Shown here: positions 1 to 64,000 of the stretch, one piece after another
Layout: every line of letters starts with the position of its first letter
How positions within the stretch are numbered: position 1 is the stretch's first letter
Assembly (NCBI GenBank): GCA_964385465.1
Contig: CAYLPJ010000028.1
Location: 11,789 to 75,788, forward strand
Length of the DNA: 64,000 bases
Origin: an uncultured Planctomycetaceae bacterium
GTDB lineage: Bacteria > Planctomycetota > Phycisphaerae > SM23-33
Direction: 5' to 3'
Made by a program: the position numbers and the translations under genes
Notes under the pieces: generated by a model
Seen by the model: only the letters and a program-made list of their open reading frames with translations
Told to the model about the DNA's origin: nothing
The model's database searches: none

Positions 1-3000
1 CGTAGCCCACCCCGCCGTCGCCGTCGTCGAGCGTCAGCCGGACGGTGTAGTCCCCGGCCGTCGTCGGCCGATACGCGAGCGTCGGCTCCGTCGCGCTGGC
101 CACGAGCTGGCCCTGGTCGTCGCGGACCTCCCACAACCGTGTGACCGGGTCGACGGCCTTGGCGGGGTCCACCCAGCCGGCGCAGGAGAAGGAGAGCTGC
201 TCGCCCTCGGTGGCGGTGCGGTCGCCGCCGATGTCGATCTGGGAGGGGGCCGTGTTGGCGACCTCGACGGTCCCCGTCCGGACGGTCTGGCCGCTGTCGT
301 CGTCGCGGACGGTCAGCGTCACCGTGTAGGTGCCGTCGTCGGCGTACGCGTGCGCCGCTTCGCGGGTCGTGGCGGCCGGGCTGCCGTCACCGAAGTCCCA
401 CTCGTAGGTCAACGGGTCGGCCGGAGCGTCCGAGGCACCGCAGGAGAACTGTCCCTGCTGAGTTTCCCCGAGGCCCGTCGGGAGCTGGAACGAGTACACC
501 GACGGGTCCGCGTTTGCCACGTACGCCGTCCCGTACGCCTCCGCCGTGGCGCCGTCGTCGTCGGTGACGTGGAAGACCGCGTCGTATTGGCCGTCCTCGT
601 CGTAGTAGAAGCCGTACGACGCGTCGAGCGTGGCGGTGTGGGTGGTATCGTTGACAGAGAACAGCCCGTGATCCAGCGGGCAAGGCCCCGAGCCATCGCC
701 GGGATCCACGGCGAAGCTCCAGAGGTGTGCCGTCGCGGCCGTGAGCTGGCCGGACGGGTCCGTGACGGTGAAGACCAGCGGGGCGACCGCATCGTTTTCG
801 TCGCCGTAGAAGGACGGCGTCATGTCGGCGAACGGTGCGACGCCTTCCACGACCACCCAGAAGGAACTCGTATCCGGGTCGCCCTCGCCGGCGGAACTGA
901 CAGTCACCGTGCAGCGGTGCTCGCCCAGCTCGTGGTAGACGTGGGACAGCGGGAGCGAGCGGCTGGTCGTGTCGAATTCCTCCAGCGGACTGCCGTCGCC
1001 GTAATCGACCACGACGTGCCACGTGTCGTCCCCGCCATCGGTGATCATCGCGGTCCGCGTCAGCGCGGCGCCTTCGTCAACGGTTGCATTGCCCCAGGCC
1101 GTCACCTGCGGCGCTACGTCGGAGACGAAGACCTCGAAGCTGTCGGTGTACGTCCCGCCCGGCGCGGCGGCCGTGCATGTGACCGTAAAGACCCCGGACT
1201 GCCGCGGGGCGAACGAGAAGCTCTGGTTCGTGGTGCTGCCGGCATCGTACGGGCCGCCGGTAACGCTCCACTGCCACGTGTAGCCGGCGCCCGGGTCGGC
1301 CACGTCGGCGCTGGAGGCGACGGCCTGGCCTTCGTCCGCCACGGCGTCCCAGCCGGCCCGCAGTTCCCGGCGGATGCCGAAATCGTGCTCCTGCACGAGC
1401 GGTTCGGAGACCAGGTTGAGTGAAGGAACCGAGGCCGGCGCCGTCCGCCGCCCCCAAGCGGGAACGACCGCATCGACCGGGTAGTTGCCGTTGGGCAGGG
1501 GTGCCAGGGCGTAGAAGCCGTTGGAGTCGGTCAGCGTCCACTGCTCGTTCGACTGCCAGATGCCGTCGGCGTTCAGATCGGCGAAGACCTTCACGTTTTC
1601 CAGCGGCAGCTCGAGGCCGTGGCCGAAGGCGCCGTCGCCGTCGGCGTCGTCGTAGATGAACCCGTAGACCCCGCGGGCGCCGCGGAGGTAGTCGAAGGTG
1701 TAGGCGTCGCTGCGCCCCTCGCCGCTGCCCGCGCCGCCGTTCTCCGTGGCCACCACGGTGATCCGATGCACCAGGTTCGTCCCCCCGGGCGCGGCGTCCA
1801 GATACAGCGTGCCGTCGGAGACCCAACCGCTGACCCCGCTGCCGGCGGGGGTGCGCACCTCGTAGACGAGCTCATCATCCGGCGGCCCGCCGGCGTTGTA
1901 CATGAGGTTGTACAGGTTGCTCAGCACCGCGTCGCCGTTGGCGTCGGCCAGCAGGGGCGGCAGCATGCTCCACGCCGGTCCCGCGTTGGCGGTGTGCTCG
2001 ACGTCCGCGAACGCGGCCCCTCGCTGCTCGATCATCTCGATCATCAGGTCGTGCGCCTGTTCGTCCAGCGGGTTGTCGCGGACGTCCAGCAGCCGCAGCG
2101 CCGGCAGGGGGGGCTCGGCGGAGACGGCCAGGATCGCGTCGGCCACCACCGTGCCTCCCGCGCCCGCCGTCGTGACCGACACGGCATTGCCCGAGGGGTC
2201 GCCCAGTTCGAAACGCCCCAACGGCTGCCAGGGCCCCCCGACGGCCAGCCCCGACGCGCCGAACCGCTGGTTCACCGTGACGTCCGCCGACGTGACGCCG
2301 CCCACGGTGTACACCACCGACGCGCCGCTGCCCTCATGACCGTGCCACCGCGCGTAGAGGTCGTACGTGCCGCACGCGTCGCCCAGGTCCCAGCTCGCCG
2401 TGCCGTGGACCTCCCCCGGCTCGTTGGCCAGGTAGTGGTAGGCGCCCTGCCATGCGGAACTGCCCGTCCGGCTGTGCCACCACAGGTCATGGGCCGTGCT
2501 GAACGCCGGGTCGGCGTCGTCCACCACGAACGCCCCGGCCAGCGGAGACAGGTCGGTCACGCCGTTGCCTCCGAGCCGGAGGACGGCGAGGTCGTGCAGG
2601 CCCGCCAGCGGCGTTACGTCCGTTATCTGGTTGCCCGACAGGTCGAGCACAACCAGTTCCTCGAGCCCGGCGAGGTCGGCGGCGCTGAGCAGGCTCGCGT
2701 CCTGGATGCTCAACAGCCGCAGTTGGGTCAGGGGGGCGAGGGCCTGCACGTCGTGGAGGCCCGGGTTGCCGTCCAGCAGAAGCCCGCGCAGCATGCCGAG
2801 CCCGACCGGATGCCCCGTGCCCCCTTCGACCGCCGGCGCCAGCGGGCCGAGGTACATCACGTTGTTGTCCCGCAGGTTCAGGAAGTCCATGTTGGCGGCG
2901 TGCTGAAGTCCGCCGAGGCCCGTGATGCCCAGGCCGGCCGCGTGCAGTTCGACCAGCCGCCCCATGTCGCTGGCGCGGACGGGCACGGTGAATTCGCAGC

Positions 3001-6000
3001 CCCGCAGGCCGATGCCCAGTGCCTCACCGACCGCCTGGCGCAGCCCCGCGTCGTCGATTTCGACGACCGGATCGACGACGGTCGGGGGGGTGCTGATCAG
3101 CCTCTCGCCCATCGGCGGGGGGGTGAGGGATTCGGCGGGATCGAGGTCGTGGACCTCCACGTGCTCCCCGCGGAACGTGTCGAGCCCGCTTCGGCCCCAC
3201 ATGCGGTCGAGGTGGGCGCCGCCGATAAGGATGTCGTCGCCGTCGCCGCCATCGAGGCGGTCGGTATCGGTGCCCGGTGTCGTCGCCCCCTGGGCGGGGG
3301 GCAGGACCTGCACGGTCACCTCGAGCGGGACGCTGCGCGTCGGGTCGGGTTCGTAGAGGCGCAGCAGGTACTCGCCGGCCTCGAGTCCGCGCAGATCGGC
3401 TGCGGGTACACCGCGCAGGGCTACCGAGCCGTCCGCGCCATAGAGGTCGGCCAGCACGCCGCTGCTCCGCAGCCCGAGCAGCCCCGTGCCCGGCGCGACG
3501 GCCGGGGCGTCGGCGAGGACCTGCACATCCTGGGCCATCAGCCGCAGCGTCACCCGCGACCAGCCCCGCTGGAGGGCGTTGCGAACGACTTGCGTCAGGT
3601 CCGAACCGGAGAACGTGATCCGCTGCGTCTCGTCGGCCGTGGAGACCGCTACGGTGTCAATGTACGAGGACGGGCCGGTCACGTCGCCGACGGTCACGAG
3701 CCCGTCGCCTTCGGCCCCGAGCATGTAGAGATGCACCTGCCCCGCGCCGGGCCCGCAGTCCAGGATGGTTCGCGGCTGGCGGGTGCTGCTGAACGTCCAC
3801 AGCGTGGTGCCCGAGCCGACCGCCGAGTCCCCGAGCAGCCAGAGATCCTCGCCCGCGGCGGCGATCCAGGTGTCCTCGGCGGCCCAGGTTTGCGGCGCGG
3901 CCATCGCGATCGTGCCCGTGCTGAACCCCAGCGTATCCGGGCCGGGGGTGTCGGCAACGTACCAGAGCGCCTGGCCCTCGCCGGCCATGTCCGTGATGCT
4001 GCTGCCGATCTGCCCGCAGTCGCTGAGCGTTTCGCCCAGGCAACTCCAGAGGCGCGTTTCGGTGCCGGCGCCGACGACGACGTAGAGGCGCCCGTCGGCA
4101 TCGAGCGTCGTTGCGCTGAACTCGGGCGTCGGCTCGGGCATTCCGGCCAGCAGGTGGGCGTGGTCCGCCTGCGGCAGCGGATACGTGCCCCCCGTCGTGC
4201 CGTCGCTGCGCCACAGGTGCAGGTCCCAGGTCGGATCGCCCGTGCCATCGCGATCCCAGCCCAGGAAGTAGAGGGCGTCGCCAGCCACGGTCAGCGCCGT
4301 GGGCAGGCCGCTGCCGGCGCTGCAGAGGTTCATGAACCGGGCGGCGGGGCTCACGCCGTCGCAGGACCACAGCTCCGTCTTGTAGCCGGAGTCGTAGCCG
4401 CGGAAGTACAACTCGCCGTTGAAGACCGTCGCGTGCTCCAGCAGCCAGCCCTGGGAATCCGATTCCGCGAAGGATCCCATCAGTTCGGAAGTCGGGTCGA
4501 ACCCGTCGTTTGAGTACAGCTCCCAGCCCGCCCCGTCAAAGGTGGTGAAGAACAGACGCGTATCCGACGCCATCAGCGCTTCGACGCGCTCGTCATCCAC
4601 TACGGCCCAGTCCTGGATGTCGTCGACAGCCACCCGCAGCATTGCCGCGCCGCTGCCCGCCTCGTAACCGAAGTAGACGTGATCGCCCAACCGCACGAGG
4701 CCCGTCGTGAACTGGCCCGTCTCCGGCAGGTCGAGCATCTCCGTCCCCGCGGCCGTGCCGTCGGTATACCACAGTTCCTCGCTGCCACCGGACTCGGCGG
4801 CGAAGAACAGCCCCGAGCCGACCGCGAGCATCGGCCCGAAGGTCGTGCCGGCCGCCCCCGCGGTGATCTCGTCGATCAACTGCGTCCCTGCCAACGTCCC
4901 GTCGGAGACCCACAGTTCCCGCCCCGAGCCGTCGCTTTCGGCGGTGAAGTAGAACCGTCCGTCGGCCGGGACGATCTCCGCCGGCGCGTGGAAGCCGCTG
5001 ACCGGGAGGATCCGCCCGTCCAGCTCGAGCGTGACGTTCTCCAGGACGGCCGGATCGGCGGCGGCCTCCAGGAGGCTTGCCAGGTCGACCTCCAGCACGC
5101 CGTGGTAGTCGGCGTCGGAGAACGTCCCGAGGCGCATCTCACTGACGGTCGTCGCGCTCATGGAGTCGACATCGACGTGCCCCGCGACGCCGCCAAGGCA
5201 GACCGACCGGTCGTTGACGGCTCGGGGCAGCACGCGGAGCAGGTCGCCCGGCTGGGCGTCGCCCAGCGTGCGGAAGCGGTACCACTGCTCGTGCTGGTCG
5301 GCGGGCCAGGAGTGCGTGTACTCGACGGGCTGGCCCGTGCCGGCGTCGATCAGCACCCCGCCGACGCCGGGGAAGCTGCGGTTGTCGATCGGCTCGGGGG
5401 CGAGCCAGTCCGGCAGGGCGAGCCGGCGGGGCGAGCCATGGATCGCGTAAATGCTGCCCGCATGCGCGAGCGGCTGTGCCCCGAGCCCGTCGGCGTAGCC
5501 GGCGCCGACCAGGACGTCGTCGCACCCGTCGGCGTCCAGATCGATCCCGCCGGCCCGGCTGAGCGTGCCGAACCAGTCCCCGCTGACGGGCCCGGCGACG
5601 GTGGCGACGTCCGTAAGCCCGTCGGCGTCCAGGTCCGCCCCGTCGAGGGAGAGCATCACCTCTCCGCCGCGGCCCGCCAGGTCCCAGACGATGTGCAGGC
5701 TGCCCTGCACGCGGGAGTCCACGAGCGTTCCGTCGACGCTGATCGTCTGGCCGAGGAAGCCGACGGCCAGGTCGGCCGCGCCGTCGCCGTCGAAGTCGCC
5801 GCCGGCGACGCTGACGGCGCCGGTGACCTCGGCTTCCTCCGGCAGGCTGCCCGGCGCGTGACGCCACAGCGCGACGTCGGCATCGGCCGACCGCAGCGGC
5901 GTGGCGTCGGCGGGCGGCACGGCGGCGGGGGAGCCGTAGAAGACCAGCAGCCCGGCCTCGTCACCGTGGCTGCCGCCCTCGCCGGCGTCGAGGAGGACGA

Positions 6001-9000
6001 AGTCCGCGTAGCCATCGCGATTGACGTCTGCCAGCGACACGACCTCGGTGCCGAGCGCCCAGTCCTGCACGAGGCATCGGGCGTCGCCGTCGTCGCCGAC
6101 GGTGACCACGCCGGTCGCGCCGCCGGCGACGACGTACAGGCGGTCCACGTAGCGGTCGTCCTCGCCGGCGGTTGACAGGCGGTACTCGCCGGTCCGCAGA
6201 ACGAGCACGTCGTCCCGCCCGTCGCCGTCCACGTCGGCGACGGCGGTGCGGATGCCGGCCGAGGGGACGCGTTCGATGGACCAGTCCGCGGCGGCATCCC
6301 CCAGGAGCTGCTGCTTGACACCCGAGGTGTCGCTCGTCGTCTCCCGCAGGAAGGCCGTCGCCGAGTCGACGGGCGAACCCGTCTGCAACGCCGCAGCCAC
6401 GCTCTCGCCCGTGAGTACCCGCGCGAAGTACCCCGTCGGGCCGGCCTGGGGGAAGCTGATCATCAAGTCCGCGTTGCCCCCGCCGTCATGATCCAGAATC
6501 GTTGCGGCCAGGGCGCCCTGCGGATAAATGCTGTCGGGAACCGTCGCAACCAGCGGCAGTTCGGACAGCGCCACGCTTCGCTCCGGCCGGGTCGTCCCGG
6601 CCAGCAGCGCCACCTCCGTTCGCGAGTCGCCGCCGCTGTAGCGGTGGAAGGCGATGTCGGCCAAGCCGTCGCCTGTGACGTCACCGACGCCTTCGCCGAC
6701 CGACCAGCCATTCAGATCGATGATGATCTGGGCGGCGTCCGCGACGGACTGCACGCCCGCCAGCCGCACGGGCCCGAGCAGGATGCAGGCGGTCTCGTAG
6801 CCGTGGACGAGGACGTCCTCAAACCCGTCGCCGTTGACGTCGCCGACCGGGCGGTTGCCGGCCAGGCCCTCCAGCGCGGTCGAGCCGGTCACACGACCCG
6901 CCATGCCGATGTCGCGGTCGCCGGCGTTGAGGTCCATGTCGGTCGCGCCGGCGGGATCGGTCAGGCGGGGGCTGGCCAGCGGCAGCTCGAACGCCTCGGC
7001 CGCCGGAAGCGGCGGCGTGGCGGCGTCGATCAGTTCCCGGGCGTGGAACACGTGGGAAGCGGCCCCCCAGCGGTCGGGCAGGCCGAAGTCGGCCTCGCCG
7101 TCGCCGTTGACGTCGCCCAGGGCGACGGGGCCTCCGGCCAACAGCGAGCCATTCTCTGCGGCGTACCACGGCCGGGCGGGTTCGAGGACCATGTTGGGCG
7201 CGTCGAACGCCTCCGGCGCGGTCCAGTCGCGGCCATCGGCGAGGAAGATCTCGTAGACCTGGTGCATCAACCGGGTGCCGTCCTCGCTGACGCGGTGGGT
7301 CAGCTCCCGGGCGGGCGCGGCCAGATCGCCAAGGCCGTCGCAGTCCACGTCGCCGGGGGCCAGCAGGCCCAGTGCATCGACATGATGGCCGGTGGGCGCG
7401 GCGCCGGCGTTGGCGAGGAAGATCCAGCTCTCGTGGGCGGCCTGGCCTGCGCGGCGGGCGGAGACGACGAAGTCTTCCGGCGTTCCACCGCCGTCGAGAT
7501 CGCCCGCCGCCGAGACGGTGAACCCGTCCGCGTCGTCGCCGAGCACGTGCTCGGAGAGCCACTGGAGATTGGCCGAGCCCGTGTTGGTCAGCAGGACCAG
7601 CTTGTCCGTGGCGCGGGTGGGGCACTTGCGACGGATGACGCCGAACTCGTCGAGCCCGTCGCCGGTGACGTCCCCGACGCACGCCACGACGCTGCCCAGC
7701 TCCCCCTCCGGGGCCAGGCCGGCGTACACGGAATACGCCATTTCGTCGCGCGGGCGCACGGACCGCAGCAGGACGTCGTCGACGTGCCAGCCCTCGAAAT
7801 CGTTGAGCATCCAGCCGTTCGTGTCAAACGTGAAGCGCAGGCGCAGCGTGTCCCCGGCGTCGAAGCCGCCGAGGTCCGCGCACGCCCACTGCCAGGCCCC
7901 CGTGCCGTCCAGCAGCCCCTCGCCGTCGTTGCTGAAGATGCGGACGCCGGGCTGCCAACCCAGCCCGTCCGGCTTGACGTCCAGCCAGACCTCCGCCCGG
8001 TCCCAGTGCGACGGCTCGCCCTGCGTCTGCAGGAAGTAGCTGAAGCTCAACTCGACGTGGGCCGCCGCCTCCGTCAGCGTGACCTCCGGCAGGATCAGCT
8101 CGCCTTCGCTGTGACCGACGTCGTAGTTGTGGTCGGCCGCGCCGTAATAGGCCGCCCGGCCCCCGCGGTGCCCGGCATCGTCGGCGCGGAAGTCTGCAAC
8201 GGTCCAGAGCCCGCTGGCGGTCGTGCCTACCGACAGGAAGTCCTCGAAATCGGCGAACAGCAGGCCCGCGTCCGCGTCGTGCCACATGTCCGAGCGATAC
8301 GTCAGGCGGGTCGCCCTGCCCTTGTGCTCGTCGGCGGACCAGGCCTCGCCGACGACCAGGTCGTCCCGCGAGTGGGCGTCGAGGTCCCCGGCAGCGATGG
8401 ACAGCGGGAAGTCGAACGCGTTGACCACGCCGTCGGCCTCGGCGACGACGTCGATCTCGTCCGGCCAGGAGGTCCGTCCGCGGAGGTAGTACACCCCGGC
8501 GAGGCCGTACGGCTGGTCGCCGTGATTGCTGACCATGATCGCCAGGTCGTCCGGCCCGCCGAGGGAACTGCTGATGTCGCCGGAGACGATCTGGCAGCGA
8601 ATCCCGAACGACTCGCCGCTGACGGGGGCGGGCAGTTTCAGCGCGACCGTCCCTCCGCCGGACAACCGAAGGTACGCAATACTGGGCCGCACGTAGTGCT
8701 GTGGGTGGCTCTGGGCGCCGTCCGGAACGTCCTCGCTGTGCCCGAAGTGCTCTTCGGCGGCGTGGATGAAATCCGCCTTGCCGTCGGAATCGACGTCCGC
8801 CAGGGGCACCAGCACGGCACGCGCGCCCGGCCCGCCTTCGGGGTGCAAGTCGGCCGTCGACGCCGCGACGTCCGTGACGTCCCCGACGCGGCTGTCGAAC
8901 TGTATCTGGTAGCGTCCCATCGGCTCGCACGGATCGTCGCTGCTCTGGCCGCTGGTGAAGCCCAGCATCGCCGCGGTGGAGTCGGCGGCGAACTCCACCG

Positions 9001-12000
9001 CCAGGCGTTGGCCGCCCCTGCGGGCCGACAGCACCAGCCGCTCGAGCTGCGGGTCGTAGTAGGCGAACAGGTCGGGATTCCCCAGGGCGGCAGTGAGCGA
9101 TTCGGCCAGGCCGGTGAAGCTCTTGGCGGGCCCGCCGTCGGTCAGGGGCACGGAGATGGTCTGGCGGTTGCCGTTGTAGATCACGTCCAGGACGGCGTCG
9201 GCGGCGCCGTAGCCGACGGTCGGCGCCGACCCCGCGGCCACGCCGAAGCTGCGCGGGTTCACGACGTGAAGGAGGTAGTAGTCCGGGGTGCCGGCGAACT
9301 GCTCGGCCGGCGTCAGGGCCAGCGGTCGTTCCCCGTCGGTCGCGACGGCGGCGTAGAGGTACACGTTCTGCTGGTGCCCCTCGGTGGCGGTGCGCGGCAG
9401 CCAGGCGCTGTCGGTCTGCCCGGCAACGAGGTCCACGCCGTCCAGCAGGTCACGGTCCAGCGTGGTTTCGAAGACGACGCGGATCATCCCGGCGGTGAGG
9501 GTGGCGGCGTCGGCCTGGCCGAAGCTCCGCTCCGCTCGCGGTGGCGGGAGAATGTACCAGTCGCCCGCGTCGGCGGAGTTGAACGACAGGTCAACGGCCG
9601 CGCTGCCGCCGCTGGGCGCAGCCAGCAGGGCGGCGAAGGCGGCGCTGTCGTTGAGGCCGGCCTGGCCGTAGCGTTCGACGGCCTCGTAGTCGTCGCTGCT
9701 GACGCCGGCGGCGCCCAGCAGCAGGTCGTTGCCCGGGCCGCCGTAGAGTTCGTCGTTCCCTCCGCCGCCGGCGAGGAAGTCCGCCCCTCCGTCGCCGTGG
9801 ATCACGTCGTCGAGGAACCCGCCGAACAGCCGGTCGTACCCGTCGCCGCCGTGAATCTCCAAGAAACCGATCGCCGCGCCTTCCTGGAGGTTGCCTTGCT
9901 TGATGCCCCACTCGCTGTCGGTCCAGCCGCTGCCGTCGGCGCGGGGGAACCGGTACTCCGGGTCGCCGCGGACCTCGTCGTCGCCGGCGCCCATCTCGAA
10001 GGTCGTCCCCTCGACGCGCTCGGCCTCGTAGTAGGCGTAACGCTGGAGATAGAGCTGCACGTCCCCCTCGGCGGCCGTGCCGACCGGCAGGCCCAGCTCG
10101 ACGGCCGCGACGTCGTTGGCCGCCGCCACTTCCAGGCTGCCCCCGGGCGCCGTCGTCAGCCGCAGCCGCAATCCGTCGAGGTCGCCGCGAACCGCGCCGT
10201 CCAGGCCTTCGGCCGCCAGGGCGTCGCGGACCGCCTGGACCAGCCCCACCGCGGACCGTCCCGGTCCGGCGGGAACGTCGCCCGCCGAGTGGTCGATCAT
10301 CAGCGTGTGGTTCGTTCCGTTCACGCAGAGTTTCAGCAGGGCCTGGCCGGTGAGCAGGCCGTTGTCGGGCAGGTCGGCCGTGCCGGTCAGCGCGGCGGGC
10401 GCTGCCCCCGAGGCCGTCAGGTACCGCTGATTGGCGATGTCCCAGACCAGCGAACTGACCTCGTAGCGGTGCAGGAAGCGGTTGTAGCGGATGGCCACGT
10501 GGTCCGGCACGGGGCGGTTGAGCCGGTCGGTGTCCCCGCCGAGGTAGAGCACCCGGTCGTTGCCGGCTCCGCCGTCGAAGACGTCCGCGGACGTGACGAA
10601 CACCGGCGCGCCGGTCAGCCCGCTGATCGGCAGCTCGTCGGGGACGACCTGGAACACGTCGTCGCCGACCTCGCCGAACAGCAGATCGCCGGCCTGCCTG
10701 TCGCGCCCGCCGGTCAGGACGTCGTTGCCGCCGCCGCCGAAGATCCAGTCCTCGCCGGGCCCGCCGCAGAGCACGTCGTGCCCGGCGCCGCCGAGCAGTA
10801 CGTCCCGCCGCTCGGCGTTGTCGCGCAGTGCCTGATCGAACGCGACCGGCGCCGCCGAACCCACCTGGACGGTCAGGTCGTACGCCGTCGGCACGGCGAG
10901 CGGGGAGCGGACGCGGACGTAACAGGTCACGCCGGCGCCCATCCCCGTCCCGCCGGCCAGGTCGATCGCCTCCATCTCGCCGTCGCCGTCGAGGATGTAC
11001 GTCTCGGCAAGCACGTCGCCGGCGTCGCCGATCGTCGCGGCCGCCGTGACGGTGACGTCGTCCGCGGCCGCCAGGCGGAAGCTGTACCAGTCCACGTCCG
11101 ACGGGTTGTCGAGGGTCAGGCCGGTGAAGGCGACCGAGCCGGCCAGGTCGCACGCGTCGGCGTACTGCCCGGCCCGCAGGCCGAGCAGAACGGCGGCGTC
11201 GCTGTCGTTGACGCCGAGAACACTCAGCCAGCCGTCCGGCCCGACGGCGGTGGGGCGCAGTCCGAGGGCCCCGTCCACGTTCTCGGCGACGACCAGCCCG
11301 GCCAGGGCCGAAGCGTCGATGGCCGTGTTGACGTCCGCGACGAGGTCCGCGAACGTGCTGTTGGTCGCCGTGGCCGCGGCGGGCAGGTAGACGCTCACGC
11401 CGTCCTCGCCCGCGAAGGCGAGGTCGCTGCCGGTCAGGGTGAAGCGTGCGGTCGTTCCGGCGGGCAGGCGGCCGTCGGCGGGTCCGGCCTGCTCGGCGAC
11501 GAGCATCATGGGGCCGTAGATCCCGAACGCCCGCGCGGGGTCGGTGAGGTCGGACACGTTCTCGTTGCGGGAGGGGCTTTCGGTGCGGTCGGAGAGGATC
11601 ACGTTGCCGCCTTGGAACTCGACGCGGTCGTCGCCGTCGCCGGCGTCCACCCAGACGCTCGTCTGGACGGTGGGTCCGACGTAGACCTCGTCGTTGCCGC
11701 CCAGCGCGTCGACGATGATCGCCAGGAAGTCCCCTTCGCCCGGCAGGAGGTTGCCCTCGAGGACGATCTCCCGGTACGCCGCGCCGCGCTCGTCGGGTTC
11801 GAGCTCGCCGATGGCGTGCAGGTCCATCAGGACCTCGGTGGCGTCCCAGACGCGATCGCCGTTCTCGTCCCGAGCGTCGAAGTCCAGCCGGACCTGCGCG
11901 TCGAAGGTGTAGTGGCCATCGTTGTTCGTCAGGCGCGTGATGAGGTGGTGGTCCTGGAGCAGGCCGGGCTCGGTGACATAATCGACGGTGATGACGTCGT

Positions 12001-15000
12001 CGGCCCCTGAACCACCGTAGTACCAGACCTTGTTGGTCGATCTGGCGTAGGCCTTCCAGGCGTCGTCGCCGGGCAGGCCGTATGCGTCCTCCAACAGCGC
12101 GCCGTCACGCGTGTACAACAGGTCATCCCCGCCGTTGCCGTACAGGAAGTCCAGCCCCGTCCCGCCGTAGAGCTCGTCATCCTGTCCGCCGCCGAGAACG
12201 CGGTTCATGCCGGTGTCTTCGAGCGTGCGCCCGTCGTCGGGCTCGCTGTAGACCCGGCCGGTGACGGCGTCGATGAACACCCCGAAGGTCGCGCCGTCGG
12301 GCTCGGCGGGGGGGTGTCCCTGCCCATCCAGGCCGGTGAACGCGCCGTCGACCTGCTGGCGGGGGTGGAAGGACCAGGCGTAGAGGAAGTTGCCCGGCGC
12401 GCCCCCGGGGCCGATGTTGTCCCCGCCGCCGATCAGGTCGTCGTTGCCCGCGCCGGCGAACAGGCGGTCCTGGTCCCCGCTGCGCCCGCCGCCGTGGCGG
12501 TCCCCGTGGAGCCGGTCGTCCCCTCCGAGGCCGTACAGCCAGTCGCTGCCCGCTCCGCCGTCGATCAGGTCCCGCCCGGTCGAGCCGAGAACCACGTCAT
12601 CCCCGCCACCGCCGTCAAGCCGCGCGACCCAGTCGCGGCTGCGCAGAGCCAGTTCGCCCAACTCCAGCGCCGTCTCGCCGGCCGCGAAGCCGATCACGTC
12701 GTCCCCGCCGAGCCCGGAGATGGCGAACTGCTCGAGCGTCGCCTGCCCGTCGGCGTCGCGCCAGTCGGCGGCGAAGGCGGCCCCGCCGGCATGGAGGTTG
12801 TACTCGACCAGGAGGCGACCGTCCGGCGCCTGGCTCAGCAGGATCACGTCGTCGGCCTGCGTGCCGTTGATCTGGAGGATGTCCGTCCACAAGTCCTCGC
12901 CGGCGTCGTCGGAGCCGCGGTTGCCGCCGTGGCCGTTCAAGGCCGACTCGCCGTAGGCGTCGTAGGCGGTATCGAACGTCAGGAAGTCGTTGCCCGCCCC
13001 GCCGTAGAGCCAGTCGGCCCCGTCCTGGCCCTCCAAAACGTCGCTGTCGGCGCCGCCCCGGAGTTCGTCCTCGCCGCCGCCGCCGAAGAGGTGGTCTTCG
13101 CCCCCGTCGCCGTAGAGCAGGTCGGCGGCGCCGGAGGTGTCCGCCGACGTGCTCGGACCGTAGTTCGCCCCGTCGAGGTAATCGCCGTACAGGTCGTCGT
13201 TGCCCGAGCCGCCGATCAGCACGTCGCGGCGCCGGTTCCCATAGAGGATGTCGTTGCCGCTCTGCCCGTCGAGCCAGTCCCCCCAGCCGGTCCCGTCGTC
13301 GCCGTCGGGCGCGAAGGCGTAGAGGTAGTCCCGCCCCGGCCCGCCGAAGAGGCGCTGGCCGGCCTGCACGGCCCCGGTGCCCGTGCCGCCGTCGCCGTAG
13401 AGCGAGTCGCTGCCCTCCTCGCCGTAAAGCCGATCCACCCCGCCTCCGCCCTTGAGCGTGTCATTGCCCGAGCCGCCGCGGAGCACGTCGTCGCCGGCCG
13501 CGCCGGTCAGCTCATCCATGGCCGAGCCGCCGTCGAGGTAATCGGCCCCGGTCCCGCCGTCGAGGTGGTCGCTCTGGCCGCCGCCGAAGAGCCAGTCCGT
13601 GTCGTCGCCGCCGCGGAGCGTGTCCGTGCCGTCCTCCCCGCCGGCGATGCTCAGTCCGGCCACGATCGCCGGGGTGATCCGCGCGAGCGGGGGCATGGCG
13701 GCGAGGTAGCCCGAGGGCGCCATCGCGTCGGCGGAGTCCTCGTGCGGGGCGCGGACGAACAGCGACGCGTCGGACAGATCGAACGCCTCCCACTCGTAGA
13801 CCATCGAGCCGCCCCAGATCACGTCGCACCCGGGTCCGCCGCTCAGCGCGTCGTTGCCCGGGCCGCCGACGATGAGGTCGCAGCCGGCGCCGCCGTTGAT
13901 CGTGTCGTTGCCGGCCCCGCCGACGATCAGGTCGTAGCGGTCCCAGCCCCCGTCGTTGCCGCCTGCGCTGATGTCGTCGTCGCCGCCTTCACCGTAGATG
14001 ACGTCGCGCCCGTCGCCAGTGACGATCGTGTCGCCGCCCGCGCCGCCGTGGACCACGTTGTCGCCGTGTCCGGCCAGGATGGTGTCCGCACCCTCGCCGG
14101 CGTGAATCGTGTCGTCGCCGTCGCCGGCCTCGACGTGGTCGTCGCCGCCGCCGGCGTCGATCGTGTTGGTCCCGCCGTAGGCGTGGATCTCGTCCCGAAG
14201 ATCTCCGGTGACGATGACGTCGTCGCCGTCGTCGGTGTGGATGACGTTGCGCCCGCCCCCGGCGTGGACGGTGTGGGGGGCGTCCTCTCCGGCGTCGCTG
14301 CGGAGGTCGATGACGTCGTCGCCGTCGCCGGTGGTGACGTTGTCGGCCCCCGCGCCGGCCCGGATGCGGTTGGTGCCGGCGCCGGCGTGGATGACATCGT
14401 TGTCGCTCAACCCGGGCGGCAACGAGCCCGGCCCGGCGTGAATCTCGTCGTCGCCGTCGCCGGTGGTGATCTCGTCGTCGCCGGTGAAGGCGTGGATCAC
14501 GTTGCCGCCACCCCCCGCGGTGATGACGTCGTCGCCGAGGTCGCCATAGACGGTTTCGCTCCAGCATCCGGCCCCCGCGTCCAGGATGTGGATGGAATCC
14601 GGCTCGCCGGCGTCGGCGCTGCTGGAGCCCGGCGTGGTGGTCGTGCCTGCAATCAGCGTGTCGCCGCCGTCCTGGCCGTACAGCTCGTCGCTGCCGGGCC
14701 CGCCGTACAGCGTGTCGTCCCCGCCGCCGCCGTGAAGCACGTCGCGCCCCCGCCCGCCGTCGAGATGGTCGGCCTCGTCCCCGCCGTCGAGGTGGTCGTT
14801 GCCGCCGTCGCCGTGCAGCTCGTCGCTGCCGCCCTCGCCGTACAGCAGGTCCATTCCGTCGCCGCCGTGAAGCTCGTCGGCGTCGGCGCCGCCGTGAAGC
14901 GTGTCGCCGCCCTCGTCGCCGCGGAGGACGTCCCTGCCGTCGCCGCCGGTGAGATGATCCGCACCCATCCCGCCGGACAGCTCGTCGTCGTGACCGCCGC

Positions 15001-18000
15001 CGAACAGCTCGTCGTCGCCCATCCCGCCGTGGAGGGCATCGTCATCGTCGCCGCCGTGGAGTTCGTCGTCACCCATGCCGCCATCCAGGCGATCATTGCC
15101 CGAGCCGCCGTAGAGGCGGTCGTCCCCCGCGCCGCCGGTCAGGACGTCGTCGACGACGTCCGGCCCGGTCAGGCCGGCGTTCCCGTCGTCGCCCTCGCCG
15201 GCCGAGAGCAGCTCGCCCGTGCCCGCGGCGAACGTGGCCGAGCCGGCAGAGAGAATGTCGTCGCCGTCGCCACCGTCGAGGAGGTCGTGGCCGGTCCCGC
15301 CGATCAGCACGTCGTCAAAGTCGCCGCCGTTGAGCGTGTCGTCCCCGGCGCCGCCGTCCAAGCAGGCCGGCGCCCCGCCGGCCGTGAGCGTGTCCGTGCC
15401 CGCGCCGCCGACAAGATGCACCGGCAGGGCCAGCCGTCGGTCGGCCGCGAGGAGATCGTCGCCGTCCCCGCCGTCCACGTAGATGCCCGTGACGCCGGTG
15501 TAGGTCTGGCGCAGCCCGAGGGTCTCGACGGTGACTTCGCCATCGCCGCCGCGGCGCAGTTGCACCACGTCGTCCATCGCGTCGTCGCCGGCCGGGCCGC
15601 CCTGTCGCAGGTGGCTGTGCGGGCCGATGTGCACCAGCAGCGTGTTCGCCTCGAGGACCTCGCCGTCCGGCAGGGCGAGCGGTTCGGTGAGCACGCTGGC
15701 CAGGACTGGGTCGGGCTCCTCGGCCTGCTCGGGCCGGTCGGGCCGTTGGAGGTCATACTCCACGAGCGTGACGTGCCCGAAGTCGACGCTCTTCTCCCAG
15801 GATGTAAACAGCAGGTCGACGCGGACGTAAGCCTCCAGGCCCGCCTCGACCTTGCCGCTGACGTCGAAGATCCAGATCGGCCCGAGCATGAAGTTGTCGG
15901 CCAACTCGTCCAGCCGGACCTTGCCGTCTTCGTCGGGGTCGTTGAGATTGAACTCGACGCTGGCGTAGACGCCTCCGCCGACGCCGCCGCGCGCCACGCC
16001 GAGGTTCAGCTCCGCCGAGGCCACCAGCGAGCCCCGCAGCACGACTTCCGCGTTGTCGCGCCCGCCGGCGGCGTCGGCAACGTAGATGCCGTTGAGCAGG
16101 TCCAGCGGATCGCCGGTGCGGGCGACGTCGAAAATGCCCTGCGTGTCGTAGCCGAAGTCGAAGTCGATCTCCGCGCCGATCGTCCCGGCGATGCGGCAGC
16201 CCAGCGGGCCGATGATCGTGAAGAACTGGCTGTAGGTGAACTCCAGGTCCAGCGACGGCATGTTGTAGGTGATGAGGTCCACGTCCTCCCGGCCGAGCAG
16301 GAGCTGCATCACCATGGCGGGGTCGTCGATGAGGGGAAAGGCAAAGCCTTCGCCGTCGGCGTCGTCAGCGGCCTTGGGGATCGAGTCGTAGTACGAGCGG
16401 ACCTCGGGCCCGGTGGCGTCGAGCGATGAGGGGATGGGCGCAAGCGGCTCGGGCTCGCCGAGTTTGCCCGCGGCATCGTAGCTCATCGTGTAGCTGCCGA
16501 TCGGCATCCATACGCTCTCGCCGAATTGCGGGATGCTCAGCAGGTCGATTACGTCGGCGACGGCCTGGACGTACCTGGCGGCCCGCTCGGCCCCGCTGCC
16601 GAACAGCGAGGCCAGGTCCAGCAGCGTGATGTCCCGTCCCATGAGGTCGCTGATGCCCGCCAGCGGGGCGGTCAGGGCGTCGACGATGGGCTTGACCGGC
16701 TCGATGATCTCGTTGATCTCTCCAAGCAGGTTGCCGAACGCCCCGCTGAGATACTCGCCCACGTTCAGGCGGACGTCGCGGAATGCGATGGTCGGCTGCG
16801 GGTCGAGAATGTCGTCCAGGCTGCCCAGCGGCCATGCCACGTGCAATTCGCCGGCCACCGACGGCAGCATGCCCGAGCCCAGCGACGCCTCGATGTCCAG
16901 GTGCAGCCCGCACTCGGGATTGGTGAGCGTCGACTCGATGATGTCCGCCCCGGCCGTGGCGAGTTCGGAGATCGTCAGTCGGCCGTCGCCGCTGGGCTCG
17001 ACGATGTCCACCTGGAACTCCAGGCCCAGGCCGTTGAACTCGCCGCCCATCAGCGCGGCGGTCAGGTCGAGCGGACCCAGCTCACCGGCGGCGTCCAGCG
17101 AGGTCACCTGCACGTCCGCCGCCACCGTCACATCCGGCTGGTCGTCGATGTTTCCGACGTTGAAATACACGCCCTCGGAGCGGCTGATCCCGAAGCCCAG
17201 GTGCATGTCCAACGTCACGTCGACGCTGACGGAGCCGTCCACGGCCAGGCCCAGGCCGGGCACGTTCGCGTCCAGGACGAAGTCGTCGCCGGCGAAGCTC
17301 CAACCCGCCCCCAGCCACATGTCGTACTGCACGCGGTCCGTGTGCAGGTTGACCGTCTCGGGGATCATGAGGACGTCATCGAGCGTGGTCTCGCCGTCGG
17401 CGTTGGCGTCCTGGAGCCACCCCAGCCCGCCGGTGCCCAGCGCGTCCCACAAGGCCTGACGGATCGCCTGGGGCGAGTCGCCGACGGCCTCCAGCGTATC
17501 GACGAGCTGGGGCCGCATCTGCCCGACGAAGTCCGCGGCGTCGCGAAGCTGCGTGCCGATGATCGGGAACTCCAGGCCGAAAAGCTGGCTGTCCAGGGAA
17601 TCCTGGAGGATGGCGAGCATGCTGTCGATGCCGGCGGTGAGCACGCTGAGGTCGCTGCCGAAGTCCAGGCCGTCCATGTGGGCGCGGATGGTCTCGCCCA
17701 GATCGCCCGGGGTGAACTGGATATCCGGGTCGGTCAGGTCGTCGAGGGTCCAGACCAGCTCCGCCAGCTTGTGGTCGCGCGTGGGGAAGTACAGGGGCAG
17801 TTCGGCCCACGCCTGTTCGGGATACCCGCCGGAGGGGGCGTGCGTGACGTTGACGGTCAGGTCGCTCAGCAGCGGCTCGGCGTCCGCCAGCGTGCGGACG
17901 TCGCCGTCGCCCCCGAACTCGAAGTAGTGCCTCCCGTCCCCGTTGCCGTCCGTCAGCCCCGCCGAGAGGGTGGCGTCCAGGTAGCACGCGCCGTTGTCGT

Positions 18001-21000
18001 CGTCGGCGTTGCCTACGTACATTCCCAGCGCCCCGACGGCCGCGGCGAACTCCAACTCCTCGCCGGCGACGTTCACGTGCGCAACGGCGCCCGTGCTGTC
18101 GTAGACGAACGGGCGTGGATTCGTCGGGTCCGCGAAGTCCACGCCGAGATGCAGGCCGAGGTCCACGTCGGCCGTGACGTCGAGCTGTCCGTCGTTGCTG
18201 AAATCGAACATGCTCGTCAGGCCGGGCACATCGAGCACGCTCAGGTCCAGCGCCAGCGGGAACGTTCGCCCCGCGTTGCCCTCGGCGTCCTTGAGGATGG
18301 TGCTGAAGTCCAGGTCCAGCCGGAGCGCCGGGCCGGCCGGATCGATGCTCAGGCCGACCGCCTCGGCCGCCAGGCCCAGCGCCTCGGCCAGCTCGCCGGA
18401 CAGCTCTTCCAGCAGCGCCTGCGTGCTGAGGTTCACCTCCGCCACGCGGTCGGTGAGGTCGGCAACGAAGCCGAGCATGTCATCGAGCCTGCGCCCGATC
18501 AGCGGCAGCGTCTGGCCGAAGGGTCCGGCTTGGGCGATGGCCCCTGCGGCCCGGCCGGCCATGCCCAGCATCCCCTGCACGTCCGCCAGGGCGAGCGGCT
18601 GAAGGTTCAGCAGCTTGTCGAAGCCGTCCAGCACGGATGCCAGGCCGGCGAGATTGAGTTCGACGCGTGTGGGGAACGTCGAGCCGTCGGGCGCCGGCGG
18701 CAGGCCCGGCGGGGGAGGGGGGGGATTGATCGAGAAGACATCGCTGGAGTGCAGCTCGATGGCGGCGTCCGTCTCGATAAGCTGGCTGACGTCCACCCCG
18801 GCGATCTGGTCGTCCGCCTTGAGCGGCAGGCGGGCGTCCAGCGCCCCGCCGACGTCGAGCTGGAGCAGTCCGCTCGTGCCGTCGCTGAAGTTCCCCAACT
18901 CCCGCAGCAGCGCGTCCAGCGAGACGTCGGCGGCGCCCGTCCGCAGGGCAAGCTCGGCCGTCAGCGAGGCCTCGCCGTCCTGGATGCCCAGTTCGATCAT
19001 CTCGCCGAGGACGAACGTCGCGTCGATGTCGTCGGCCTCGACGCTCAGCCTCGCGTTCCACTCCATGCCGCTCTGGATGTATACGTGCTTCTCGAGCGTG
19101 TCGCCGTGGAGCGGCGCGGTCTCGACCACGCCATCCCCGTCGACGTCCTGGCCCAGCAGGCCCGGGGCCACGCCAGCCATCGAGCCGCTCGCGGCGCCCA
19201 CCTTCAGCATGGCGTCCTCGTCGGGCGCCGGGCCCGGATTCGACTCGGTGAAGGTGATCCGGTGCGTCTCGCTGTCGAGGGCGATCGTGAGCTTCCCCGC
19301 CGCCGTCGGCGGAATCGCGGCAGTCAGCTCCGCCGCGAGGTCGGCGGGCCTGTCCGTGCCCGAGACGCCAGAGAGGTCGAGCCCGACGGCCGTGCCGTCA
19401 CGCAGCGTCACGAGCACGTCCGCCTGCCCGGCCGGGCTGAGAAGCTGGTCCCACTTGTCGAGCGTCAGCTCGTTGAGAGTGGGCCAACCGTTCTCGGCGA
19501 CGGTGAAGCCGAGCTTGCGGAGGTCCATGACCATCGTGAAGGCTAGATCGACGTCCCCGGTCAGTTGCCCTGAGCCGGACGTGCTGAAGCCGCTGATCGG
19601 AGAGATCTCCAGTGAGCCCAGATCCAACGGCGACGCCAGTTCGGGGAGGCTGTCGGCGACGTGGAACTCGTACAGCAGCGCCGGTGCGGTCGCGCCGCCG
19701 GGCAGGGCATAGGCGGCGTCGTAGGTAACGGCCGTCAGCGCCGGCAGCAGGTCCCGCAGGGCCTGTGCGGTGTCGAAAGCGGGCAGGCCGGGCTCCGCTT
19801 CGAGCAGGTCGGCGACCTGCGCGTTGAACGCGGCGCGGGGGTTGATCGCATCGCCGAGGCGTCGCCCGGTCGTCGGCAGGACCACGTCGAAGGCGTCCGT
19901 GGCGGCCAGATCATCCAGCCACTGGCCGATCTGCTCGAGCACGCCGGCCACGCCCCCGGCGGAGAGGTCCTGGAAGCGGCGCAGGTCCTCGCCGGGCGCG
20001 AACGTGACCGTCGGCAGGGCCGGGTCGAAGAGGTCGCCGTCGAAGACCGTCGCGGTCACGCCGGCGCTGAGCCCGTCGATGCCGGTGGTCACCGCGGCCG
20101 GAAGCTCGATCTTCAGGAAGTTCGGCGGATCGTGGGGATGCGCCGGATCCGGGTCGCTGCGCGGGGTGAACTGGAGGGTCTCATCGATGGTGTGCGCGCG
20201 CATGCGGGCGGGCGTGATCCGCTCGCCGTACGGGCCCATGTCGAGCACCGCGCCGGTCACCCCCGCCGTCAGCGCCGCGCTGCCCCCGGAGAGGGCCAGC
20301 CCCAAGAACCCCAGGCGTGCGCCCAGGGACAGGTCGCTCACGTTCAGCGCCGCCGAGGCCTCGAACCGCGTGATCTCCGCGTAGGCGATGTCCCCCGGGT
20401 CGTCGGCTGTCAGGTCGATGCCCAGGTGCAGACCCAGTTCCAGCGACGCCGTCAGGGCGGCGTCGATCACCCCGTCCAGGATGAGTCCCGCGTCGAGCAG
20501 CTCGTTGGTGAAGTCCGACCTGGCGGCATGCGTCACGCTGTGGGAGAGGGTCCAATCGAGCTGGAGCTCGTCCTCCGCACCGGCCGTTGCCGAGGCCCCG
20601 ATCGCCGCCGCCAGCCCATCGATGGTCGCGGGGTCGGCGGAGTTCAGGTAGTCGGCCATCGGCTGGTGGACGTGGTCCCGGAAGAAGGCGGGCATGTCGA
20701 GCAATTGGCCGATAGAAGCCGGCTGGCCCTCGTTGACCGCGGCGACGGAGACGCCGGGCAGCGCCCGGCCCGCTGGACCCAGCGAGTGGGCCAGGGAGCC
20801 GAGCGTCGCCAGTTCCTCCGCCAGGTTGCGCAACGCCGCCACTTCCTGCGCCGTCAGAACGCGTGACGGCGACGGCGCGGCGAACTCGACGCGCATCTCG
20901 CCCGCCGTCGCGTCGTCCGTCGTCGCGATGTCCGCGCCCAGGGCGCTGTTGATCTGCGAGACGAGCGAGGGATCGCCCACACGCAGCGCCTCCAGCGTGA

Positions 21001-21997
21001 GCCCCGCGGCGACGGCTGCGGAGTCCAGCGCCTCGGCCTGCGCCACCACGTCGGCATTGGCGGCGGGCAGGACCAGGTCGGCCTGCATCCCCGCCCGCAG
21101 GCCGCCGCCGCTGAGTGTACTCAAGGCGAGCACCTGGATGCCCCCGCCGGCCGGTGCGGCGGTCTCCAGCACCGACAGCACCCAATCCGTCGCCCAGTTC
21201 GCCGGCTCGGCGACGCTGGTCCACTGCTGCCAGTGCGGCGCGTTCGATTGGTTCAGCCACCCCGCCGTCTCGGCATCCAGCAGGCCGCTGCCCGCGGCCG
21301 GGCTCAGTGTGGCTGCGTCGTCCACGGCCGCCTGAAACAGCTTCAGCGCCGCGGCGCTGTGCGGGTCGGCCGCGCCGTCCACCTCGACTGGTCGCCCTCG
21401 GGCGTCCACGAAGCCAAGATAGGCAAGACGCTGCTCGGCCCGCATCTGTGAGAGCATCCCCCCGGCCGGCTCGACCAGGGCCGTGCCATCGCCGACCGAC
21501 GAGAACCCGCCGTCTATCTCGACCGTTGCCGTCGCCGTCGTCGCCGCTCCGCCGACGTCGAGGAAGTCGTAGGTCAGCGAGAGAGTGCCCTGGAACCCGT
21601 CGGCCGCGGGGTTCGCATCCGTGCCGAGCCCCGACACCGTTGCCGGCGCGAGGTACAGCCGACCGGTCGCGGCGAAGGGGCGCCCGTCCACAGCGTCGCC
21701 GTAGAACAGCCTTCCGACGACCTGGTTGTCGGCGAGCAGGTCCCATGCTGCCGAGCCGGGGCTTTCGCGGAGCGTCACGGCCTCATCGGCAGTGCTGAGC
21801 GTGACGCCCTGAAGCTGAAAGCCGCCCTGCGCATCCCCCTCGAGTGAGCCGATGTCGACAAGAAAAACGTCCCCGGTGCGTCCGTGGACGTCGCTAAGCA
21901 AGATGCGCGGTTCGAGCGGCTCGAACTGCGCCTGGAGCCGCTCTGAATCAACTCTCCCTGTTACCCACGCGAACACCGACCGCGCGTCGAACGCCAT
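1..21997 (-). CDS. Giant multidomain surface/adhesin-like protein, at least 7,332 aa, C-terminus beyond the left window edge. N-terminal LEPR-x-LL-like motif, PG-binding-like module, about 1,000-aa RTX (GGxGxDxL) block, FG-GAP/VCBS block, LRR block, Cna-B/SdrD-B-like domain, at least four PKD-like domains
   Basis: Reverse-complement translation in the frame whose codon first bases are congruent to 1 mod 3 gives protein-like sequence with very high GC3 at every place sampled. Sampled positions were 79, 334, 1588, 2731, 5830 and 21445-21997. The frame is open from the ATG at 21997..21995 (preceded by an in-frame TAA at 22099..22097 with no other ATG between) to position 2. The ORF track lists no real-looking minus ORF here, as expected for an ORF with no stop inside the window. 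All listed plus-strand ORFs over 1-22000 have antisense-type composition. N-terminus reads [36 protein letters not shown]. Representative motifs: FG-GAP '[17 protein letters not shown]', RTX '[35 protein letters not shown]', LRR '[36 protein letters not shown]', PKD '[17 protein letters not shown]' and '[15 protein letters not shown]', Cna-B '[36 protein letters not shown]'. Confidence 0.8.
   Translation of the reverse strand, partial: [7332 protein letters not shown]
4500..8900 (-). repeat. FG-GAP/VCBS-type repeat block inside giant gene 1
   Basis: Minus-strand translations such as '[19 protein letters not shown]', '[15 protein letters not shown]' and '[22 protein letters not shown]' recur throughout this interval. 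Confidence 0.5.
12350..15500 (-). repeat. RTX / hemolysin-type Ca-binding nonapeptide repeat block (about 1,050 aa) inside giant gene 1
   Basis: Minus-strand translation shows hundreds of GGxGxDxL/I/F-type nonapeptides, for example '[82 protein letters not shown]'. The underlying DNA is a recurring GGCGGC/GACGAC-rich motif. Confidence 0.65.
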
Positions 21998-22039
21998 GGA
22001 TGTATCCTCGCTTTTCCAATCGCCATCATGGGAGTTCCC

Positions 22040-22068
22040 ATTGAACCACCGAATCTCCTGGGTGTCAA
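22040..22068 (-). promoter_or_regulatory. Putative sigma70-like promoter of giant gene 1: TTGACA-N17-TTCAAT
   Basis: On the minus strand, 'TTGACAcccaggagattcggtggTTCAAT' lies in a local GC dip about 40 nt upstream of the ATG at 21997. A 'gagga' Shine-Dalgarno-like element sits 7 nt before the ATG. It shares the 9-mer TTGACACCC with the putative promoter of giant gene 2. Confidence 0.35.
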
Positions 22069-22299
22069 TCGATATACGCCAATGCAAGAAGGGAACTTAC
22101 GAGCACACAGCCTTGTCGCGATCGATGGGAATGCCAGCCCCGCGCGGCCTGCGGTGCAACGTGCGCTCCACGTGGAGCCCACCCCGATTCACCCCCCCCT
22201 GGCCGCGAGGTCGCGTGGGTTCGAGTTCCACCTATGATTCGTGACGTGCACACAGGACGGCACGAAGTGTCGGCGAGCGTCCCCAAGAGGCGGGACCGT

Positions 22300-22530
22300 C
22301 TTGTGGTTGCCGCGCCGCGGCTGTGCAGCACGGCCACGCTGTTGCGATCCCGCTCGGAGGCGAAGTCGCCCTTGCCGGTCGTGCCCGTCGCGGCAAGGTC
22401 CGTGTCCCCGTCGGCGTCGAAGTCGCCCGTCGCCAGCGCCGTCGGGGCGTCGGGAAGCTGGTGAACGGTCCCCGCCCCGCCGTCCGGCGATTCCTGCCCA
22501 CGGGCTGCTGGTCGTCCCCGGCCGTTCTTG
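22300..22530 (-). pseudogene. Orphan FG-GAP-repeat coding remnant (no start codon) in the intergenic region upstream of giant gene 1
   Basis: The minus-strand frame reads '...RPARAGKNGRGRPAARGQESPDGGAGTVHQLPDAPTALATGDFDADGDTDLAATGTTGKGDFASERDRNSVAVLHSRG...'. It contains a canonical FG-GAP core 'LATGDFDADGDTDLAAT' but no upstream ATG. Only its degenerate tail appears in the ORF track, as 22065..22337(-). Confidence 0.35.
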
Positions 22531-22736
22531 CCTGCCCTGGCCGGTCGGTGGGGGCTCGGCCTCCATCGCCCATGGTGTGCATACGTTTCTCGAAGCGGCC
22601 TTCCGAGCTGCCATGGATGTCTGCGGGCGGAAAACCGCCATCGTGACCATCAGCCGCAAGGCGACTCGCCGATGCGGCTGCCCAGCCGCGTGACAAAGCC
22701 CTCGAAACGCCCCGTCGCCCGGCGTATCCTGTTGCC

Positions 22737-23885
22737 ATGGTCGAACCCAAGCGAACCTTCGCGGGCCTGGCCGTCGGCCCCAGTGCCGACGGCGTCGACG
22801 CCGTCCTCGCCGAGGTCACCGGCAAGGGCGAGCACCTCGCCGTCGCGCAGAAGCACGCCCTTACCCGGCCGATGCCCGAGGCGCTCGCCAAGCAGCTCCG
22901 CACCGTCGCGGGCGGGTGGGCCGAGCCGGCCGCGGGCATCGCACGGCTCGACCGGGACCTTGGGGCCTTCGTCGCCGAGACCGCACGCAAGCTGCTGCGC
23001 GACGCGGCGGCGCCGGCAAAGCACATCGCGGGCGTGGGGCTGATCGGTTACCCGGCCGCGCAGACCGCCCCGGCGGCCGCCGAGGGCAAGGGCTGCGGGC
23101 TGGAGTTGGGCTCGGCATCGCTGGTGGCGCGGGAGACGGCCCTGCCGGTGGTATCGGGCTTCTCCGCCAGCGATTACGCCGCCGGCGGCGTCGGGGGGCC
23201 GGTCTGGGCGTGGTGCGACTGGCGGATGTTCCGCCACCAGCGCCTCAGCCGCGTCGTCCTCCAACTGGGGGCGATCTGCACTCTGACGTTCGTGGGCAGC
23301 GACGCGGCCGCCTGCGACGTCGTCGCCTACGACACGGGACCGGGAACCGTCCTGATCGACGCGCTGGCCGCGAGGCTCTTCGACGCACCCATGGATGCCG
23401 ACGGTGCCGCCGCGGCACGAGGAGAGATCGACGAGGGACTGCTCAACGAGCTGATGGCCGGGGAGTTCTTCCAGATGCCCGCGCCGAAGAGGACGCATGT
23501 CGGCGAGTGGGGCGAGCGGGTGTTCCAGCGGCTGGAGATGATGGCGGGCAAGCACCGCTTGGATGCCGCCGGGCTGCTGACGACGGTCACCGAACTGACC
23601 GCCCGGGTCGCCGCCCGGGACGTGCTGGCGCTGACCGAGCGCCCGCACGAGGTCATTCTCGCCGGCGGAGGGGCGTTGAACATTCACCTCGCCGGGCGGA
23701 TCCGCAAGCTGCTCAGCCCGTGCAGCACCTACACGGCCGAGCGGTACGGTCTGGACCTCCGCGGGCACACGGCCACGGCGGCGGCGATGCTGGCGGCGGC
23801 GAGGCTGGACGGCTTCCCCGCCCATTGCCCCCGGGCCAGCGGCGCTGACGAGGCCGTCCTGCTCGGATCGCCGTGGGTACCGTGA
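22737..23885 (+). CDS. anmK: Anhydro-N-acetylmuramic acid kinase
   Basis: 382 aa. The N-terminal 'FAGLAVGPSADGVDAVLAEV' matches the AnmK 'GxMSGTSxDGIDxAL' motif. 'FSASDYAAGGVGGPVWAW' matches the 'DFRxxDxAAGGQGAPL' segment. The C-terminal half is ASKHA-kinase-like. Confidence 0.75.
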   Translation: MVEPKRTFAGLAVGPSADGVDAVLAEVTGKGEHLAVAQKHALTRPMPEALAKQLRTVAGGWAEPAAGIARLDRDLGAFVAETARKLLRDAAAPAKHIAGVGLIGYPAAQTAPAAAEGKGCGLELGSASLVARETALPVVSGFSASDYAAGGVGGPVWAWCDWRMFRHQRLSRVVLQLGAICTLTFVGSDAAACDVVAYDTGPGTVLIDALAARLFDAPMDADGAAAARGEIDEGLLNELMAGEFFQMPAPKRTHVGEWGERVFQRLEMMAGKHRLDAAGLLTTVTELTARVAARDVLALTERPHEVILAGGGALNIHLAGRIRKLLSPCSTYTAERYGLDLRGHTATAAAMLAAARLDGFPAHCPRASGADEAVLLGSPWVP

Positions 23886-24262
23886 CCCCCGGCGGCGAGG
23901 GCAGCGACGGCGGGTTGTACATCGCGGTCTTCGCCCTCGATCGGCCGAGGCGGCTCCGCGTGGGGCGGTTGGGGCGTTTCGACTTCCCGGCCGGGATGTA
24001 CTATTACGTAGGCAGCGCCCGCCGCGCCAGGGACGCCCGCCTGGCCCGCCATGGCCGGCGGCGAAAGCCGCTGCGATGGCATGTGGACTACCTTTCGACG
24101 AAGGCGGTCATGCTGGGAGCGATCCTGGTCGATGCCGCCTCCGCGAGCGAATGCGGGCTCGCCGCGGCGCTGGCTGAGCGCTACCCCCGCCACGTGCGGA
24201 ACTTCGGCGCATCGGACTGCCGCTGCGGCGGACACCTGTTCCACGAGCCGCCAGTCGTATGA
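23873..24262 (+). CDS. DUF123 / GIY-YIG-like domain protein
   Basis: 129 aa. 'GLYIAVFALDRPRRLRVGRLGRFDFPAGMYYYVGSA...RLARHGRRRKPLRWHVDYL...FGASDCRCGGHLF' follows the DUF123 (Uri/GIY-YIG superfamily) pattern. It overlaps the 3' end of anmK by 13 nt. Confidence 0.6.
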   Translation: MGTVTPGGEGSDGGLYIAVFALDRPRRLRVGRLGRFDFPAGMYYYVGSARRARDARLARHGRRRKPLRWHVDYLSTKAVMLGAILVDAASASECGLAAALAERYPRHVRNFGASDCRCGGHLFHEPPVV

Positions 24263-24300
24263 GGTCGATCGCAACTGCCAGTTAAGCAAGGAGTTGGCGT

Positions 24301-24765
24301 ATGAAGTCTCTTGGACGGATCGTGATGGCCCTGGCCCTGGTTGGCGCCGTCGGCTGCGGGCACGAGCAGCAACGGCAGCGGAAGCACCGAACCGAATGCC
24401 TGGTCAACCTGCGGAATATCGGCGCGGCGCTGACGACCTGGCGGGAAGGCCACGACGGCCGATGGCCCGAAAGCCTCAGCGACCTGACGGGTGCGGGCCT
24501 CCTGCCGCCGGAGCCGCTTCGCTGCCCGGCCGCGAAGGAGAAGGGCCGGTCCGTGGACTACTTCTACCTCGCCCCGGAGGCCCCGGACGCCGGACCAAGG
24601 CATCTCATCGCTTGCGACTTCTCGGGCAACCATCCCACCGGGCGGGGGTGCCTGTTCGCCGACGGGCACGTCGAGCACCTCAGCCCGGGGGAGTTCACCA
24701 ACTACGCCGGGCGACCCGAGAACATGTCCTTCGCGGCGGCCCTGCTGGAGGTCGAGGGGCAGTAG
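24301..24765 (+). CDS. DUF1559-like (H-X9-DG type) protein with a lipoprotein-type signal instead of the usual prepilin N-terminus
   Basis: 154 aa. 'ECLVNLRNIGAALTTW' resembles the 'C.NNLKQIGLALHNY' segment of Planctomycete DUF1559 proteins. The C-terminal 'CLFADGHVEHL' resembles their 'FADGSV' motif. The N-terminus 'MKSLGRIVMALALVGAVGCG' looks like a signal peptide with a possible lipobox. Confidence 0.5.
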   Translation: MKSLGRIVMALALVGAVGCGHEQQRQRKHRTECLVNLRNIGAALTTWREGHDGRWPESLSDLTGAGLLPPEPLRCPAAKEKGRSVDYFYLAPEAPDAGPRHLIACDFSGNHPTGRGCLFADGHVEHLSPGEFTNYAGRPENMSFAAALLEVEGQ

Positions 24766-24931
24766 GCCGGCAGCCCGTTGAAGAAGCCGATTCGGTCTGC
24801 GAGCGGGTCCTCTCCCGCGTCGCCGGCGTCCGAGAAACTGGACGAATCTCGCGGATTCGCCTTCGCTTCTCGTCCTTGCCGACGCGAAGAATCCCGCGCT
24901 ATCGGCTGCGAAGCACTTTTTCAATGGACTG

Positions 24932-25738
24932 TCAGGGCGCGGCCTGGCCGCCGGGGATTCGCGGCCAGTATCGGCCGTGGCGGACGTCGAGTTCGACCGT
25001 CAGGCCGAAGGCATTTGTAAGCGTTTGCTGCGTAAGAACCTCCGGCTTCGGACCTGCGGCCAGGACGCGCCCGCCGGCCAGGATCAGCACGTGGCTGAAC
25101 CGGGCAGTGATTTCCTCGATGTGGTGGGTGACCATCACCAGCGTCGTGGACTGTTCCCCCTCGCCCCGCGCGAGGGCGTCTACAGTTCCAAGGAGCGTCT
25201 CGCGGCCGGGCAGGTCCAGGCCGGCGCACGGCTCGTCGATCAGCAGCAGGTCGGGCGCGGGCATGAGGGCGCGGGCGATGAGCGCGCGCTGCTGCTCCCC
25301 GGCCGAGAGCGTTCCGAAGAGTTGCTCAGCGTGTTCGACGAGGTCCAGGCGGTCGATCAGTTGGTGGGCCCGTTGGTTCTGGGCCCCCGTGATCGTGTCG
25401 AACAGTGCCGTCGAAGCGAACGCCCCGGACAGGACGATCTGCCGGGCGGTCTGGCGCCGGCGGATGCGGGTGGCGAGGTGCGAACCGACGTAGCCTATGC
25501 GCTTGCGGAGTTCGCGCAAGTCAACGTGTCCGAACAGGTTGCCGAGGACGCGAACGGAGCCTTCGCTGGCCCATTGGTAGCCGGTGATCACGTTGAGCAG
25601 CGTGGTCTTGCCCGAGCCGTTGGCGCCGAGGATCGCCCACTGCTGGCCGGGATCGACCCGCCAGGAGACGTCCGACAGCACGGCCGTGTCGGCGATGCGG
25701 ACGCCGACGCCCTCGACGTGGATGACAGGACGGTTCAT
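24932..25738 (-). CDS. ABC transporter ATP-binding protein (single NBD, no cognate permease adjacent)
   Basis: Walker A 'GANGSGKTT', ABC signature 'LSAGEQQRALIARAL', Walker B 'LLLIDEPCAGLD' and an H-loop 'VTHH'. The start is taken at the internal Met (MNRPVIHVEG...). The upstream 83 codons of the longest ORF are non-conserved and would reach the dnaK start. Confidence 0.8.
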   Translation of the reverse strand: MNRPVIHVEGVGVRIADTAVLSDVSWRVDPGQQWAILGANGSGKTTLLNVITGYQWASEGSVRVLGNLFGHVDLRELRKRIGYVGSHLATRIRRRQTARQIVLSGAFASTALFDTITGAQNQRAHQLIDRLDLVEHAEQLFGTLSAGEQQRALIARALMPAPDLLLIDEPCAGLDLPGRETLLGTVDALARGEGEQSTTLVMVTHHIEEITARFSHVLILAGGRVLAAGPKPEVLTQQTLTNAFGLTVELDVRHGRYWPRIPGGQAAP

Positions 25739-25980
25739 GGCCGAGAGGCTACGCCACCAGGGCGTGATGGGCAAGCGTGGCCTGCCAAAGCGGCCCCCGG
25801 GATATGCCAAACCGGTCGATTTGACATTCCGGCGAGGACATGGCTTGATGTAACCTATTGCGTTATATTGTTTAGGGTGTATGGCACGGGCGCTGCATAA
25901 CGACGCGTGAGGGCTCAACAGACAGATTCTGCCTCCCGCCCGCGACGGCGGGGGGTGAGGCCAAGGGAAGGTGAGAGAGT

Positions 25981-27906
<1,926 letters not shown>

Positions 27907-27916
27907 CCGCCCCCAT

Positions 27917-27960
27917 CGCGGCGCGGGCGCAGACGGTCCCGCCCGCGCCGCGAGGTTTCT
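27917..27960 (+). terminator. Intrinsic terminator-like hairpin after dnaK
   Basis: A perfect 13-bp GC stem 'cgcggcgcgggcg' (27917-27929) pairs with 'cgcccgcgccgcg' (27940-27952) around a 10-nt loop, followed by 'aggtttct'. Confidence 0.55.
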
Positions 27961-28105
27961 CCCCCCTCGCTCCGACGCCGCCTTGGAACCGAGTCGCACG
28001 CGGGGCTTTCCACTCGGTGCTGCCGCGCGGTATGCTGCGCACGAACGCCCGGGGCGAGGGTTGAGCTGCCCGGGACCTGCGGTCACGGACCACGAAAGGT
28101 GGAAC

Positions 28106-28963
28106 ATGCCACGAACGGGACTGACGTGGGCGGCGGCGTTGGCCATGGCGGCGGCCGCGGGCGGCTGTGCATCCCAGCCCTACAAGACCCCCGAGCGGAT
28201 GCGCCACGGTCTGGCCGTCGTGCTGCCGGGCATCGAGGGGCGAAGCCCGCTGAACGAGGCGATCTGCCGAGGGCTCAACGCCGGCGGGGTCAACTGGGGC
28301 ATCGACCTGGAGGACTGGACCGCGCCGCTGGGCCCGCTCTACAACCTCCGCGCCGAGCTGCACAACCGCCGCAAGGCCAACGAGATCGCCGTCCGCGTGG
28401 CCGAGTACAAATTCGCCCACCCCGACAACCCCGTCGTGGTCATCGGCCACAGCGGCGGGGGGGCGATGGCCCTGTGGGTCGCCGAATCCATGCCCGAGGG
28501 TCAGGAGCTCGACGGCGTGATCCTGCTGGCCCCGGCCATCTCGCCGGGATACATGATCGACTTCGCCCTCACCAAGACCCGCCGGGGCATCGTCAACTTC
28601 TACTCCCACAAGGACTGGGCCTTCCTGGGCATCGGCACGACGGTGACCGGCACGATGGACGGCGAGCACACCTCCTCGGCCGGGCGGGTGGGCTTCCAAC
28701 TGCCCCTGGCGAACTCGCGCCCGAAGACCTACGAGAAGCTCTTCCAGATCAACTGGCACCGCCAGATGGCCGACACCGGGCACACCGGCGGGCACCTGTC
28801 GTGGTCGACGGAGGACTTCGTGGCCACGTACGTCGCGCCCATGGTGCTCTCGCCGCGATGGAGCGAGGAGGTCGTCGCGAACGTCCTGATGCGCCGGGGG
28901 ATCGATACCACGCCGGCCACGCGCAACCGCTGGGAGCCGATGGACAACACGGACGTCCCCTGA
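28106..28963 (+). CDS. Lipoprotein, alpha/beta-hydrolase (lipase/esterase-like, GHSxG)
   Basis: The start is taken at the internal Met 'MPRTGLTWAAALAMAAAAGGCAS' (signal peptide plus lipobox), preceded by 'gaaaggtgg'. Nucleophile elbow 'VIGHSGGG'. The N-terminal 41 codons of the longest ORF look spurious. Confidence 0.65.
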   Translation: MPRTGLTWAAALAMAAAAGGCASQPYKTPERMRHGLAVVLPGIEGRSPLNEAICRGLNAGGVNWGIDLEDWTAPLGPLYNLRAELHNRRKANEIAVRVAEYKFAHPDNPVVVIGHSGGGAMALWVAESMPEGQELDGVILLAPAISPGYMIDFALTKTRRGIVNFYSHKDWAFLGIGTTVTGTMDGEHTSSAGRVGFQLPLANSRPKTYEKLFQINWHRQMADTGHTGGHLSWSTEDFVATYVAPMVLSPRWSEEVVANVLMRRGIDTTPATRNRWEPMDNTDVP

Positions 28964-29001
28964 TTCGGTTCCTGTTCGGGGTATTGCTCAAGCATTTCGC
29001 G

Positions 29002-29526
29002 ATGCCTGACCGATGCAATGGCCAGGCGGGCGGCGGCAGGCCCGCGGAAAGGACCCCGAGCGTGCGCGACGGACTGGACTTCCTCAAGGGCGGGCCCTAC
29101 GGCGACCTCCCCGGCGGCGGGGGGGTCTTCTATACCGACGGCGCCGCCGGGGCCTACCGGCTGGGCGATGCCCACACCGCTACCCCGCGGCGATTGGCCG
29201 AGTTGCTTCACGACGGGGCCGTCCAGCTCTGCCGACGGGCCGTCGAGGCGCTCGATGCCGGGGACATCGAGGTCGCCGAGGACCACCTCGCCCGCGCCGG
29301 GAGGATCGTCCGCCAGCTTCAGCAGTCCCTTCGTCCCGATGCCGCCGGGGACACCGCCGACTTGCGTAAGCGCTGCGGCCGGGCGCGGCGGCTGCTCATC
29401 GAAGCCGCTCATTACCGCCGTCGAGAGACGGTCACGGAGACGCTCTCGGTGCTGGCCGACCCGCCCCCTCGCTTCGCGGCGCTGGCTTGTTGTCCTGCGG
29501 GGGAGGGAGGCGAGTGGATCGCCTGA
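29002..29526 (+). CDS. fliS: Flagellar export chaperone FliS-like protein (hidden inside the longer spurious ORF 28099..29526)
   Basis: 'GAYRLGDAHTATPRRLAELLHDGAVQLCRRAVEALDAGDIEVAEDHLARAGRIVRQLQQSL...RLLIEAAHYRRRETVTETLSVL' aligns with the FliS pattern (AY...TA(S/T)P..L..ML(Y/F)DG...A..AI...D.......L.KA..II.EL..SL.....G......L..LY.Y...RL..AN). An alternative GTG start at 29062 has an 'aaagga' SD. Confidence 0.6.
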   Translation: MPDRCNGQAGGGRPAERTPSVRDGLDFLKGGPYGDLPGGGGVFYTDGAAGAYRLGDAHTATPRRLAELLHDGAVQLCRRAVEALDAGDIEVAEDHLARAGRIVRQLQQSLRPDAAGDTADLRKRCGRARRLLIEAAHYRRRETVTETLSVLADPPPRFAALACCPAGEGGEWIA

Positions 29527-29542
29527 GACGTGCGGGGGCGGC

Positions 29543-30562
29543 CTACGTGAAGACCACCCAGTCGTCGTCCTTCTCGGGCTCGGGCTCTTCGGCCTCCGGC
29601 TCGGCTGCCGGCTCGGCTTTGGTCTGGAAGCCGACGCGCTCGCGAATGACGTACAGCGGACGGGCCCGGGCCTCACTGAGCGTTCGGCCGAGGTACGCCC
29701 CCAGGATGCCGAGAATGAGGAACTGTCCGGCCAGCAGGAGCACGAACCCGGCGGCGACGTGGGCCCACCCGCCGGGTGCGAGCCCGAAGGGCCAGAGCAG
29801 CAGCGCCAGCAGCGCGTAGACGCCGACGCCGGCGATGAGCACCGCGCCGATCACGGTCGCCAGGCGAAGCGGCGCCAGCGTGGTGCCCACGACGGCCTCG
29901 CCGGAGGCCCGCGCCAGGCGCCAGAGGTCGCGGAAGGAGGGCGCCCGCCTGGCCGGTCCGCCCAGCCGTACGGCCGTCTGGCGGAAGCCCACGCGATGGA
30001 TCAGCCCGCGGTAGATCCGCCCCCGCTCGCCGTGGGCGGCCAGGGCGTCGACGACGCGGCGGTCCAGCAGGTACAGGTCGGGGCTGTCGGCGAGGTCCGC
30101 CCCGCAGAGCCACCGCACGCCCCGGCGGAGCAGCCCGGCCAGGGTCGCGCCCAGCCGCGGACCGGCGTCGGACGGGCGGCGGACGCCGTAGACCACCTCG
30201 AAGCCCTCCCGCCACCGCGCCACCAACTCGCCGAGGCTCGCGATGTCCGCCGGCTCGTCGGTCGCCAGCGTGATCACCGCCTTGCCCGCGGCAAGCTCGT
30301 GCCCGGCCGTCAGGGCCGCCTGGCGCCCGAACGACCGCGAGAACTCGACGGCCTTGACGCGCGGATCCACCTCGGCCAGCCGGCGGATCTCGGCGGCGGT
30401 TTCGTCGGTGCTGCCGTCGTTGACGAACAGGATCTCGTACGGCTCGGCGAGGTCGTCGGCGGCGACCTTCAGCCCGCCGTAGAGGTGCTCCAGCACCTCC
30501 TGGCGGTCGCGGACGGGAATCACGAATGTAAACGTCAGCTCATCAGCCATGCGGCTCTCCAT
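29543..30562 (-). CDS. Family 2 glycosyltransferase (polyprenyl-phosphate sugar transferase, DPM1/ArnC-like) with C-terminal TM helices
   Basis: 339 aa. 'FVIPVRDRQEVLEHL' and 'YEILFVNDGSTDETAAEI' form a GT-A fold with a DxD-like motif. The C-terminus is hydrophobic (LLALLLWPFG..., VLLLAGQFLILGILGAYLG). Confidence 0.8.
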   Translation of the reverse strand: MESRMADELTFTFVIPVRDRQEVLEHLYGGLKVAADDLAEPYEILFVNDGSTDETAAEIRRLAEVDPRVKAVEFSRSFGRQAALTAGHELAAGKAVITLATDEPADIASLGELVARWREGFEVVYGVRRPSDAGPRLGATLAGLLRRGVRWLCGADLADSPDLYLLDRRVVDALAAHGERGRIYRGLIHRVGFRQTAVRLGGPARRAPSFRDLWRLARASGEAVVGTTLAPLRLATVIGAVLIAGVGVYALLALLLWPFGLAPGGWAHVAAGFVLLLAGQFLILGILGAYLGRTLSEARARPLYVIRERVGFQTKAEPAAEPEAEEPEPEKDDDWVVFT

Positions 30563-30655
30563 AGCACGCAGACGCCCAAGGTATCTTCGGCCATCGGTGC
30601 GGGCACACGCAAGCGAACGCGGAGTCTACCGGACTTCCGCCGGTGTGCAATCCCG

Positions 30656-31399
30656 TTACTCCACGGTATCCGACTTCGCCAGGGCCTTCGCCGCGGCCAG
30701 CAGGGCGACCGCCGCCGTCTCCACGCGGAGGACCGTGGTCCCCAGCCGCACCGGCGCGAAGCCCGCGGCGAGGGCGGCGTGGCGCTCCGCGTCGCTCAGG
30801 CCGCCTTCGGGCCCGACCAGCACGGTCAGTTCGTCGTCGCCGGTCACGTCGGCCAGCGCGCGCCCGATCGGCGCGGCGGCCGGGCCCGCGTCCCCCAGCA
30901 CCCGCCCGCTGCCCCCGGCGCCGGCGAGGACCTCCGCCAGCGGCGCCGGCGGATGCAGCTCGGGCAGGCGGTTGAGCCCGCACTGCTTCGCCGCCGCGAT
31001 GCACTGGCCCAGCCAGCGATCCCGCTTGGACGCCGATATCCCGCCCTTGCCCGCGACGCTCCGCTGGAAGCTCACCGGCGTCAGCGACGCGGCCGCCAGC
31101 TCGGTCGCCTTCTCCAGCAGCCAGTCAAGGCGTTTGCCCTTGGGCATGGCGAAGGCCAGGTGCACGGCGGGGCGGGGTGGCCCGGCCGGCGGCATGCGGC
31201 GGCGGATCTTGACGGTGACGCCGGCCCGGGCGGCTTGGGTGATCGTGGCTTCGGCGGCGCTGCCGAGGCCGTCGAACAGCTCGACCTCCGCGCCGGGCCC
31301 GAGCCGCAGCACGTGCAGGGCGTGGTGGGCCTCGCCGGCGGGCAGGTCGATCCGGTCGCCGGCCAGGTCGGGTGCGTGGAATCGCGGTCGGTTCGCCAT
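30656..31399 (-). CDS. rsmE: 16S rRNA (uracil1498-N3)-methyltransferase RsmE
   Basis: The start is taken at internal Met 'MANRPRFHAPDLAGDRIDLPAGEAHHALHVLRLGPGAEVELFDG', an RsmE N-terminal PUA-like region. The C-terminal SPOUT part reads '...ELTVLVGPEGGLSDAE...GFAPVRLGTTVLRVETAAVAL'. Confidence 0.8.
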   Translation of the reverse strand: MANRPRFHAPDLAGDRIDLPAGEAHHALHVLRLGPGAEVELFDGLGSAAEATITQAARAGVTVKIRRRMPPAGPPRPAVHLAFAMPKGKRLDWLLEKATELAAASLTPVSFQRSVAGKGGISASKRDRWLGQCIAAAKQCGLNRLPELHPPAPLAEVLAGAGGSGRVLGDAGPAAAPIGRALADVTGDDELTVLVGPEGGLSDAERHAALAAGFAPVRLGTTVLRVETAAVALLAAAKALAKSDTVE

Positions 31400-31547
31400 G
31401 GTCCCATTGTGCCATCGACCGCCCCGGAATCCCACCCCGGGAATCATGGGGCCTTGATCCCGAAGGCAGGCAGGCGGTATCGTCCCTGCCCGGCCGTGCG
31501 GACCGCCGTCGGCCGTACGATTTCCCATCAGAGACGGAAGGTAGACG

Positions 31548-34500
31548 ATGAGCCCGTTGGACGACCTGACGAAGACCTGGGACAATCCGCCGGCCGAGTT
31601 CCGCGGCGCGCCGTTCTGGTCCTGGAACGCCCGCCTCGACCCCGACCGCCTCTGCCGCGCCATCGAGAGCATGCACGAGGCGGGCATGGGCGGGTTCTTC
31701 ATGCACAGCCGCTACGGGCTCCAGACGCCGTACCTCTCCGACGAGTGGTTCCGCTGCGTCGCCGCGTGCGTCGAGAAGGCCCGTGAGTTGGGCATGAAGG
31801 CGTACCTGTACGACGAGGACCGCTGGCCCAGCGGCTCGGCCGGGGGGATCGTCACCCGCAAGCATCCGGAGTTCGGGATGCGGGCGCTGATCGCCACCGG
31901 CGAGGGCGAGCCCGCCGAGGACGCCGAGCGGCTGGCCAGCTTCGCCGTCACGCTGGACGACACCGGCCGCCTGGTCGGCTACGAGCCCGTCGACGACCCC
32001 GCCTCCTGCCCGCCGGGCACGAAGCCGCTGAGCTTCGACGCCATCGCGCTGAAGCCGCGAGGCAACTTCAACGACGCGCCGTACCTGGACACGCTGAATC
32101 CCGAGGCCGTGCTGGAGTTCCTCCACGTCACCCACCAGGCCTACGCCGACCGGTACGGCAGGGATTTCGGCGGGGTGATCCCGGCGATTTTCACCGACGA
32201 GCCGAACTGCTTCAACTGCAGCCGATGGCATGACGGGGTGCCCGAGGACGGCTTTGCCCTGGTCTGGACGCCCGAGATGCCCCGGGCCTTCCGGAAGCGC
32301 CGCGGCTACGACCTGCGCGACCACCTGCCCGAGTTGGTCTACCCCGACGCCGACGGGGACTTCGCCAAGGTCCGCCACGACTTCTATCGCACCGCCACCG
32401 AGCTGTTCGTCGAGGCCTTCAGCCGACAGATCGGGCGCTGGTGCGACAAGCACGACCTGCCCCTGACCGGCCACATGCTCGCCGAGGAACGCCTCGAATC
32501 CCAGATCCGCGTCGTCGGCGCGTGCATGCCGCATTACGAGCACTTCGGCTGGCCCGGGATCGACATCCTCCGCGACCAGGCCGACGAGCTCATCACCGCC
32601 AAGCAGTGCACCAGCGTTGCCGACCAGCTCGGGCGGCCACGCGTGCTCAGCGAGCTCTACGGCTGCACCGGCTGGGATTGGCCCCTGGAGGGCCACAAGT
32701 TCGTCGGCGACTGGCAGTTCGCCCTGGGCGTGAACTTCCGCTGCCCGCACCTGACGCACTTCAGCCTCGCCGGGGGGGCCAAGAGGGACTACCCCGCCAG
32801 CATCTTCCGTCACAGCCCGTGGTGGACGCACTATGACGTCGTCGAGGACTACTTCGCTCGGTTGAGCTTCCTTCTCACCCGAGGCCGGCCCGTGCGGGAC
32901 GTCGCCGTCCTGCACCCCGTCGAGAGCGCGTGGGGCTGCTTCCATGCCGCCGGCGACCTCGAGGCCGTCGGCGAGCTGGACGAGGAACTGGCGACGCTCA
33001 CGCGGTGGCTGTCGGGGCAGCACTACGACTGGGACTTCCTGGACGAGTCCCTCCTTGCCGACCACGGCGAGGCCGACGGCGACCGGCTTGGCGTCGGGCA
33101 GATGAGCTACCGCGTGGTGGTCGTGCCCCCGTCGATCACGCTGCGGGGCTCGACCGTCGAACTTCTCGAGCGGTTCCGCGACGGCGGGGGCAAGCTGCTG
33201 TTTGTCGGCCGCCGGCCCGACCGCGTGGACGCCCAGCTCGACGAGCGCCCCGCCGTCCTGGCCGGGAAGTCCGCCGCCTGCGACGGCTCCGCCGACCTCC
33301 CGGCCGCCGTGGAGGGCCTGCTCGACCGCCGCGTGTCCATTGCCGACCCCGACGCCGGCGAGGCGACGTGCGTCTGGGCCATGCTGCGGAAGGTCGACGG
33401 CGCCCACGTGCTGTTCGCCCAGTCGCACGACCGCGACAACGCCCGCGACGTCCGCGTCCGCATCGTCGGCGCCTCCGGCCCGGCCGTGCTGTGGGACGCC
33501 CGAACCGGCGGCCGGACCCGCCTGGACGCGACCATCGACGGGAAAGGCCCGGGCCGAAGCGTCGCCTTCGACCTCCACCTGCCGCCGACCGGCTCGGCGG
33601 TGGTGACCCTCGGGGAGAACGTCGACGGGGCGACCGCCCCCCGGCCGTCGCCCGCCGTGGCCGAGGCGCGGATCCTCGACGGGCCCTTCCCCGCCGAGCG
33701 AACCGAGCCGAACACGATGCCCCTGGACTACTGCGCCTACGCCTTCGGCGACGACGAGTACGGCGAGGCGATGCCCGTCCTGGCCGCCGAGGCGGAGATT
33801 CGCGGCCGCTTCGACCTGCCCTCACGCGTGGGGGCAGGGCACCAGCCGTGGTACCTCTACGCCATGGGCACGGTGGATACGACGCCGCGCGGACCCTGCC
33901 GGCTGCGGTTCGGCGTTCACGTCACCGACGTGCCCGCCCGCTGCGCCCTGGCGATCGAGCGGCCCGAGGACTTCACCGTGCTGGTGAACGGCGCCGAGGC
34001 GCCTGCGGCCGACGGCTGGTGGGTGGACGAGGACATCCGCACCATCGAGATCGCCGACCTGCTGACCGCCGGGGACAACGAGATCGTCCTGGCCATGGAC
34101 TACCGCGCCGATCACGAGCTGGAGGCCCTGCACCTCGTCGGGGAGTTCGACGTGGCCCTGCGAGCCGGCGATGCCCCGGCGCCCGGCGGCATGACGCTTA
34201 TCGCCCCCGGGCGCGAGCTGGGCCTCGGCTCCTGGGTGGGCCAGGGGCTGGACTTCTACGGCGGGTCCGTGAAGTACACCCTCACGATCGACCGGCCTGC
34301 CGATCGCGGCGTGCGGCTGCGCCTGCCCGGGATCGATTGCACGGCGGCGGCCGTCCACGCCGGGGGGCGGACCTTCGTCCTGCCGTGGAGGCCCTTCGAG
34401 GTGGACCTGACCGACGCGCTGGTCGCCGGCGAGAACACGGTGGTGGTAGAGGTCTTCGGCGGCCGCAAGAACATCCTCGGCCCGCTGCACGTCCCGTGGA

Positions 34501-34613
34501 AGGCCTGGACGGGGCCCGGGGAGTTCAGCCCCAACAACGCCGACTGGACGGACGCCTACCAGCTCTGCCACCACGGCCTCCACCAGCCCCCGGTGGTGGA
34601 GGTGCTGGACTAG
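31548..34613 (+). CDS. Large glycoside-hydrolase-like protein (1,021 aa)
   Basis: The N-terminal 'PFWSWNARLDPDRLCRAIESMHEAGMGGFFMHSRYGLQTPYLSDEWF' resembles TIM-barrel glycosidase-like families. Composition is consistently protein-like, and a 'ggaaggtagacgATG' RBS precedes the start. The family assignment is uncertain. Confidence 0.55.
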   Translation: MSPLDDLTKTWDNPPAEFRGAPFWSWNARLDPDRLCRAIESMHEAGMGGFFMHSRYGLQTPYLSDEWFRCVAACVEKARELGMKAYLYDEDRWPSGSAGGIVTRKHPEFGMRALIATGEGEPAEDAERLASFAVTLDDTGRLVGYEPVDDPASCPPGTKPLSFDAIALKPRGNFNDAPYLDTLNPEAVLEFLHVTHQAYADRYGRDFGGVIPAIFTDEPNCFNCSRWHDGVPEDGFALVWTPEMPRAFRKRRGYDLRDHLPELVYPDADGDFAKVRHDFYRTATELFVEAFSRQIGRWCDKHDLPLTGHMLAEERLESQIRVVGACMPHYEHFGWPGIDILRDQADELITAKQCTSVADQLGRPRVLSELYGCTGWDWPLEGHKFVGDWQFALGVNFRCPHLTHFSLAGGAKRDYPASIFRHSPWWTHYDVVEDYFARLSFLLTRGRPVRDVAVLHPVESAWGCFHAAGDLEAVGELDEELATLTRWLSGQHYDWDFLDESLLADHGEADGDRLGVGQMSYRVVVVPPSITLRGSTVELLERFRDGGGKLLFVGRRPDRVDAQLDERPAVLAGKSAACDGSADLPAAVEGLLDRRVSIADPDAGEATCVWAMLRKVDGAHVLFAQSHDRDNARDVRVRIVGASGPAVLWDARTGGRTRLDATIDGKGPGRSVAFDLHLPPTGSAVVTLGENVDGATAPRPSPAVAEARILDGPFPAERTEPNTMPLDYCAYAFGDDEYGEAMPVLAAEAEIRGRFDLPSRVGAGHQPWYLYAMGTVDTTPRGPCRLRFGVHVTDVPARCALAIERPEDFTVLVNGAEAPAADGWWVDEDIRTIEIADLLTAGDNEIVLAMDYRADHELEALHLVGEFDVALRAGDAPAPGGMTLIAPGRELGLGSWVGQGLDFYGGSVKYTLTIDRPADRGVRLRLPGIDCTAAAVHAGGRTFVLPWRPFEVDLTDALVAGENTVVVEVFGGRKNILGPLHVPWKAWTGPGEFSPNNADWTDAYQLCHHGLHQPPVVEVLD

Positions 34614-34729
34614 CGCCCGCGGCCCGCGTCGCGGCGCCTCGGGCAAGAGGCTGTTGCCATCCCGCCGCTGACCCGGTAGCCTTGGGCGTTTGGCCGCCGG
34701 GGTTCCGGCAGGCGTGCAGGAGAGCAGAG

Positions 34730-35227
34730 ATGCCCGACCCACAGACCGACAGCCCCTCCCCCGACGCGGAGAGCAAGCTGCCCGAGAGCACCGTCCTGGT
34801 GGTGGATGACAACGCCCAGAATCTCGAGCTGCTCGTGGCGTACCTGGACGCGTTGCCGTGCGAGGTCGTCACGGCCGTCGACGGCGTCGAGGCGCTGGAG
34901 AAGATTCGCGAGACCCCGCCGGACCTGATCCTGCTGGACATCATGATGCCCCGGATGAGCGGCTTCGAGGTCTGCCGCAAGCTCAAGAGCGACCCGGCCA
35001 CGCGGGACATTCCCATCGTCATGGTCACCGCCCTTAACGAACTGGGGGATATCGAGCGCGGCGTCGAGAGCGGCACGGACGACTTCATCACCAAGCCGGT
35101 CAACCGCCTGGAACTTGTCACCCGCGTGCGGAGCCTGCTGCGGGTCCGCCATCTCAAGGGCGAGTTGGACCGCACGCTGGCTTATCTCAACGACGTCGAG
35201 ACCGACGCCGGGGCCGAGTCCTCCTGA
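34730..35227 (+). CDS. Response regulator, standalone receiver domain (CheY-like)
   Basis: 165 aa. 'VLVVDDNAQNLELL', 'DLILLDIMMPRMSGFEV' and 'PIVMVTALNE...KP' carry the phospho-acceptor Asp and the conserved T and K positions. An 'aggaga' RBS precedes the start. Confidence 0.85.
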   Translation: MPDPQTDSPSPDAESKLPESTVLVVDDNAQNLELLVAYLDALPCEVVTAVDGVEALEKIRETPPDLILLDIMMPRMSGFEVCRKLKSDPATRDIPIVMVTALNELGDIERGVESGTDDFITKPVNRLELVTRVRSLLRVRHLKGELDRTLAYLNDVETDAGAESS

Positions 35228-35292
35228 CCGCCGCGGCACCCGCCGGCTACGATGAGGAAACCTACCGTCCCGCCTGGCCAGGAGTTGAGCCC

Positions 35293-37992
35293 ATGAAACG
35301 CCACATCCTCTGCATCTTCGCCGCCGTACTTCCGGCCGTCGCGGCCCGTGCGGCCGATGAGCCCGCAGCCGCGCCGGCGACCGCCCCGGCGACCGGCCCG
35401 GCCAAGGTCGTCCAGCGGACGGTCACCGAGGGCGACGTGACCGTCGCCGGCCTGGACAACGGGCTGACGGTGATCGTCAAGCCGATGCGCCTGGCGCCGG
35501 TGGTCTGCGTCCGCGCGTACGTGCGGGCGGGGGGGATGTACGAGCGGGAGTTCCTCGGCTGCGGGATCAGCCACCTCTGCGAGCACCTCGTCGCCAAAGG
35601 CGCCGTCAGCGAGCCCTACGCCCCCCACGGCGGGGCCATGGGATCCACGCGGTCGATCGTCTCGGACATCGGCGGGCAGTCCAACGCCTCGACCTCGTTG
35701 GCGTGGACGCAGTACTACATCTCCGCCGGGGCGGGCAAGGCAATGGACTGCATCGACCTCGTCGCCGGGTGGATGGCCAAGGCGGAAATCACCGAGCAGG
35801 ACTTCCAGCGGGAGCACGGCGTGGTCCAGCGGGAACTGGAGTTGGGCAAGGACGAGCCCAGGCGCCAGATGTGGTACGCCCATGCAAAGGACGTGTTCGC
35901 CACGCACCCGGCGTCGGTGCCGGTGATCGGCTACGCCGCGCCGCTGAGCAAGCTGACCGTCGAGGACGTTCGCACCTATCACCGCCGGATGTACGTGCCC
36001 AACAACATGGTCTTCGTGATCGTCGGCGACGTGAACGTCGAGAAGGCCCTGGACCGCACCTGCCAGGCCTTCGCGGGATTCCCCGCCGGGCGACGGCCGA
36101 TCCTGACGCTCCCGGAGGCCCCCGAGCTGCCCGGCATCGTCCGCACCGTCCGCCCGCACCGGGGCATCGAGGAAGTGCTCGCCGAGATCAGCTTTCCCTC
36201 CATCCCGCTGCTCCACGAGGACCTCTACGCCCTCGACGTGCTCAGCACGATCCTGGGCACCGGCGAGGCCAGCCGCCTGGTCTCGGACGTCCGCCGCGAG
36301 AAACGCCTGGTCACGAGCATCTCCACCAGCAGTTGGACGCCGGCCTGGGGCAGGGGGATCTTCAACGTCTCCTACCGCGCCGAGCCGGAGAAGGCCGACG
36401 CCGCCGAGGCCGCGGTCCTCGACGGGCTGCGGGCCGTCGCCGCCGACGGCGTCACCGCCGACGAACTCGCCCGCGCCAAGCGCCAGATGGTCGCCCGGTT
36501 CGTCTACAGCCAGCAGTCCGTCGAGAGCGTCGCCAGCATGCTCGGCACGGACATGCTCACCACCGGCGACGTGGGCTTCTCCCGCAACTACACCGAGCGC
36601 GTTCAGGCCGTCACGACCGAGCAGGTCCATGCCGTCGCCGAGAAGTACCTCACGTTCGACCGCTATGCCGTCACCCGGCTGGTGCCGGCCGAGAGCCACC
36701 GCGCCGCCGGAGCCGCCGAGACCGAAACGAAGCAGGCCTCCGGGCGGATGATCACGCTGGACAACGGCCTGCGGGTCGTCCTCCACGCCACCGATGCCGT
36801 CGAGCTGGTGTCGATGGCGTTCGTCGCCGAGGGCGGCGTGCTGGTTGAAACGCCGGAGACCAACGGCCTCGGCTCGCTGATGACCGCCCTGGCGACCAAG
36901 GGCACGCCGGAGATGTCTGCCGAGCAGATCGCCGCGTTCTTCGCCGCGGCGGGGGGGAGCCTTACCGGCAGCGCGGGCAACAACAGCCTGTACTGGCAGG
37001 CGTCGGTCCTGGACGACCGGTTCGACAAGGCCCTGGGTATCCTCGCCGACGTGATCCAGCGCCCGACGTTCCCTGAGAAGGAGCTGGAGATCCTCCGCCC
37101 GTCGCAGTTGGCCGCCATCGACCGCGTCGACGAGAACTGGCAGGGCGAGCTGAACAAGGCCTTCCGCGAGCGGTTCTTCAAGGACGCGCCCTACGCGATG
37201 CTTCCCGTCGGCCGGCGGGAGGTCGTCGCCGACGCCACCGCCGAGCAGCTCGCCGCCTTCCACAAGCGAGCCCTGCGGGCCGGCGACTGCGTCCTGGCGA
37301 TCTACGGGCACTTCGACGCCGACGCCACTGCCGAACGCGTGCGGAAGCTCTTCGGCGACCTGCCGGCCGGGAAGATCGAGCTGCCCGAGCCCGCGGCCCG
37401 GGAGGTCCCCGCCGACGGCGAGCGCCACGTCGTCGAGACCGAAAAGAAGGTCGCCGGCGTGATCGTCGCCGCCCCCGGGATGAAGGCGAGCAACATCGAG
37501 GACCGCTTCGCCATCACCGTGCTGGACACGATCATCAGCGGCTACCGCCTGCCGGCCGGGTGGCTGCACACCGAGCTTCGCGGCAAGCGGTTGGTCTACG
37601 TGGTGCACGCCTACAACTGGTGGGGGCTGGCGCCGGGTGCGTTCATGGTGTACGCCGCCGGCCAGCCGGCCGAGGCGGACCGGATTGTCGGGATCATCCA
37701 CAAGAACCTTCGCAAGGCGGCGGGGTACACGCCGACGCAGGCGGAGGTGGACCGCGCGGTGAACACGATCCTGACGGCGGAGCTGCTGGGCAACCAGTCG
37801 ATGTCGTCGCTGGCGATGTCGGCGGCCTTGGACGAGCTGTACGGCTTCGGCTGGGACTTCCGCAGCGAGTTGGAGGCCCGATACGGCGCGGTAACCCCGG
37901 CCGACGTGGCCCGCGTGGGCAAGAAGTACCTCTCCGGCGGCTACGTGACGGTCATCGCCACGCCGGAGCCGAAAGCAGCCGAGAACCCGTGA
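35293..37992 (+). CDS. M16 family zinc peptidase (pitrilysin/insulinase-like, duplicated M16 module) with signal peptide
   Basis: 899 aa. Signal 'MKRHILCIFAAVLPAVAARAA'. The inverted zincin motif 'HLCEHLV' (HxxEH) is present. Two tandem peptidase_M16 halves are apparent. Confidence 0.85.
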   Translation: MKRHILCIFAAVLPAVAARAADEPAAAPATAPATGPAKVVQRTVTEGDVTVAGLDNGLTVIVKPMRLAPVVCVRAYVRAGGMYEREFLGCGISHLCEHLVAKGAVSEPYAPHGGAMGSTRSIVSDIGGQSNASTSLAWTQYYISAGAGKAMDCIDLVAGWMAKAEITEQDFQREHGVVQRELELGKDEPRRQMWYAHAKDVFATHPASVPVIGYAAPLSKLTVEDVRTYHRRMYVPNNMVFVIVGDVNVEKALDRTCQAFAGFPAGRRPILTLPEAPELPGIVRTVRPHRGIEEVLAEISFPSIPLLHEDLYALDVLSTILGTGEASRLVSDVRREKRLVTSISTSSWTPAWGRGIFNVSYRAEPEKADAAEAAVLDGLRAVAADGVTADELARAKRQMVARFVYSQQSVESVASMLGTDMLTTGDVGFSRNYTERVQAVTTEQVHAVAEKYLTFDRYAVTRLVPAESHRAAGAAETETKQASGRMITLDNGLRVVLHATDAVELVSMAFVAEGGVLVETPETNGLGSLMTALATKGTPEMSAEQIAAFFAAAGGSLTGSAGNNSLYWQASVLDDRFDKALGILADVIQRPTFPEKELEILRPSQLAAIDRVDENWQGELNKAFRERFFKDAPYAMLPVGRREVVADATAEQLAAFHKRALRAGDCVLAIYGHFDADATAERVRKLFGDLPAGKIELPEPAAREVPADGERHVVETEKKVAGVIVAAPGMKASNIEDRFAITVLDTIISGYRLPAGWLHTELRGKRLVYVVHAYNWWGLAPGAFMVYAAGQPAEADRIVGIIHKNLRKAAGYTPTQAEVDRAVNTILTAELLGNQSMSSLAMSAALDELYGFGWDFRSELEARYGAVTPADVARVGKKYLSGGYVTVIATPEPKAAENP

Positions 37993-38105
37993 GACCGGAT
38001 GGCCGGAGGCGCCAGACCGCCGGCGCCCGGCAACGGACAGTCCGTCGCCACCGGCTGCTGCGGTACTCCGGTAGTCCGGTTCCACGGAAGAAAACAGGAG
38101 CAACG

Positions 38106-38744
38106 ATGCCTGAGACAAGCAACGGTAACGAAGACCTCCTCGCGATGCCCGTGGCGGCGTTCGTGGAGGCGACGGCGGCAAAGAAGTCCACGCCGGGCGG
38201 CGGGAGCGTTGCCGGGGTGGTCGGCGCGCTGGGGGTGGCCCTCGGCGAGATGGCCCTGAACTTCACGCGGGGCAAGAAGAAGTTCGCCGAGCACGCCGAG
38301 ACCTACGACCACCTCGCCGCACGCTGGGTCAAGGCCCGCGAGATGTTCGCCCGCCTGGTCGCCGACGACGTTGCCGCATTCCAGTCCTACCAGGCCGCCG
38401 CCCGCATGGACGACGGGCCCGAGAAGGACGAGGCCATGGACCTCGCCACCGCCGCCGCCATCGACGTGCCCCGGGAGGCCGCCAAGCTCGCCCTCGCCGT
38501 CCTCCAGGACTTCCGCCAGCTCGCCGACAAGTGCAACCCCTGGCTGATCAGCGACCTCGTCGCCGGGGCCGCCCTGGCCGAGGCGACCTGCCGCCTGTGC
38601 GACTACAACGTCCGCGTGAACGTCAAGCAGGTCGGCGACGAGCAGGCGGCCGCCGACCTGCGGTCCGGCTCGGCCGACGACCTCGCCCGCGCCGTCGCGC
38701 TCCGCGAGGCGATCGAGGCCGCCGCGAAGGAGCACCTGCCGTAG
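38106..38744 (+). CDS. Formimidoyltetrahydrofolate cyclodeaminase / methenyl-THF cyclohydrolase-like (FTCD C-terminal domain)
   Basis: 212 aa. 'FVEATAAKKSTPGGGSVAGVVGALGVALGEMALNFTRGKKKF' matches the cyclodeaminase 'SPTPGGGS..A..GALG..L..M...LT.GKKKY' signature. An 'aggag' RBS is 6 nt upstream. Confidence 0.75.
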   Translation: MPETSNGNEDLLAMPVAAFVEATAAKKSTPGGGSVAGVVGALGVALGEMALNFTRGKKKFAEHAETYDHLAARWVKAREMFARLVADDVAAFQSYQAAARMDDGPEKDEAMDLATAAAIDVPREAAKLALAVLQDFRQLADKCNPWLISDLVAGAALAEATCRLCDYNVRVNVKQVGDEQAAADLRSGSADDLARAVALREAIEAAAKEHLP

Positions 38745-38746
38745 CG

Positions 38747-39271
38747 ATGGCCAAGGAGTACAACATCACGCGGACGAGCGGGCGATGCGCCGCCTGCGAC
38801 AAGGAGATGGTCCCGCAAGAGGAGTTCGCCGCCGCCGTGCTGGAGGCCCCGGCCGACGCCGAGGAGGACTTCCTTCGACGGGACTACTGCATGGCATGCT
38901 GGCCCGAGGCCGAGAAGGACCTCGCCGGCCGGGACGATGTCTTCGGCACCTGGCGCAGCCGCGTGCCCAAGCCAAAGGAAAAGAAGCGCACGTTCGTGGA
39001 CGACGAGTTGCTGGTGAACTTCTTCCAGCGGCTTGACGGGGCCGACGAACCGGCGAAGATCAGCTTTCGCTTCGTCCTGGCGCTGGTGCTGATGCGAAAG
39101 AAGCTGCTCGTCTACGAACGCTCCCGCCCGGGCGAGGGCGACAGCGAGATCTGGACAATGCACTTCAAGGGAGACGACGCGACATGCGAGGTGATCGACC
39201 CGCATCTCGACGAGGACCGCATCGCCGAGGTCAGCGAGCAACTCGGCGCGATCCTCGAAGGCGAGCTGTGA
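38747..39271 (+). CDS. Hypothetical protein with CxxC...CxxC zinc-ribbon-like N-terminus
   Basis: 174 aa. 'CAACDKEM...CMACW'. Its ATG is 2 nt after the stop of the upstream cyclodeaminase gene, which suggests translational coupling. Confidence 0.55.
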   Translation: MAKEYNITRTSGRCAACDKEMVPQEEFAAAVLEAPADAEEDFLRRDYCMACWPEAEKDLAGRDDVFGTWRSRVPKPKEKKRTFVDDELLVNFFQRLDGADEPAKISFRFVLALVLMRKKLLVYERSRPGEGDSEIWTMHFKGDDATCEVIDPHLDEDRIAEVSEQLGAILEGEL

Positions 39272-40284
39272 GCCGCGCCGCCGCGACGGTCATGGCGGTC
39301 GTGCTGGCCGCGACCGTCGGCGGCTGCGACCCCTTCCTCCGCGCCTGCCCCGACCGGGCGGTGGGGCTGGAGCGCCTCCTCGCCGAGTACAACGCCAACG
39401 CCGATGCCGTCCCCCGCGTCTGGGCACGGGCGGAGCTTTCAGTGACGATGGACCCCGCCGACGGCCCGCCGATTACCTGGGACAGCGGCGCGCCGACCTG
39501 CCTGCTGCTGCTGGCCAAGGGGCCCCGCCGGCTGGGGCCCCACGACTTCGTCCTCATCGGGCGTGAGACCGCCAACATGGAGCTGTTCCGCATCGGCTCC
39601 AGCACCGAGGACGGCGTGTACTACTTCTGGTACAAGATCGGCAAGCACGGCGGGGCGTGGCTGGGCAGCCAGGCCCTCGCCGGGGCGCCCGGCATCGACA
39701 ACCTCCCCATCGACCCGATGCAGATGCTCGGGGTCCTGGCCGTCACGGCCCTGCCCGACGACCTCACCCGCCTGCCCGCCGTCGCGTTGAGCATGAACGA
39801 CACACCCGGCGAGTGCGCCTACGTTGTTACCCTCATCGATCGCCAGCCGCTGACCAACCGTGTGCTCTTCCGACGCGAGATCCTCTTCCGATGGGACGGC
39901 GAGCCCGGGCCGTTGAGGCCCCGCGAGGTCCGCGTCTTCAACGCCGAGGGCCGGCGCATGATGACCGCCTCCCTCGCCGACTATGCCCCGATCGACACCT
40001 CCGGACTCGACGACCCGCCGGCATCCGAGCCGGTCATGCCCACCGACATCGACATGCGATTCCACGCCGCCGGGAAGGCCCAGGCGTTCGTGAGGCGCAT
40101 CCGCCTGCGGCTGTCGGAGATGACCGCCGAGGACGTCTGGCTCCGCGAGGCCGCACAGTTCCGTCCGCCGGCGGGCGTTCCCGTCCAGCAGGTGGACCGG
40201 GGCATTCGCCCGCCGTATCGCCGCGGCCCGGGGACGTCGCGGCCGGCGGGGGAGACCGGCGGCGAAGGAGGCCCGCGCCCGTGA
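39268..40284 (+). CDS. Putative lipoprotein (GTG start overlapping the upstream stop)
   Basis: In-frame GTG at 39268 (GTGA overlap) gives 'VSRAAATVMAVVLAATVGGC' (signal peptide plus lipobox). An alternative ATG at 39292 is too close to the Cys for a signal peptide. No recognisable family. Confidence 0.5.
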   Translation: MSRAAATVMAVVLAATVGGCDPFLRACPDRAVGLERLLAEYNANADAVPRVWARAELSVTMDPADGPPITWDSGAPTCLLLLAKGPRRLGPHDFVLIGRETANMELFRIGSSTEDGVYYFWYKIGKHGGAWLGSQALAGAPGIDNLPIDPMQMLGVLAVTALPDDLTRLPAVALSMNDTPGECAYVVTLIDRQPLTNRVLFRREILFRWDGEPGPLRPREVRVFNAEGRRMMTASLADYAPIDTSGLDDPPASEPVMPTDIDMRFHAAGKAQAFVRRIRLRLSEMTAEDVWLREAAQFRPPAGVPVQQVDRGIRPPYRRGPGTSRPAGETGGEGGPRP

Positions 40285-42011
40285 GCTTTTCCCGCATCGC
40301 CGCCGCGCTGCTGGCCCTGGCCGCCTGCGCCCCCGGCGCCGGCGCCCAGACTACGCGGCGCGTCCTCGCCGGCTCCGACGACGGCGTCTGGCTGCTGGAG
40401 TTCGACTCCCGGGGCTCGACCTTCGACATCGCCCTCCGCCCGGCCGACGAGGACTGGCAGTGGCTGCACCGCGAGATGACCGGCCGGCCCGCACTGGCCG
40501 CCGCCGGGGGCGACCGCCTGCACGTGTTCTTCGACGACCCCTTCGGGCACCTGCTCTGCGACGCGACCGGCACGGACCCCTGGCTGGCCCCGCCGTCGGG
40601 CAACCCCCGCTGGCCCGGCGATGCCGCGCCGCTGGCGGTCGCCGAGTCGCTCGACGCCAACGGCCGACCCGACTACGGCGTCCTCGCCGTCGTCCCCCTG
40701 GCCCCGCCGACGCCCGCGACCCGCACCGCACCCGCGCCGTCGACGACCGTTCCGGCCGCGACCGCCCCGGCGATCGCGCTGACCACGGCCCCGGCCCGCC
40801 CGGCGGGGAAGCTGGCGCTGTTCCGCCATGCCGGCGCGACCTGGGAGCACGTCGCCGATTGTCCCGAGCTGCCCCGCGGGCCGGGGACGCGCCTCCTGCT
40901 CGCCGATACCGGCCGGGCCGTGTACCTGGCCTCCTCCGACGCCGGCGAGAGGGGCAATCGGATCTTCCGGTGGGACGCGTCGGGCTGGCAGCGGCTGGAC
41001 CTGATCGGCTCGCCGGCGTCGGCGCCGATCCGTGGCCTGGTGGGCATCGGCGGGCAGCTCGTGGTCGTGCTCTCCCATCCGTCCGACGCCAACGAGGCCG
41101 GCGACGAACTGCTGCTGGCGGTCTACGACGACCGGCAGCGCGTCTTCGCCATCCAGCCGGCGCGGCGGGGGGATGCCGTGGCGACCTGGCCGGCCGACGC
41201 GCCGCCGTCGGTGGCGCGGTTCGGCAAACAGGTGGCGATGCTCTGGCAGGCCGACGGGGCGGTCCGCTTCGCCACGTGCATGCCCCGCGTCGGGCAACTG
41301 GTGGACAAGGGGCCGGTCGCCTTCGACGCCCCCGTCGGCGACGACGGCGAGGAACTGCTGAACCTCTTCATGTGGGCGCTGCTGATCGCCGTGCTTATCC
41401 CCATGATCGCCCTGCGCCCGCGGACGCGCCCCGAGCCGTTCTCGCTGCCCGAGGCCGCCCGCACCGGCCCGCTGCTCAAGCGGCTGATTGCCTTCCTGAT
41501 CGACCTGGCGCCCGTGGTGGTGCTGGTCTCGTTCGTCTACTCCGTCAGCCCCTGGGCCATGCCCGAGGAGGAGATGCGCCGCCTCTACGACCGCCTGCGA
41601 CGCGGCGACGAGGTCCGCATCCCCGTCGCCATGGCTGCCTCCTACGTGGCCATGCTCGTCCTGTTCGTCGCCTACTGCACCGTCGCGGAGATCCGCTACG
41701 GCAAGACGCCGGGCAAGCGACTGATGAAGCTTCGCGTTGTCGGCCACAAGGGCGCCGCCCCGACGCCGCGGGCCTGCCTGCTTCGCAACCTGCTGAAGGT
41801 CATGGAACTGGTCGCCCTCCGCGCGCCGCTGTTGCTGGTGCTGGTCCTGCTGATCCCGCTGTTCACCCGCTACCGCCAGCGATTCGGCGACCTCGTCGGA
41901 CGCACCGCGGTCGTCGACGCCCGGTTCGAGTTCCCCGAGCCCGACGAGGGGCAGGAGGGACAGGCCGACGCCGGCGACGCGACCGATACAGCGGACGACG
42001 AGCCGCGGTAG
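40281..42011 (+). CDS. RDD-family membrane protein with a large N-terminal secreted domain
   Basis: GTG at 40281 (GTGA overlap with the upstream stop) gives the signal peptide 'VSFSRIAAALLALAACAPGAGAQ'. The C-terminal 180 aa carry an RDD-domain topology ('RLIAFLIDLAPVVVLV...GKTPGKRLMKLRVV...RNLLKVMELVAL...GRTAVVD'). The N-terminal part of the listed ORF (39657-40280) has shadow-frame composition. Confidence 0.6.
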   Translation: MSFSRIAAALLALAACAPGAGAQTTRRVLAGSDDGVWLLEFDSRGSTFDIALRPADEDWQWLHREMTGRPALAAAGGDRLHVFFDDPFGHLLCDATGTDPWLAPPSGNPRWPGDAAPLAVAESLDANGRPDYGVLAVVPLAPPTPATRTAPAPSTTVPAATAPAIALTTAPARPAGKLALFRHAGATWEHVADCPELPRGPGTRLLLADTGRAVYLASSDAGERGNRIFRWDASGWQRLDLIGSPASAPIRGLVGIGGQLVVVLSHPSDANEAGDELLLAVYDDRQRVFAIQPARRGDAVATWPADAPPSVARFGKQVAMLWQADGAVRFATCMPRVGQLVDKGPVAFDAPVGDDGEELLNLFMWALLIAVLIPMIALRPRTRPEPFSLPEAARTGPLLKRLIAFLIDLAPVVVLVSFVYSVSPWAMPEEEMRRLYDRLRRGDEVRIPVAMAASYVAMLVLFVAYCTVAEIRYGKTPGKRLMKLRVVGHKGAAPTPRACLLRNLLKVMELVALRAPLLLVLVLLIPLFTRYRQRFGDLVGRTAVVDARFEFPEPDEGQEGQADAGDATDTADDEPR

Positions 42012-42431
42012 GCGCAGCAGGCGGGAATTCGACGGAGACGGGCGCTGCATTCGGGGGTTGGAAAGGGCAGGAAGGGAGGCGGGCGCCGGGGGGTGACGGC
42101 TCGTGCCGGCCGGGGGCGCTCCCGCCGAGCTCACCGATCCCCGCGGGCGTCGCCCGGGCTTTTCGGTAGACAACCCATGCGCGTGCGTTGTCTGTATGGA
42201 CGGACCCGCGGCGCCGGGAACGGGAACGTCGGCCCTGCCGGGCAAAACAGAAAATCGATGGAAAGCGGGAACCGTCGGCTGCGTTCGACATCTAACGCAA
42301 AAGCGGCCCGTATGCCGCGGCCGGCCCGGCCGGCTCGCCGCGCCAGGCCGGTTCGTTGCCGGTCGGGATAAGTGTGCGAGCCATGGCATCTTAGCGGGCG
42401 CGTGCCCAACAGGAGGCCTGTGGAAATCGCT

Positions 42432-42460
42432 TTGACACCCCCATGAGGGCCAAGTAGAAT
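42432..42460 (+). promoter_or_regulatory. Putative sigma70-like promoter of giant gene 2: TTGACA-N17-TAGAAT
   Basis: 'TTGACAcccccatgagggccaagTAGAAT' has an exact -35 consensus, a 17-nt spacer and 5/6 of the -10 consensus. It sits in a GC dip about 100 nt upstream of the ATG at 42563. A 'gggag' SD lies about 10 nt before the ATG. Confidence 0.4.
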
Positions 42461-42562
42461 CTCCGCAGCGGCGCGCGGTTCACAGGCGGCGCGCCCCGGC
42501 GGTATCCCTACATCCATACGCCGTGACGGCAATGACTTACAGGAAGTCAACGGGAGTCTGAC

Positions 42563-45500
42563 ATGTCAAGTTTCTTCGAGACGCCGAGTGGCCCGGAATT
42601 CGTCCCCAGCTTCGAGCCGCTGGAGGAGCGTCTGCTGCTGACGACGATTCGCGGCGGCGAGTTCTTCGTCTACGAGAACAGCCAGAACGAGGCCGTCCGT
42701 ATCAGCCTGATCGGCGATCGGGAGGATGCAGTTGAGGTCTTTGCCGATCATGCGCACTTCGGCGTCGTCGATCTGCCCGGTTTCTACAACGGCGACCCCA
42801 CCGATGTGGTCACCTGGCCGGCCGGAGAATCCCCCACGCGCCAGGTCTGGGACGCCAACCACCAGAACTCCTGGTACGTCTGGAACCAGCAGGGCGACAC
42901 CTACCTCGACCCCGACGGCTTCCAGGTCTCGACGACCTACGGCGCCCAGGCGGAGATCTTCGCGATCTACGTCGTCAACGCCTCGCCGGACACCCGCCTG
43001 TCGATCTCCCGCGTGATTCCGCCGAACCCGGCCCAGCCGTTCACCTCCGGCGGGGGAGAGGCCTGGTACAACCGCGTCGACCCGTGGTCGGGCAACGTCT
43101 TCAACCTCGCCACCTTCGACTGGATGTACGAGCCCAACGACGTGACCGACGCCCCGGACAACACCGGCACGGTCATCGTCGGCGCCCGCCACTATCCCCT
43201 GGACGACAACCAGACCCAACTTCGGTGGGTGGGCGTCTACGGCGGGACGGATCCCGGCGGCGACTGCTACGAGACCGGCGTGCCCCAGACGGGCATCTTC
43301 CCCGGTACGGCCGCCTACGGGCCGCTCTACGCGGGCATCAACGTCTCCGACGAGGCCTACCGCCTGGCCTCGCGAACCCCGCTGGGCCGGGACGTCGGCT
43401 CGGTGGCCGCCGATGACGAGGGCAACGTCTTCGCCGTCGACAGCAGCCCCTTCATCGGCGAACTGATCAACACCAGCACCTCCACGGGCAGCCTCGGCGA
43501 CGACGTCCAGGCCATCGCCGTCAACGACCAGGGCACCTCCTACGTGGCGGATCACTCCCGCCAGACCGCCCTGATCAGCACGGGCACCACCGCCGGGGCC
43601 GCCAACGCCCTGGGCAACGACCTCCGCACGCTGGCGGTCTACGACAACGAGTTCTACGCCATCGAGGAGTCCAACAACACGCTGCTCCAGATCCGCCCGG
43701 GCAACAACGAGCCGGTCCGCAGCCTCGGGCGCGTCGTCGACTCGGTCGCCACCGCCAACACGTTCCTCAACTTCATCGCCCTGGAGACCAACCCCCGCGC
43801 CGCCGGCGGCGAGCTGTGGGGCCTGGCGTACGGCTCGGCCGACAATGCCCTCGTGCTGGTCAAGGCCACGATCCCCGGCGGTGTGCGGACGACAGTCCCG
43901 TTCGACCGCATCGCCGTGCTGAACACCCCCGAGGACGGCCCGTGGGGGGCCAACGTGGTCCCGGGCATCACCGCGATGGCCATGCGCGAGAACTCCACGA
44001 CCGGGCTGCTGGAGGTCTGGGGCGTCACCGGCGCCAACCAGCTCGTGATGATTAACGCCGGCAGCGGCGAGGTCACCCTCGCCGGCGAGGACCGCGTGAC
44101 CGGCACGCCGAACCCGGCGGACTTCGTCCTCCAGACTACCGGCGGCGGCAATGTCGATACCGTCATCGGCTTGGAGTTCATCGGCGAGACCCTCTACGCC
44201 ATCACCCGCGACGAGCACCTCTACCGCCTCGACACGGCCGCGCTGGCGACGAGCTCGGACATCGCCACCGACCTCGGCGAGACCCAGGCGCCCTTCGCCG
44301 AGAGCCTGGCCTACAACGCCGCCCAGCCGGCGAGGCTGTTCACCATCACCGAGAACAACGCCGCGTTGCGCCTGGCGGCGATCACCGTCGAGGCCTCGCT
44401 GGAGTCCGTCGACGCCAACGGCGTCGGGACCATCGTCGGTCCCCTCTGGGACGCCGACGAGGGCACCTTCGCCTACAACGACGTCACCGGCCTGGACTAC
44501 GCCGTCTACGACCCCGACGACCCCGCCAACACCGACGAGTTCCTCTACGGCCTGGCGCGGATCTCCGACCTGGACCCCACCGGCTTGCCCGCGGCTCCCG
44601 AGGGCGTATGGATCGTCCGGATCAACGAGGGCAACGGACAGGCCACCCGCCTGGCCCGCATCGTCGGCCCGGCAAGCCTGTCCTCGCTGGCCTGGAACGA
44701 GCTGAACCAGCAGTTCTATGCCATCGACCCGGACAACAACCAGCTCTACGTGCTGGACCCGGCCGACATCGACGACCAGGGCACGCCGGATTCCATCGAC
44801 GACGTCATCGACCTGACCGGCCAGACGACCGTGACCACCGGGGGCACGCCGGTCTCGCTGGTCAGCGCCGACTTCGACGGCGATACGCAGGCGGACGTCG
44901 CCGTGCTCAACCAGGCTGACGACACCGTCCAGATCTTCCTGGGCAACGGCGACGGGACGTTCACGGACAGCGGCACGGTGGCCGTCGGCGACGGCGGGGT
45001 GCAGATCGTCGCCGCCCAGCTCAGCGACGACGACGCCTCGACGGTCATCGACGACAGCGACAACCTCGACCTGGTGGTCGTCAACACCGCCGACGGCGAC
45101 GTGAGCATCCTGCTGGGCGACGGGGCGGGCGGCTTCGCCTCGGCCGGCGACGTCGCGGCGGGGACGGACCCCTCGGCCGTGGCGGTGGGCGACGTGAACA
45201 ACGACGGCAACCCGGACCTGGCGGTCGCCAACGAGGGCGACGACCAGGCCGAGGTGTTCCTGGGCAACGGCAACGGCACGTTCGGGGCCGGCGCGACGTT
45301 CGACGTCGCCGGCGGGCCGACCGGCGTGACGCTGGCGGATGTCGACGGCAACGGCAACCTGGACCTGATCACCGCCAACGGCGACGACGACAGCGTCTCG
45401 GTGCTCATGGGCCGCGGCGACGGGACGTTCATGGAGCACGAGGACTACGGCCCCGAGTCGGTGGCCCTCGGAGACCTCAACGGCGACGGCGACACCGACC

Positions 45501-48500
45501 TGGTCGTCGCCAACCGCGACGGCAATACCGTCTCGGTCCTGATCGGCGACGGCAGCGGGGCGTTCGCCGGGCGGTGGACCTACGCGACCGGCGCGGCGCC
45601 GATGGACGTTCGCCTGGCGGACATGAACGGCGACGGCGATCTCGACGCCGTCACCGCCAACCAGGGCGGCAACAACATCTCCGTGCTGCTGGGCGACGGC
45701 AGCGGCGGCTTCGGCGCGGCCACCAACACCGCGGTGGGGGCGATGCCGACGGACCTGGACGTCGGGCAGATCGACAACGCCGGCGGGCTGGACGTGGTGG
45801 TCGCCAACCGCAACGACGACACGGTGACGGTCCTGATCGGCGACGGCGCCGGCGGGTTCAGCGGCTCGGCGACGTACAACGTCGGCGACAGCCCCTCCGA
45901 CGTCGCCCTGGGCCTGATGGACGGCGACGCGTTCAACGACATCGTCGTGGCCAACCAGGCCGACGACACCGTCAACGTGCTGGTCAACGACGGCGCCGGC
46001 GGGTTCACCGATGCCGGCGTGGGCTCGACGTTCTCGGTGACCACCGTCGACGACGGCGTCCAGAGCCCCGTCGGCCTGGCCATCGGAGACGCCGACGACG
46101 ACGGCACGCTCGACGTGGTCACCGCCAACCGCCTCGGCGAGACCATCGCGGTCCTGCTGGGCAGCGGCGACGGCTCGCTGTTCGCCCTCCAGCTCTTCCC
46201 CGCCGGCGACAGCCCCACGGCCCTGGCGCTGGAGGACCTCACCGGCGACGGGGCGCCCGAGGCGCTGGTCACCGACCAGGTCGGCGATTCCGTGCTGGTG
46301 CTGATGAACAACGGCGACGGCACGTTCACCGCCCCGGCCGCCGACCGGACCTACAACGTGGGCGACAACCCCGCCACGGTCGTGCTGGGCACCGTCGACG
46401 GCGGCTCGACCCTCGACCTGGTCAGCGTCGGGCGCGGCGACGACAGCGCCGGCGTCCGCCTCGGCGAGGGCTCGGGGACCTTCGGCGACCTGATGTCCAC
46501 CACCCTGGGCAACCGCTTCGACGTCGGCGACAACCCCGTCGACGTCGTCGCGGTGGATATGGACGGCGACGGCAACCTGGACGTGCTGACGGCCAACGCC
46601 AACGACGGCTCGACGCAGGGGACGGTCTCGCTGCTGCTGGGCAACGGGGACGGCACGTTCCAGGCCCAGACGACGCAGTTCACGGACATCGATCCGCAGC
46701 AGTTGCTGATCGACGACCTCGACGGCGACGGCAACTGGGACATCCTGACGGCCAACGCCGGCAGCGACAGCGTCTCGGCGAGGCTGGGCGGCGGGGACGG
46801 GACGTTCGGCGGGCACCTGGTCTACCCGGTCGGCACGGCGCCGATGTCGGTGGGCCTGGCGGACCTCGACGGCGACGGGCAGATGGACCTGCTGTCGGCC
46901 AACAGCGGCGACGACACCCTCAGCGTGCTGCTGGGCAACGGCGACGGCTCGTTCGGCGGGGAGCTGCTGCTGGTGGGCAACACCGACCCGTTCGTGGGCA
47001 TCGAGTGGCTGACCAGCCCGGGCGGCGCCCAGGCACTGCTGGGCGTGACGGCCTCGGCGGCGGCGACGCCCCCGACCTTCGACCCGCCGGACAGCAAGCT
47101 CTACACCATCGACTGGACCTCCGGCACGGTGACCGAGCTGGACGACGTGAACCGCTACTCGCCCTACGAGCAGCCGCACATCGCCAGCCTGACCAGCCTG
47201 GCCTATTCGCCGCTTCAGCCGGGCTACCTGTGGACCACCGACCGGGTGATCGGCTACTACGACTCGTACGGCAACTACATCGACGACGCCCGCGTCTTCA
47301 TCCAGATCGACGACAACGGCAACGAGATCCCGCACCTGGACACCCAGGACGGCGATGTGCTCATCGAACGCGACATGGGCTACCGCCTCAGCCGCATCCG
47401 CCTGTCCTCGGCCCTGATGAACTCCAACGGGCAGGGCGACGTGGACGTCCAGTCCATCCTCTTCGACAGCGACCAGGGCACGCACCCGTTCTGGATCTAC
47501 GACGACGTCTACGCCCTCGACCGGGCGCCCGACGGCACGCTCTATGCCGTCGCCAAGGCACGCAGCCTCAACCCCACGACCGACCCGGTGGACCCCGGCG
47601 ACCCGGCCGCGACGACCAAGACGTGGCTGGTCTCCATCGATACGACCTTCTCCCTGTTCAGCGTGGACGTGGTCACCCGTCTTGCCGAGCTGCCGGCCGG
47701 CTACGAGGACGTTACGACCATCGCCTTCAGCGGCGACGGCACGCTGTACGGCGTGCAGGACGTTGTCGGCGGCGACCGGTTGTTCACGTTCGACCAGGCC
47801 GGCGGGACGTTCACCGGCGCGGTGACGGACATCGGCCTGGTCAGCGACGCGTTGATGAACCCGCTGGACCTGACGGGCATGGACTTCCAGCCGGACTACG
47901 TCTCGGCCCTGCCGGGCTACGGGGACGGCACGTTCGGGATGCGGTTCGAGCTGGCCACCGGCAACGGCCCCTACCTCGCGCCGCTGGTGGACCTCAACGG
48001 CGACGGCCGCGTGGACCTCGTCACGACCAACGAGTTCGACGACACGTTCTCGGTGATCCTCAGCAACCCGTTCTCCTCGACGGCCTATCTGGATCCGGTG
48101 GTCTACACCGTCGGCGACGCGCCGGTCTCGGCGGACTTCGGCAAGTTCAACGACGACGACCCGCTGGACATCGTGATCGCCAACCGCGACGACGACAGCG
48201 TGACGGTGATCTTCGGCGGCGGCAACGGCACGTTCCAGGCCGTCGAGTCCGCCCCCGCGGACGTCCTGACCGCCCAGCTCAACGACGACGACGATGACGG
48301 CGACATCGACGCCGACGACATCCCCGACATCATCACCGTCAGCGCCGTCGACAGCACGCTGACCGTGCTGCTGGGCCAGGCCGGCGGCACCTACGACGGG
48401 GCCCGGTCAATCTACGACGTGGGCACTTCGCCGCGAACGCTGCTGATGGGCCAGCTCAACGACGACAACGACGACGGGCTGGTCAACAGCGACGACTGGA

Positions 48501-51500
48501 TTGACGCGATCACCGTCAACGCCCTCGACGACACGATCTCCGTGCTGCTGGGCAACGGCAACGGGACGTTCGCGTTCCCGACCACCTACGACACCGGCGC
48601 CGTGCCCTTCGACGGCGAACTCGTCGAAGTCAACGGCGACGGCGACCTCGACGTGGTCGTCGTCAACGCCCTCGACAACACCGCCACCGTCCTGCTCGGC
48701 GACGGCGACGGGGGCTTCGCCGAGCTGATCCAGGCCCAGCCGCCCACGGTCGGGCTGGCGCCGACCTCGCTGGACATGGCCGACCTCAACGGCGACGGCA
48801 ACCTCGACATCGCCGCCGGCAACATGCTCGGGACCGTGACGGTGATCTTCGGCCTCGGCGACGGGACCTTCGACGCCACCACCACGGCGACCTACGACGT
48901 CGGCAGCAATCCCCGCGACGTCACCCTGGTCAACCTCAACGACGACAACGGCGACGGCTTTGTCAACGCCGGCGACGTCCTCGACCTGGTGGTGGGCAAC
49001 TACGTCGACAACGAGGTCAGCGTGCTGCTGGGCAACGCCGACGGGACGTTCGATCCGGAGACGACCTTCGCCGCCGGCACCGGCCCGACGTCCGTCACGC
49101 CGGCGTCCCTCAACACCGACACCGACGACTTCATCGACCTCGTCGTCACCAACGGCGTCACCGGCGAGGCCAGCGTGCTGACCGGCAACGGCGACGGGAC
49201 CTTCAACGCCCCGACGGCCTATACCGTCGGCGCCGGGCCCGTCCAGGCGATCCTCAGCAACGTCTCGGGGACCGCCACCGCCGACCTGATCGTCGCCAAC
49301 GAGACCGACGCGACCTTGAGCATCCTCGAGGGCAGCACCGACGGCACGTTCGGGCTCCAGACCGTCTACGACGCCGGCGCGGTCGGCACGACCTACAACA
49401 ACGTGGGCAACGATCCCTCGGCCGTCGTCGTCGGCGACGTCAACGGCGACACGATCGAGGACATCGTCGTCGCCAACAGCAACCTCGACGACACGCCCGG
49501 CGAAGACACCGTGGCGGTGCTGATCGGCAACCCCGACGGCACGTTCAACGCGCCGGTGAGCTACGCCGTCGGCGACCGCCCGGTCGCGGTGGTCCTGGGC
49601 GACTTCAACCTCGACGGCTGGCTGGACATCGCTACCGCCAACAACACCGCCGACACCGTCTCGATCCTGCTGGGCAACGGCGACGGGACCTTCGCCGCCC
49701 ACGTGCCCTACGCCGCGGGGGACCAGCCGGTGGACTTGGCGCTCGGCGACCTGAACTCCGACGACGTGCTGGACCTGGTCGTCGCCAACTACGGCGACGG
49801 GAACGTCCAGTTCATGCTGGGGGCGGAGGACGGCACGTTCGCGGCAAGGCAGACGCTGATCGTCACCGGCGCGCCGCAGTCGGTGGAGCTGGCGGACCTC
49901 GACGGCGACGGCGACCTGGATATCGTCGCCGTCAGCGAGGAAGCCAACGCCGCCAGCGTCTTCCTGGGCAAGGGCGACGGGTTCTTCTCGGGCAACCACC
50001 AGTACGCCATCGAGAACGGCCCGCGGAGCGTCCGCATCGGAGACATGAACAGCGACGGCGCCCTCGAGATCGTCACCGGCAGCCTGGACGACCGTTTCTT
50101 CGGCGCCACCGCCGACCTGCTGTACGAGATCGACCCGGCCACGGCGATCCTCACCGAGGTCGACGACGGCGCGCTGGCCCTGTCCGGGACCGTCACCGGC
50201 CTGGGCAGCAACCCGCTGGACTCCACCTTCATGTGGGGCACCGGGCAGTTCGGCAGCGGGAACATTCAGAACTACTACCTGCTGAAGATCTTCAACTCCG
50301 CCGACTCGGCCATCCAGGACATGGGCACCATCCGCGTCAGCGGCACGGTGGCCGGGCGGATGTGGACGGCGGGGAACATGGGCCTGATCGACATCGGCTT
50401 CAACTGGGCCGACACCCGCGTCGGGCGGAACCTCGACTGGATGGTCATGCGCCAGGGTGGCGGCGGGCGCGTTGTCGGGACGTCCGTCTACCTGCCCTAC
50501 GCCTCGACGATCAAGGTCGGCGGGACGCTCAACTACGTCCGGACGATGGGCGGGACGCTGTACTCGTCGATCAACGTGGACAACGACGCCGACGTCTTCC
50601 CCATGGGCCTGACCTTCAGCGAGCGGGAAACGTACGTCACCACGGAGGCGGCGTGGCACTACTACTGGATCCAGGGCCAGTTCCCGCGCCTGCCCGGGAG
50701 CCTCGGCGGCCTGGAGAACAACGCGCCCGAGTCCGCCCAGTTCATCAACCATCCGACCGGGACGGGGACCTACTACGGCTCGCTGTCGACCCTGGAGGAG
50801 ACCCAGACGCTGCCGGAGGAGATCCCCGGGCTCGAGGGAACCAGCTACTTCATCGATTACGTCGCCATCCCGATGGAGGCCGGCCAGCGGGTCACCCTCC
50901 AGGGCTGGTTCCTCCTGGGGGTTGTCTGGGTGCCCTTCTACTACTCCGGCAACACGGCCGGGGGCATCAAGGCCCACATGTTCGACTCCCAGGGGCGCTG
51001 GGTCGCCGGCAACGGCTACGAGATGAACGACGACTACGGCGTCGGCAGCCGCTACGTCTACGACTCCGCCGAACTGATCGACGAGCAGAAGCCCCTGGAC
51101 TTCGTCGCCCGCGAGGCGGACATCTACTACCTCGCCGTCATCGCGCCGACGGCACCGTGGATCTACAAGCTCGAGATCGACACCATGCCCGGGGCCGCCC
51201 TCGGCGCGGTGGACATCGAGGGCGACTACATGGGCACGCTTCAGGCCTTCGCGGCCGACAACCTGCCCACGATGAGCGAGGCCAGCCCGCTGGGGCACTA
51301 CATCAGCAACCCGTTCAGCCCGGACGACATTGTCGTCGAGGAGAGCGGGAACCTCGGCGCGATACGCGTGGCCGGGCTGTTCGGGGACGGGACGACCTTC
51401 CTGCCGAGCGTGCACACCATCGGCGGCGGGGGCGACCTGTTCGCCCTCGAGGGCGGGACCGTCGCCGGCGTGACCGTCAAGGCCGAGGGCTCCATCGGCC

Positions 51501-54500
51501 GGCTTGCCTCGTTCGACGGCGACCTGGGCCTGTCCGCCTCGGCCGGGTTCATCGGCTGGCAGCCGGAGCCGTACCCGTACGGCCAGCCGTACACCGACCC
51601 GCACGAATGGGACGCGTACATCCAGACCGTGGTCACGGTCGGCAGCTACGGCGGGGCCCTGTCGGCCACCGGCTCGATGGGCACGATGATCATCGACGGG
51701 GACTTCCTTGCCTCGGTGGTGCAGGTGAACTCCGACGAGGCCGGGCCGGTCGGCGAGGTGGACCTGATCCAGGTCGAGGGCAACTGGGGCAGCCTGATGG
51801 GCGTCCCGACGCTCTACCGCGGCGAGGACGGCGACATCGGCTACGTGCACGTGACCGGGACGATCTTCCAGGACTTCGGCGCCTGGATCGGCCAGGCCAC
51901 GCCGCAGCGGATCACCGATGGCGACGCCACGAACCTCTACGACGACAGTGGGGGGCAGTTGACGATCGACCCGATCATCACGCAGGAGCGGGACCCGGTC
52001 ACCGGCCAGCCGCTGACCGACGCCGACGGCAACCCGATCATGCACGTGCCGGCGTACTCCTACATCATCATCGGCGTCGACGACTTCAACAACCCCGGCT
52101 CGGGGGCAGGCGGGGTCGTCGCGCGGCTGACGATCGACGGCAACACGAGCCTGTCGGTCACCGGCGACGTGAAGGTCGGCGACCTGAACATGGACTACGT
52201 TCCCAACCCGAACGTGGACTACGGGATGGACATCGGCGGCAGCGGCGCGTTCAGCGTGTACTACCTCAACAGCACCCAGCCGTGGGACGCCTACAACAAC
52301 GCCACCGACGGCGATATCGTCTCGGGCATGCTGATGGGCATGGGCCGCATCGCCACCGGCGGCGACATCGGCGCGCAGGTCAGCAAGCTGGGCACGTGGG
52401 TCCACGGCCTCGACGACGCGCCGGTCTCCGCCGACCCGGACACCGAGCCGCAGTACGGCTGGCACCGCGGGAAGGTCAACGGCCTCCAGATCACCGGCGA
52501 CGTGCCGGAAGTCTCCGCCGGCGGGTTCATCCGCGACCTGCGCGTGGTGGGCACGCTGGGCGCCGTGGTCGCCAACGCCGACTCGATCACCCCCGGCGGG
52601 GAGTGGCACGGCGTCAACGGGCTGATCTGGTCCGACCGGCGGATCGACTCGGTCGCCGTCGGCGACGGGCTCGCCGACGACGGCGGGGTCGCCAAGGCGG
52701 CCGCGGGCATCATGTCCGGCGGGACGATCGGCACGGTGAGCATCGTCGGGCCGCGCTACGTCCGCAACGGCGTGGTCTTCGGCGAGATCAACGGCGCGGT
52801 GTTCGGCTACATCAACGACATCGTGAACCTCGTCGATCAGTTCGGCAACACGACGTCGATCGAGCGGAACAGCCTCGGGTCGATCGTCGGCACCAACGGC
52901 GCGCAGTTGACCGCCATGGTCGGCGGGGTGGGGCTCAGTTCGTTCTGGACCTTCACCGGCAGCGTGAGCTTCCTCTCCGGCTGGATGAACGGCTCCTATG
53001 CCGGCATCGGCTCGATCAGCTTCTCCGGCGCCGGGGCCAAGATCCACGGCGCGGAAATCGCCGCCAACTACATCGGCGAGGTCGTCGCCGGAAGCGGCTC
53101 GCTGGGCATCGAGGACAGCTACATCTCCGGCGATGCCGCCAGGCCCGACGGCCTGTCCGTCGGCCGGGTGGCCGCCGGCGGACCGGGCATGGACCGCGTC
53201 ACCCTCAGCGCCGACGGCGGGGACGTCGGGACCATCGCGGGCATCGACGCCGTCTCGGACATCTACTACAGCGAGTTCGTGGTCACCGACGGCGGGATCG
53301 ACAGCGTCTCGGCCCGGGACCTGATCGAGACGTCCATCCACGCGCCCAAGGACCTCGGCTCGCTGCGGGTCACGCGGGACTTCGGCGACGTCGTCTCCGC
53401 CGGCGGCAGCAGCACCGCCTACTTCCTCGACGGCGACGGCACGGGCGACTTCGACATCCGCACGGATTCCTACCCTGTCGGGCTCGGCGCACGCGACGTC
53501 GCCCTCGGGGACCTCAACTCCGACGGCTGGCTCGACGTGGTCACCGTCAACGACTACCGCAAGGACAGCTACGTCACGCTGCTGCTCAGCGACGAATTCG
53601 GGGCGTACACCGCCCCGATCTACTACGTCACCGAGGCCGGGCCGCGGGCGGTCGAACTGGTGGACCTCAACCGCGACGGGCACCTCGACGTCGTCACCGC
53701 CAACGCCAAGGACAACAGCGTCACCATCCTCTACGGCGACGGCGAGGGCGGGTTCCTCGACCGCCGCGTGTTCCCCGCCGGCGAGAAGCCGGTCGCCCTG
53801 GCCGTCGGGGACATCAACGGCGACGGCGTCGCCGACGTCGTCACCGCCAACGAGGAGAGCGACGACCTGTCGATCCTCATCAACCGCGGCAACGGGCGAC
53901 TGCTGGACGAGATCCGCGTCGACGCCGGCGACGGGCCCAGCTCGGTGATCGTCGGGCAGCTCAACGACGACAACGGCGACACGTTCGTCACCGCGGCCGA
54001 CGACCTGGACATCGTCGTCACCAACCGCCTCGACGACACGGCGACCGTCCTGCTGGGCAACGGCGACGGCACGTTCGCCGCCGGGGTGGACTACGAGACC
54101 GGCTACTACCCGATGGACCTCGAGTCCGGCGACCTGGACAACGACGGCGACCTGGACCTGGTCGTCGCCAACCGGGCCGAGCGGAAGGTCTCGATCCTGC
54201 TGGGCAACGGCGACGGCACGTTCGCCGACCAGTCGAAGGTCTACATCGGCTACGTGCCCCATCGCATCGAGGTCGCCGACTTCGACGCCGACGGCAACGA
54301 CGACTTCGTCGTCGCCCACGAGGCCGACGACAACATGTCCGTCTTCCTCGGAGCGGGCGACGGGACGTTCACGATGAGCTACCTGCTGGAGCTGCCCAGC
54401 CCGGTCGCGGCCCTGGCCGTGGCGGACATGGACTTCGACGGCGTGCTGGACATCGTGCCCATCGCCCGCGGCGACACCGTCGCCGGCCTGCTGGTCGGCA

Positions 54501-57500
54501 GCATCGGCAGCTTCTACGTCGGGCGCGACGTGACCGACTCCTTCATCCGCGTCGCCGGCACGGTCGGCTCGATGAAGGTCGGCAACCGCATCAACAGCAC
54601 CGACATCCTCCTGCCCGGCTCGGCGGCGAACCTCATGTACCTCGAGGCCGCCGAGGACATTTCCGGGCGGATCGAGTCCCATGGGCGGATCGGCACGATC
54701 ATCAGCCGCAGCGGCGCGATCTACGCGGAGATCAACACCACCCCCGAGCCGGGCACGCCCAGCAACGACGTCGGGCGCATCGTGGCCGAGGAAGGCCTGT
54801 TCGGCTGGGTGGACATCGCCGGCTCGCTGAACAGCCTGGAAGTCTACACCTCTCTCGGCGTAGACCCGCGCGACGAGGGCGTGCCCCAGGAGATCGTCAT
54901 CAACGGCGACCTCGGCGTGCTTCGCGTCGTCCGGCGGTTCGGCGACCCGGAGGCCAACCTGTTCGCCAACGTCAGCGTCGGCGGCAGCATCGTCTCCCGC
55001 GTGGACGTCGACGGGACGCTCTTCGGCGACCTGAAGGTCAACGGCGACGCCAACTTCCTGATGTTCGACGGGAACCTGGGCTTCCTCGATGCCGGCACGG
55101 GGACCACGTTCGGATCGGTCGAGGTGCTCGGCGACCTCCACATCATCCGCTTCGCCACCCAGGGCGACCTGGTCGCCGACATCATCTCCGGCGGCTCGCT
55201 GCGGAACCTGACGATCCTCAACGGCAACGTCGAGGGCGACATCGTCAGCCGCTACGGCGACATCCTCGGCCTGACGGTCATCAACGGCAACGTCAACGGC
55301 AACGTCCGCGGGCGGAGCATCAGCTTCGTCAACGTCATCGGGCGCGACCCGGGCACCGGCGACATCACCGGCGACCTCACCGCCACCAACGGCGGCATCG
55401 GGCGCGTCACGGTCAGCAACGGCAACATCCTGGGCAACATCGACGCCCTCAACGGCAGCGTCGACCTGCTCCAGGTCATCCGCGGCAACCTCGGCAGCGC
55501 CGCAACGCAGACCACCGCCTCGGCCACGCAGGGCTTCGGGCGGATCAACGTCATCCTCGGCGACCTGCTGATGGACGTCCTCAGCCGCGGCAAGATCACC
55601 GGGCTGATGGTCAACGGCAACGTCACCGACGTCGAGATCAGCTCCACCGACGAGATCGGCCTGTTCTACGTGCTGGGCAACAACACGATGACCGGCTCGA
55701 CGGTCCGCTCGGCCGCGGGGATCACCCGCACGTTCGTCCAGGGCGACGTGACCGACTCGATCCTCTCCTCCGGGCGGGACCTGGACTACATCACCGTCCT
55801 CGGCGACGTGACCGATTCGATGTTCCTGGCCGGCTGGGACACCGGGTGGCAGAACGTCTCCCACTACGCCTCCAACGGCGACGGGACGATGACGGCCCGG
55901 CCGATGCTCAACGCCGGCGCCGACCCGCGTGCGGTGACGATGGGCGACCTCAACGGCGACGGCTACCCGGACCTGGTGGTCGCCAACTTCGACGACGACG
56001 ACATCTCCGTCCGCTTCAACGACGGGCTGGGCTCCTTCGGCCCGCAGGTCCGCTACACGATGGGCGACGGCCCGACCGCGGCCGTCCTGGCCGACCTCGA
56101 CGGCGACGGCAACCTCGACGTGCTGACCGCCAACCACGAGGACGACACCGTCTCGACCCGCCTCGGCGACGGGGCCGGCGGCTTCGGGGCCGAGGTCGTC
56201 CATGCCGTCGGCGACGGCCCGCGAGGGCTCGCCGTCGAAGACCTGACGGCCGGGACCGACCCGGACCTGCTGATCGCCCACGACGGCGACGACACGCTGT
56301 GGCTGGTCGAGGGCGAGGGCGACGGCACGTTCGACGTGGGGGCGCCGGAGATCGCCGCCTTGCCCGTCGGATCGGGCCCGGTGTCGATCGCGGTCGGCGA
56401 CCTCGACGGGCTGAACCAGATCGACTTCGCCGTCGCACGCGAAGGCGATGGCTGGGTTACGGTCTTCCTGCACGACGGCGTGAGCAGCTACGTGCAGGAC
56501 GCCGACTACGGCGTGGGCACGGCCCCGCAGAGCGTGGACCTCGGCGACGCCGACGGGGACGGAGACCTTGATTTCGTCACCGCCAACCGCGGCAGCGACA
56601 ACGTCTCGGTCTGGCTGAACAACGGCGACGGGACGTTCGCCGGCGCGGCGCTCTACGCCACCGGCGACGCCCCGACCGACGCCCGCTTCGTCAACATGAA
56701 CGCCGACGCGCTGCCCGATATCGTCACCACCGACCGCGACGACGGGACCATCTCGGTCCTGGCCGCGGTCGGCGGCGGGGCGTACGGCGCGGCCGCGGCG
56801 ACGACCACCGCGCCGCTGCCGCAGGCGCTGGCCCACGCGGACATCGACCAGGACGGCGACGACGACATCATCGCCGTCCACGACACCACGCGGGTCAACC
56901 CGCTGAACGGCGGCAACGCCCACGCCGGGCGGATCCGGAACTTCTACATCTCCGGCGACTACAACTCCTCGGTGACCGCGGCCGGCATCGGCCCGGGCCC
57001 CGACGGGGACTTCACGACCACCGGCGACAACACGGTCGCCGACGGGTCGAGCACGATCGACATCATGCGGATCGCCGGGACGGTCCAGGACACCGCCACC
57101 AGCGCGTTCCTGGCCGACACGTCGATTTACCAGCGGCTGCTCGACGGCCTGCCCGGCAGCGTGGTCGTCCCCGCCCAGTACCATCCGACGGCCACGCCGA
57201 CCGGAGACGGCAACGACTTCGGCCCGAGCATCGGCCTGACCCAGACGGTCTGGGACGACGGGGCGGGCTTCACCATCGCACTCCGCGGCGGGCTGGAGGG
57301 CATGGCCCACTACGACCCGGCCACGCGGACGCTGACGCTGAAGCGGACGACGAACATCTCCTCGCTGGTGATCCGCTACACGGGCGCCGGGCAGTACGCC
57401 GGCGGCCTGCCGGTGACGATCGTCGGCGCCGAGGACAGCGGCCTGGCCCTGTTGCAGGTGCTCGGCGACGTCGTCCTGGGCGACGTGGACATCGACGGGC

Positions 57501-59041
57501 CCATCCGCACGATGTACGTGCCCGAGGTCGCGGCGGGGTCCACCTGGAACCTGCCCGGCGGCGTGCTGGTCACGCAGGTCCTCTCGGACGTGACGAACCT
57601 GACCGTCGACGCCGGCGAGATGCGGACGGTGATCTTCCGCGGGCAGTACGCCGGCGGCTCCTTCACCGCCGACGAGGTCTCGCTGCTCCAGACGTGGGAC
57701 GCCGCCTCGGCGGACATCACCGTCACGCTCGGCGGGCTGCGGACGCTGATGATCCGCGGCGACTACGGCGGCGAGGCGACGGTGTTCGGCACGGTGTACA
57801 CCGCCCAGGTGCTTGGCGACTTCACCGGCGGGCTGGACGTGCTCTACGGCGACCTGTTCAACGTGATGGTCTGGGAGGACTGGACCGGCGTGATGAACGT
57901 CCGCCGCGGCGAGGTCCGCACCGCCACCGTGCTGTTCGGCGAGTTCGGCGGGCAGGACGATTCGGCCCTGCACTCCGCCGGCGGCGTGTGGGTCTTCAAC
58001 GTCGTTCGCGGCGACCTGAGCGGCATCCTCAACACCGACGGCAACATCCGCGTGCTCAGCGCCGCACTGGGCGAGGTCAGCGGTCGCATCCGCTCGGCCG
58101 GGTCGATCACCTCCGTGCTGCTGGGCAGCATGGACGGCGGGATCGTCACGGCGGGCAACGACCTGCTGTTCGTCACGATCCTCGGCGACATGTCGGCCAG
58201 CAGCCTGTACGCGGGCTTCGACCCGGGCTACGACCCGAACGGCAATCCGCTGTACAACGTGGAGCTCGACGGGCTGACGCCGACGATCTTCCGCACGGCG
58301 GCCAATGACGACGAAGCCCGCGGCGGGCGTGTGGCCAGCGTGGTGATCCGGGGCAACATGGCCCCTGAGTACGACGCGACGCGGGGCACGTGGACGGGTC
58401 GGGGCAGCACGATCGCCGCGGGGATCGACCCGGGCAACGACGGCTACGCGGGCACCTACGACGACGTGGTCCGCGGGGCCGGCACGGTGGACCTGGTGCG
58501 GGTCTTCGGCGGGATCTACGGCAACGGCAACAACGAGCACCTCTACGGCGTGTTCGCCGCCAGCGAGATGCCGCGGGTCTACCACCAGATCAACAAGATC
58601 TTCAACCTGGACGTCGACGACGTGACGACCACGGACGTCGGCGTCGGGATGACGCCCTCGACGGTCGGCCCGCTGCGGGTCGAGCGGGCGGTGCTCCAGG
58701 CCAGGTCGCTGGTGGTGCAGTTCAACCACGCGGTGAACCTGGGCACGCTGAACACCGGCGCGATCGACCCGAGCGAGCCGACGACCTTCGCGGTCTACAT
58801 CCCCGGCGACCCGACGCCGATCACCGACCAGGTCGCCAACGTGATGACCTGGGACCCCGTGGACAACGTCGCCACCCTGACGCTGACCGGCTCGGGGAGC
58901 TGGACGAACCTCCCGGGCAACCCCTCGGTGTTCACGCTGGTCCTGGACGGCTCGCGGATCACCGACCCGCGCGGCGTGCTGCTCGACGGCGACGCCGACG
59001 GCACGCCCGGCGGGGACTACACGCAGGTGTTCACGCGGTAA
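42563..59041 (+). CDS. Giant secreted/surface-type protein, 5,492 aa. N-terminal LEPR-x-LL-like motif, beta-propeller-like N-domain, three blocks of FG-GAP/VCBS repeats separated by beta-helix-like and PPC-like modules
   Basis: Complete ORF in the track. The N-terminus 'MSSFFETPSGPEFVPSFEPLEERLLLTT' has no hydrophobic signal peptide. More than 45 copies of 'L(A/G)(D/N)(L/V/F)(N/D)GDG..D(L/V)V(V/T)AN...(D/N)(T/S)(V/L)SVLLGNGDGTF' are present. A central region (about aa 2510-3610) has G/N-rich beta-helix-like repeats and a PPC-like segment 'SYFIDYVAIPMEAGQRVTLQGW...IYYLAVIAPTAPWIYKLEI'. Confidence 0.9.
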   Translation: MSSFFETPSGPEFVPSFEPLEERLLLTTIRGGEFFVYENSQNEAVRISLIGDREDAVEVFADHAHFGVVDLPGFYNGDPTDVVTWPAGESPTRQVWDANHQNSWYVWNQQGDTYLDPDGFQVSTTYGAQAEIFAIYVVNASPDTRLSISRVIPPNPAQPFTSGGGEAWYNRVDPWSGNVFNLATFDWMYEPNDVTDAPDNTGTVIVGARHYPLDDNQTQLRWVGVYGGTDPGGDCYETGVPQTGIFPGTAAYGPLYAGINVSDEAYRLASRTPLGRDVGSVAADDEGNVFAVDSSPFIGELINTSTSTGSLGDDVQAIAVNDQGTSYVADHSRQTALISTGTTAGAANALGNDLRTLAVYDNEFYAIEESNNTLLQIRPGNNEPVRSLGRVVDSVATANTFLNFIALETNPRAAGGELWGLAYGSADNALVLVKATIPGGVRTTVPFDRIAVLNTPEDGPWGANVVPGITAMAMRENSTTGLLEVWGVTGANQLVMINAGSGEVTLAGEDRVTGTPNPADFVLQTTGGGNVDTVIGLEFIGETLYAITRDEHLYRLDTAALATSSDIATDLGETQAPFAESLAYNAAQPARLFTITENNAALRLAAITVEASLESVDANGVGTIVGPLWDADEGTFAYNDVTGLDYAVYDPDDPANTDEFLYGLARISDLDPTGLPAAPEGVWIVRINEGNGQATRLARIVGPASLSSLAWNELNQQFYAIDPDNNQLYVLDPADIDDQGTPDSIDDVIDLTGQTTVTTGGTPVSLVSADFDGDTQADVAVLNQADDTVQIFLGNGDGTFTDSGTVAVGDGGVQIVAAQLSDDDASTVIDDSDNLDLVVVNTADGDVSILLGDGAGGFASAGDVAAGTDPSAVAVGDVNNDGNPDLAVANEGDDQAEVFLGNGNGTFGAGATFDVAGGPTGVTLADVDGNGNLDLITANGDDDSVSVLMGRGDGTFMEHEDYGPESVALGDLNGDGDTDLVVANRDGNTVSVLIGDGSGAFAGRWTYATGAAPMDVRLADMNGDGDLDAVTANQGGNNISVLLGDGSGGFGAATNTAVGAMPTDLDVGQIDNAGGLDVVVANRNDDTVTVLIGDGAGGFSGSATYNVGDSPSDVALGLMDGDAFNDIVVANQADDTVNVLVNDGAGGFTDAGVGSTFSVTTVDDGVQSPVGLAIGDADDDGTLDVVTANRLGETIAVLLGSGDGSLFALQLFPAGDSPTALALEDLTGDGAPEALVTDQVGDSVLVLMNNGDGTFTAPAADRTYNVGDNPATVVLGTVDGGSTLDLVSVGRGDDSAGVRLGEGSGTFGDLMSTTLGNRFDVGDNPVDVVAVDMDGDGNLDVLTANANDGSTQGTVSLLLGNGDGTFQAQTTQFTDIDPQQLLIDDLDGDGNWDILTANAGSDSVSARLGGGDGTFGGHLVYPVGTAPMSVGLADLDGDGQMDLLSANSGDDTLSVLLGNGDGSFGGELLLVGNTDPFVGIEWLTSPGGAQALLGVTASAAATPPTFDPPDSKLYTIDWTSGTVTELDDVNRYSPYEQPHIASLTSLAYSPLQPGYLWTTDRVIGYYDSYGNYIDDARVFIQIDDNGNEIPHLDTQDGDVLIERDMGYRLSRIRLSSALMNSNGQGDVDVQSILFDSDQGTHPFWIYDDVYALDRAPDGTLYAVAKARSLNPTTDPVDPGDPAATTKTWLVSIDTTFSLFSVDVVTRLAELPAGYEDVTTIAFSGDGTLYGVQDVVGGDRLFTFDQAGGTFTGAVTDIGLVSDALMNPLDLTGMDFQPDYVSALPGYGDGTFGMRFELATGNGPYLAPLVDLNGDGRVDLVTTNEFDDTFSVILSNPFSSTAYLDPVVYTVGDAPVSADFGKFNDDDPLDIVIANRDDDSVTVIFGGGNGTFQAVESAPADVLTAQLNDDDDDGDIDADDIPDIITVSAVDSTLTVLLGQAGGTYDGARSIYDVGTSPRTLLMGQLNDDNDDGLVNSDDWIDAITVNALDDTISVLLGNGNGTFAFPTTYDTGAVPFDGELVEVNGDGDLDVVVVNALDNTATVLLGDGDGGFAELIQAQPPTVGLAPTSLDMADLNGDGNLDIAAGNMLGTVTVIFGLGDGTFDATTTATYDVGSNPRDVTLVNLNDDNGDGFVNAGDVLDLVVGNYVDNEVSVLLGNADGTFDPETTFAAGTGPTSVTPASLNTDTDDFIDLVVTNGVTGEASVLTGNGDGTFNAPTAYTVGAGPVQAILSNVSGTATADLIVANETDATLSILEGSTDGTFGLQTVYDAGAVGTTYNNVGNDPSAVVVGDVNGDTIEDIVVANSNLDDTPGEDTVAVLIGNPDGTFNAPVSYAVGDRPVAVVLGDFNLDGWLDIATANNTADTVSILLGNGDGTFAAHVPYAAGDQPVDLALGDLNSDDVLDLVVANYGDGNVQFMLGAEDGTFAARQTLIVTGAPQSVELADLDGDGDLDIVAVSEEANAASVFLGKGDGFFSGNHQYAIENGPRSVRIGDMNSDGALEIVTGSLDDRFFGATADLLYEIDPATAILTEVDDGALALSGTVTGLGSNPLDSTFMWGTGQFGSGNIQNYYLLKIFNSADSAIQDMGTIRVSGTVAGRMWTAGNMGLIDIGFNWADTRVGRNLDWMVMRQGGGGRVVGTSVYLPYASTIKVGGTLNYVRTMGGTLYSSINVDNDADVFPMGLTFSERETYVTTEAAWHYYWIQGQFPRLPGSLGGLENNAPESAQFINHPTGTGTYYGSLSTLEETQTLPEEIPGLEGTSYFIDYVAIPMEAGQRVTLQGWFLLGVVWVPFYYSGNTAGGIKAHMFDSQGRWVAGNGYEMNDDYGVGSRYVYDSAELIDEQKPLDFVAREADIYYLAVIAPTAPWIYKLEIDTMPGAALGAVDIEGDYMGTLQAFAADNLPTMSEASPLGHYISNPFSPDDIVVEESGNLGAIRVAGLFGDGTTFLPSVHTIGGGGDLFALEGGTVAGVTVKAEGSIGRLASFDGDLGLSASAGFIGWQPEPYPYGQPYTDPHEWDAYIQTVVTVGSYGGALSATGSMGTMIIDGDFLASVVQVNSDEAGPVGEVDLIQVEGNWGSLMGVPTLYRGEDGDIGYVHVTGTIFQDFGAWIGQATPQRITDGDATNLYDDSGGQLTIDPIITQERDPVTGQPLTDADGNPIMHVPAYSYIIIGVDDFNNPGSGAGGVVARLTIDGNTSLSVTGDVKVGDLNMDYVPNPNVDYGMDIGGSGAFSVYYLNSTQPWDAYNNATDGDIVSGMLMGMGRIATGGDIGAQVSKLGTWVHGLDDAPVSADPDTEPQYGWHRGKVNGLQITGDVPEVSAGGFIRDLRVVGTLGAVVANADSITPGGEWHGVNGLIWSDRRIDSVAVGDGLADDGGVAKAAAGIMSGGTIGTVSIVGPRYVRNGVVFGEINGAVFGYINDIVNLVDQFGNTTSIERNSLGSIVGTNGAQLTAMVGGVGLSSFWTFTGSVSFLSGWMNGSYAGIGSISFSGAGAKIHGAEIAANYIGEVVAGSGSLGIEDSYISGDAARPDGLSVGRVAAGGPGMDRVTLSADGGDVGTIAGIDAVSDIYYSEFVVTDGGIDSVSARDLIETSIHAPKDLGSLRVTRDFGDVVSAGGSSTAYFLDGDGTGDFDIRTDSYPVGLGARDVALGDLNSDGWLDVVTVNDYRKDSYVTLLLSDEFGAYTAPIYYVTEAGPRAVELVDLNRDGHLDVVTANAKDNSVTILYGDGEGGFLDRRVFPAGEKPVALAVGDINGDGVADVVTANEESDDLSILINRGNGRLLDEIRVDAGDGPSSVIVGQLNDDNGDTFVTAADDLDIVVTNRLDDTATVLLGNGDGTFAAGVDYETGYYPMDLESGDLDNDGDLDLVVANRAERKVSILLGNGDGTFADQSKVYIGYVPHRIEVADFDADGNDDFVVAHEADDNMSVFLGAGDGTFTMSYLLELPSPVAALAVADMDFDGVLDIVPIARGDTVAGLLVGSIGSFYVGRDVTDSFIRVAGTVGSMKVGNRINSTDILLPGSAANLMYLEAAEDISGRIESHGRIGTIISRSGAIYAEINTTPEPGTPSNDVGRIVAEEGLFGWVDIAGSLNSLEVYTSLGVDPRDEGVPQEIVINGDLGVLRVVRRFGDPEANLFANVSVGGSIVSRVDVDGTLFGDLKVNGDANFLMFDGNLGFLDAGTGTTFGSVEVLGDLHIIRFATQGDLVADIISGGSLRNLTILNGNVEGDIVSRYGDILGLTVINGNVNGNVRGRSISFVNVIGRDPGTGDITGDLTATNGGIGRVTVSNGNILGNIDALNGSVDLLQVIRGNLGSAATQTTASATQGFGRINVILGDLLMDVLSRGKITGLMVNGNVTDVEISSTDEIGLFYVLGNNTMTGSTVRSAAGITRTFVQGDVTDSILSSGRDLDYITVLGDVTDSMFLAGWDTGWQNVSHYASNGDGTMTARPMLNAGADPRAVTMGDLNGDGYPDLVVANFDDDDISVRFNDGLGSFGPQVRYTMGDGPTAAVLADLDGDGNLDVLTANHEDDTVSTRLGDGAGGFGAEVVHAVGDGPRGLAVEDLTAGTDPDLLIAHDGDDTLWLVEGEGDGTFDVGAPEIAALPVGSGPVSIAVGDLDGLNQIDFAVAREGDGWVTVFLHDGVSSYVQDADYGVGTAPQSVDLGDADGDGDLDFVTANRGSDNVSVWLNNGDGTFAGAALYATGDAPTDARFVNMNADALPDIVTTDRDDGTISVLAAVGGGAYGAAAATTTAPLPQALAHADIDQDGDDDIIAVHDTTRVNPLNGGNAHAGRIRNFYISGDYNSSVTAAGIGPGPDGDFTTTGDNTVADGSSTIDIMRIAGTVQDTATSAFLADTSIYQRLLDGLPGSVVVPAQYHPTATPTGDGNDFGPSIGLTQTVWDDGAGFTIALRGGLEGMAHYDPATRTLTLKRTTNISSLVIRYTGAGQYAGGLPVTIVGAEDSGLALLQVLGDVVLGDVDIDGPIRTMYVPEVAAGSTWNLPGGVLVTQVLSDVTNLTVDAGEMRTVIFRGQYAGGSFTADEVSLLQTWDAASADITVTLGGLRTLMIRGDYGGEATVFGTVYTAQVLGDFTGGLDVLYGDLFNVMVWEDWTGVMNVRRGEVRTATVLFGEFGGQDDSALHSAGGVWVFNVVRGDLSGILNTDGNIRVLSAALGEVSGRIRSAGSITSVLLGSMDGGIVTAGNDLLFVTILGDMSASSLYAGFDPGYDPNGNPLYNVELDGLTPTIFRTAANDDEARGGRVASVVIRGNMAPEYDATRGTWTGRGSTIAAGIDPGNDGYAGTYDDVVRGAGTVDLVRVFGGIYGNGNNEHLYGVFAASEMPRVYHQINKIFNLDVDDVTTTDVGVGMTPSTVGPLRVERAVLQARSLVVQFNHAVNLGTLNTGAIDPSEPTTFAVYIPGDPTPITDQVANVMTWDPVDNVATLTLTGSGSWTNLPGNPSVFTLVLDGSRITDPRGVLLDGDADGTPGGDYTQVFTR
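44810..50090 (+). repeat. FG-GAP/VCBS tandem repeat block 1 of giant gene 2, interrupted by a roughly 320-aa inserted domain at about 46990-47950
   Basis: 'DFDGDTQADVAVLNQADDTVQIFLGNGDGTF' and about 35 further units. The recurring DNA motif is 'ctgctgggcaacggcgacgg(g/c)acgttc'. Confidence 0.6.
53460..54480 (+). repeat. FG-GAP/VCBS repeat block 2 of giant gene 2
   Basis: 'ALGDLNSDGWLDVVTVNDYRKDSYVTLLL', 'LVDLNRDGHLDVVTANAKDNSVTILYGDGEGGF' and further units. Confidence 0.55.
55900..56900 (+). repeat. FG-GAP/VCBS repeat block 3 of giant gene 2
   Basis: 'MGDLNGDGYPDLVVANFDDDDISVRFNDGLGSF', 'LADLDGDGNLDVLTANHEDDTVSTRLGDGAGGF' and further units. Confidence 0.55.
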
Positions 59042-59079
59042 CCGCCCCCGGGCGGGTCACCGCGACCCGACAACAGGAC

Positions 59080-59114
59080 GGCCCCGCCTTCGGAGAGGAA
59101 GGCGGGGCCGTTTT
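59080..59114 (+). terminator. Rho-independent terminator after giant gene 2
   Basis: A perfect 11-bp stem 'ggccccgcctt' (59080-59090) pairs with 'aaggcggggcc' (59099-59109) around an 8-nt loop, followed by 'gTTTTc'. It sits in the convergent gap between giant gene 2 and paaK. Confidence 0.6.
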
Positions 59115-59184
59115 CGTGGGGCGGCGGCGCGACCGCATGAGGGATGCGGCGGGACGGGGGGGCTCCCCGCGGCCGGGGGACGGA

Positions 59185-60507
59185 TCACGCCTTCTCGGCA
59201 CGGTGGTCGATGACCCGCCTCGCCTTGCCGGCGAACCGTTCGAGGGTGTTGGGGCTGACCAGCTCGACTTGCGCCCGGATGCCCGTGACGGCCTGGATCT
59301 CCCGGTCGATGCGGTCGCGGAGGGTCTGCATGTCGGCCATCGTGTCGGAGAAGTCCTGCTTGCGGACCTCGACCTGGACGCGCACGGCGTCGAGGTTGCC
59401 CGGGCGGGAGACCTCGATGAGGTAGTGCGGGGCCGTGCCCTCGACCCGCAGCAGGGCCTCCTCGATCTGGGATGGGAAGACGTTGACGCCGCGGATGATG
59501 AGCATGTCGTCGGTCCGCCCGACGACGCGGCTCATCCGCGCGGTGGTCCGCCCGCAGGCGCAGGGTGTGCGGTCCAGCGAGGCGATGTCCCGCGTGCGGT
59601 AGCGGATGATGGGGAAGGCCTGCTTGGTCATCGCCGTGAAGACCAGCTCGCCGCGCTCGCCGTCGCCGACCGGCTCGAGGGTCTCGGGGTCGAGGCATTC
59701 GACGAGGAAATGGTCCTCCTGGATGTGCATGCCGCACCGGGCGGCGCAGTCCCCGCTGACGCCCGGGCCGATCACCTCGCTGAGCCCGTAGTTGTTCATC
59801 GCGAAGATGTCCAGGGCGTTCTCGATCTGCCGCCGCATGTCCTCCGTCCAGGGCTCGCCGCCGAAATGCCCGAACTTCAGGGGCAGCCCGCGCGGGTCCA
59901 GGCCCTCCCTCGCCGCGACGTCGGCGATGTTCAACGCGTAGCTCGGCGTGCACACCAGCACCTCGGCGCCGAGGTCCTGCATCAGCATGATCTGGCGGCG
60001 CGTGTTGCCCGCCGCCGCCGGCACGATCGCCGCGCCCACCCGCTCGATGCCGTAGTGCAGCCCGAAGCCGCCGGTGAACAGCCCGTAGCCGAAGGCCACC
60101 TGCACCGTGTGCTCGGCACGCAGGCCGCCGGCGACGAGGAACCGGGCGCACAGCTCGGACCAGGTCCGGAGGTCCTCGGCCGTGTAGGCGACGAACGTCG
60201 GCTTGCCCGTCGTCCCCGACGAGCCGTGAATGCGGGCGATCCGCTCGCGCCCCACGGCGAGGAACCCCAGCGGGTAGTGCTGCCGCAGGTCCTCCTTGGT
60301 CGTCAGCGGCAGTCGGCGGAGGTCGTCGAGGCCGCGGATGTCGTCGGGGCCGACGCCGGCGTCGGCGAAGGCCCGGCGGTAGAAGGGCACGTCGGCGACG
60401 CGGCGGCAGACGTCCTTCAGCCGCGTCAACTGGATCTCGGCCAGCTCGTCGCGGGAGAGGGTCTCGGCGTCGCTGTGAATGCGGTTCTCGAAGGCCAGTT
60501 CGGTCAT
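59185..60507 (-). CDS. paaK: Phenylacetate-CoA ligase family protein (PaaK-like), copy 1
   Basis: 440 aa. 'IHGSSGTTGKPTFVAYTAEDL' is the AMP-binding P-loop. 'LFTGGFGLHYGIERVGAAIVPAAAGNTRRQIMLMQDLGAEVLVCTPSYAL' is characteristic of PaaK. Confidence 0.9.
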   Translation of the reverse strand: MTELAFENRIHSDAETLSRDELAEIQLTRLKDVCRRVADVPFYRRAFADAGVGPDDIRGLDDLRRLPLTTKEDLRQHYPLGFLAVGRERIARIHGSSGTTGKPTFVAYTAEDLRTWSELCARFLVAGGLRAEHTVQVAFGYGLFTGGFGLHYGIERVGAAIVPAAAGNTRRQIMLMQDLGAEVLVCTPSYALNIADVAAREGLDPRGLPLKFGHFGGEPWTEDMRRQIENALDIFAMNNYGLSEVIGPGVSGDCAARCGMHIQEDHFLVECLDPETLEPVGDGERGELVFTAMTKQAFPIIRYRTRDIASLDRTPCACGRTTARMSRVVGRTDDMLIIRGVNVFPSQIEEALLRVEGTAPHYLIEVSRPGNLDAVRVQVEVRKQDFSDTMADMQTLRDRIDREIQAVTGIRAQVELVSPNTLERFAGKARRVIDHRAEKA

Positions 60508-60607
60508 GGTCTCTCCGTGCGGGGGTTGCCGGCGGCGGCCCCGGCGGGGCGGTCACCCGGCGCGGGCGGCGCCGACCCGGGCGGGCGCGCCGCGTTCCGG
60601 CGGGGGG

Positions 60608-61045
60608 TCAGTCGCCGCTGCCGAAGAGCTCGACGTCCCGGACGACGTTGACGCCCTTGTCGCGGAGGGCGTTGACGGCCTTTTCGGCGTCGTCGAACCG
60701 GAAGACGAGCACGGCGCTGTCCTTGCTGCCGAACGTGAAGGCGTACATGTACTCGATGTTGACGTCGAGGTCCTCGAAGAGATCGAGCAGTTCGGCAAGC
60801 CCGCCGGGGCGGTCCTCGACCTCGATGGCCACGACCTCGGTGACCCGCACGACCGCGCCGGAGGCCTCCAGGACCTCCTTGGCCCGCTCCCACTCGCGGA
60901 CGATCAGCCGGAGGATGCCGAACTGCTGCGTGTCCGCCAGCGAGAGGGTGGCGATGTTGATCCCCGCCTCGGCCAGCAGCTTGCAGGGCTCGCTCAGCCG
61001 CCCGGGCTTGTTCTCGAGGAAGACGGAAAGCTGGTTGATCTTCAT
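60608..61045 (-). CDS. ACT domain-containing protein (tandem ACT, typically associated with paaK)
   Basis: 145 aa. 'MKINQLSVFLENKPGRLSEPCKLLAEAGINIATLSLAD' plus a second ACT repeat 'VVAIEVEDRPGGLAELLDLFEDLDVNIEYMYAF'. Confidence 0.85.
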   Translation of the reverse strand: MKINQLSVFLENKPGRLSEPCKLLAEAGINIATLSLADTQQFGILRLIVREWERAKEVLEASGAVVRVTEVVAIEVEDRPGGLAELLDLFEDLDVNIEYMYAFTFGSKDSAVLVFRFDDAEKAVNALRDKGVNVVRDVELFGSGD

Positions 61046-61079
61046 GGCAGGTCCTTTCGTGCCGCCTGGCTGCCGGCGG

Positions 61080-62411
61080 TCAGATCTGTCGGTTGTCGAT
61101 GACGCGCTTGGCCTTGCCGAGCGACCGCTCGATGGTGTGAGGCTCGACGAGGCTGACCTTCACCCGCAGGCCCAGCGTGTTCTCGATGGCGTGGGAGAGC
61201 TTGGCCTGGAGGTCCTCCATGGCCCCGATCTTGTCGCTGAAGACATCGCTGGTCACCTCGACGCGGACCTCCATGGAATCGAGGTTCTTGACGCGTTCGA
61301 GGATGATCTGGTAGTGCGGCAGCGTGCCCTCGACCGCAAGCAGGGCCGACTCGACCTGCGAGGGGAAGACGTTGACGCCGCGGATGATGAACATGTCGTC
61401 GCTTCGCCGCCCGATGCGCCGGATGCGGCGGATGGTCCGCCCGCACGCGCAGGGCTCGGTGATGAAGTTGGTGATGTCCCGCGTGCGGTAGCGGAGCATG
61501 GGCATCGCCTGCTTGCTGAGCGTCGTCAGCACGAGTTCGCCCTCGGCGCCCTCCTCGAGGACCTCCCCGCTGGCCGGGTCGATGATCTCGGGGTAGAAGT
61601 AGTCCTCGAAGATGTGCAGCCCGCTCTGGCAGCGGCACTCGCTGGCGACGCCGGGGCCGATGATCTCGCTGAGCCCGTAGATGTCGTAGGCCTTGATGCC
61701 GGACATCTTCTCGGCCCACTCGCGCATGGCGTCGGACCACGGCTCGGCCCCGAAGATGCCCGCGCGGATGGGCAGGTCCTTGAGGTCGACGCCCATCTCC
61801 AACGCCCGCTCGCAGATGTACATGAAGTAGCTGGGCGTGCAGCAGATCGCCGTGCTGCCGAAGTCCCGCATGATCATGATCTGCCGGTCGGTGTTGCCCC
61901 CGGAGATCGGGATCACCGTCGCGCCCAGCGTCTCGGCGCCGTAGTGGGCGCCCAGCCCGCCGGTGAACAGCCCGTAGCCGTAGGCGTTCTGAATGACGTC
62001 GCCCTTGCCGCACTCGCACGCGGCGAACGTGCGGACCATCACCTTCGACCAGACCTTCACGTCCTCGGCGGTGTAGGCCACCACGATCGGCTTGCCCGTC
62101 GTCCCGCTGGAGGCGTGCAGACGCACCACGTCGTGGATGTCGCTGGCGAACAGCCCGAACGGGTACGTCTCCCGGAGGTCCGTCTTCACCGTGAACGGCA
62201 GCTTGGAGATGTCCCCCAGCCGGCGGATGTCGTCCGGCGTCACCGATTGCTCGTCCATCCGCGCGCGGTAGAGCGCCTGGTGCTCGTACGCGCGGGCGAC
62301 CATCGTCTTCAGCCGCGTGAGCTGGAGCTCGCGAAGCCGGTCGGCGGGAAGGTAGTCCGGGCTGCTGGCGGGGTGGAACCCCGCCGCGGGGGCCTTGGCG
62401 GATGCGTTCAT
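61080..62411 (-). CDS. paaK: Phenylacetate-CoA ligase family protein (PaaK-like), copy 2
   Basis: 443 aa. 'LHASSGTTGKPIVVAYTAEDVKVWS' and 'LFTGGLGAHYGAETLGATVIPISGGNTDRQIMIMRDFGSTAICCTPSYFMYI'. A paralog of copy 1. Confidence 0.9.
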   Translation of the reverse strand: MNASAKAPAAGFHPASSPDYLPADRLRELQLTRLKTMVARAYEHQALYRARMDEQSVTPDDIRRLGDISKLPFTVKTDLRETYPFGLFASDIHDVVRLHASSGTTGKPIVVAYTAEDVKVWSKVMVRTFAACECGKGDVIQNAYGYGLFTGGLGAHYGAETLGATVIPISGGNTDRQIMIMRDFGSTAICCTPSYFMYICERALEMGVDLKDLPIRAGIFGAEPWSDAMREWAEKMSGIKAYDIYGLSEIIGPGVASECRCQSGLHIFEDYFYPEIIDPASGEVLEEGAEGELVLTTLSKQAMPMLRYRTRDITNFITEPCACGRTIRRIRRIGRRSDDMFIIRGVNVFPSQVESALLAVEGTLPHYQIILERVKNLDSMEVRVEVTSDVFSDKIGAMEDLQAKLSHAIENTLGLRVKVSLVEPHTIERSLGKAKRVIDNRQI

Positions 62412-62469
62412 CGATCGTCTCTCCCTTCTGTCGCTTCGCCTGCGGACGCCGCCCGCGGGCGGGCGTCGC

Positions 62470-62952
62470 TCACGCCCCGGCCGACCGGCCGAGGGCGAAC
62501 GCCTGTTCGTTCACCTCGTGGAGCTTCTCGGGCAGGTTGGCCCGCACGGCCGCCAACCAGTGCTCCTCGCCGATCGCATCGACGTGCCGGCTGAGCGCGC
62601 CGAGCAGGGCGACGTTGAGGCTCTTCTTGTTGCCCAGCGCGTCGGCGTCGATGGCGTCGGGCGGGATCAGCGTCCCGCCGTCGGCGAGTGCGTGGCGGTT
62701 GATGTCCACCTGGTCGGGCGAGAGGACCACGAGGTAGTCCGCCTCCCCGGCGGGCACCATCGGGCTGAGCACGCCCTCGCCGAAGCGGACGTCGCTGGTC
62801 ACCGATCCGCCCCGCTGGCTCATGCCATGCACCTCCGCCTTCTTGACGTCCAGCCCCGCGCGGAAGGCGGCGTCGGCAAGGATGTCCGACGCCTTCAGCA
62901 CGCCCTGTCCGCCCAGCCCCGCGAAGACCACGTTCGTGACGTTCTCAGCCAT
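62470..62952 (-). CDS. iorB: Indolepyruvate ferredoxin oxidoreductase subunit beta
   Basis: 160 aa. 'NVVFAGLGGQGVLKASDILADAAFRAGLDVKKAEVHGMSQRGGSV' is typical of the IorB / 2-oxoacid:ferredoxin oxidoreductase gamma family. Confidence 0.85.
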   Translation of the reverse strand: MAENVTNVVFAGLGGQGVLKASDILADAAFRAGLDVKKAEVHGMSQRGGSVTSDVRFGEGVLSPMVPAGEADYLVVLSPDQVDINRHALADGGTLIPPDAIDADALGNKKSLNVALLGALSRHVDAIGEEHWLAAVRANLPEKLHEVNEQAFALGRSAGA

Positions 62953-64000
62953 TTTCGCCGCCCTCCGTCGCCTGCTGGTACTGTCGGATCTTCTTGGCCG
63001 CCAGCAGGCACGGCCTGCGGGCGATGACCAGCGCCAGCTCGCCGCTGGCCAGGTCGTCGACGATCGTCTTGGCGAGGCCCTCGGGGTCCTTCGACGGGTC
63101 GATCACGCTGACCCGCTCGATGCCCATCGCCCGGGCGAGGTCCTCGAAGACCAGTTGATTCGTCGGCCGGTGGTCCAAGGTCCGCCCGGTGCCCGGGTGC
63201 TCCTGCATGCCGGTCATCGCGGTGGTGCTGTTGTCGAGGATGACCACCACGTGCCCGGTCGGCGGGGGGTTGTAGACCATCTCGACCAGCCCGGTGATGC
63301 CGCTGTGGACGAACGTGCTGTCGCCGATGACGCTGACGACCTTCTTCGCCTCGGCCTCCGGCAGGGCGTGGCGAAGCCCCAGCCCCACGCCGATGCTCGC
63401 GCCCATGCACACGCAGGTGTGCAGGGCCTGCCACGGCGGCAGGGCGCCCAGCGTGTAGCAGCCGATGTCGCCGGTGACGATGCAGCCCTGGTCGCGGAGG
63501 ATGTCGAACGTCGTGCGGTGCGGGCAGCCCGGGCAGAGCTGCGGCGGCTTGCCCTTCGGCGGCGCCGGCTCGGGGCTGACGTCCCCGGCCAGGATCCGCC
63601 GGACCCGGGCGACGTTCAGCTCGCCGAAGCGGTACGGCTCGGGCTTGCCCTCGACCGCCAGCCCCGCCGCCCGGAGGTCGTCGACGAGCACCGGGTCGCC
63701 TTCCTCGACGACCACGCAGCGATCGACGATCTCGACGAAATCCCGGATCTTCCCGATCGGCAGGGGGTAGGTGAGGTCCAGCTTCATCACGCTGGCTTCG
63801 GGGGCCGCCTCCCGGGCGTGCGCGTAGGCCACGCCCGAGGCGATGATCCCGAGCTTCCCGTCGCCGTCGATCACCCGGTTCAGGTCCGACTGCTCGTTCC
63901 AGGCCTGAAGGTCCGCCAGCTTCTCCCGCAGCCGCCGGTGGGCGGGGCGTGCCATGGCGGGCACCATGACGCGGGCGGGGATGTCGACCTCGAAGTGCGG
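62945..64000 (-). CDS. iorA: Indolepyruvate ferredoxin oxidoreductase subunit alpha, C-terminal TPP-binding part (the 5' end continues beyond the right window edge)
   Basis: 'CPGCPHRTTFDILRDQGCIVTGDIGCYTLGA...VCMGASIGVGLG...VVSVIGDSTFVHSGITGLVEMVYN...VVILDNSTTAMTGMQ'. The frame stays open upstream of the listed Met through position 64000. It overlaps iorB by 8 nt. Confidence 0.85.
   Translation of the reverse strand, partial: PHFEVDIPARVMVPAMARPAHRRLREKLADLQAWNEQSDLNRVIDGDGKLGIIASGVAYAHAREAAPEASVMKLDLTYPLPIGKIRDFVEIVDRCVVVEEGDPVLVDDLRAAGLAVEGKPEPYRFGELNVARVRRILAGDVSPEPAPPKGKPPQLCPGCPHRTTFDILRDQGCIVTGDIGCYTLGALPPWQALHTCVCMGASIGVGLGLRHALPEAEAKKVVSVIGDSTFVHSGITGLVEMVYNPPPTGHVVVILDNSTTAMTGMQEHPGTGRTLDHRPTNQLVFEDLARAMGIERVSVIDPSKDPEGLAKTIVDDLASGELALVIARRPCLLAAKKIRQYQQATEGGENG

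Follow-up and report, generated by a model that had tools for sequence, protein, structure and literature searches.

The 5′ 22 kb of an intact Phycisphaerae LEPR-XLL giant gene whose product is most likely a calcium-stiffened surface adhesin

Open reading frame, start site and antisense shadows

The DNA analysed (the window) was a stretch of 64,000 nucleotides from an uncultured Planctomycetaceae bacterium, and all positions below refer to it. On the minus strand, one frame ran from 22096 to base 2 and left the window at its left edge, giving 7,365 codons with 0 stops. Given the base composition of this frame at each codon position, about 87 stops were expected in this number of codons, and the probability of finding none was therefore approximately e^-88. 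The remaining five frames over 1-21997 held 12 to 203 stops each. An in-frame stop was located upstream at 22097-22099, the first ATG was at 21997, and a Shine-Dalgarno-like sequence preceded it (Table 1). Scanning of the upstream intergenic region for promoters and terminators found nothing. The original prediction had described a minus-strand frame open from the ATG at 21997 past the left edge and encoding at least 7,332 aa; this was borne out by the codon count, and the in-frame stop check over 21997-2 returned zero.

GC content at the three codon positions was approximately 0.73/0.50/0.92 and was uniform across all 1.5-kb bins. The visible product comprised at least 7,332 aa (759 kDa, pI 4.05, net charge -825). 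At least 21,996 nt were in frame, which exceeds both giant-gene size thresholds (a single uninterrupted CDS of >5 kb or >20 kb, as quoted in PMC5177795). The only DNA repeats in the gene were degenerate 27/54-bp RTX units with 67-82% matches; none was of high identity, so there was no sign of assembly collapse. The locus is a genuine single bacterial gene, at least 22 kb long and without interruption, and its full-length product is probably approximately 7,700-8,400 aa.

The long plus-strand ORFs in 1-22000 all shared one frame, with GC1 of 0.92-0.93 and GC3 of 0.72-0.75. Because their codon position 1 coincides with the GC-rich position 3 of the giant gene, these ORFs are antisense shadows, as had been proposed. 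Five were present, the largest being that at 6488..12010, and the longest stop-free shadow frame extended for 1,944 codons. The mechanically produced ORF list lacked the giant ORF because its frame runs off the window edge, and gave the 1,840-aa shadow in the same region. DnaK from the same contig had a 100% identical entry (P0152) in the public protein collection and the giant protein was absent from it, which fits the earlier warning that a track-based annotation would mis-call this locus; the deposited annotation probably also misses the giant gene. In practical terms, tracks that need a stop inside the window will miss the real gene and list antisense shadows of 1,000-1,800 aa instead.

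Table 1. Features of the giant gene and its surroundings, in window coordinates
Feature	Position	Strand	Remarks
GAGGA Shine-Dalgarno-like sequence	22005..22009	-	7 nt upstream of ATG; context GGAAAAGCGAGGATACATCC-ATG
Giant CDS, 5′ part	2..21997	-	At least 7,332 codons from ATG 21997; stop codon beyond left edge
LEPR-XLL N-terminal motif, aa 24-35	21893..21928	-	FEPLEPRILLSD; NCBIfam NF012209 LEPR-8K
Ig-like beta-sandwich domain, aa 36-165	21503..21892	-	Resembles RTX adhesin split domains
PG_binding_1-like helical domain, aa 181-250	21248..21457	-	Relatives' profile and predicted fold
Third N-terminal alpha/beta domain, aa 256-400	20798..21232	-	Conserved in 5 relatives; low model confidence
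Conserved module, upstream part, aa 389-1440	17678..20833	-	Collinear with P0001; no Pfam or PDB match
Conserved module, core, aa 1441-2100	15698..17677	-	Long helices, very long beta-hairpins, EF-hand-like calcium loops
Dense RTX nonapeptide block, aa 2176-3340	11978..15472	-	Pfam HemolysinCabind, regex map, 27/54-bp degenerate tandem repeats
RTX island, aa 3736-3820	10538..10792	-	HMM and regex map
RTX island, aa 4050-4095	9713..9850	-	HMM and regex map
FG-GAP/integrin-alpha-type beta-propeller repeats, aa ~4400-5500	5498..8800	-	DxDxDG calcium loops
ELWxxDGT repeats, aa ~5680-5903	4289..4960	-	TIGR04534; ELWVSDGT at aa 5694, ELWYTDGT at aa 5741
Leucine-rich repeats, internalin-like, aa 6323-6489	2531..3031	-	Pfam LRR_4; local NCBIfam internalin matches
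Golvesin_C domain, aa 6491-6622	2132..2527	-	PF25275; also in relatives P0028 and P0021
Weak SdrD_B/CarboxypepD_reg-like beta-sandwich, aa 6780-6847	1457..1660	-	Sub-threshold
PKD-type Ig-like domains (at least 4), aa 6899-7332	2..1303	-	Last one cut by window edge
Antisense shadow ORF, 1,840 aa	6488..12010	+	GC1 0.92, GC2 0.49, GC3 0.74; inverse of real genes here

N-terminal motif and N-terminal unit

A LEPR-x-LL-like motif had been predicted at the N-terminus, and the LEPR-8K model (NF012209) matched it at 20.6 bits (cut-off 17), with aa 24-35 aligned to model positions 2-13 of 24. The same motif was found in 70 N-termini of relatives, with the consensus [LF]ExLExRxLLS[AG]D (61-70 carriers by count), and its start at aa 27 lay close to the median of aa 30 among these relatives. 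Most relatives carried a basic, Arg-rich run ahead of the motif; the giant protein had none. Residues 1-34 were disordered in the AF2 model. No classical signal peptide was found, the best N-terminal hydropathy being far below that of a Sec h-region.

Three domains follow the motif. The first, an Ig-like domain, was similar to split domains found in RTX adhesins, namely FrhA and an RTX protein of Aeromonas. For the second, the original prediction of a peptidoglycan-binding-like module stood in part. The window copy on its own reached only 13.8-14.8 bits with PG_binding_1 (PF01471), under the cut-off of 23, whereas all five aligned relatives matched the model (best E 3.2e-6) and a three-helix peptidoglycan-binding fold was present at aa 181-250 of the predicted structure. 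A peptidoglycan-binding assignment is thus supported by the family profile and the predicted fold. The third domain is possibly a degenerate LAS/M15-type peptidase-like domain. Its counterparts in relatives carried H-R-x-G-M-x-V-D, with H-x-H in one and a weak Peptidase_M74 match in one. An active LAS peptidase was rejected for the window copy, which lacks the catalytic His motifs. The three-domain unit between motif and module was common to only approximately 10% of the top relatives.

Conserved module before the RTX block

The region ahead of the RTX block had been described as about 1,800 aa of Ala/Leu/Gly/Asp-rich sequence of unknown fold. It proved instead to be a conserved module present in approximately 1,900 protein clusters. 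Exhaustive phmmer searching found it in 1,892 cluster representatives, mostly of 3,000-7,900 aa and nearly all giant proteins; the closest came from Phycisphaerae MAGs. RTX repeats followed the module directly in 110 of 126 relatives. The upstream part of the module aligned collinearly with P0001 (28% identity, E 8e-115) and was common to approximately 50 of the best 150 relatives. A word-index search with aa 1-1500 had returned a single homologue, an annotated LEPR-XLL protein collinear over aa 389-1821; the reading of this region as an orphan was overturned by the phmmer result.

PDB sequence searches with aa 1-1200, 1101-2150 and 4100-5100 gave no matches, and the PDB matches of a core profile were confined to RTX flanks and a single EF-hand loop. 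Foldseek searching with the core gave non-significant top rows that included gasdermin and MACPF pores. Neither a Pfam model nor a solved structural relative exists for the module of 650-1,700 aa that stands ahead of RTX repeats in approximately 1,900 giant-protein clusters.

RTX block and distal domains

HMM matches placed the domains along one frame in the N-to-C order originally listed, and the RTX, FG-GAP, LRR_4 and PKD models all scored above their cut-offs in the giant frame. HemolysinCabind (PF00353) scored 316 bits in 20+ stretches, and 39 strict nonapeptides were found by regex. The dense block, at aa 2176-3330, was roughly of the predicted size (about 1,050 aa) and lies mid-protein, >4,000 aa short of wherever the C-terminus may be. 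Membership of the RTX cytolysins (HlyA/CyaA type) was rejected: NCBIfam RTX_toxin (NF033943) reached 193 bits where the cut-off is 1000, on the repeats only, and no acyltransferase gene was found nearby in the window.

FG-GAP (PF01839) scored 59.4 bits against a cut-off of 22.1 and FG-GAP_3 (PF13517) 42.1 against 26.9. Eight to nine DxDxDG loops were mapped by regex at aa 4400-5486, and FG-GAP-type loops together with ELWxxDGT repeats spanned aa ~4400-5900, in rough agreement with the predicted block of about 1,450 aa. The ELWxxDGT model (NCBIfam TIGR04534) gave 80.5 bits (cut-off 65). Leucine-rich repeats had also been anticipated and were recognized by LRR_4 at 45 bits (cut-off 27). Golvesin_C (PF25275) scored 39 bits (cut-off 31.6). 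Neither Golvesin_C nor the ELWxxDGT repeats had been included in the original prediction.

The Cna-B/SdrD-B-like domain that had been listed stayed sub-threshold, SdrD_B (PF17210) giving only 18.3-18.7 bits against a cut-off of 29.7. The call of at least four PKD domains held: PKD scored 79.2 bits in 4 stretches, PKD_4 111.7 bits in 3, and K319L-like_PKD matched in 2. An internal repeat was detected in this region (aa 7132-7236 against 7218-7329).

It is very unlikely that the product is an RTX-type toxin or a lytic effector secreted against other cells, whether pore-forming or cell-wall-degrading, a role that has been put forward for certain giant proteins in predatory bacteria. Such a role would suit the very long beta-hairpins of the core, with gasdermin and MACPF among its non-significant fold matches, and the pairing of a peptidoglycan-binding fold with a peptidase-like domain at the N-terminus. 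Some relatives have LAS-type His motifs or N-terminal S8 peptidases. A Vibrio sp. protein of approximately 8,000 aa with LEPR-XLL and RTX has been noted, for which a cytotoxin role was offered as speculation (PMC10868602), and a link between cell-wall degradation and giant proteins is drawn in the West-Roberts preprint. Against this, the RTX_toxin score came from repeats only, the window held no acyltransferase neighbour, no hydrophobic pore-forming region was found, the LAS catalytic histidines are missing from the window copy, and domains of the binding type prevail in the sequence.

Relatives and family membership

The domain types had been thought seldom combined in one polypeptide, but the same combination recurred in the same order in relatives of 6,500-7,900 aa, and a unique domain mosaic was rejected on the strength of these collinear proteins. 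P0011 (7,814 aa, JGI, annotated as "ELWxxDGT repeat protein"), P0028 (7,245 aa), P0078 (7,884 aa) and P0021 (7,097 aa) were collinear over 56-84% of the giant protein, P0011 from query aa 38 to 7102. The order common to them was N-terminal unit, module, RTX, FG-GAP/ELWxxDGT, LRR, Golvesin_C and PKD, at only 27-55% identity. The C-terminal domain set of the giant protein was common to P0028, P0078, P0021 and P0053. Unlike the giant protein, P0011 starts with an S8-peptidase-like segment. The C-termini of relatives carry dockerin or cohesin domains, with P0028, P0078 and P0021 terminating in Dockerin_1; that of the giant protein lies beyond the window.

By its score, the N-terminal position of the motif and homology beyond the motif, the giant protein is assigned to the LEPR-XLL (LEPR-8K) family. 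Members of NF012209 such as NLF31546.1 (P0016, Planctomycetota) and P0001 (Betaproteobacteria MAG) have the same tag, module, downstream RTX and large size; P0016 is annotated LEPR-XLL and has its N-terminus, module and RTX in common with the giant protein. Compared with typical members, the giant protein lacks the Arg-rich run and carries the extra Ig-like/peptidoglycan-binding/peptidase-like unit. A second giant gene adjoining it in the window also carries the LEPR-XLL tag. The Vibrio protein is likened here by description only: it has the tag, RTX and a similar size, but is from the Gammaproteobacteria and its RTX is reported as C-terminal (PMC10868602). Literature searching for a function of the LEPR-XLL family found none published, the name being mentioned only in passing, in two papers.

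On the visible 3′ side, a GTDB genome scan with the last 600 aa returned nothing beyond generic PKD matches (approximately 30% identity), the exact left-edge 60-mer had no match in JGI metagenomes, and a metagenome relative search reached only approximately 32% identity.

It is scarcely credible that the gene is non-functional, whether because it is a pseudogene in decay, because several genes were joined in assembly, or because the frame is open by chance in 70% GC DNA. The contig is evidently of a metagenome type, the protein is absent from a public collection that holds its DnaK neighbour, and high-GC DNA does yield long shadow frames, here up to the 1,944 codons given above. A stop-free run of the probability calculated above, with uniform coding GC3, is nevertheless difficult to reconcile with chance or decay, and curated HMM matches are distributed all along the single frame. 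Independent proteins of 7,100-7,900 aa, encoded on Mb-scale contigs, also align collinearly with the giant protein, and the gene contains no high-identity repeats able to cause misassembly. An assembly artefact was rejected: the repeats are only degenerate, and contigs of 1.36 and 1.48 Mb each carry a collinear relative as one unbroken gene.

Proposed function and export

The locus is interpreted as the 5′ 22 kb of an intact Phycisphaerae LEPR-XLL giant gene encoding a soluble, extremely acidic, multi-domain extracellular or cell-surface protein, most likely a calcium-stiffened adhesin. The adhesin role is read from domain content alone, as the most likely one: matches to RTX, FG-GAP, LRR, PKD and Golvesin_C, together with the EF-hand-like loops of the module, count toward an extracellular calcium-binding adhesin. 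No TM-like or hydrophobic segment was found in the visible 7,332 aa; this, the low pI, the strongly negative net charge and the likeness of the Ig-like N-terminal domain to RTX adhesin split domains count on the same side.

In the proposed arrangement, the short disordered tag FEPLEPRILLS would mark the protein for export or sorting. The Ig-like sandwich, the PG_binding_1 fold and the degenerate peptidase-like domain would hold the N-terminal end at the cell wall. The 1,700-aa module and the 1,150-aa RTX beta-roll would fold on calcium outside the cytoplasm into an extended stalk, a step suggested by what is known of RTX repeats. Distally, the FG-GAP propellers, ELWxxDGT repeats, LRRs, Golvesin_C and PKD domains would bind polysaccharides or other surfaces, and the unseen C-terminus may, by analogy with relatives, carry a dockerin.

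The 42 kb of window sequence beyond the 5′ end of the giant gene (22,000-64,000) were searched for secretion genes. None was found, the region holding only a 351-aa ABC ATPase, and there was likewise none within 10 kb of relatives P0028 and P0021.

Giant adhesins exported by a T1SS typically combine long near-identical Ig-like arrays with RTX repeats adjoining the secretion signal at the C-terminus, and their genes are linked to those of the T1SS. LapA, MpIBP, SiiE and FrhA are, like the giant protein, of a giant, acidic, calcium-dependent type with RTX repeats and Ig-like domains. A rival picture of the product is that of a LapA/MpIBP/FrhA-like T1SS substrate. Its C-terminus would leave first, through an ABC-MFP-TolC channel, and the N-terminal Ig-like and peptidoglycan-binding unit would remain in the periplasm as a retention plug. 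The large RTX block, the likeness of the N-terminal sandwich to the split domains of FrhA and the Aeromonas RTX protein, a peptidoglycan-binding fold that would suit a periplasmic anchor, and the absence of a Sec signal peptide all point this way. We consider it unlikely, however. The RTX block lies mid-protein (aa 2176-3340 of at least 7,332), away from the C-terminus, and relatives end in dockerin or cohesin. HlyB/HlyD/TolC-type genes are absent from the window and from within 10 kb of the two relatives, and no LapG or LapD genes were seen. Unlike LapA, MpIBP, SiiE and FrhA, the giant protein shows no near-identical tandem Ig repeats, and T1SS export gives the conserved LEPR-XLL tag no role. 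A LapA-type tandem-repeat adhesin was rejected, self-comparison showing repeats only in the RTX and PKD regions; LapB_rpt_80 scored 16 bits, under its cut-off of 45.

Inverse autotransporters (type Ve, intimin/invasin) comprise a Sec signal, a periplasmic peptidoglycan-binding domain, a 12-stranded outer-membrane beta-barrel (IAT_beta) and a C-terminal Ig-like passenger. A more speculative and rather improbable reading is that the tag, the peptidoglycan-binding unit and the long-beta-hairpin module ahead of the RTX block together make up a device, not described so far, by which diderms export and anchor giant surface proteins. Such a device may be self-exporting, formally like the inverse autotransporters (peptidoglycan anchor, barrel, passenger), or may belong to a new N-terminal-signal pathway that takes the place of the Sec signal peptide as well as of the C-terminal T1SS signal. 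If real it would be widespread, because both giants in the window are tagged and approximately 1,900 clusters carry the module.

As a gene, the locus is a fresh example of a documented oddity, the planctomycete giant surface-protein gene. Planctomycetes are rich in giant genes, including some of >20 kb (PMC5177795, 2016), and more than 90% of bacterial giant genes are given as encoding surface proteins or PKS/NRPS (for which PMC5177795 cites Reva and Tummler 2008). Like the giant gene, the planctomycete genes of >20 kb covered there carry domains that point to adhesion and carbohydrate binding; these accounts give sizes and InterPro domains, with a description of neither the LEPR-XLL tag nor the module. 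The family is catalogued but unstudied, NCBI already having an HMM named after its N-terminal motif, and the gene for this reason exemplifies an oddity already known, not something new in kind. It is of use for what is missing from the family, namely a described role for the LEPR-XLL tag and for the module, and an established export route for 0.8-MDa proteins with no Sec signal and no adjacent T1SS. The locus offers a clean, uninterrupted, non-repetitive member beside a second tagged giant gene, and could be used to define these elements.

The DnaK encoded in the window places the source in Phycisphaerae, being 79-84% identical to Phycisphaerae/Planctomycetota proteins.

Open reading frame and annotation

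A six-frame scan of the window was run without requiring stops inside it. The minus-strand frame of giant gene 1 was open from 22096 to base 2 (7,365 codons, 0 stops) and exited at the left edge; each of the remaining five frames held 12 to 203 stops over the same 22 kb. Because, at the window GC content of 70.5%, non-coding strands also produce long frames without stops (one antisense stretch reached 1,944 codons), coding signatures were checked separately. GC1/GC2/GC3 was approximately 0.73/0.50/0.92 in all 1.5-kb bins. From its own position-specific composition the frame was expected to contain 87 stops, so that the probability of finding none is approximately e^-88. The first ATG lies at 21997 with GAGGA 7 nt upstream, and the nearest upstream in-frame stop is at 22097-22099. 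DNA tandem repeats comprised only degenerate 27/54-bp units (67-82% matches), corresponding to RTX nonapeptides; this check gave no sign of repeat collapse or chimera. The open frame is real, as the original prediction of a giant stop-free ORF from 21997 to 2 had held.

The long plus-strand ORFs in 1-22000 all occupy one frame, whose codon position 1 is position 3 of giant gene 1. Their GC1 (0.92-0.93) and GC3 (0.72-0.75) are the inverse of those of real genes in the window. They are antisense shadows, as was also predicted. The mechanical ORF list contained one of them (6488..12010 +, 1,840 aa) and missed giant gene 1, because that ORF runs off the window edge; exactly this omission had been foreseen. 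DnaK (25981-27906 +) was 100% identical to a public entry (P0152) on an NCBI contig of 76,935 bp, and the first 1,500 aa of the giant gene 1 product gave no self-match in a 15-billion-protein public collection. The product is thus apparently missing from the deposited annotation, where it is probably absent or shortened.

Domain composition

The visible product comprises 7,332 aa (759 kDa, pI 4.05, net charge -825), with no transmembrane-like segment. Domains were assigned by HMM searches (Table). The domain list and block sizes first proposed were essentially right, except that SdrD_B fell below threshold and Golvesin_C and ELWxxDGT had been overlooked. Self-comparison detected almost no internal repetition except in the RTX and PKD regions. 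The product is multi-domain, soluble and very acidic. It is dominated by calcium-binding repeats (RTX, FG-GAP, EF-hand-like loops) and the binding-type modules LRR, PKD and Golvesin_C, with a peptidoglycan-binding fold and a conserved linear tag towards the N-terminus.

Table. Domain map of the giant gene 1 product, numbered from the ATG at 21997
Feature	Position (aa)	Strand	Evidence
LEPR-8K / LEPR-XLL motif	24-35	minus	20.6 vs cut-off 17
PG_binding_1	187-224	minus	13.8-14.8 vs cut-off 23, sub-threshold
No Pfam or NCBIfam match	about 230-2170	minus	domain HMM searches
Dense RTX (HemolysinCabind)	2176-3330	minus	316 bits
RTX islands	3736-3809, 4050-4086, 6250	minus	within same HemolysinCabind family match
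FG-GAP / FG-GAP_3 with DxDxDG loops	about 4400-5490	minus	59 and 42 bits, both pass
ELWxxDGT repeats	about 5680-5900	minus	80.5 vs cut-off 65
LRR	6323-6489	minus	LRR_4 45 bits vs cut-off 27
Golvesin_C	6491-6622	minus	39 vs cut-off 31.6
SdrD_B	6780-6847	minus	18.7 vs cut-off 29.7, sub-threshold
PKD-type domains, last one cut by window edge	about 6900-7332	minus	PKD_4 112 bits; PKD in 4 stretches

Conserved module

A word-indexed search returned one homologue only, a protein from a Betaproteobacteria MAG (P0001) that is partial and annotated 'LEPR-XLL domain-containing protein'; it is collinear with aa 389-1821 (28% identity, E 8e-115). At E<1e-3, exhaustive phmmer with aa 1101-2100 as query matched 1,892 cluster representatives, of which 603 remained at E<1e-30; almost all matches were proteins of 3,000-7,900 aa. 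The region, previously described as about 1,800 Ala/Leu/Gly/Asp-rich residues of unknown fold, is therefore a conserved family module. Among the 150 top matches, the core (aa 1450-2090) was covered in about 145, conservation reached back to approximately aa 400 in roughly a third, and aa 50-250 was also common to 11-14. The closest module-bearing proteins came from Phycisphaerae, Planctomycetota and Acidobacteriota MAGs, were mostly partial, and were annotated as hypothetical, LEPR-XLL, RTX-like or S8 peptidase.

Alignment of the module gave the motifs LPxIGDxL, DxGxPGLGL, LGFGVSxxDGxYxDTS, PVISDLAGxxxTLLDLA and FGYDTxG, plus an EF-hand-like DPNxDGKVRxxE. At least five RTX nonapeptides followed within 700 aa downstream in 110 of 126 relatives; only 4 of 110 had them upstream. 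In the AF2 model of the core (aa 1441-2100; pLDDT 77.5, pTM 0.67), long helices are combined with beta-hairpins whose strands measure 14-22 residues. Foldseek with this model returned nothing significant (TM-scores about 0.1), and a PDB profile search matched only one EF-hand loop and the RTX flanks.

N-terminal unit and tag

Residues 1-400 were aligned with five relatives that share the region. PG_binding_1 was matched in 6/6 sequences (best E 3.2e-6). In the AF2 model (pLDDT 68.5, pTM 0.68) aa 1-34 are disordered, aa 36-165 form a confident beta-sandwich, aa 181-250 a helical domain, and aa 256-400 a low-confidence alpha/beta domain. The family profile and predicted helical domain together support the peptidoglycan-binding module originally called, though its single-copy score is sub-threshold.

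The third domain (20798-21232 -) carries H-R-x-G-M-x-V-D in relatives (P0017, P0002, P0029, P0141 and P0074) and H-x-H in one, with a weak Peptidase_M74 match in one. The motifs suggest a resemblance to LAS-type muramoyl peptidases, with metal ligands lost in the window copy, which reads LRAGMQAD and EMRVEF. Lacking the histidines, this copy would be non-catalytic if the LAS homology is real.

Across 70 N-termini, the tag consensus was [L/F]-E-x-L-E-x-R-x-L-L-S-[A/G]-D with an Arg-rich run ahead of it, starting at a median of residue 30 with E, L, E and R positions 94-100% conserved. A Sec-type hydrophobic core was absent (best 12-residue mean hydropathy, median 1.07). The same LExRxLL tag opens a second giant gene, giant ORF2 (42563..59041 +, 5,492 aa, GC3 0.97), whose N-terminus is MSSFFETPSGPEFVPSFEPLEERLLLTT and which encodes about 28 FG-GAP_3 (VCBS-like) repeats. 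LEPR-8K was not reported on giant ORF2 at E<=0.1, and the basic run ahead of the tag is missing in both window proteins. Minus-strand ORFs over giant ORF2, for example 48407..58729 (3,440 aa), are presumably shadows.

Relatives with the same architecture

A JGI 'ELWxxDGT repeat protein' (P0011, 7,814 aa) was collinear with residues 38 to 7102 of the giant gene 1 product. RTX, FG-GAP, LRR/Golvesin_C and PKD occur in the same order in P0028 (7,245 aa), P0078 (7,884 aa), P0053 (6,478 aa) and P0021 (7,097 aa), so that these domain types, at first thought seldom combined, recur as a set. P0028 lies on a contig of 1.48 Mb and P0021 on one of 1.36 Mb; both are intact single genes, with Pfam sets matching giant gene 1. 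Alignment with P0021, P0028 and P0078 places the last visible residues of the giant gene 1 product 360-1,070 aa short of their C-termini; by this comparison the full product is probably about 7,700-8,400 aa. At most 12.9 kb of the source contig lies outside the window.

The C-terminal tails (60-450 aa) of P0028, P0078 and P0021 are Dockerin_1, and cohesin was found in P0053, a hint that giant surface proteins of non-cellulosomal bacteria may assemble by cohesin-dockerin pairing. Some relatives (the P0011 N-terminus, P0272, P0273) have an S8 family serine peptidase start or annotation ahead of the shared N-terminal unit, in an echo of Omnitrophota giant proteins, for which S8 domains at the N-terminus have been reported; the giant gene 1 product has no S8 domain.

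Proposed function and export

The giant gene 1 product is probably a LEPR-XLL-family surface protein of adhesin type, extracellular and calcium-dependent. It would be exported, anchored to the wall through its N-terminal unit and stiffened by calcium, and its distal domains would be presented as adhesin. Confidence in any particular export route is much lower. LapA-like type I secretion (T1SS), attractive in that an N-terminal peptidoglycan-binding plug would account for retention, is doubtful: the RTX block lies mid-protein, relatives have dockerin C-termini, and T1SS genes are not linked. No HlyB/HlyD/TolC-type genes were found among the window neighbours, nor any secretion operon within 10 kb of P0028 or P0021, whose neighbours are unrelated housekeeping genes. 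Compared with the adhesin reading, a toxin or lytic role is quite improbable, and a non-functional gene more improbable still.

[quoted passage not shown] The 7,478 longest BV-BRC proteins after filtering are all at least 10,624 aa (preprint 10.1101/2023.11.21.568195). Giant gene 1 is thus not new in kind. It rises above routine in that the tag, module and export route of the LEPR-XLL family are all undescribed (in the literature the family name has only passing mentions, in two papers), and in that one window holds two tagged giant genes.

Genomic neighbourhood

The closest named relatives of DnaK were from Phycisphaerae/Planctomycetota (79-82% identity). Window neighbours comprise AnmK, an ABC ATPase, DnaK, a hydrolase, GT2, an RNA methyltransferase, a GH106-like protein, an M16 peptidase, giant ORF2, PaaK-like ligases, an ACT protein and a POR/IOR-type oxidoreductase. 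AnmK (anhydro-N-acetylmuramic acid kinase, peptidoglycan recycling; 22737-23885 +) is divergent from giant gene 1 across a 739-bp intergenic region containing no sigma-70-like promoter match. Its position beside a protein with a peptidoglycan-binding fold may be coincidence.

Three plus-strand ORFs (38531-39271, 39184-40284 and 40460-42169) showed partial coding-like GC3 and no Pfam match. Translations from the listed starts were extremely Arg/Pro-rich, so that their starts or frames have probably been set wrongly. The minus-strand cluster at 59185-63967 combines two PaaK-like AMP-ligases and an ACT-pair protein with POR/TPP-type oxidoreductase subunits; it resembles a module for aromatic amino-acid (indolepyruvate/phenylacetate) catabolism.

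Follow-up and report, generated by a model that had tools for sequence, protein, structure and literature searches.

Two giant repeat-rich proteins carry a known N-terminal LEPR-type tag that probably serves as a leader for export without a Sec signal peptide

The window, that is, the whole 64-kb stretch of DNA analysed here, encodes two giant proteins surrounded by housekeeping genes (Table 1). Giant 1 starts at an ATG (21997-21995) preceded by GAGGA, and no stop codon interrupts its frame through to window position 2, so that the complete protein must be longer than the part encoded here. Pfam and NCBIfam models place RTX nonapeptide blocks at roughly nt 9700-15150 and also detect FG-GAP, PKD, LRR, Golvesin_C and ELWxxDGT repeats or domains. 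The protein is rich in aspartate (11%) and glycine (14%) and poor in lysine and cysteine (0.5% each), and hydropathy analysis found no transmembrane segment. Giant 2, which is identical to P0001 and forms a singleton cluster, contains 29 FG-GAP/VCBS-type stretches and lacks both cysteine and transmembrane segments. No NCBIfam family, type I secretion target domains included, was found in its last 1500 residues. Its N-terminus reads MSSFFETPSGPEFVPSFEPLEERLLLTTIRGG, and the promoter-like site upstream was found once, against 0.0 expected in shuffled sequences. Both giants are most likely surface proteins or secreted proteins that bind calcium and are rich in repeats.

Table 1. Positions of the two giant genes and of their N-terminal features in the window
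Feature	Position	Strand	Evidence or remark
Giant 1 ORF, >7332 aa, C-terminus beyond the window	2..21997	-	GC3 0.92 in frame; Pfam and NCBIfam; hydropathy and composition
Giant 1 leader, residues 1-24, hydrophilic, net charge about 0	21926..21997	-	Translation, hydropathy
Giant 1 motif core, residues 25-35 (11 residues)	21893..21925	-	Translation; NF012209 match at residues 24-35
Sigma-70-like promoter TTGACA-17-TAGAAT, 11/12 positions	42432..42460	+	About 100 nt upstream of giant 2 start; consensus match only
Giant 2 ORF, 5492 aa	42563..59041	+	Translation
Giant 2 leader, residues 1-16 (MSSFFETPSGPEFVPS), acidic, without basic n-region	42563..42610	+	In-frame stop 9 codons upstream
Giant 2 motif core FEPLEERLLLT, residues 17-27, LEER variant of LEPR	42611..42643	+	Translation

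BLASTP detects no similarity between the two giants other than a short N-terminal motif. A back-translated FEPLE.R.LL pattern matches the window exactly twice, once in each giant, while 100 dinucleotide-preserving shuffles of the window gave a mean of 0.00 matches. A scan of all six frames for LE.R.LL found none in the window beyond these two sites. The shared motif is therefore confirmed as real and non-random in the window. It had been noticed in a preliminary description of this DNA and is present in both proteins as claimed, although the nucleotide coordinates given there for giant 1 cover F25-S35 and not Q24-D36.

The motif is not a new observation. It corresponds to the ExLExRxLL core of Pfam PF07595 (Planc_extracel), a family from 2004 that is described as a putative new export signal at the N-terminus (consensus RRLxxExLExRxLLA). 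Mahajan et al. 2021 (PMC8567305) reported the tag on eight of the ten longest proteins of Tuwongella immobilis; proteomics detected 20 of 52 carriers in this species, eight of them solely in the SDS-soluble fraction (PMC8567305). The window giants are thus new carriers of a known tag, as the preliminary description had suspected when it equated the motif with the database element LEPR-XLL. Against this NCBIfam model (NF012209, cut-off 17 bits), giant 1 passes with 21.3 bits and giant 2 fails with 9.5 bits. Neither giant matches PF07595, which was matched by 6 of 89 ORFs with FEPLEPR.LL from other genomes. The low score of giant 2 and the missing PF07595 matches count against the leader reading given below. 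It had also been stated that the function has no experimental basis, and this agrees with the searchable literature, which contains passing mentions only and no experiment on leader export, cleavage or binding.

The absence of a Sec-type h-region, likewise claimed earlier, was borne out by Kyte-Doolittle means. Within the first 80 residues the best 10-residue mean is 1.5 in giant 1 and 1.1 in giant 2. Means over 17 residues do not exceed 1.6 at any place in either protein. Neither giant has a hydrophobic segment. Reassignment of the start codon yields no signal peptide. In giant 2 it is excluded because no start codon lies between its start and the in-frame stop upstream. In giant 1 it is excluded because the one other start upstream, a TTG, would extend the protein by about 30 hydrophilic residues.

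In GTDB genomes, exact FEPLEPR.LL occurs 111 times, and 101 of these matches lie at most 130 codons past an upstream in-frame stop. Ninety of the 101 are in long ORFs, while nine look-alikes encoded by the same DNA pattern (FEPFEP[SR]) are internal or in short ORFs. The leaders of carriers rarely contain a hydrophobic stretch (10-residue mean above 2.0 in just 2 of 88), and their median net charge is +5. A charge of about 0, as in giant 1, is unusual among them. The giant 2 family follows the same arrangement: homologues have [FL]E.LE[EQP]RLLLTT, with LEPR in some, at the position of the giant 2 motif, and at 25 metagenome loci the tag lies 12-30 residues past the start methionine.

Two earlier claims did not hold. 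The motif was thought to be an element of Planctomycetota, but N-termini with exact FEPLEPR.LL are also found in Alpha-, Beta- and Gammaproteobacteria, Desulfobacterota, Verrucomicrobiota and further phyla. It was also tied to giant size and adhesin repeats, whereas the median length of complete carriers in Planctomycetota is about 790 aa, and carriers include proteases, phytase, cyclophilins and carbohydrate-binding modules. The domains within 400 residues past the tag are of extracellular type and unrelated to one another (DUF4347, LTD, RTX, Big_9, cadherin, FG-GAP, PA14, subtilase, LamG, phytase, C11 and C25 peptidases, dockerin and CBM). No C-terminal feature is shared among 25 complete carriers.

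We infer that the tag is a portable mark for export or surface display without a classical Sec or Tat signal peptide. It most likely acts as a leader for Sec-signal-independent export, a reading that we hold with moderate confidence. In this reading the motif, [hydrophobic]-E-x-L-E-x-R-x-L-L, is the conserved core of a short leader without hydrophobic segments; a variable part that is as a rule basic precedes it, and residues that are small or acidic follow. Export or sorting outside the Sec route, also favoured in the preliminary description, is a published hypothesis and fits the present sequence results. Neither window leader has the basic stretch that carriers typically show, which counts against the leader reading. 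Alternatively, the first fold may include some of the motif, which would then not lie in a removable leader: in the giant 2 family the tag runs directly into a conserved LLLTT.xGGEFFIY segment, and this segment is drawn as beta strands in a low-confidence model (mean pLDDT 39).

The leader reading gains a candidate machinery from other genomes. At 13 loci, all outside the window, tag genes adjoin at least one gene of a recurring cluster that encodes a PqqD-like/site-2-protease/HlyD fusion, a wing-less SecA-like ATPase, further HlyD-type adaptors and DUF3467. The top Pfam families among 91 neighbour ORFs are HlyD_D23 (10), HlyD_3 (8), SecA_DEAD with PP_bind and P-loop_SecA (5) and DUF3467 (4). 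At L146, genes for MFP, DUF3467, GAF-HlyD, the PqqD/M50/HlyD fusion, the SecA-like protein and a tagged giant form a co-directional operon with gaps of 24, 33, 21, 1 and 222 nt. Part of this synteny could reflect co-inheritance with the giant 2 family, whose genes adjoin cluster genes at L127-L130, L132, L135, L137, L144 and L145; three unrelated LEPR proteins have cluster genes as neighbours as well, at L058 (Phycisphaerales MAG), L115 (Ca. Adiutrix MAG) and L086 (unclassified MAG). Carriers beside the cluster are a minority: they account for 3 of the 89 GTDB loci and for 9 of the roughly 22 distinct loci of the giant 2 family. T1SS-type genes, and not the cluster, adjoin some carriers in proteobacteria and Chlorobium, which counts against the proposed route. 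An inner-membrane channel, an ABC transporter or an outer-membrane factor was not seen in the cluster. The sorting machinery had been supposed to be possibly unknown; it may not be entirely so, since this cluster adjoins carriers elsewhere, but tblastn found none of its genes in the window.

This previously undescribed gene set could be an export machine for the tag. The leader would leave the ribosome first. A membrane protein that combines a cytoplasmic PqqD-like recognition domain, a site-2-protease (M50) core and a HlyD-type domain in the periplasm would bind it, in extended form, through the first of these. For the first 100 or so residues of the fusion, the top four PDB matches are PqqD/RRE structures (5sxy, 3g2b, 6jx3_B and 5vrd) with weak scores, from E 0.016 (5sxy) to 0.27, and a precomputed Pfam PqqD match, also marked weak, concurs. 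The SecA-like ATPase would then drive the chain from N to C, further HlyD-type adaptors would bridge the periplasm, and the M50 core would remove the leader. The fusion has conserved HExxH and NxxPxxxxDG motifs in its transmembrane region. Such a machinery may also exist in the window's own genome. The ATPase aligns to B. subtilis SecA over residues 6-608 only, with GEGKT and DEADS kept; its motor domain and its preprotein-binding domain are retained, whereas wing, two-helix finger and tail are missing. An independent parallel is offered by the Omnitrophota giants, in which wing-less SecA domains lie inside the giant itself and have been proposed to export it.

Back-translation of FEPLE.R.LL gave two matches in the window, exactly at the motif sites of its two largest ORFs (giant 1 and giant 2; see the table), and a mean of 0.00 matches in 100 dinucleotide-preserving shuffles. 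Both matches lie within residues 17-35 of the proteins, and LE.R.LL was found nowhere else in the six frames of the window. No hydrophobic stretch was detected in the first 80 residues or elsewhere in either giant. Within the first 80 residues, the highest Kyte-Doolittle mean over 10 positions is 1.5 in giant 1 and 1.1 in giant 2, too low for a Sec h-region, and a Tat signal is absent from both N-termini, which have no RR and no h-region. Upstream of the start codon, an in-frame stop is reached after 9 codons in giant 2 and after 33 in giant 1. There is no start codon between this stop and the ATG of giant 2, and the sole upstream alternative start of giant 1 adds hydrophilic residues. The upstream stops leave no room for a hidden signal peptide, so that reassignment of the start codon cannot create one. 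The preliminary description had reported a tag shared by the N-termini of two giants that lack Sec signals, and both observations are real. BLASTP revealed no similarity between the two giants beyond the motif region; a G[DE]xF is common to both a few residues after the motif. Word-indexed searches with the first 300 and the first 45 residues of giant 1, and with the first 400 residues of giant 2, found no homologue. The leader, that is, the residues ahead of the core, is neutral in giant 1 and acidic in giant 2, while most proteins that carry the tag have a basic one.

Several repeat families were found in giant 1, namely RTX nonapeptide repeats (about 20 stretches), FG-GAP, PKD, LRR, Golvesin_C and ELWxxDGT repeats. 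The RTX stretches (17 + 3 matches to HemolysinCabind) are all internal, at about residues 2280-4100 of more than 7332. In giant 2, the only recognisable features are 29 FG-GAP/VCBS-type stretches; RTX repeats are absent, and NCBIfam detected no family in its last 1500 residues, T1SS signals being poorly conserved. Both proteins are acidic, with about 11% Asp, 14% Gly and only 0.5% Lys, and are nearly free of cysteine (none in the 5492 residues of giant 2, 0.5% in giant 1). This composition fits extracellular, calcium-binding, adhesin-like proteins.

Location of the giants, their motifs and related features in the window and at loci (L numbers) from the genome and metagenome scans
Feature	Location	Strand	Remarks
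Giant 1 ORF	window 2..21997	minus	ATG at 21997-21995 after GAGGA; open to position 2; 7332 codons, C-terminus beyond the window; GC3 0.92
Giant 1 motif	window 21925..21893	minus	residues 25-35; core EPLEPRILL, last residue S
Giant 2 ORF	window 42563-59041	plus	5492 aa; GC3 0.97; N-terminus MSSFFETPSGPEFVPSFEPLEERLLLTTIRGG
Giant 2 motif	window 42611..42643	plus	FEPLEERLLLT, residues 17-27; core EPLEERLLL
Promoter-like site	about 100 nt upstream of giant 2		TTGACA-17-TAGAAT
GT2 gene	window 29543-30562
Double M16 (insulinase-type) peptidase	window 35293-37992	plus	899 aa, upstream of giant 2
SapC-family gene	L025:1071-1868		beside LEPR giant, Oceanospirillales MAG
SapC-family gene	L033:1133-1975		beside LEPR giant, Oceanospirillales MAG
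Candidate cluster	L146:2350-9778		gene order: MFP, 297 aa; DUF3467, 123 aa; GAF protein, 642 aa; 721-aa protein with weak precomputed PqqD match; SecA-like, 662 aa; then the tagged giant (10001-20701), 3566 aa, start MSIPAESPPENLLPQFESLEQRLLLTT
Candidate cluster	L128:2254-9664
Candidate cluster	L130:2-2456
Candidate cluster	L132:2-2942
Candidate cluster	L137:2-3045
Candidate cluster	L135:197-3387
Candidate cluster	L086:1857-5918		unclassified MAG; cluster gene directly upstream of LEPR gene, same strand
Candidate cluster	L115:1-3699		Ca. Adiutrix MAG; cluster gene on same strand as LEPR gene
Candidate cluster	L058:7218-7998		Phycisphaerales MAG; cluster gene divergent to LEPR gene

The tag had been recognised in the preliminary description as the LEPR-XLL element of protein-family databases, which is correct by score for giant 1 and not for giant 2. 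NCBIfam NF012209, 'LEPR-XLL domain' (model LEPR-8K), is an N-terminal model of 24 positions with a curated cut-off of 17 bits. Giant 1 aligns above this cut-off, with 21.3 bits on its first 200 residues (residues 24-35 on model positions 2-13) and 17.3 bits on a piece of 3666 residues. Giant 2 reaches 9.5 bits (E 0.8) and falls below it, because LEER replaces LEPR. The extreme N-terminal location that defines LEPR-XLL is found in both giants. Published occurrences of NF012209 include giants of Vibrio and Chlorobium, with lengths from about 8,000 to 36,806 aa; the model carries no function. The second relevant family, Pfam PF07595 (Planc_extracel), gave no match at E <= 10 with the first 200 or the first 45 residues of either giant, and among the matches listed a Pfam scan assigned 6 of 89 other FEPLEPR.LL-bearing N-termini to it. 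Its consensus RRLxxExLExRxLLA, as quoted in PMC8567305, shares with both giants the ExLExRxLL core, the N-terminal position, the lack of an h-region and the tie to cell-surface-type and very long proteins. However, the RR/basic prefix is absent from both window N-termini, and the last residue is S or T instead of A. The family is named 'Planctomycete extracellular' and labelled a planctomycete-specific cell-surface signal (Studholme, Fuerst and Bateman 2004, as presented in PMC8567305), unlike the motif itself.

Giant carriers of the tag are already on record. Tuwongella immobilis has 52 carriers, 20 of which were detected by proteomics, 8 of them solely in the SDS-soluble fraction (Mahajan et al. 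2021, PMC8567305), and 8 of its 10 longest proteins (4,016-10,566 aa) have the tag (PMC8567305). In Chlorobium chlorochromatii, a 24-aa LEPRxLL element is present on proteins of 36,806 and 20,647 aa, and these LEPR giants are flanked by TolC-like and SapC genes (2026 preprint). A Vibrio giant of about 8,000 aa combines an N-terminal LEPR-XLL with C-terminal RTX and serralysin domains (Vibrio genome paper). Some authors simply term the tag a signal peptide, and no functional study of it was found in the searchable literature. The pattern of giants that share the tag and lack a signal peptide is therefore not new, and the motif was also already known. The window adds two more carriers, one canonical and one a LEER variant, which is a modest result. 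The reading of the tag as a candidate for sorting outside Sec is reasonable; its novelty, its restriction to Planctomycetota and the supposed link to giant size need correction. Among the matches listed, carriers also occur in Alpha-, Beta- and Gammaproteobacteria, Desulfobacterota and others, and ordinary enzymes are found among the 52 carriers of T. immobilis (PMC8567305).

The distribution of the tag was obtained by scanning one genome per GTDB species with the exact back-translation of FEPLEPR.LL, which gave at least 120 loci. Among the GTDB matches listed, 111 are true motif matches; an upstream in-frame stop is no more than 130 codons away in 101 of them, and 90 of these 101 N-terminal matches are in long ORFs. 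The internal control FEPFEP[SR], which has the same DNA pattern, occurred nine times, eight in short ORFs and one deep inside a gene. By our own classification of the record titles, Planctomycetota supply 50 of the 89 long-ORF N-terminal carriers analysed among the matches listed (Phycisphaerae, Pirellulales, Planctomycetaceae and Tepidisphaerales). A further 24 belong to Alpha-, Beta- and Gammaproteobacteria and 8, one of them labelled Syntrophaceae, to Desulfobacterota. The remaining 7 include Verrucomicrobiales, Anaerolineales and two contigs of one bin with the label Nealsonbacteria.

Among the matches listed, leaders are usually basic (median net charge +5), and a hydrophobic 10-mer was detected in only 2 of 88. 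The core is followed by [SAD][AG] and then often by D. SAD occupies this position in 21 of the 24 Pseudomonadota carriers, and Planctomycetota are more varied here, with shorter and less basic leaders. The 400 residues after the tag contain, in the same set, DUF4347 (11), LTD (7), RTX (5), Big_9, cyclophilin, cadherin, FG-GAP, PA14, subtilase, LamG, phytase, C11 and C25 peptidases, dockerin and CBM. Such modular spread of a short terminal element over otherwise unrelated extracellular-type proteins would be the classic signature of a sorting or export tag. The window leaders resemble the short leaders of Phycisphaerae, a resemblance only. An aromatic patch about 15-25 residues before the motif was observed in some leaders (LWRWLGERTG, MWSWLGEKTG, VFAWSRSDE; loci L008, L031, L058, L076 and L119) and is also present in giant 1 (window 21950-21976, minus strand). 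The possibility of another leader element farther upstream, W..[RK], was considered and rejected, with Trp at 1.6% and no clear peak at any position over all carriers.

Relatives of giant 2 were recovered with a two-sequence profile of the window N-termini, searched against 1.84 billion representatives. The search returned giant 2 and six further N-termini, which define the family [FL]E.LE[EQP]RLLLTT[LIV].GGEFF[IV]Y.NS, and a metagenome scan added 25 loci of this family. At all of these loci the start Met and the motif are 12-30 residues apart, and the ORFs are longer than 3000 aa where the flanking sequence is long enough. LEPR, LEQR and LEER occur at the same position among the homologues, with LEPR in one protein of the representative search (P0008) and at loci L121, L125, L130 and L137. 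Since this family has E, Q or P where 'LEPR' has its Pro, the LEER of giant 2 is, judging from the aligned homologues, a natural variant of the same element, and not a member of NF012209 by score. The motif runs into a conserved LLLTT.xGG[DE]FF[IV]YxNS, in which the GG (residues 31-32 of giant 2) is only partly conserved. An AlphaFold model of residues 1-300 of giant 2, built with six homologues, was unusable, with a mean pLDDT of 39 and values below 50 for residues 1-24. The 3566-aa homologue P0007 (L146:10001-20701) has a C-terminal papain/C39-like region of about 330 residues (GCAPTAAGM...NHAVVAVGYD), with a faint precomputed Pfam match to Peptidase_C39_2. Giant 2 ends earlier, right after the common ...LLDGDADGTPGGDY..F segment, and has no peptidase-like region. 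The unrelated P0003 (925 aa) contains twelve tandem internal copies of KDLEPLQKRIELST, a look-alike of the motif; motif-only searches therefore need a filter for N-terminal position. Three other proteins of the search (P0004, P0005 and P0008) are on short contigs with no gene context.

Genes that accompany the tag were sought in both collections. No neighbour is universal to the 89 GTDB carriers across 150 flanking ORFs, among the matches listed. Some proteobacterial carriers have neighbours of T1SS type, such as an HlyD-type MFP (L011, L042 and L074), SapC (L025 and L033) or, at some loci, an OEP. The SapC genes beside LEPR giants match the SapC/TolC neighbours of the Chl. chlorochromatii giants, so that a second, T1SS-like context of the same tag may exist in Proteobacteria. 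Conserved neighbours stand out more clearly beside the giant-2 family. Pfam recognised a SecA-like protein of about 660 aa with SecA_DEAD, SecA_PP_bind and P-loop_SecA and no wing or scaffold match, three HlyD-type proteins of about 295, 628 (with GAF) and 724 aa, and a DUF3467 protein of about 125 aa. In 91 neighbour ORFs from 26 loci, the most frequent families were HlyD_D23 (10), HlyD_3 (8), the three SecA domains (5 each) and DUF3467 (4), and the top 25 families include no ABC transporter, OEP or SecY.

With tblastn, genes of this candidate cluster were detected beside giant-2-family genes at L127, L128, L129, L130, L132, L135, L137, L144 and L145, and also beside three unrelated LEPR proteins of the GTDB scan (L058, L086 and L115). 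At nine cluster loci the motif occurs once in each, at the N-terminus of the adjoining giant. Independent gene calls for L146 (GCA_034189755.1) show co-directional genes with gaps of 24, 33, 21, 1 and 222 nt. A rough estimate, in which the cluster is single-copy and the genome about 5 Mb in size, predicts it in fewer than 0.3 of 89 random blocks of 8 kb; 3 were observed among the matches listed. None of the cluster proteins has a tblastn match in the 64-kb window. The search for co-occurring genes, suggested as a route to the cognate transporter, yielded a candidate: the cluster stands beside tagged genes at 12 listed loci and at L146, while the window has none of it and no partner is universal. 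No paper describing the operon was found in the searchable literature. Directly downstream of the tagged giant at L146 (20854-25763) there are genes for GT2, DUF2304, PMT_2 (protein mannosyltransferase-like), a further GT2 and an epimerase, which may hint at glycosylation of the cargo, as at the accessory Sec loci of Gram-positive bacteria.

The SecA-like protein aligns with B. subtilis SecA over residues 6-608 only (E 6e-148), which takes in the two nucleotide-binding domains, the preprotein cross-linking domain and the beginning of the scaffold helix, and it retains GEGKT and DEADS. Every copy ends at the equivalent of residue 608, with ...LRTDDWLD.YLGFAG.ER, and thus has no wing domain, two-helix finger or C-terminal tail. 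The largest HlyD-type protein is a fusion of 721-736 aa, with an N-terminal domain of about 100 residues, about six TM segments and a C-terminal HlyD barrel-sandwich domain. PqqD was the only PDB sequence match of the N-terminal domain, and the top four PDB matches of a three-sequence profile were PqqD (5sxy, E 0.016; 3g2b), TfuB1 (6jx3_B), which binds the leader of a lasso peptide, and PqqCD (5vrd). The evidence for a putative PqqD-like domain is weak but concordant, and agrees with the weak precomputed Pfam match at L146. The TM region contains a conserved HExxH (HEFAH, HEGCH, HECGH, HEFGH) and NxxPxxxxDG (NGNPLLRFDG), the signature motif pair of site-2 (M50) intramembrane metalloproteases. 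For DUF3467, which may be SecB-like, a profile search of the PDB gave no meaningful match and no solved relative by sequence.

On balance, the tag probably forms the core of a leader for export or sorting independent of a Sec signal, although we put this at little better than even. That it is the address label of an undescribed envelope-spanning exporter of diderms (Planctomycetota, Desulfobacterota and others), with the window giants as cargo, is a tentative proposal, possible rather than probable. In such an exporter, the PqqD-like domain would read the leader and the fused site-2-type metalloprotease would remove it, while the wing-less SecA paralogue would drive the chain as the energy source in place of an ABC transporter, and the several HlyD-type adaptors and DUF3467 would carry very large surface proteins across the periplasm. 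An N-terminal tag would be useful for a protein of 5,000-7,000 aa, as the chain could be engaged during translation. What the sequences show is the motif and where it sits, the missing h-region, the modular spread, the synteny and the domains of the neighbouring genes; the binding and cleavage of the leader, the site of cleavage, the direction of transport and the identity of the membrane channel and of the outer-membrane exit are what we infer. Pfam has listed the motif since 2004, NCBI annotation rules have included it for years, and it is carried by dozens of proteins per planctomycete genome and by many of the largest known bacterial proteins. An operon that recurs beside tagged genes in different phyla is a testable candidate for the cognate machinery, and this lead comes from outside the window. 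If it is correct, the operon would explain the export of megadalton adhesins that have no signal peptide and would make secretome prediction possible in Planctomycetota and other environmental phyla.

In function, this scheme would resemble leader-dependent type I export, as known for colicin V, but with other components in place of the ABC/C39 part. Double-glycine leaders of the PCAT type (CvaAB-TolC) are also short, non-hydrophobic and N-terminal, with conserved Glu and Leu followed by small residues, and they are recognised and cleaved by a dedicated exporter that works with an HlyD-type adaptor; the candidate cluster likewise has a putative recognition domain, a protease, an ATPase and HlyD-type parts. 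However, the tagged cargo ranges from 250 to more than 7000 aa instead of peptides, the protease would be M50 instead of C39 and the ATPase is SecA-like instead of ABC. A Gly-Gly (or GA/GS) site is not conserved across the carriers among the matches listed, and no C39-ABC gene was found in the window or among the neighbour families. The accessory Sec system (SecA2/SecY2) of Gram-positive bacteria exports very large serine-rich adhesins with atypical long signal peptides. The likeness lies in a second SecA encoded beside a very large adhesin-like substrate with an unusual N-terminal signal, and in the glycosyltransferase genes near the L146 giant. Unlike that system, the candidate cluster has no SecY2 or Asp proteins, its SecA-like protein is far more truncated, the leader of the tag has no hydrophobic core at all, and the partners are HlyD-type proteins of diderms. 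PqqD-like RRE domains, such as PqqD and the B1 proteins of lasso-peptide pathways, bind short conserved leader motifs as an added strand, and the fusion begins with a domain that best matches PqqD and TfuB1. The scores are weak, and the comparison differs in that a giant's N-terminus takes the place of the peptide, a membrane protease and a periplasmic adaptor are joined to the domain in one protein, and modification enzymes are absent. Finally, SecA_DEAD and SecA_PP_bind domains without wing and scaffold occur inside giants of Omnitrophota, and West-Roberts et al. (bioRxiv 10.1101/2023.11.21.568195) proposed that they export the giant of which they are part. By analogy, this is an independent link of a truncated motor of the same type with giant proteins, although in Omnitrophota the motor lies within the giant together with many TM helices, whereas here it is a separate gene and the giants have no TM segment and an LE.R.LL leader.

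The main alternative is that the giants are T1SS substrates, exported C-terminus first through an ABC/MFP/TolC system, with the motif serving at the trailing end as a tether or retention element, as a docking site of the nascent chain or as a processing site, in the manner of LapA. Acidic, Gly/Asp-rich, Cys-poor proteins with no signal peptide are the usual T1SS cargo, and both giants have this profile, to which giant 1 adds its RTX nonapeptide stretches. The pairing of LEPR-XLL with C-terminal RTX and serralysin in Vibrio, the TolC-like and SapC genes of Chl. chlorochromatii and the MFP, OEP or SapC genes that adjoin several proteobacterial carriers point the same way. The RTX adhesins LapA and MpIBP are likewise giant, repeat-rich and Ca-binding, with no Sec signal and an N-terminus of special role; however, their N-terminus is retained by a folded module of about 100-150 aa that has a LapG cleavage site, not by a linear motif of 10 residues, and T1SS genes normally adjoin them, whereas none adjoin the window giants. 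No ABC exporter, MFP or OMF gene was found near either giant within the window. The RTX blocks of giant 1 do not lie beside its C-terminus, and giant 2 has neither RTX repeats nor an NCBIfam family in its last 1500 residues. The 25 complete carriers have no C-terminal feature, anchor or signal and no TM anchor in common, and GGxGxD was found in only 6 of them. A system with a C-terminal signal needs no strictly conserved N-terminal tag, and 52 carriers in one planctomycete, ordinary enzymes included, are many for T1SS (PMC8567305). We regard this alternative as unlikely.

Less likely again is a role other than targeting, in which the motif starts or caps the first folded domain, or contacts a protease or chaperone, and the surface signal lies elsewhere. 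It would account for the continuity of the motif with the conserved stretch that follows it in the giant-2 family, for the G[DE]xF after it in both window proteins and for the strand in which the AlphaFold model places residues 25-27 (LLT), although that model is unreliable. The same 10-residue core, however, precedes at least a dozen unrelated domain types, which argues against a structural element of one fold; the residues after it vary by lineage (SAD in most Pseudomonadota, varied in Planctomycetota, among the matches listed), and its position is almost always within the first few dozen residues. The tag could also be an ordinary Sec or Tat signal that looks odd only through a wrong start codon or an unusual composition, as the name used by some authors and the loosely tripartite layout of most carriers (first a basic stretch, then a core rich in Leu and then small residues, for example SA or AG) would suggest. 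Yet the would-be h-region holds two Glu and one Arg, hydrophobic 10-mers are nearly absent from the leaders among the matches listed, twin arginines with an h-region are lacking in both window leaders, and the upstream stops leave no space for a hidden signal, which makes this very improbable. Slighter still is the chance that the resemblance is fortuitous or due to common descent of the two genes. The internal repeats of P0003 show that look-alikes exist, but no match was expected in the window, both fell at the start of its two largest ORFs, and the giants have no other similarity and no detectable homologue of either N-terminal region in the word-indexed search. Judged by the sequences, these last two explanations are effectively excluded.

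The genes between and after the giants are housekeeping genes, with no secretion gene among them. They encode AnmK, a lone ABC ATPase, DnaK, an alpha/beta hydrolase, GT2, RsmE, a GH106-like protein, an M16 peptidase, an RDD-domain protein, two PaaK-like ligases, an ACT protein and POR/TPP subunits. Two were considered as partners of giant 2 in processing or transport and rejected, the M16 peptidase, a possible leader peptidase, and the RDD protein (39657-42011), because no giant-2-family gene has either of them as a conserved neighbour. The 784-aa RDD ORF has a family match only in its C-terminal 140 residues, and its long N-terminal part has none. In this region upstream of giant 2, the plus-strand ORFs 39184-40284 and 39657-42011 overlap, and a long minus-strand ORF (39981-42389) competes with them. 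ARAGORN called a 92-nt tRNA-Ala(GGC) at 32293-32384 (minus strand), inside and antisense to the GH106-like ORF 31548-34613. It is probably a false positive, because Rfam finds no tRNA there at gathering score; no Rfam match was obtained anywhere in the window. The GC content of the window is 70.5%. Each of six window proteins looked up, including giant 2 and DnaK, is a singleton cluster at 90% identity among about 15 billion proteins. Not even DnaK has a near relative, so the window stems from a lineage that has been sampled little and has no close relatives in the collections.
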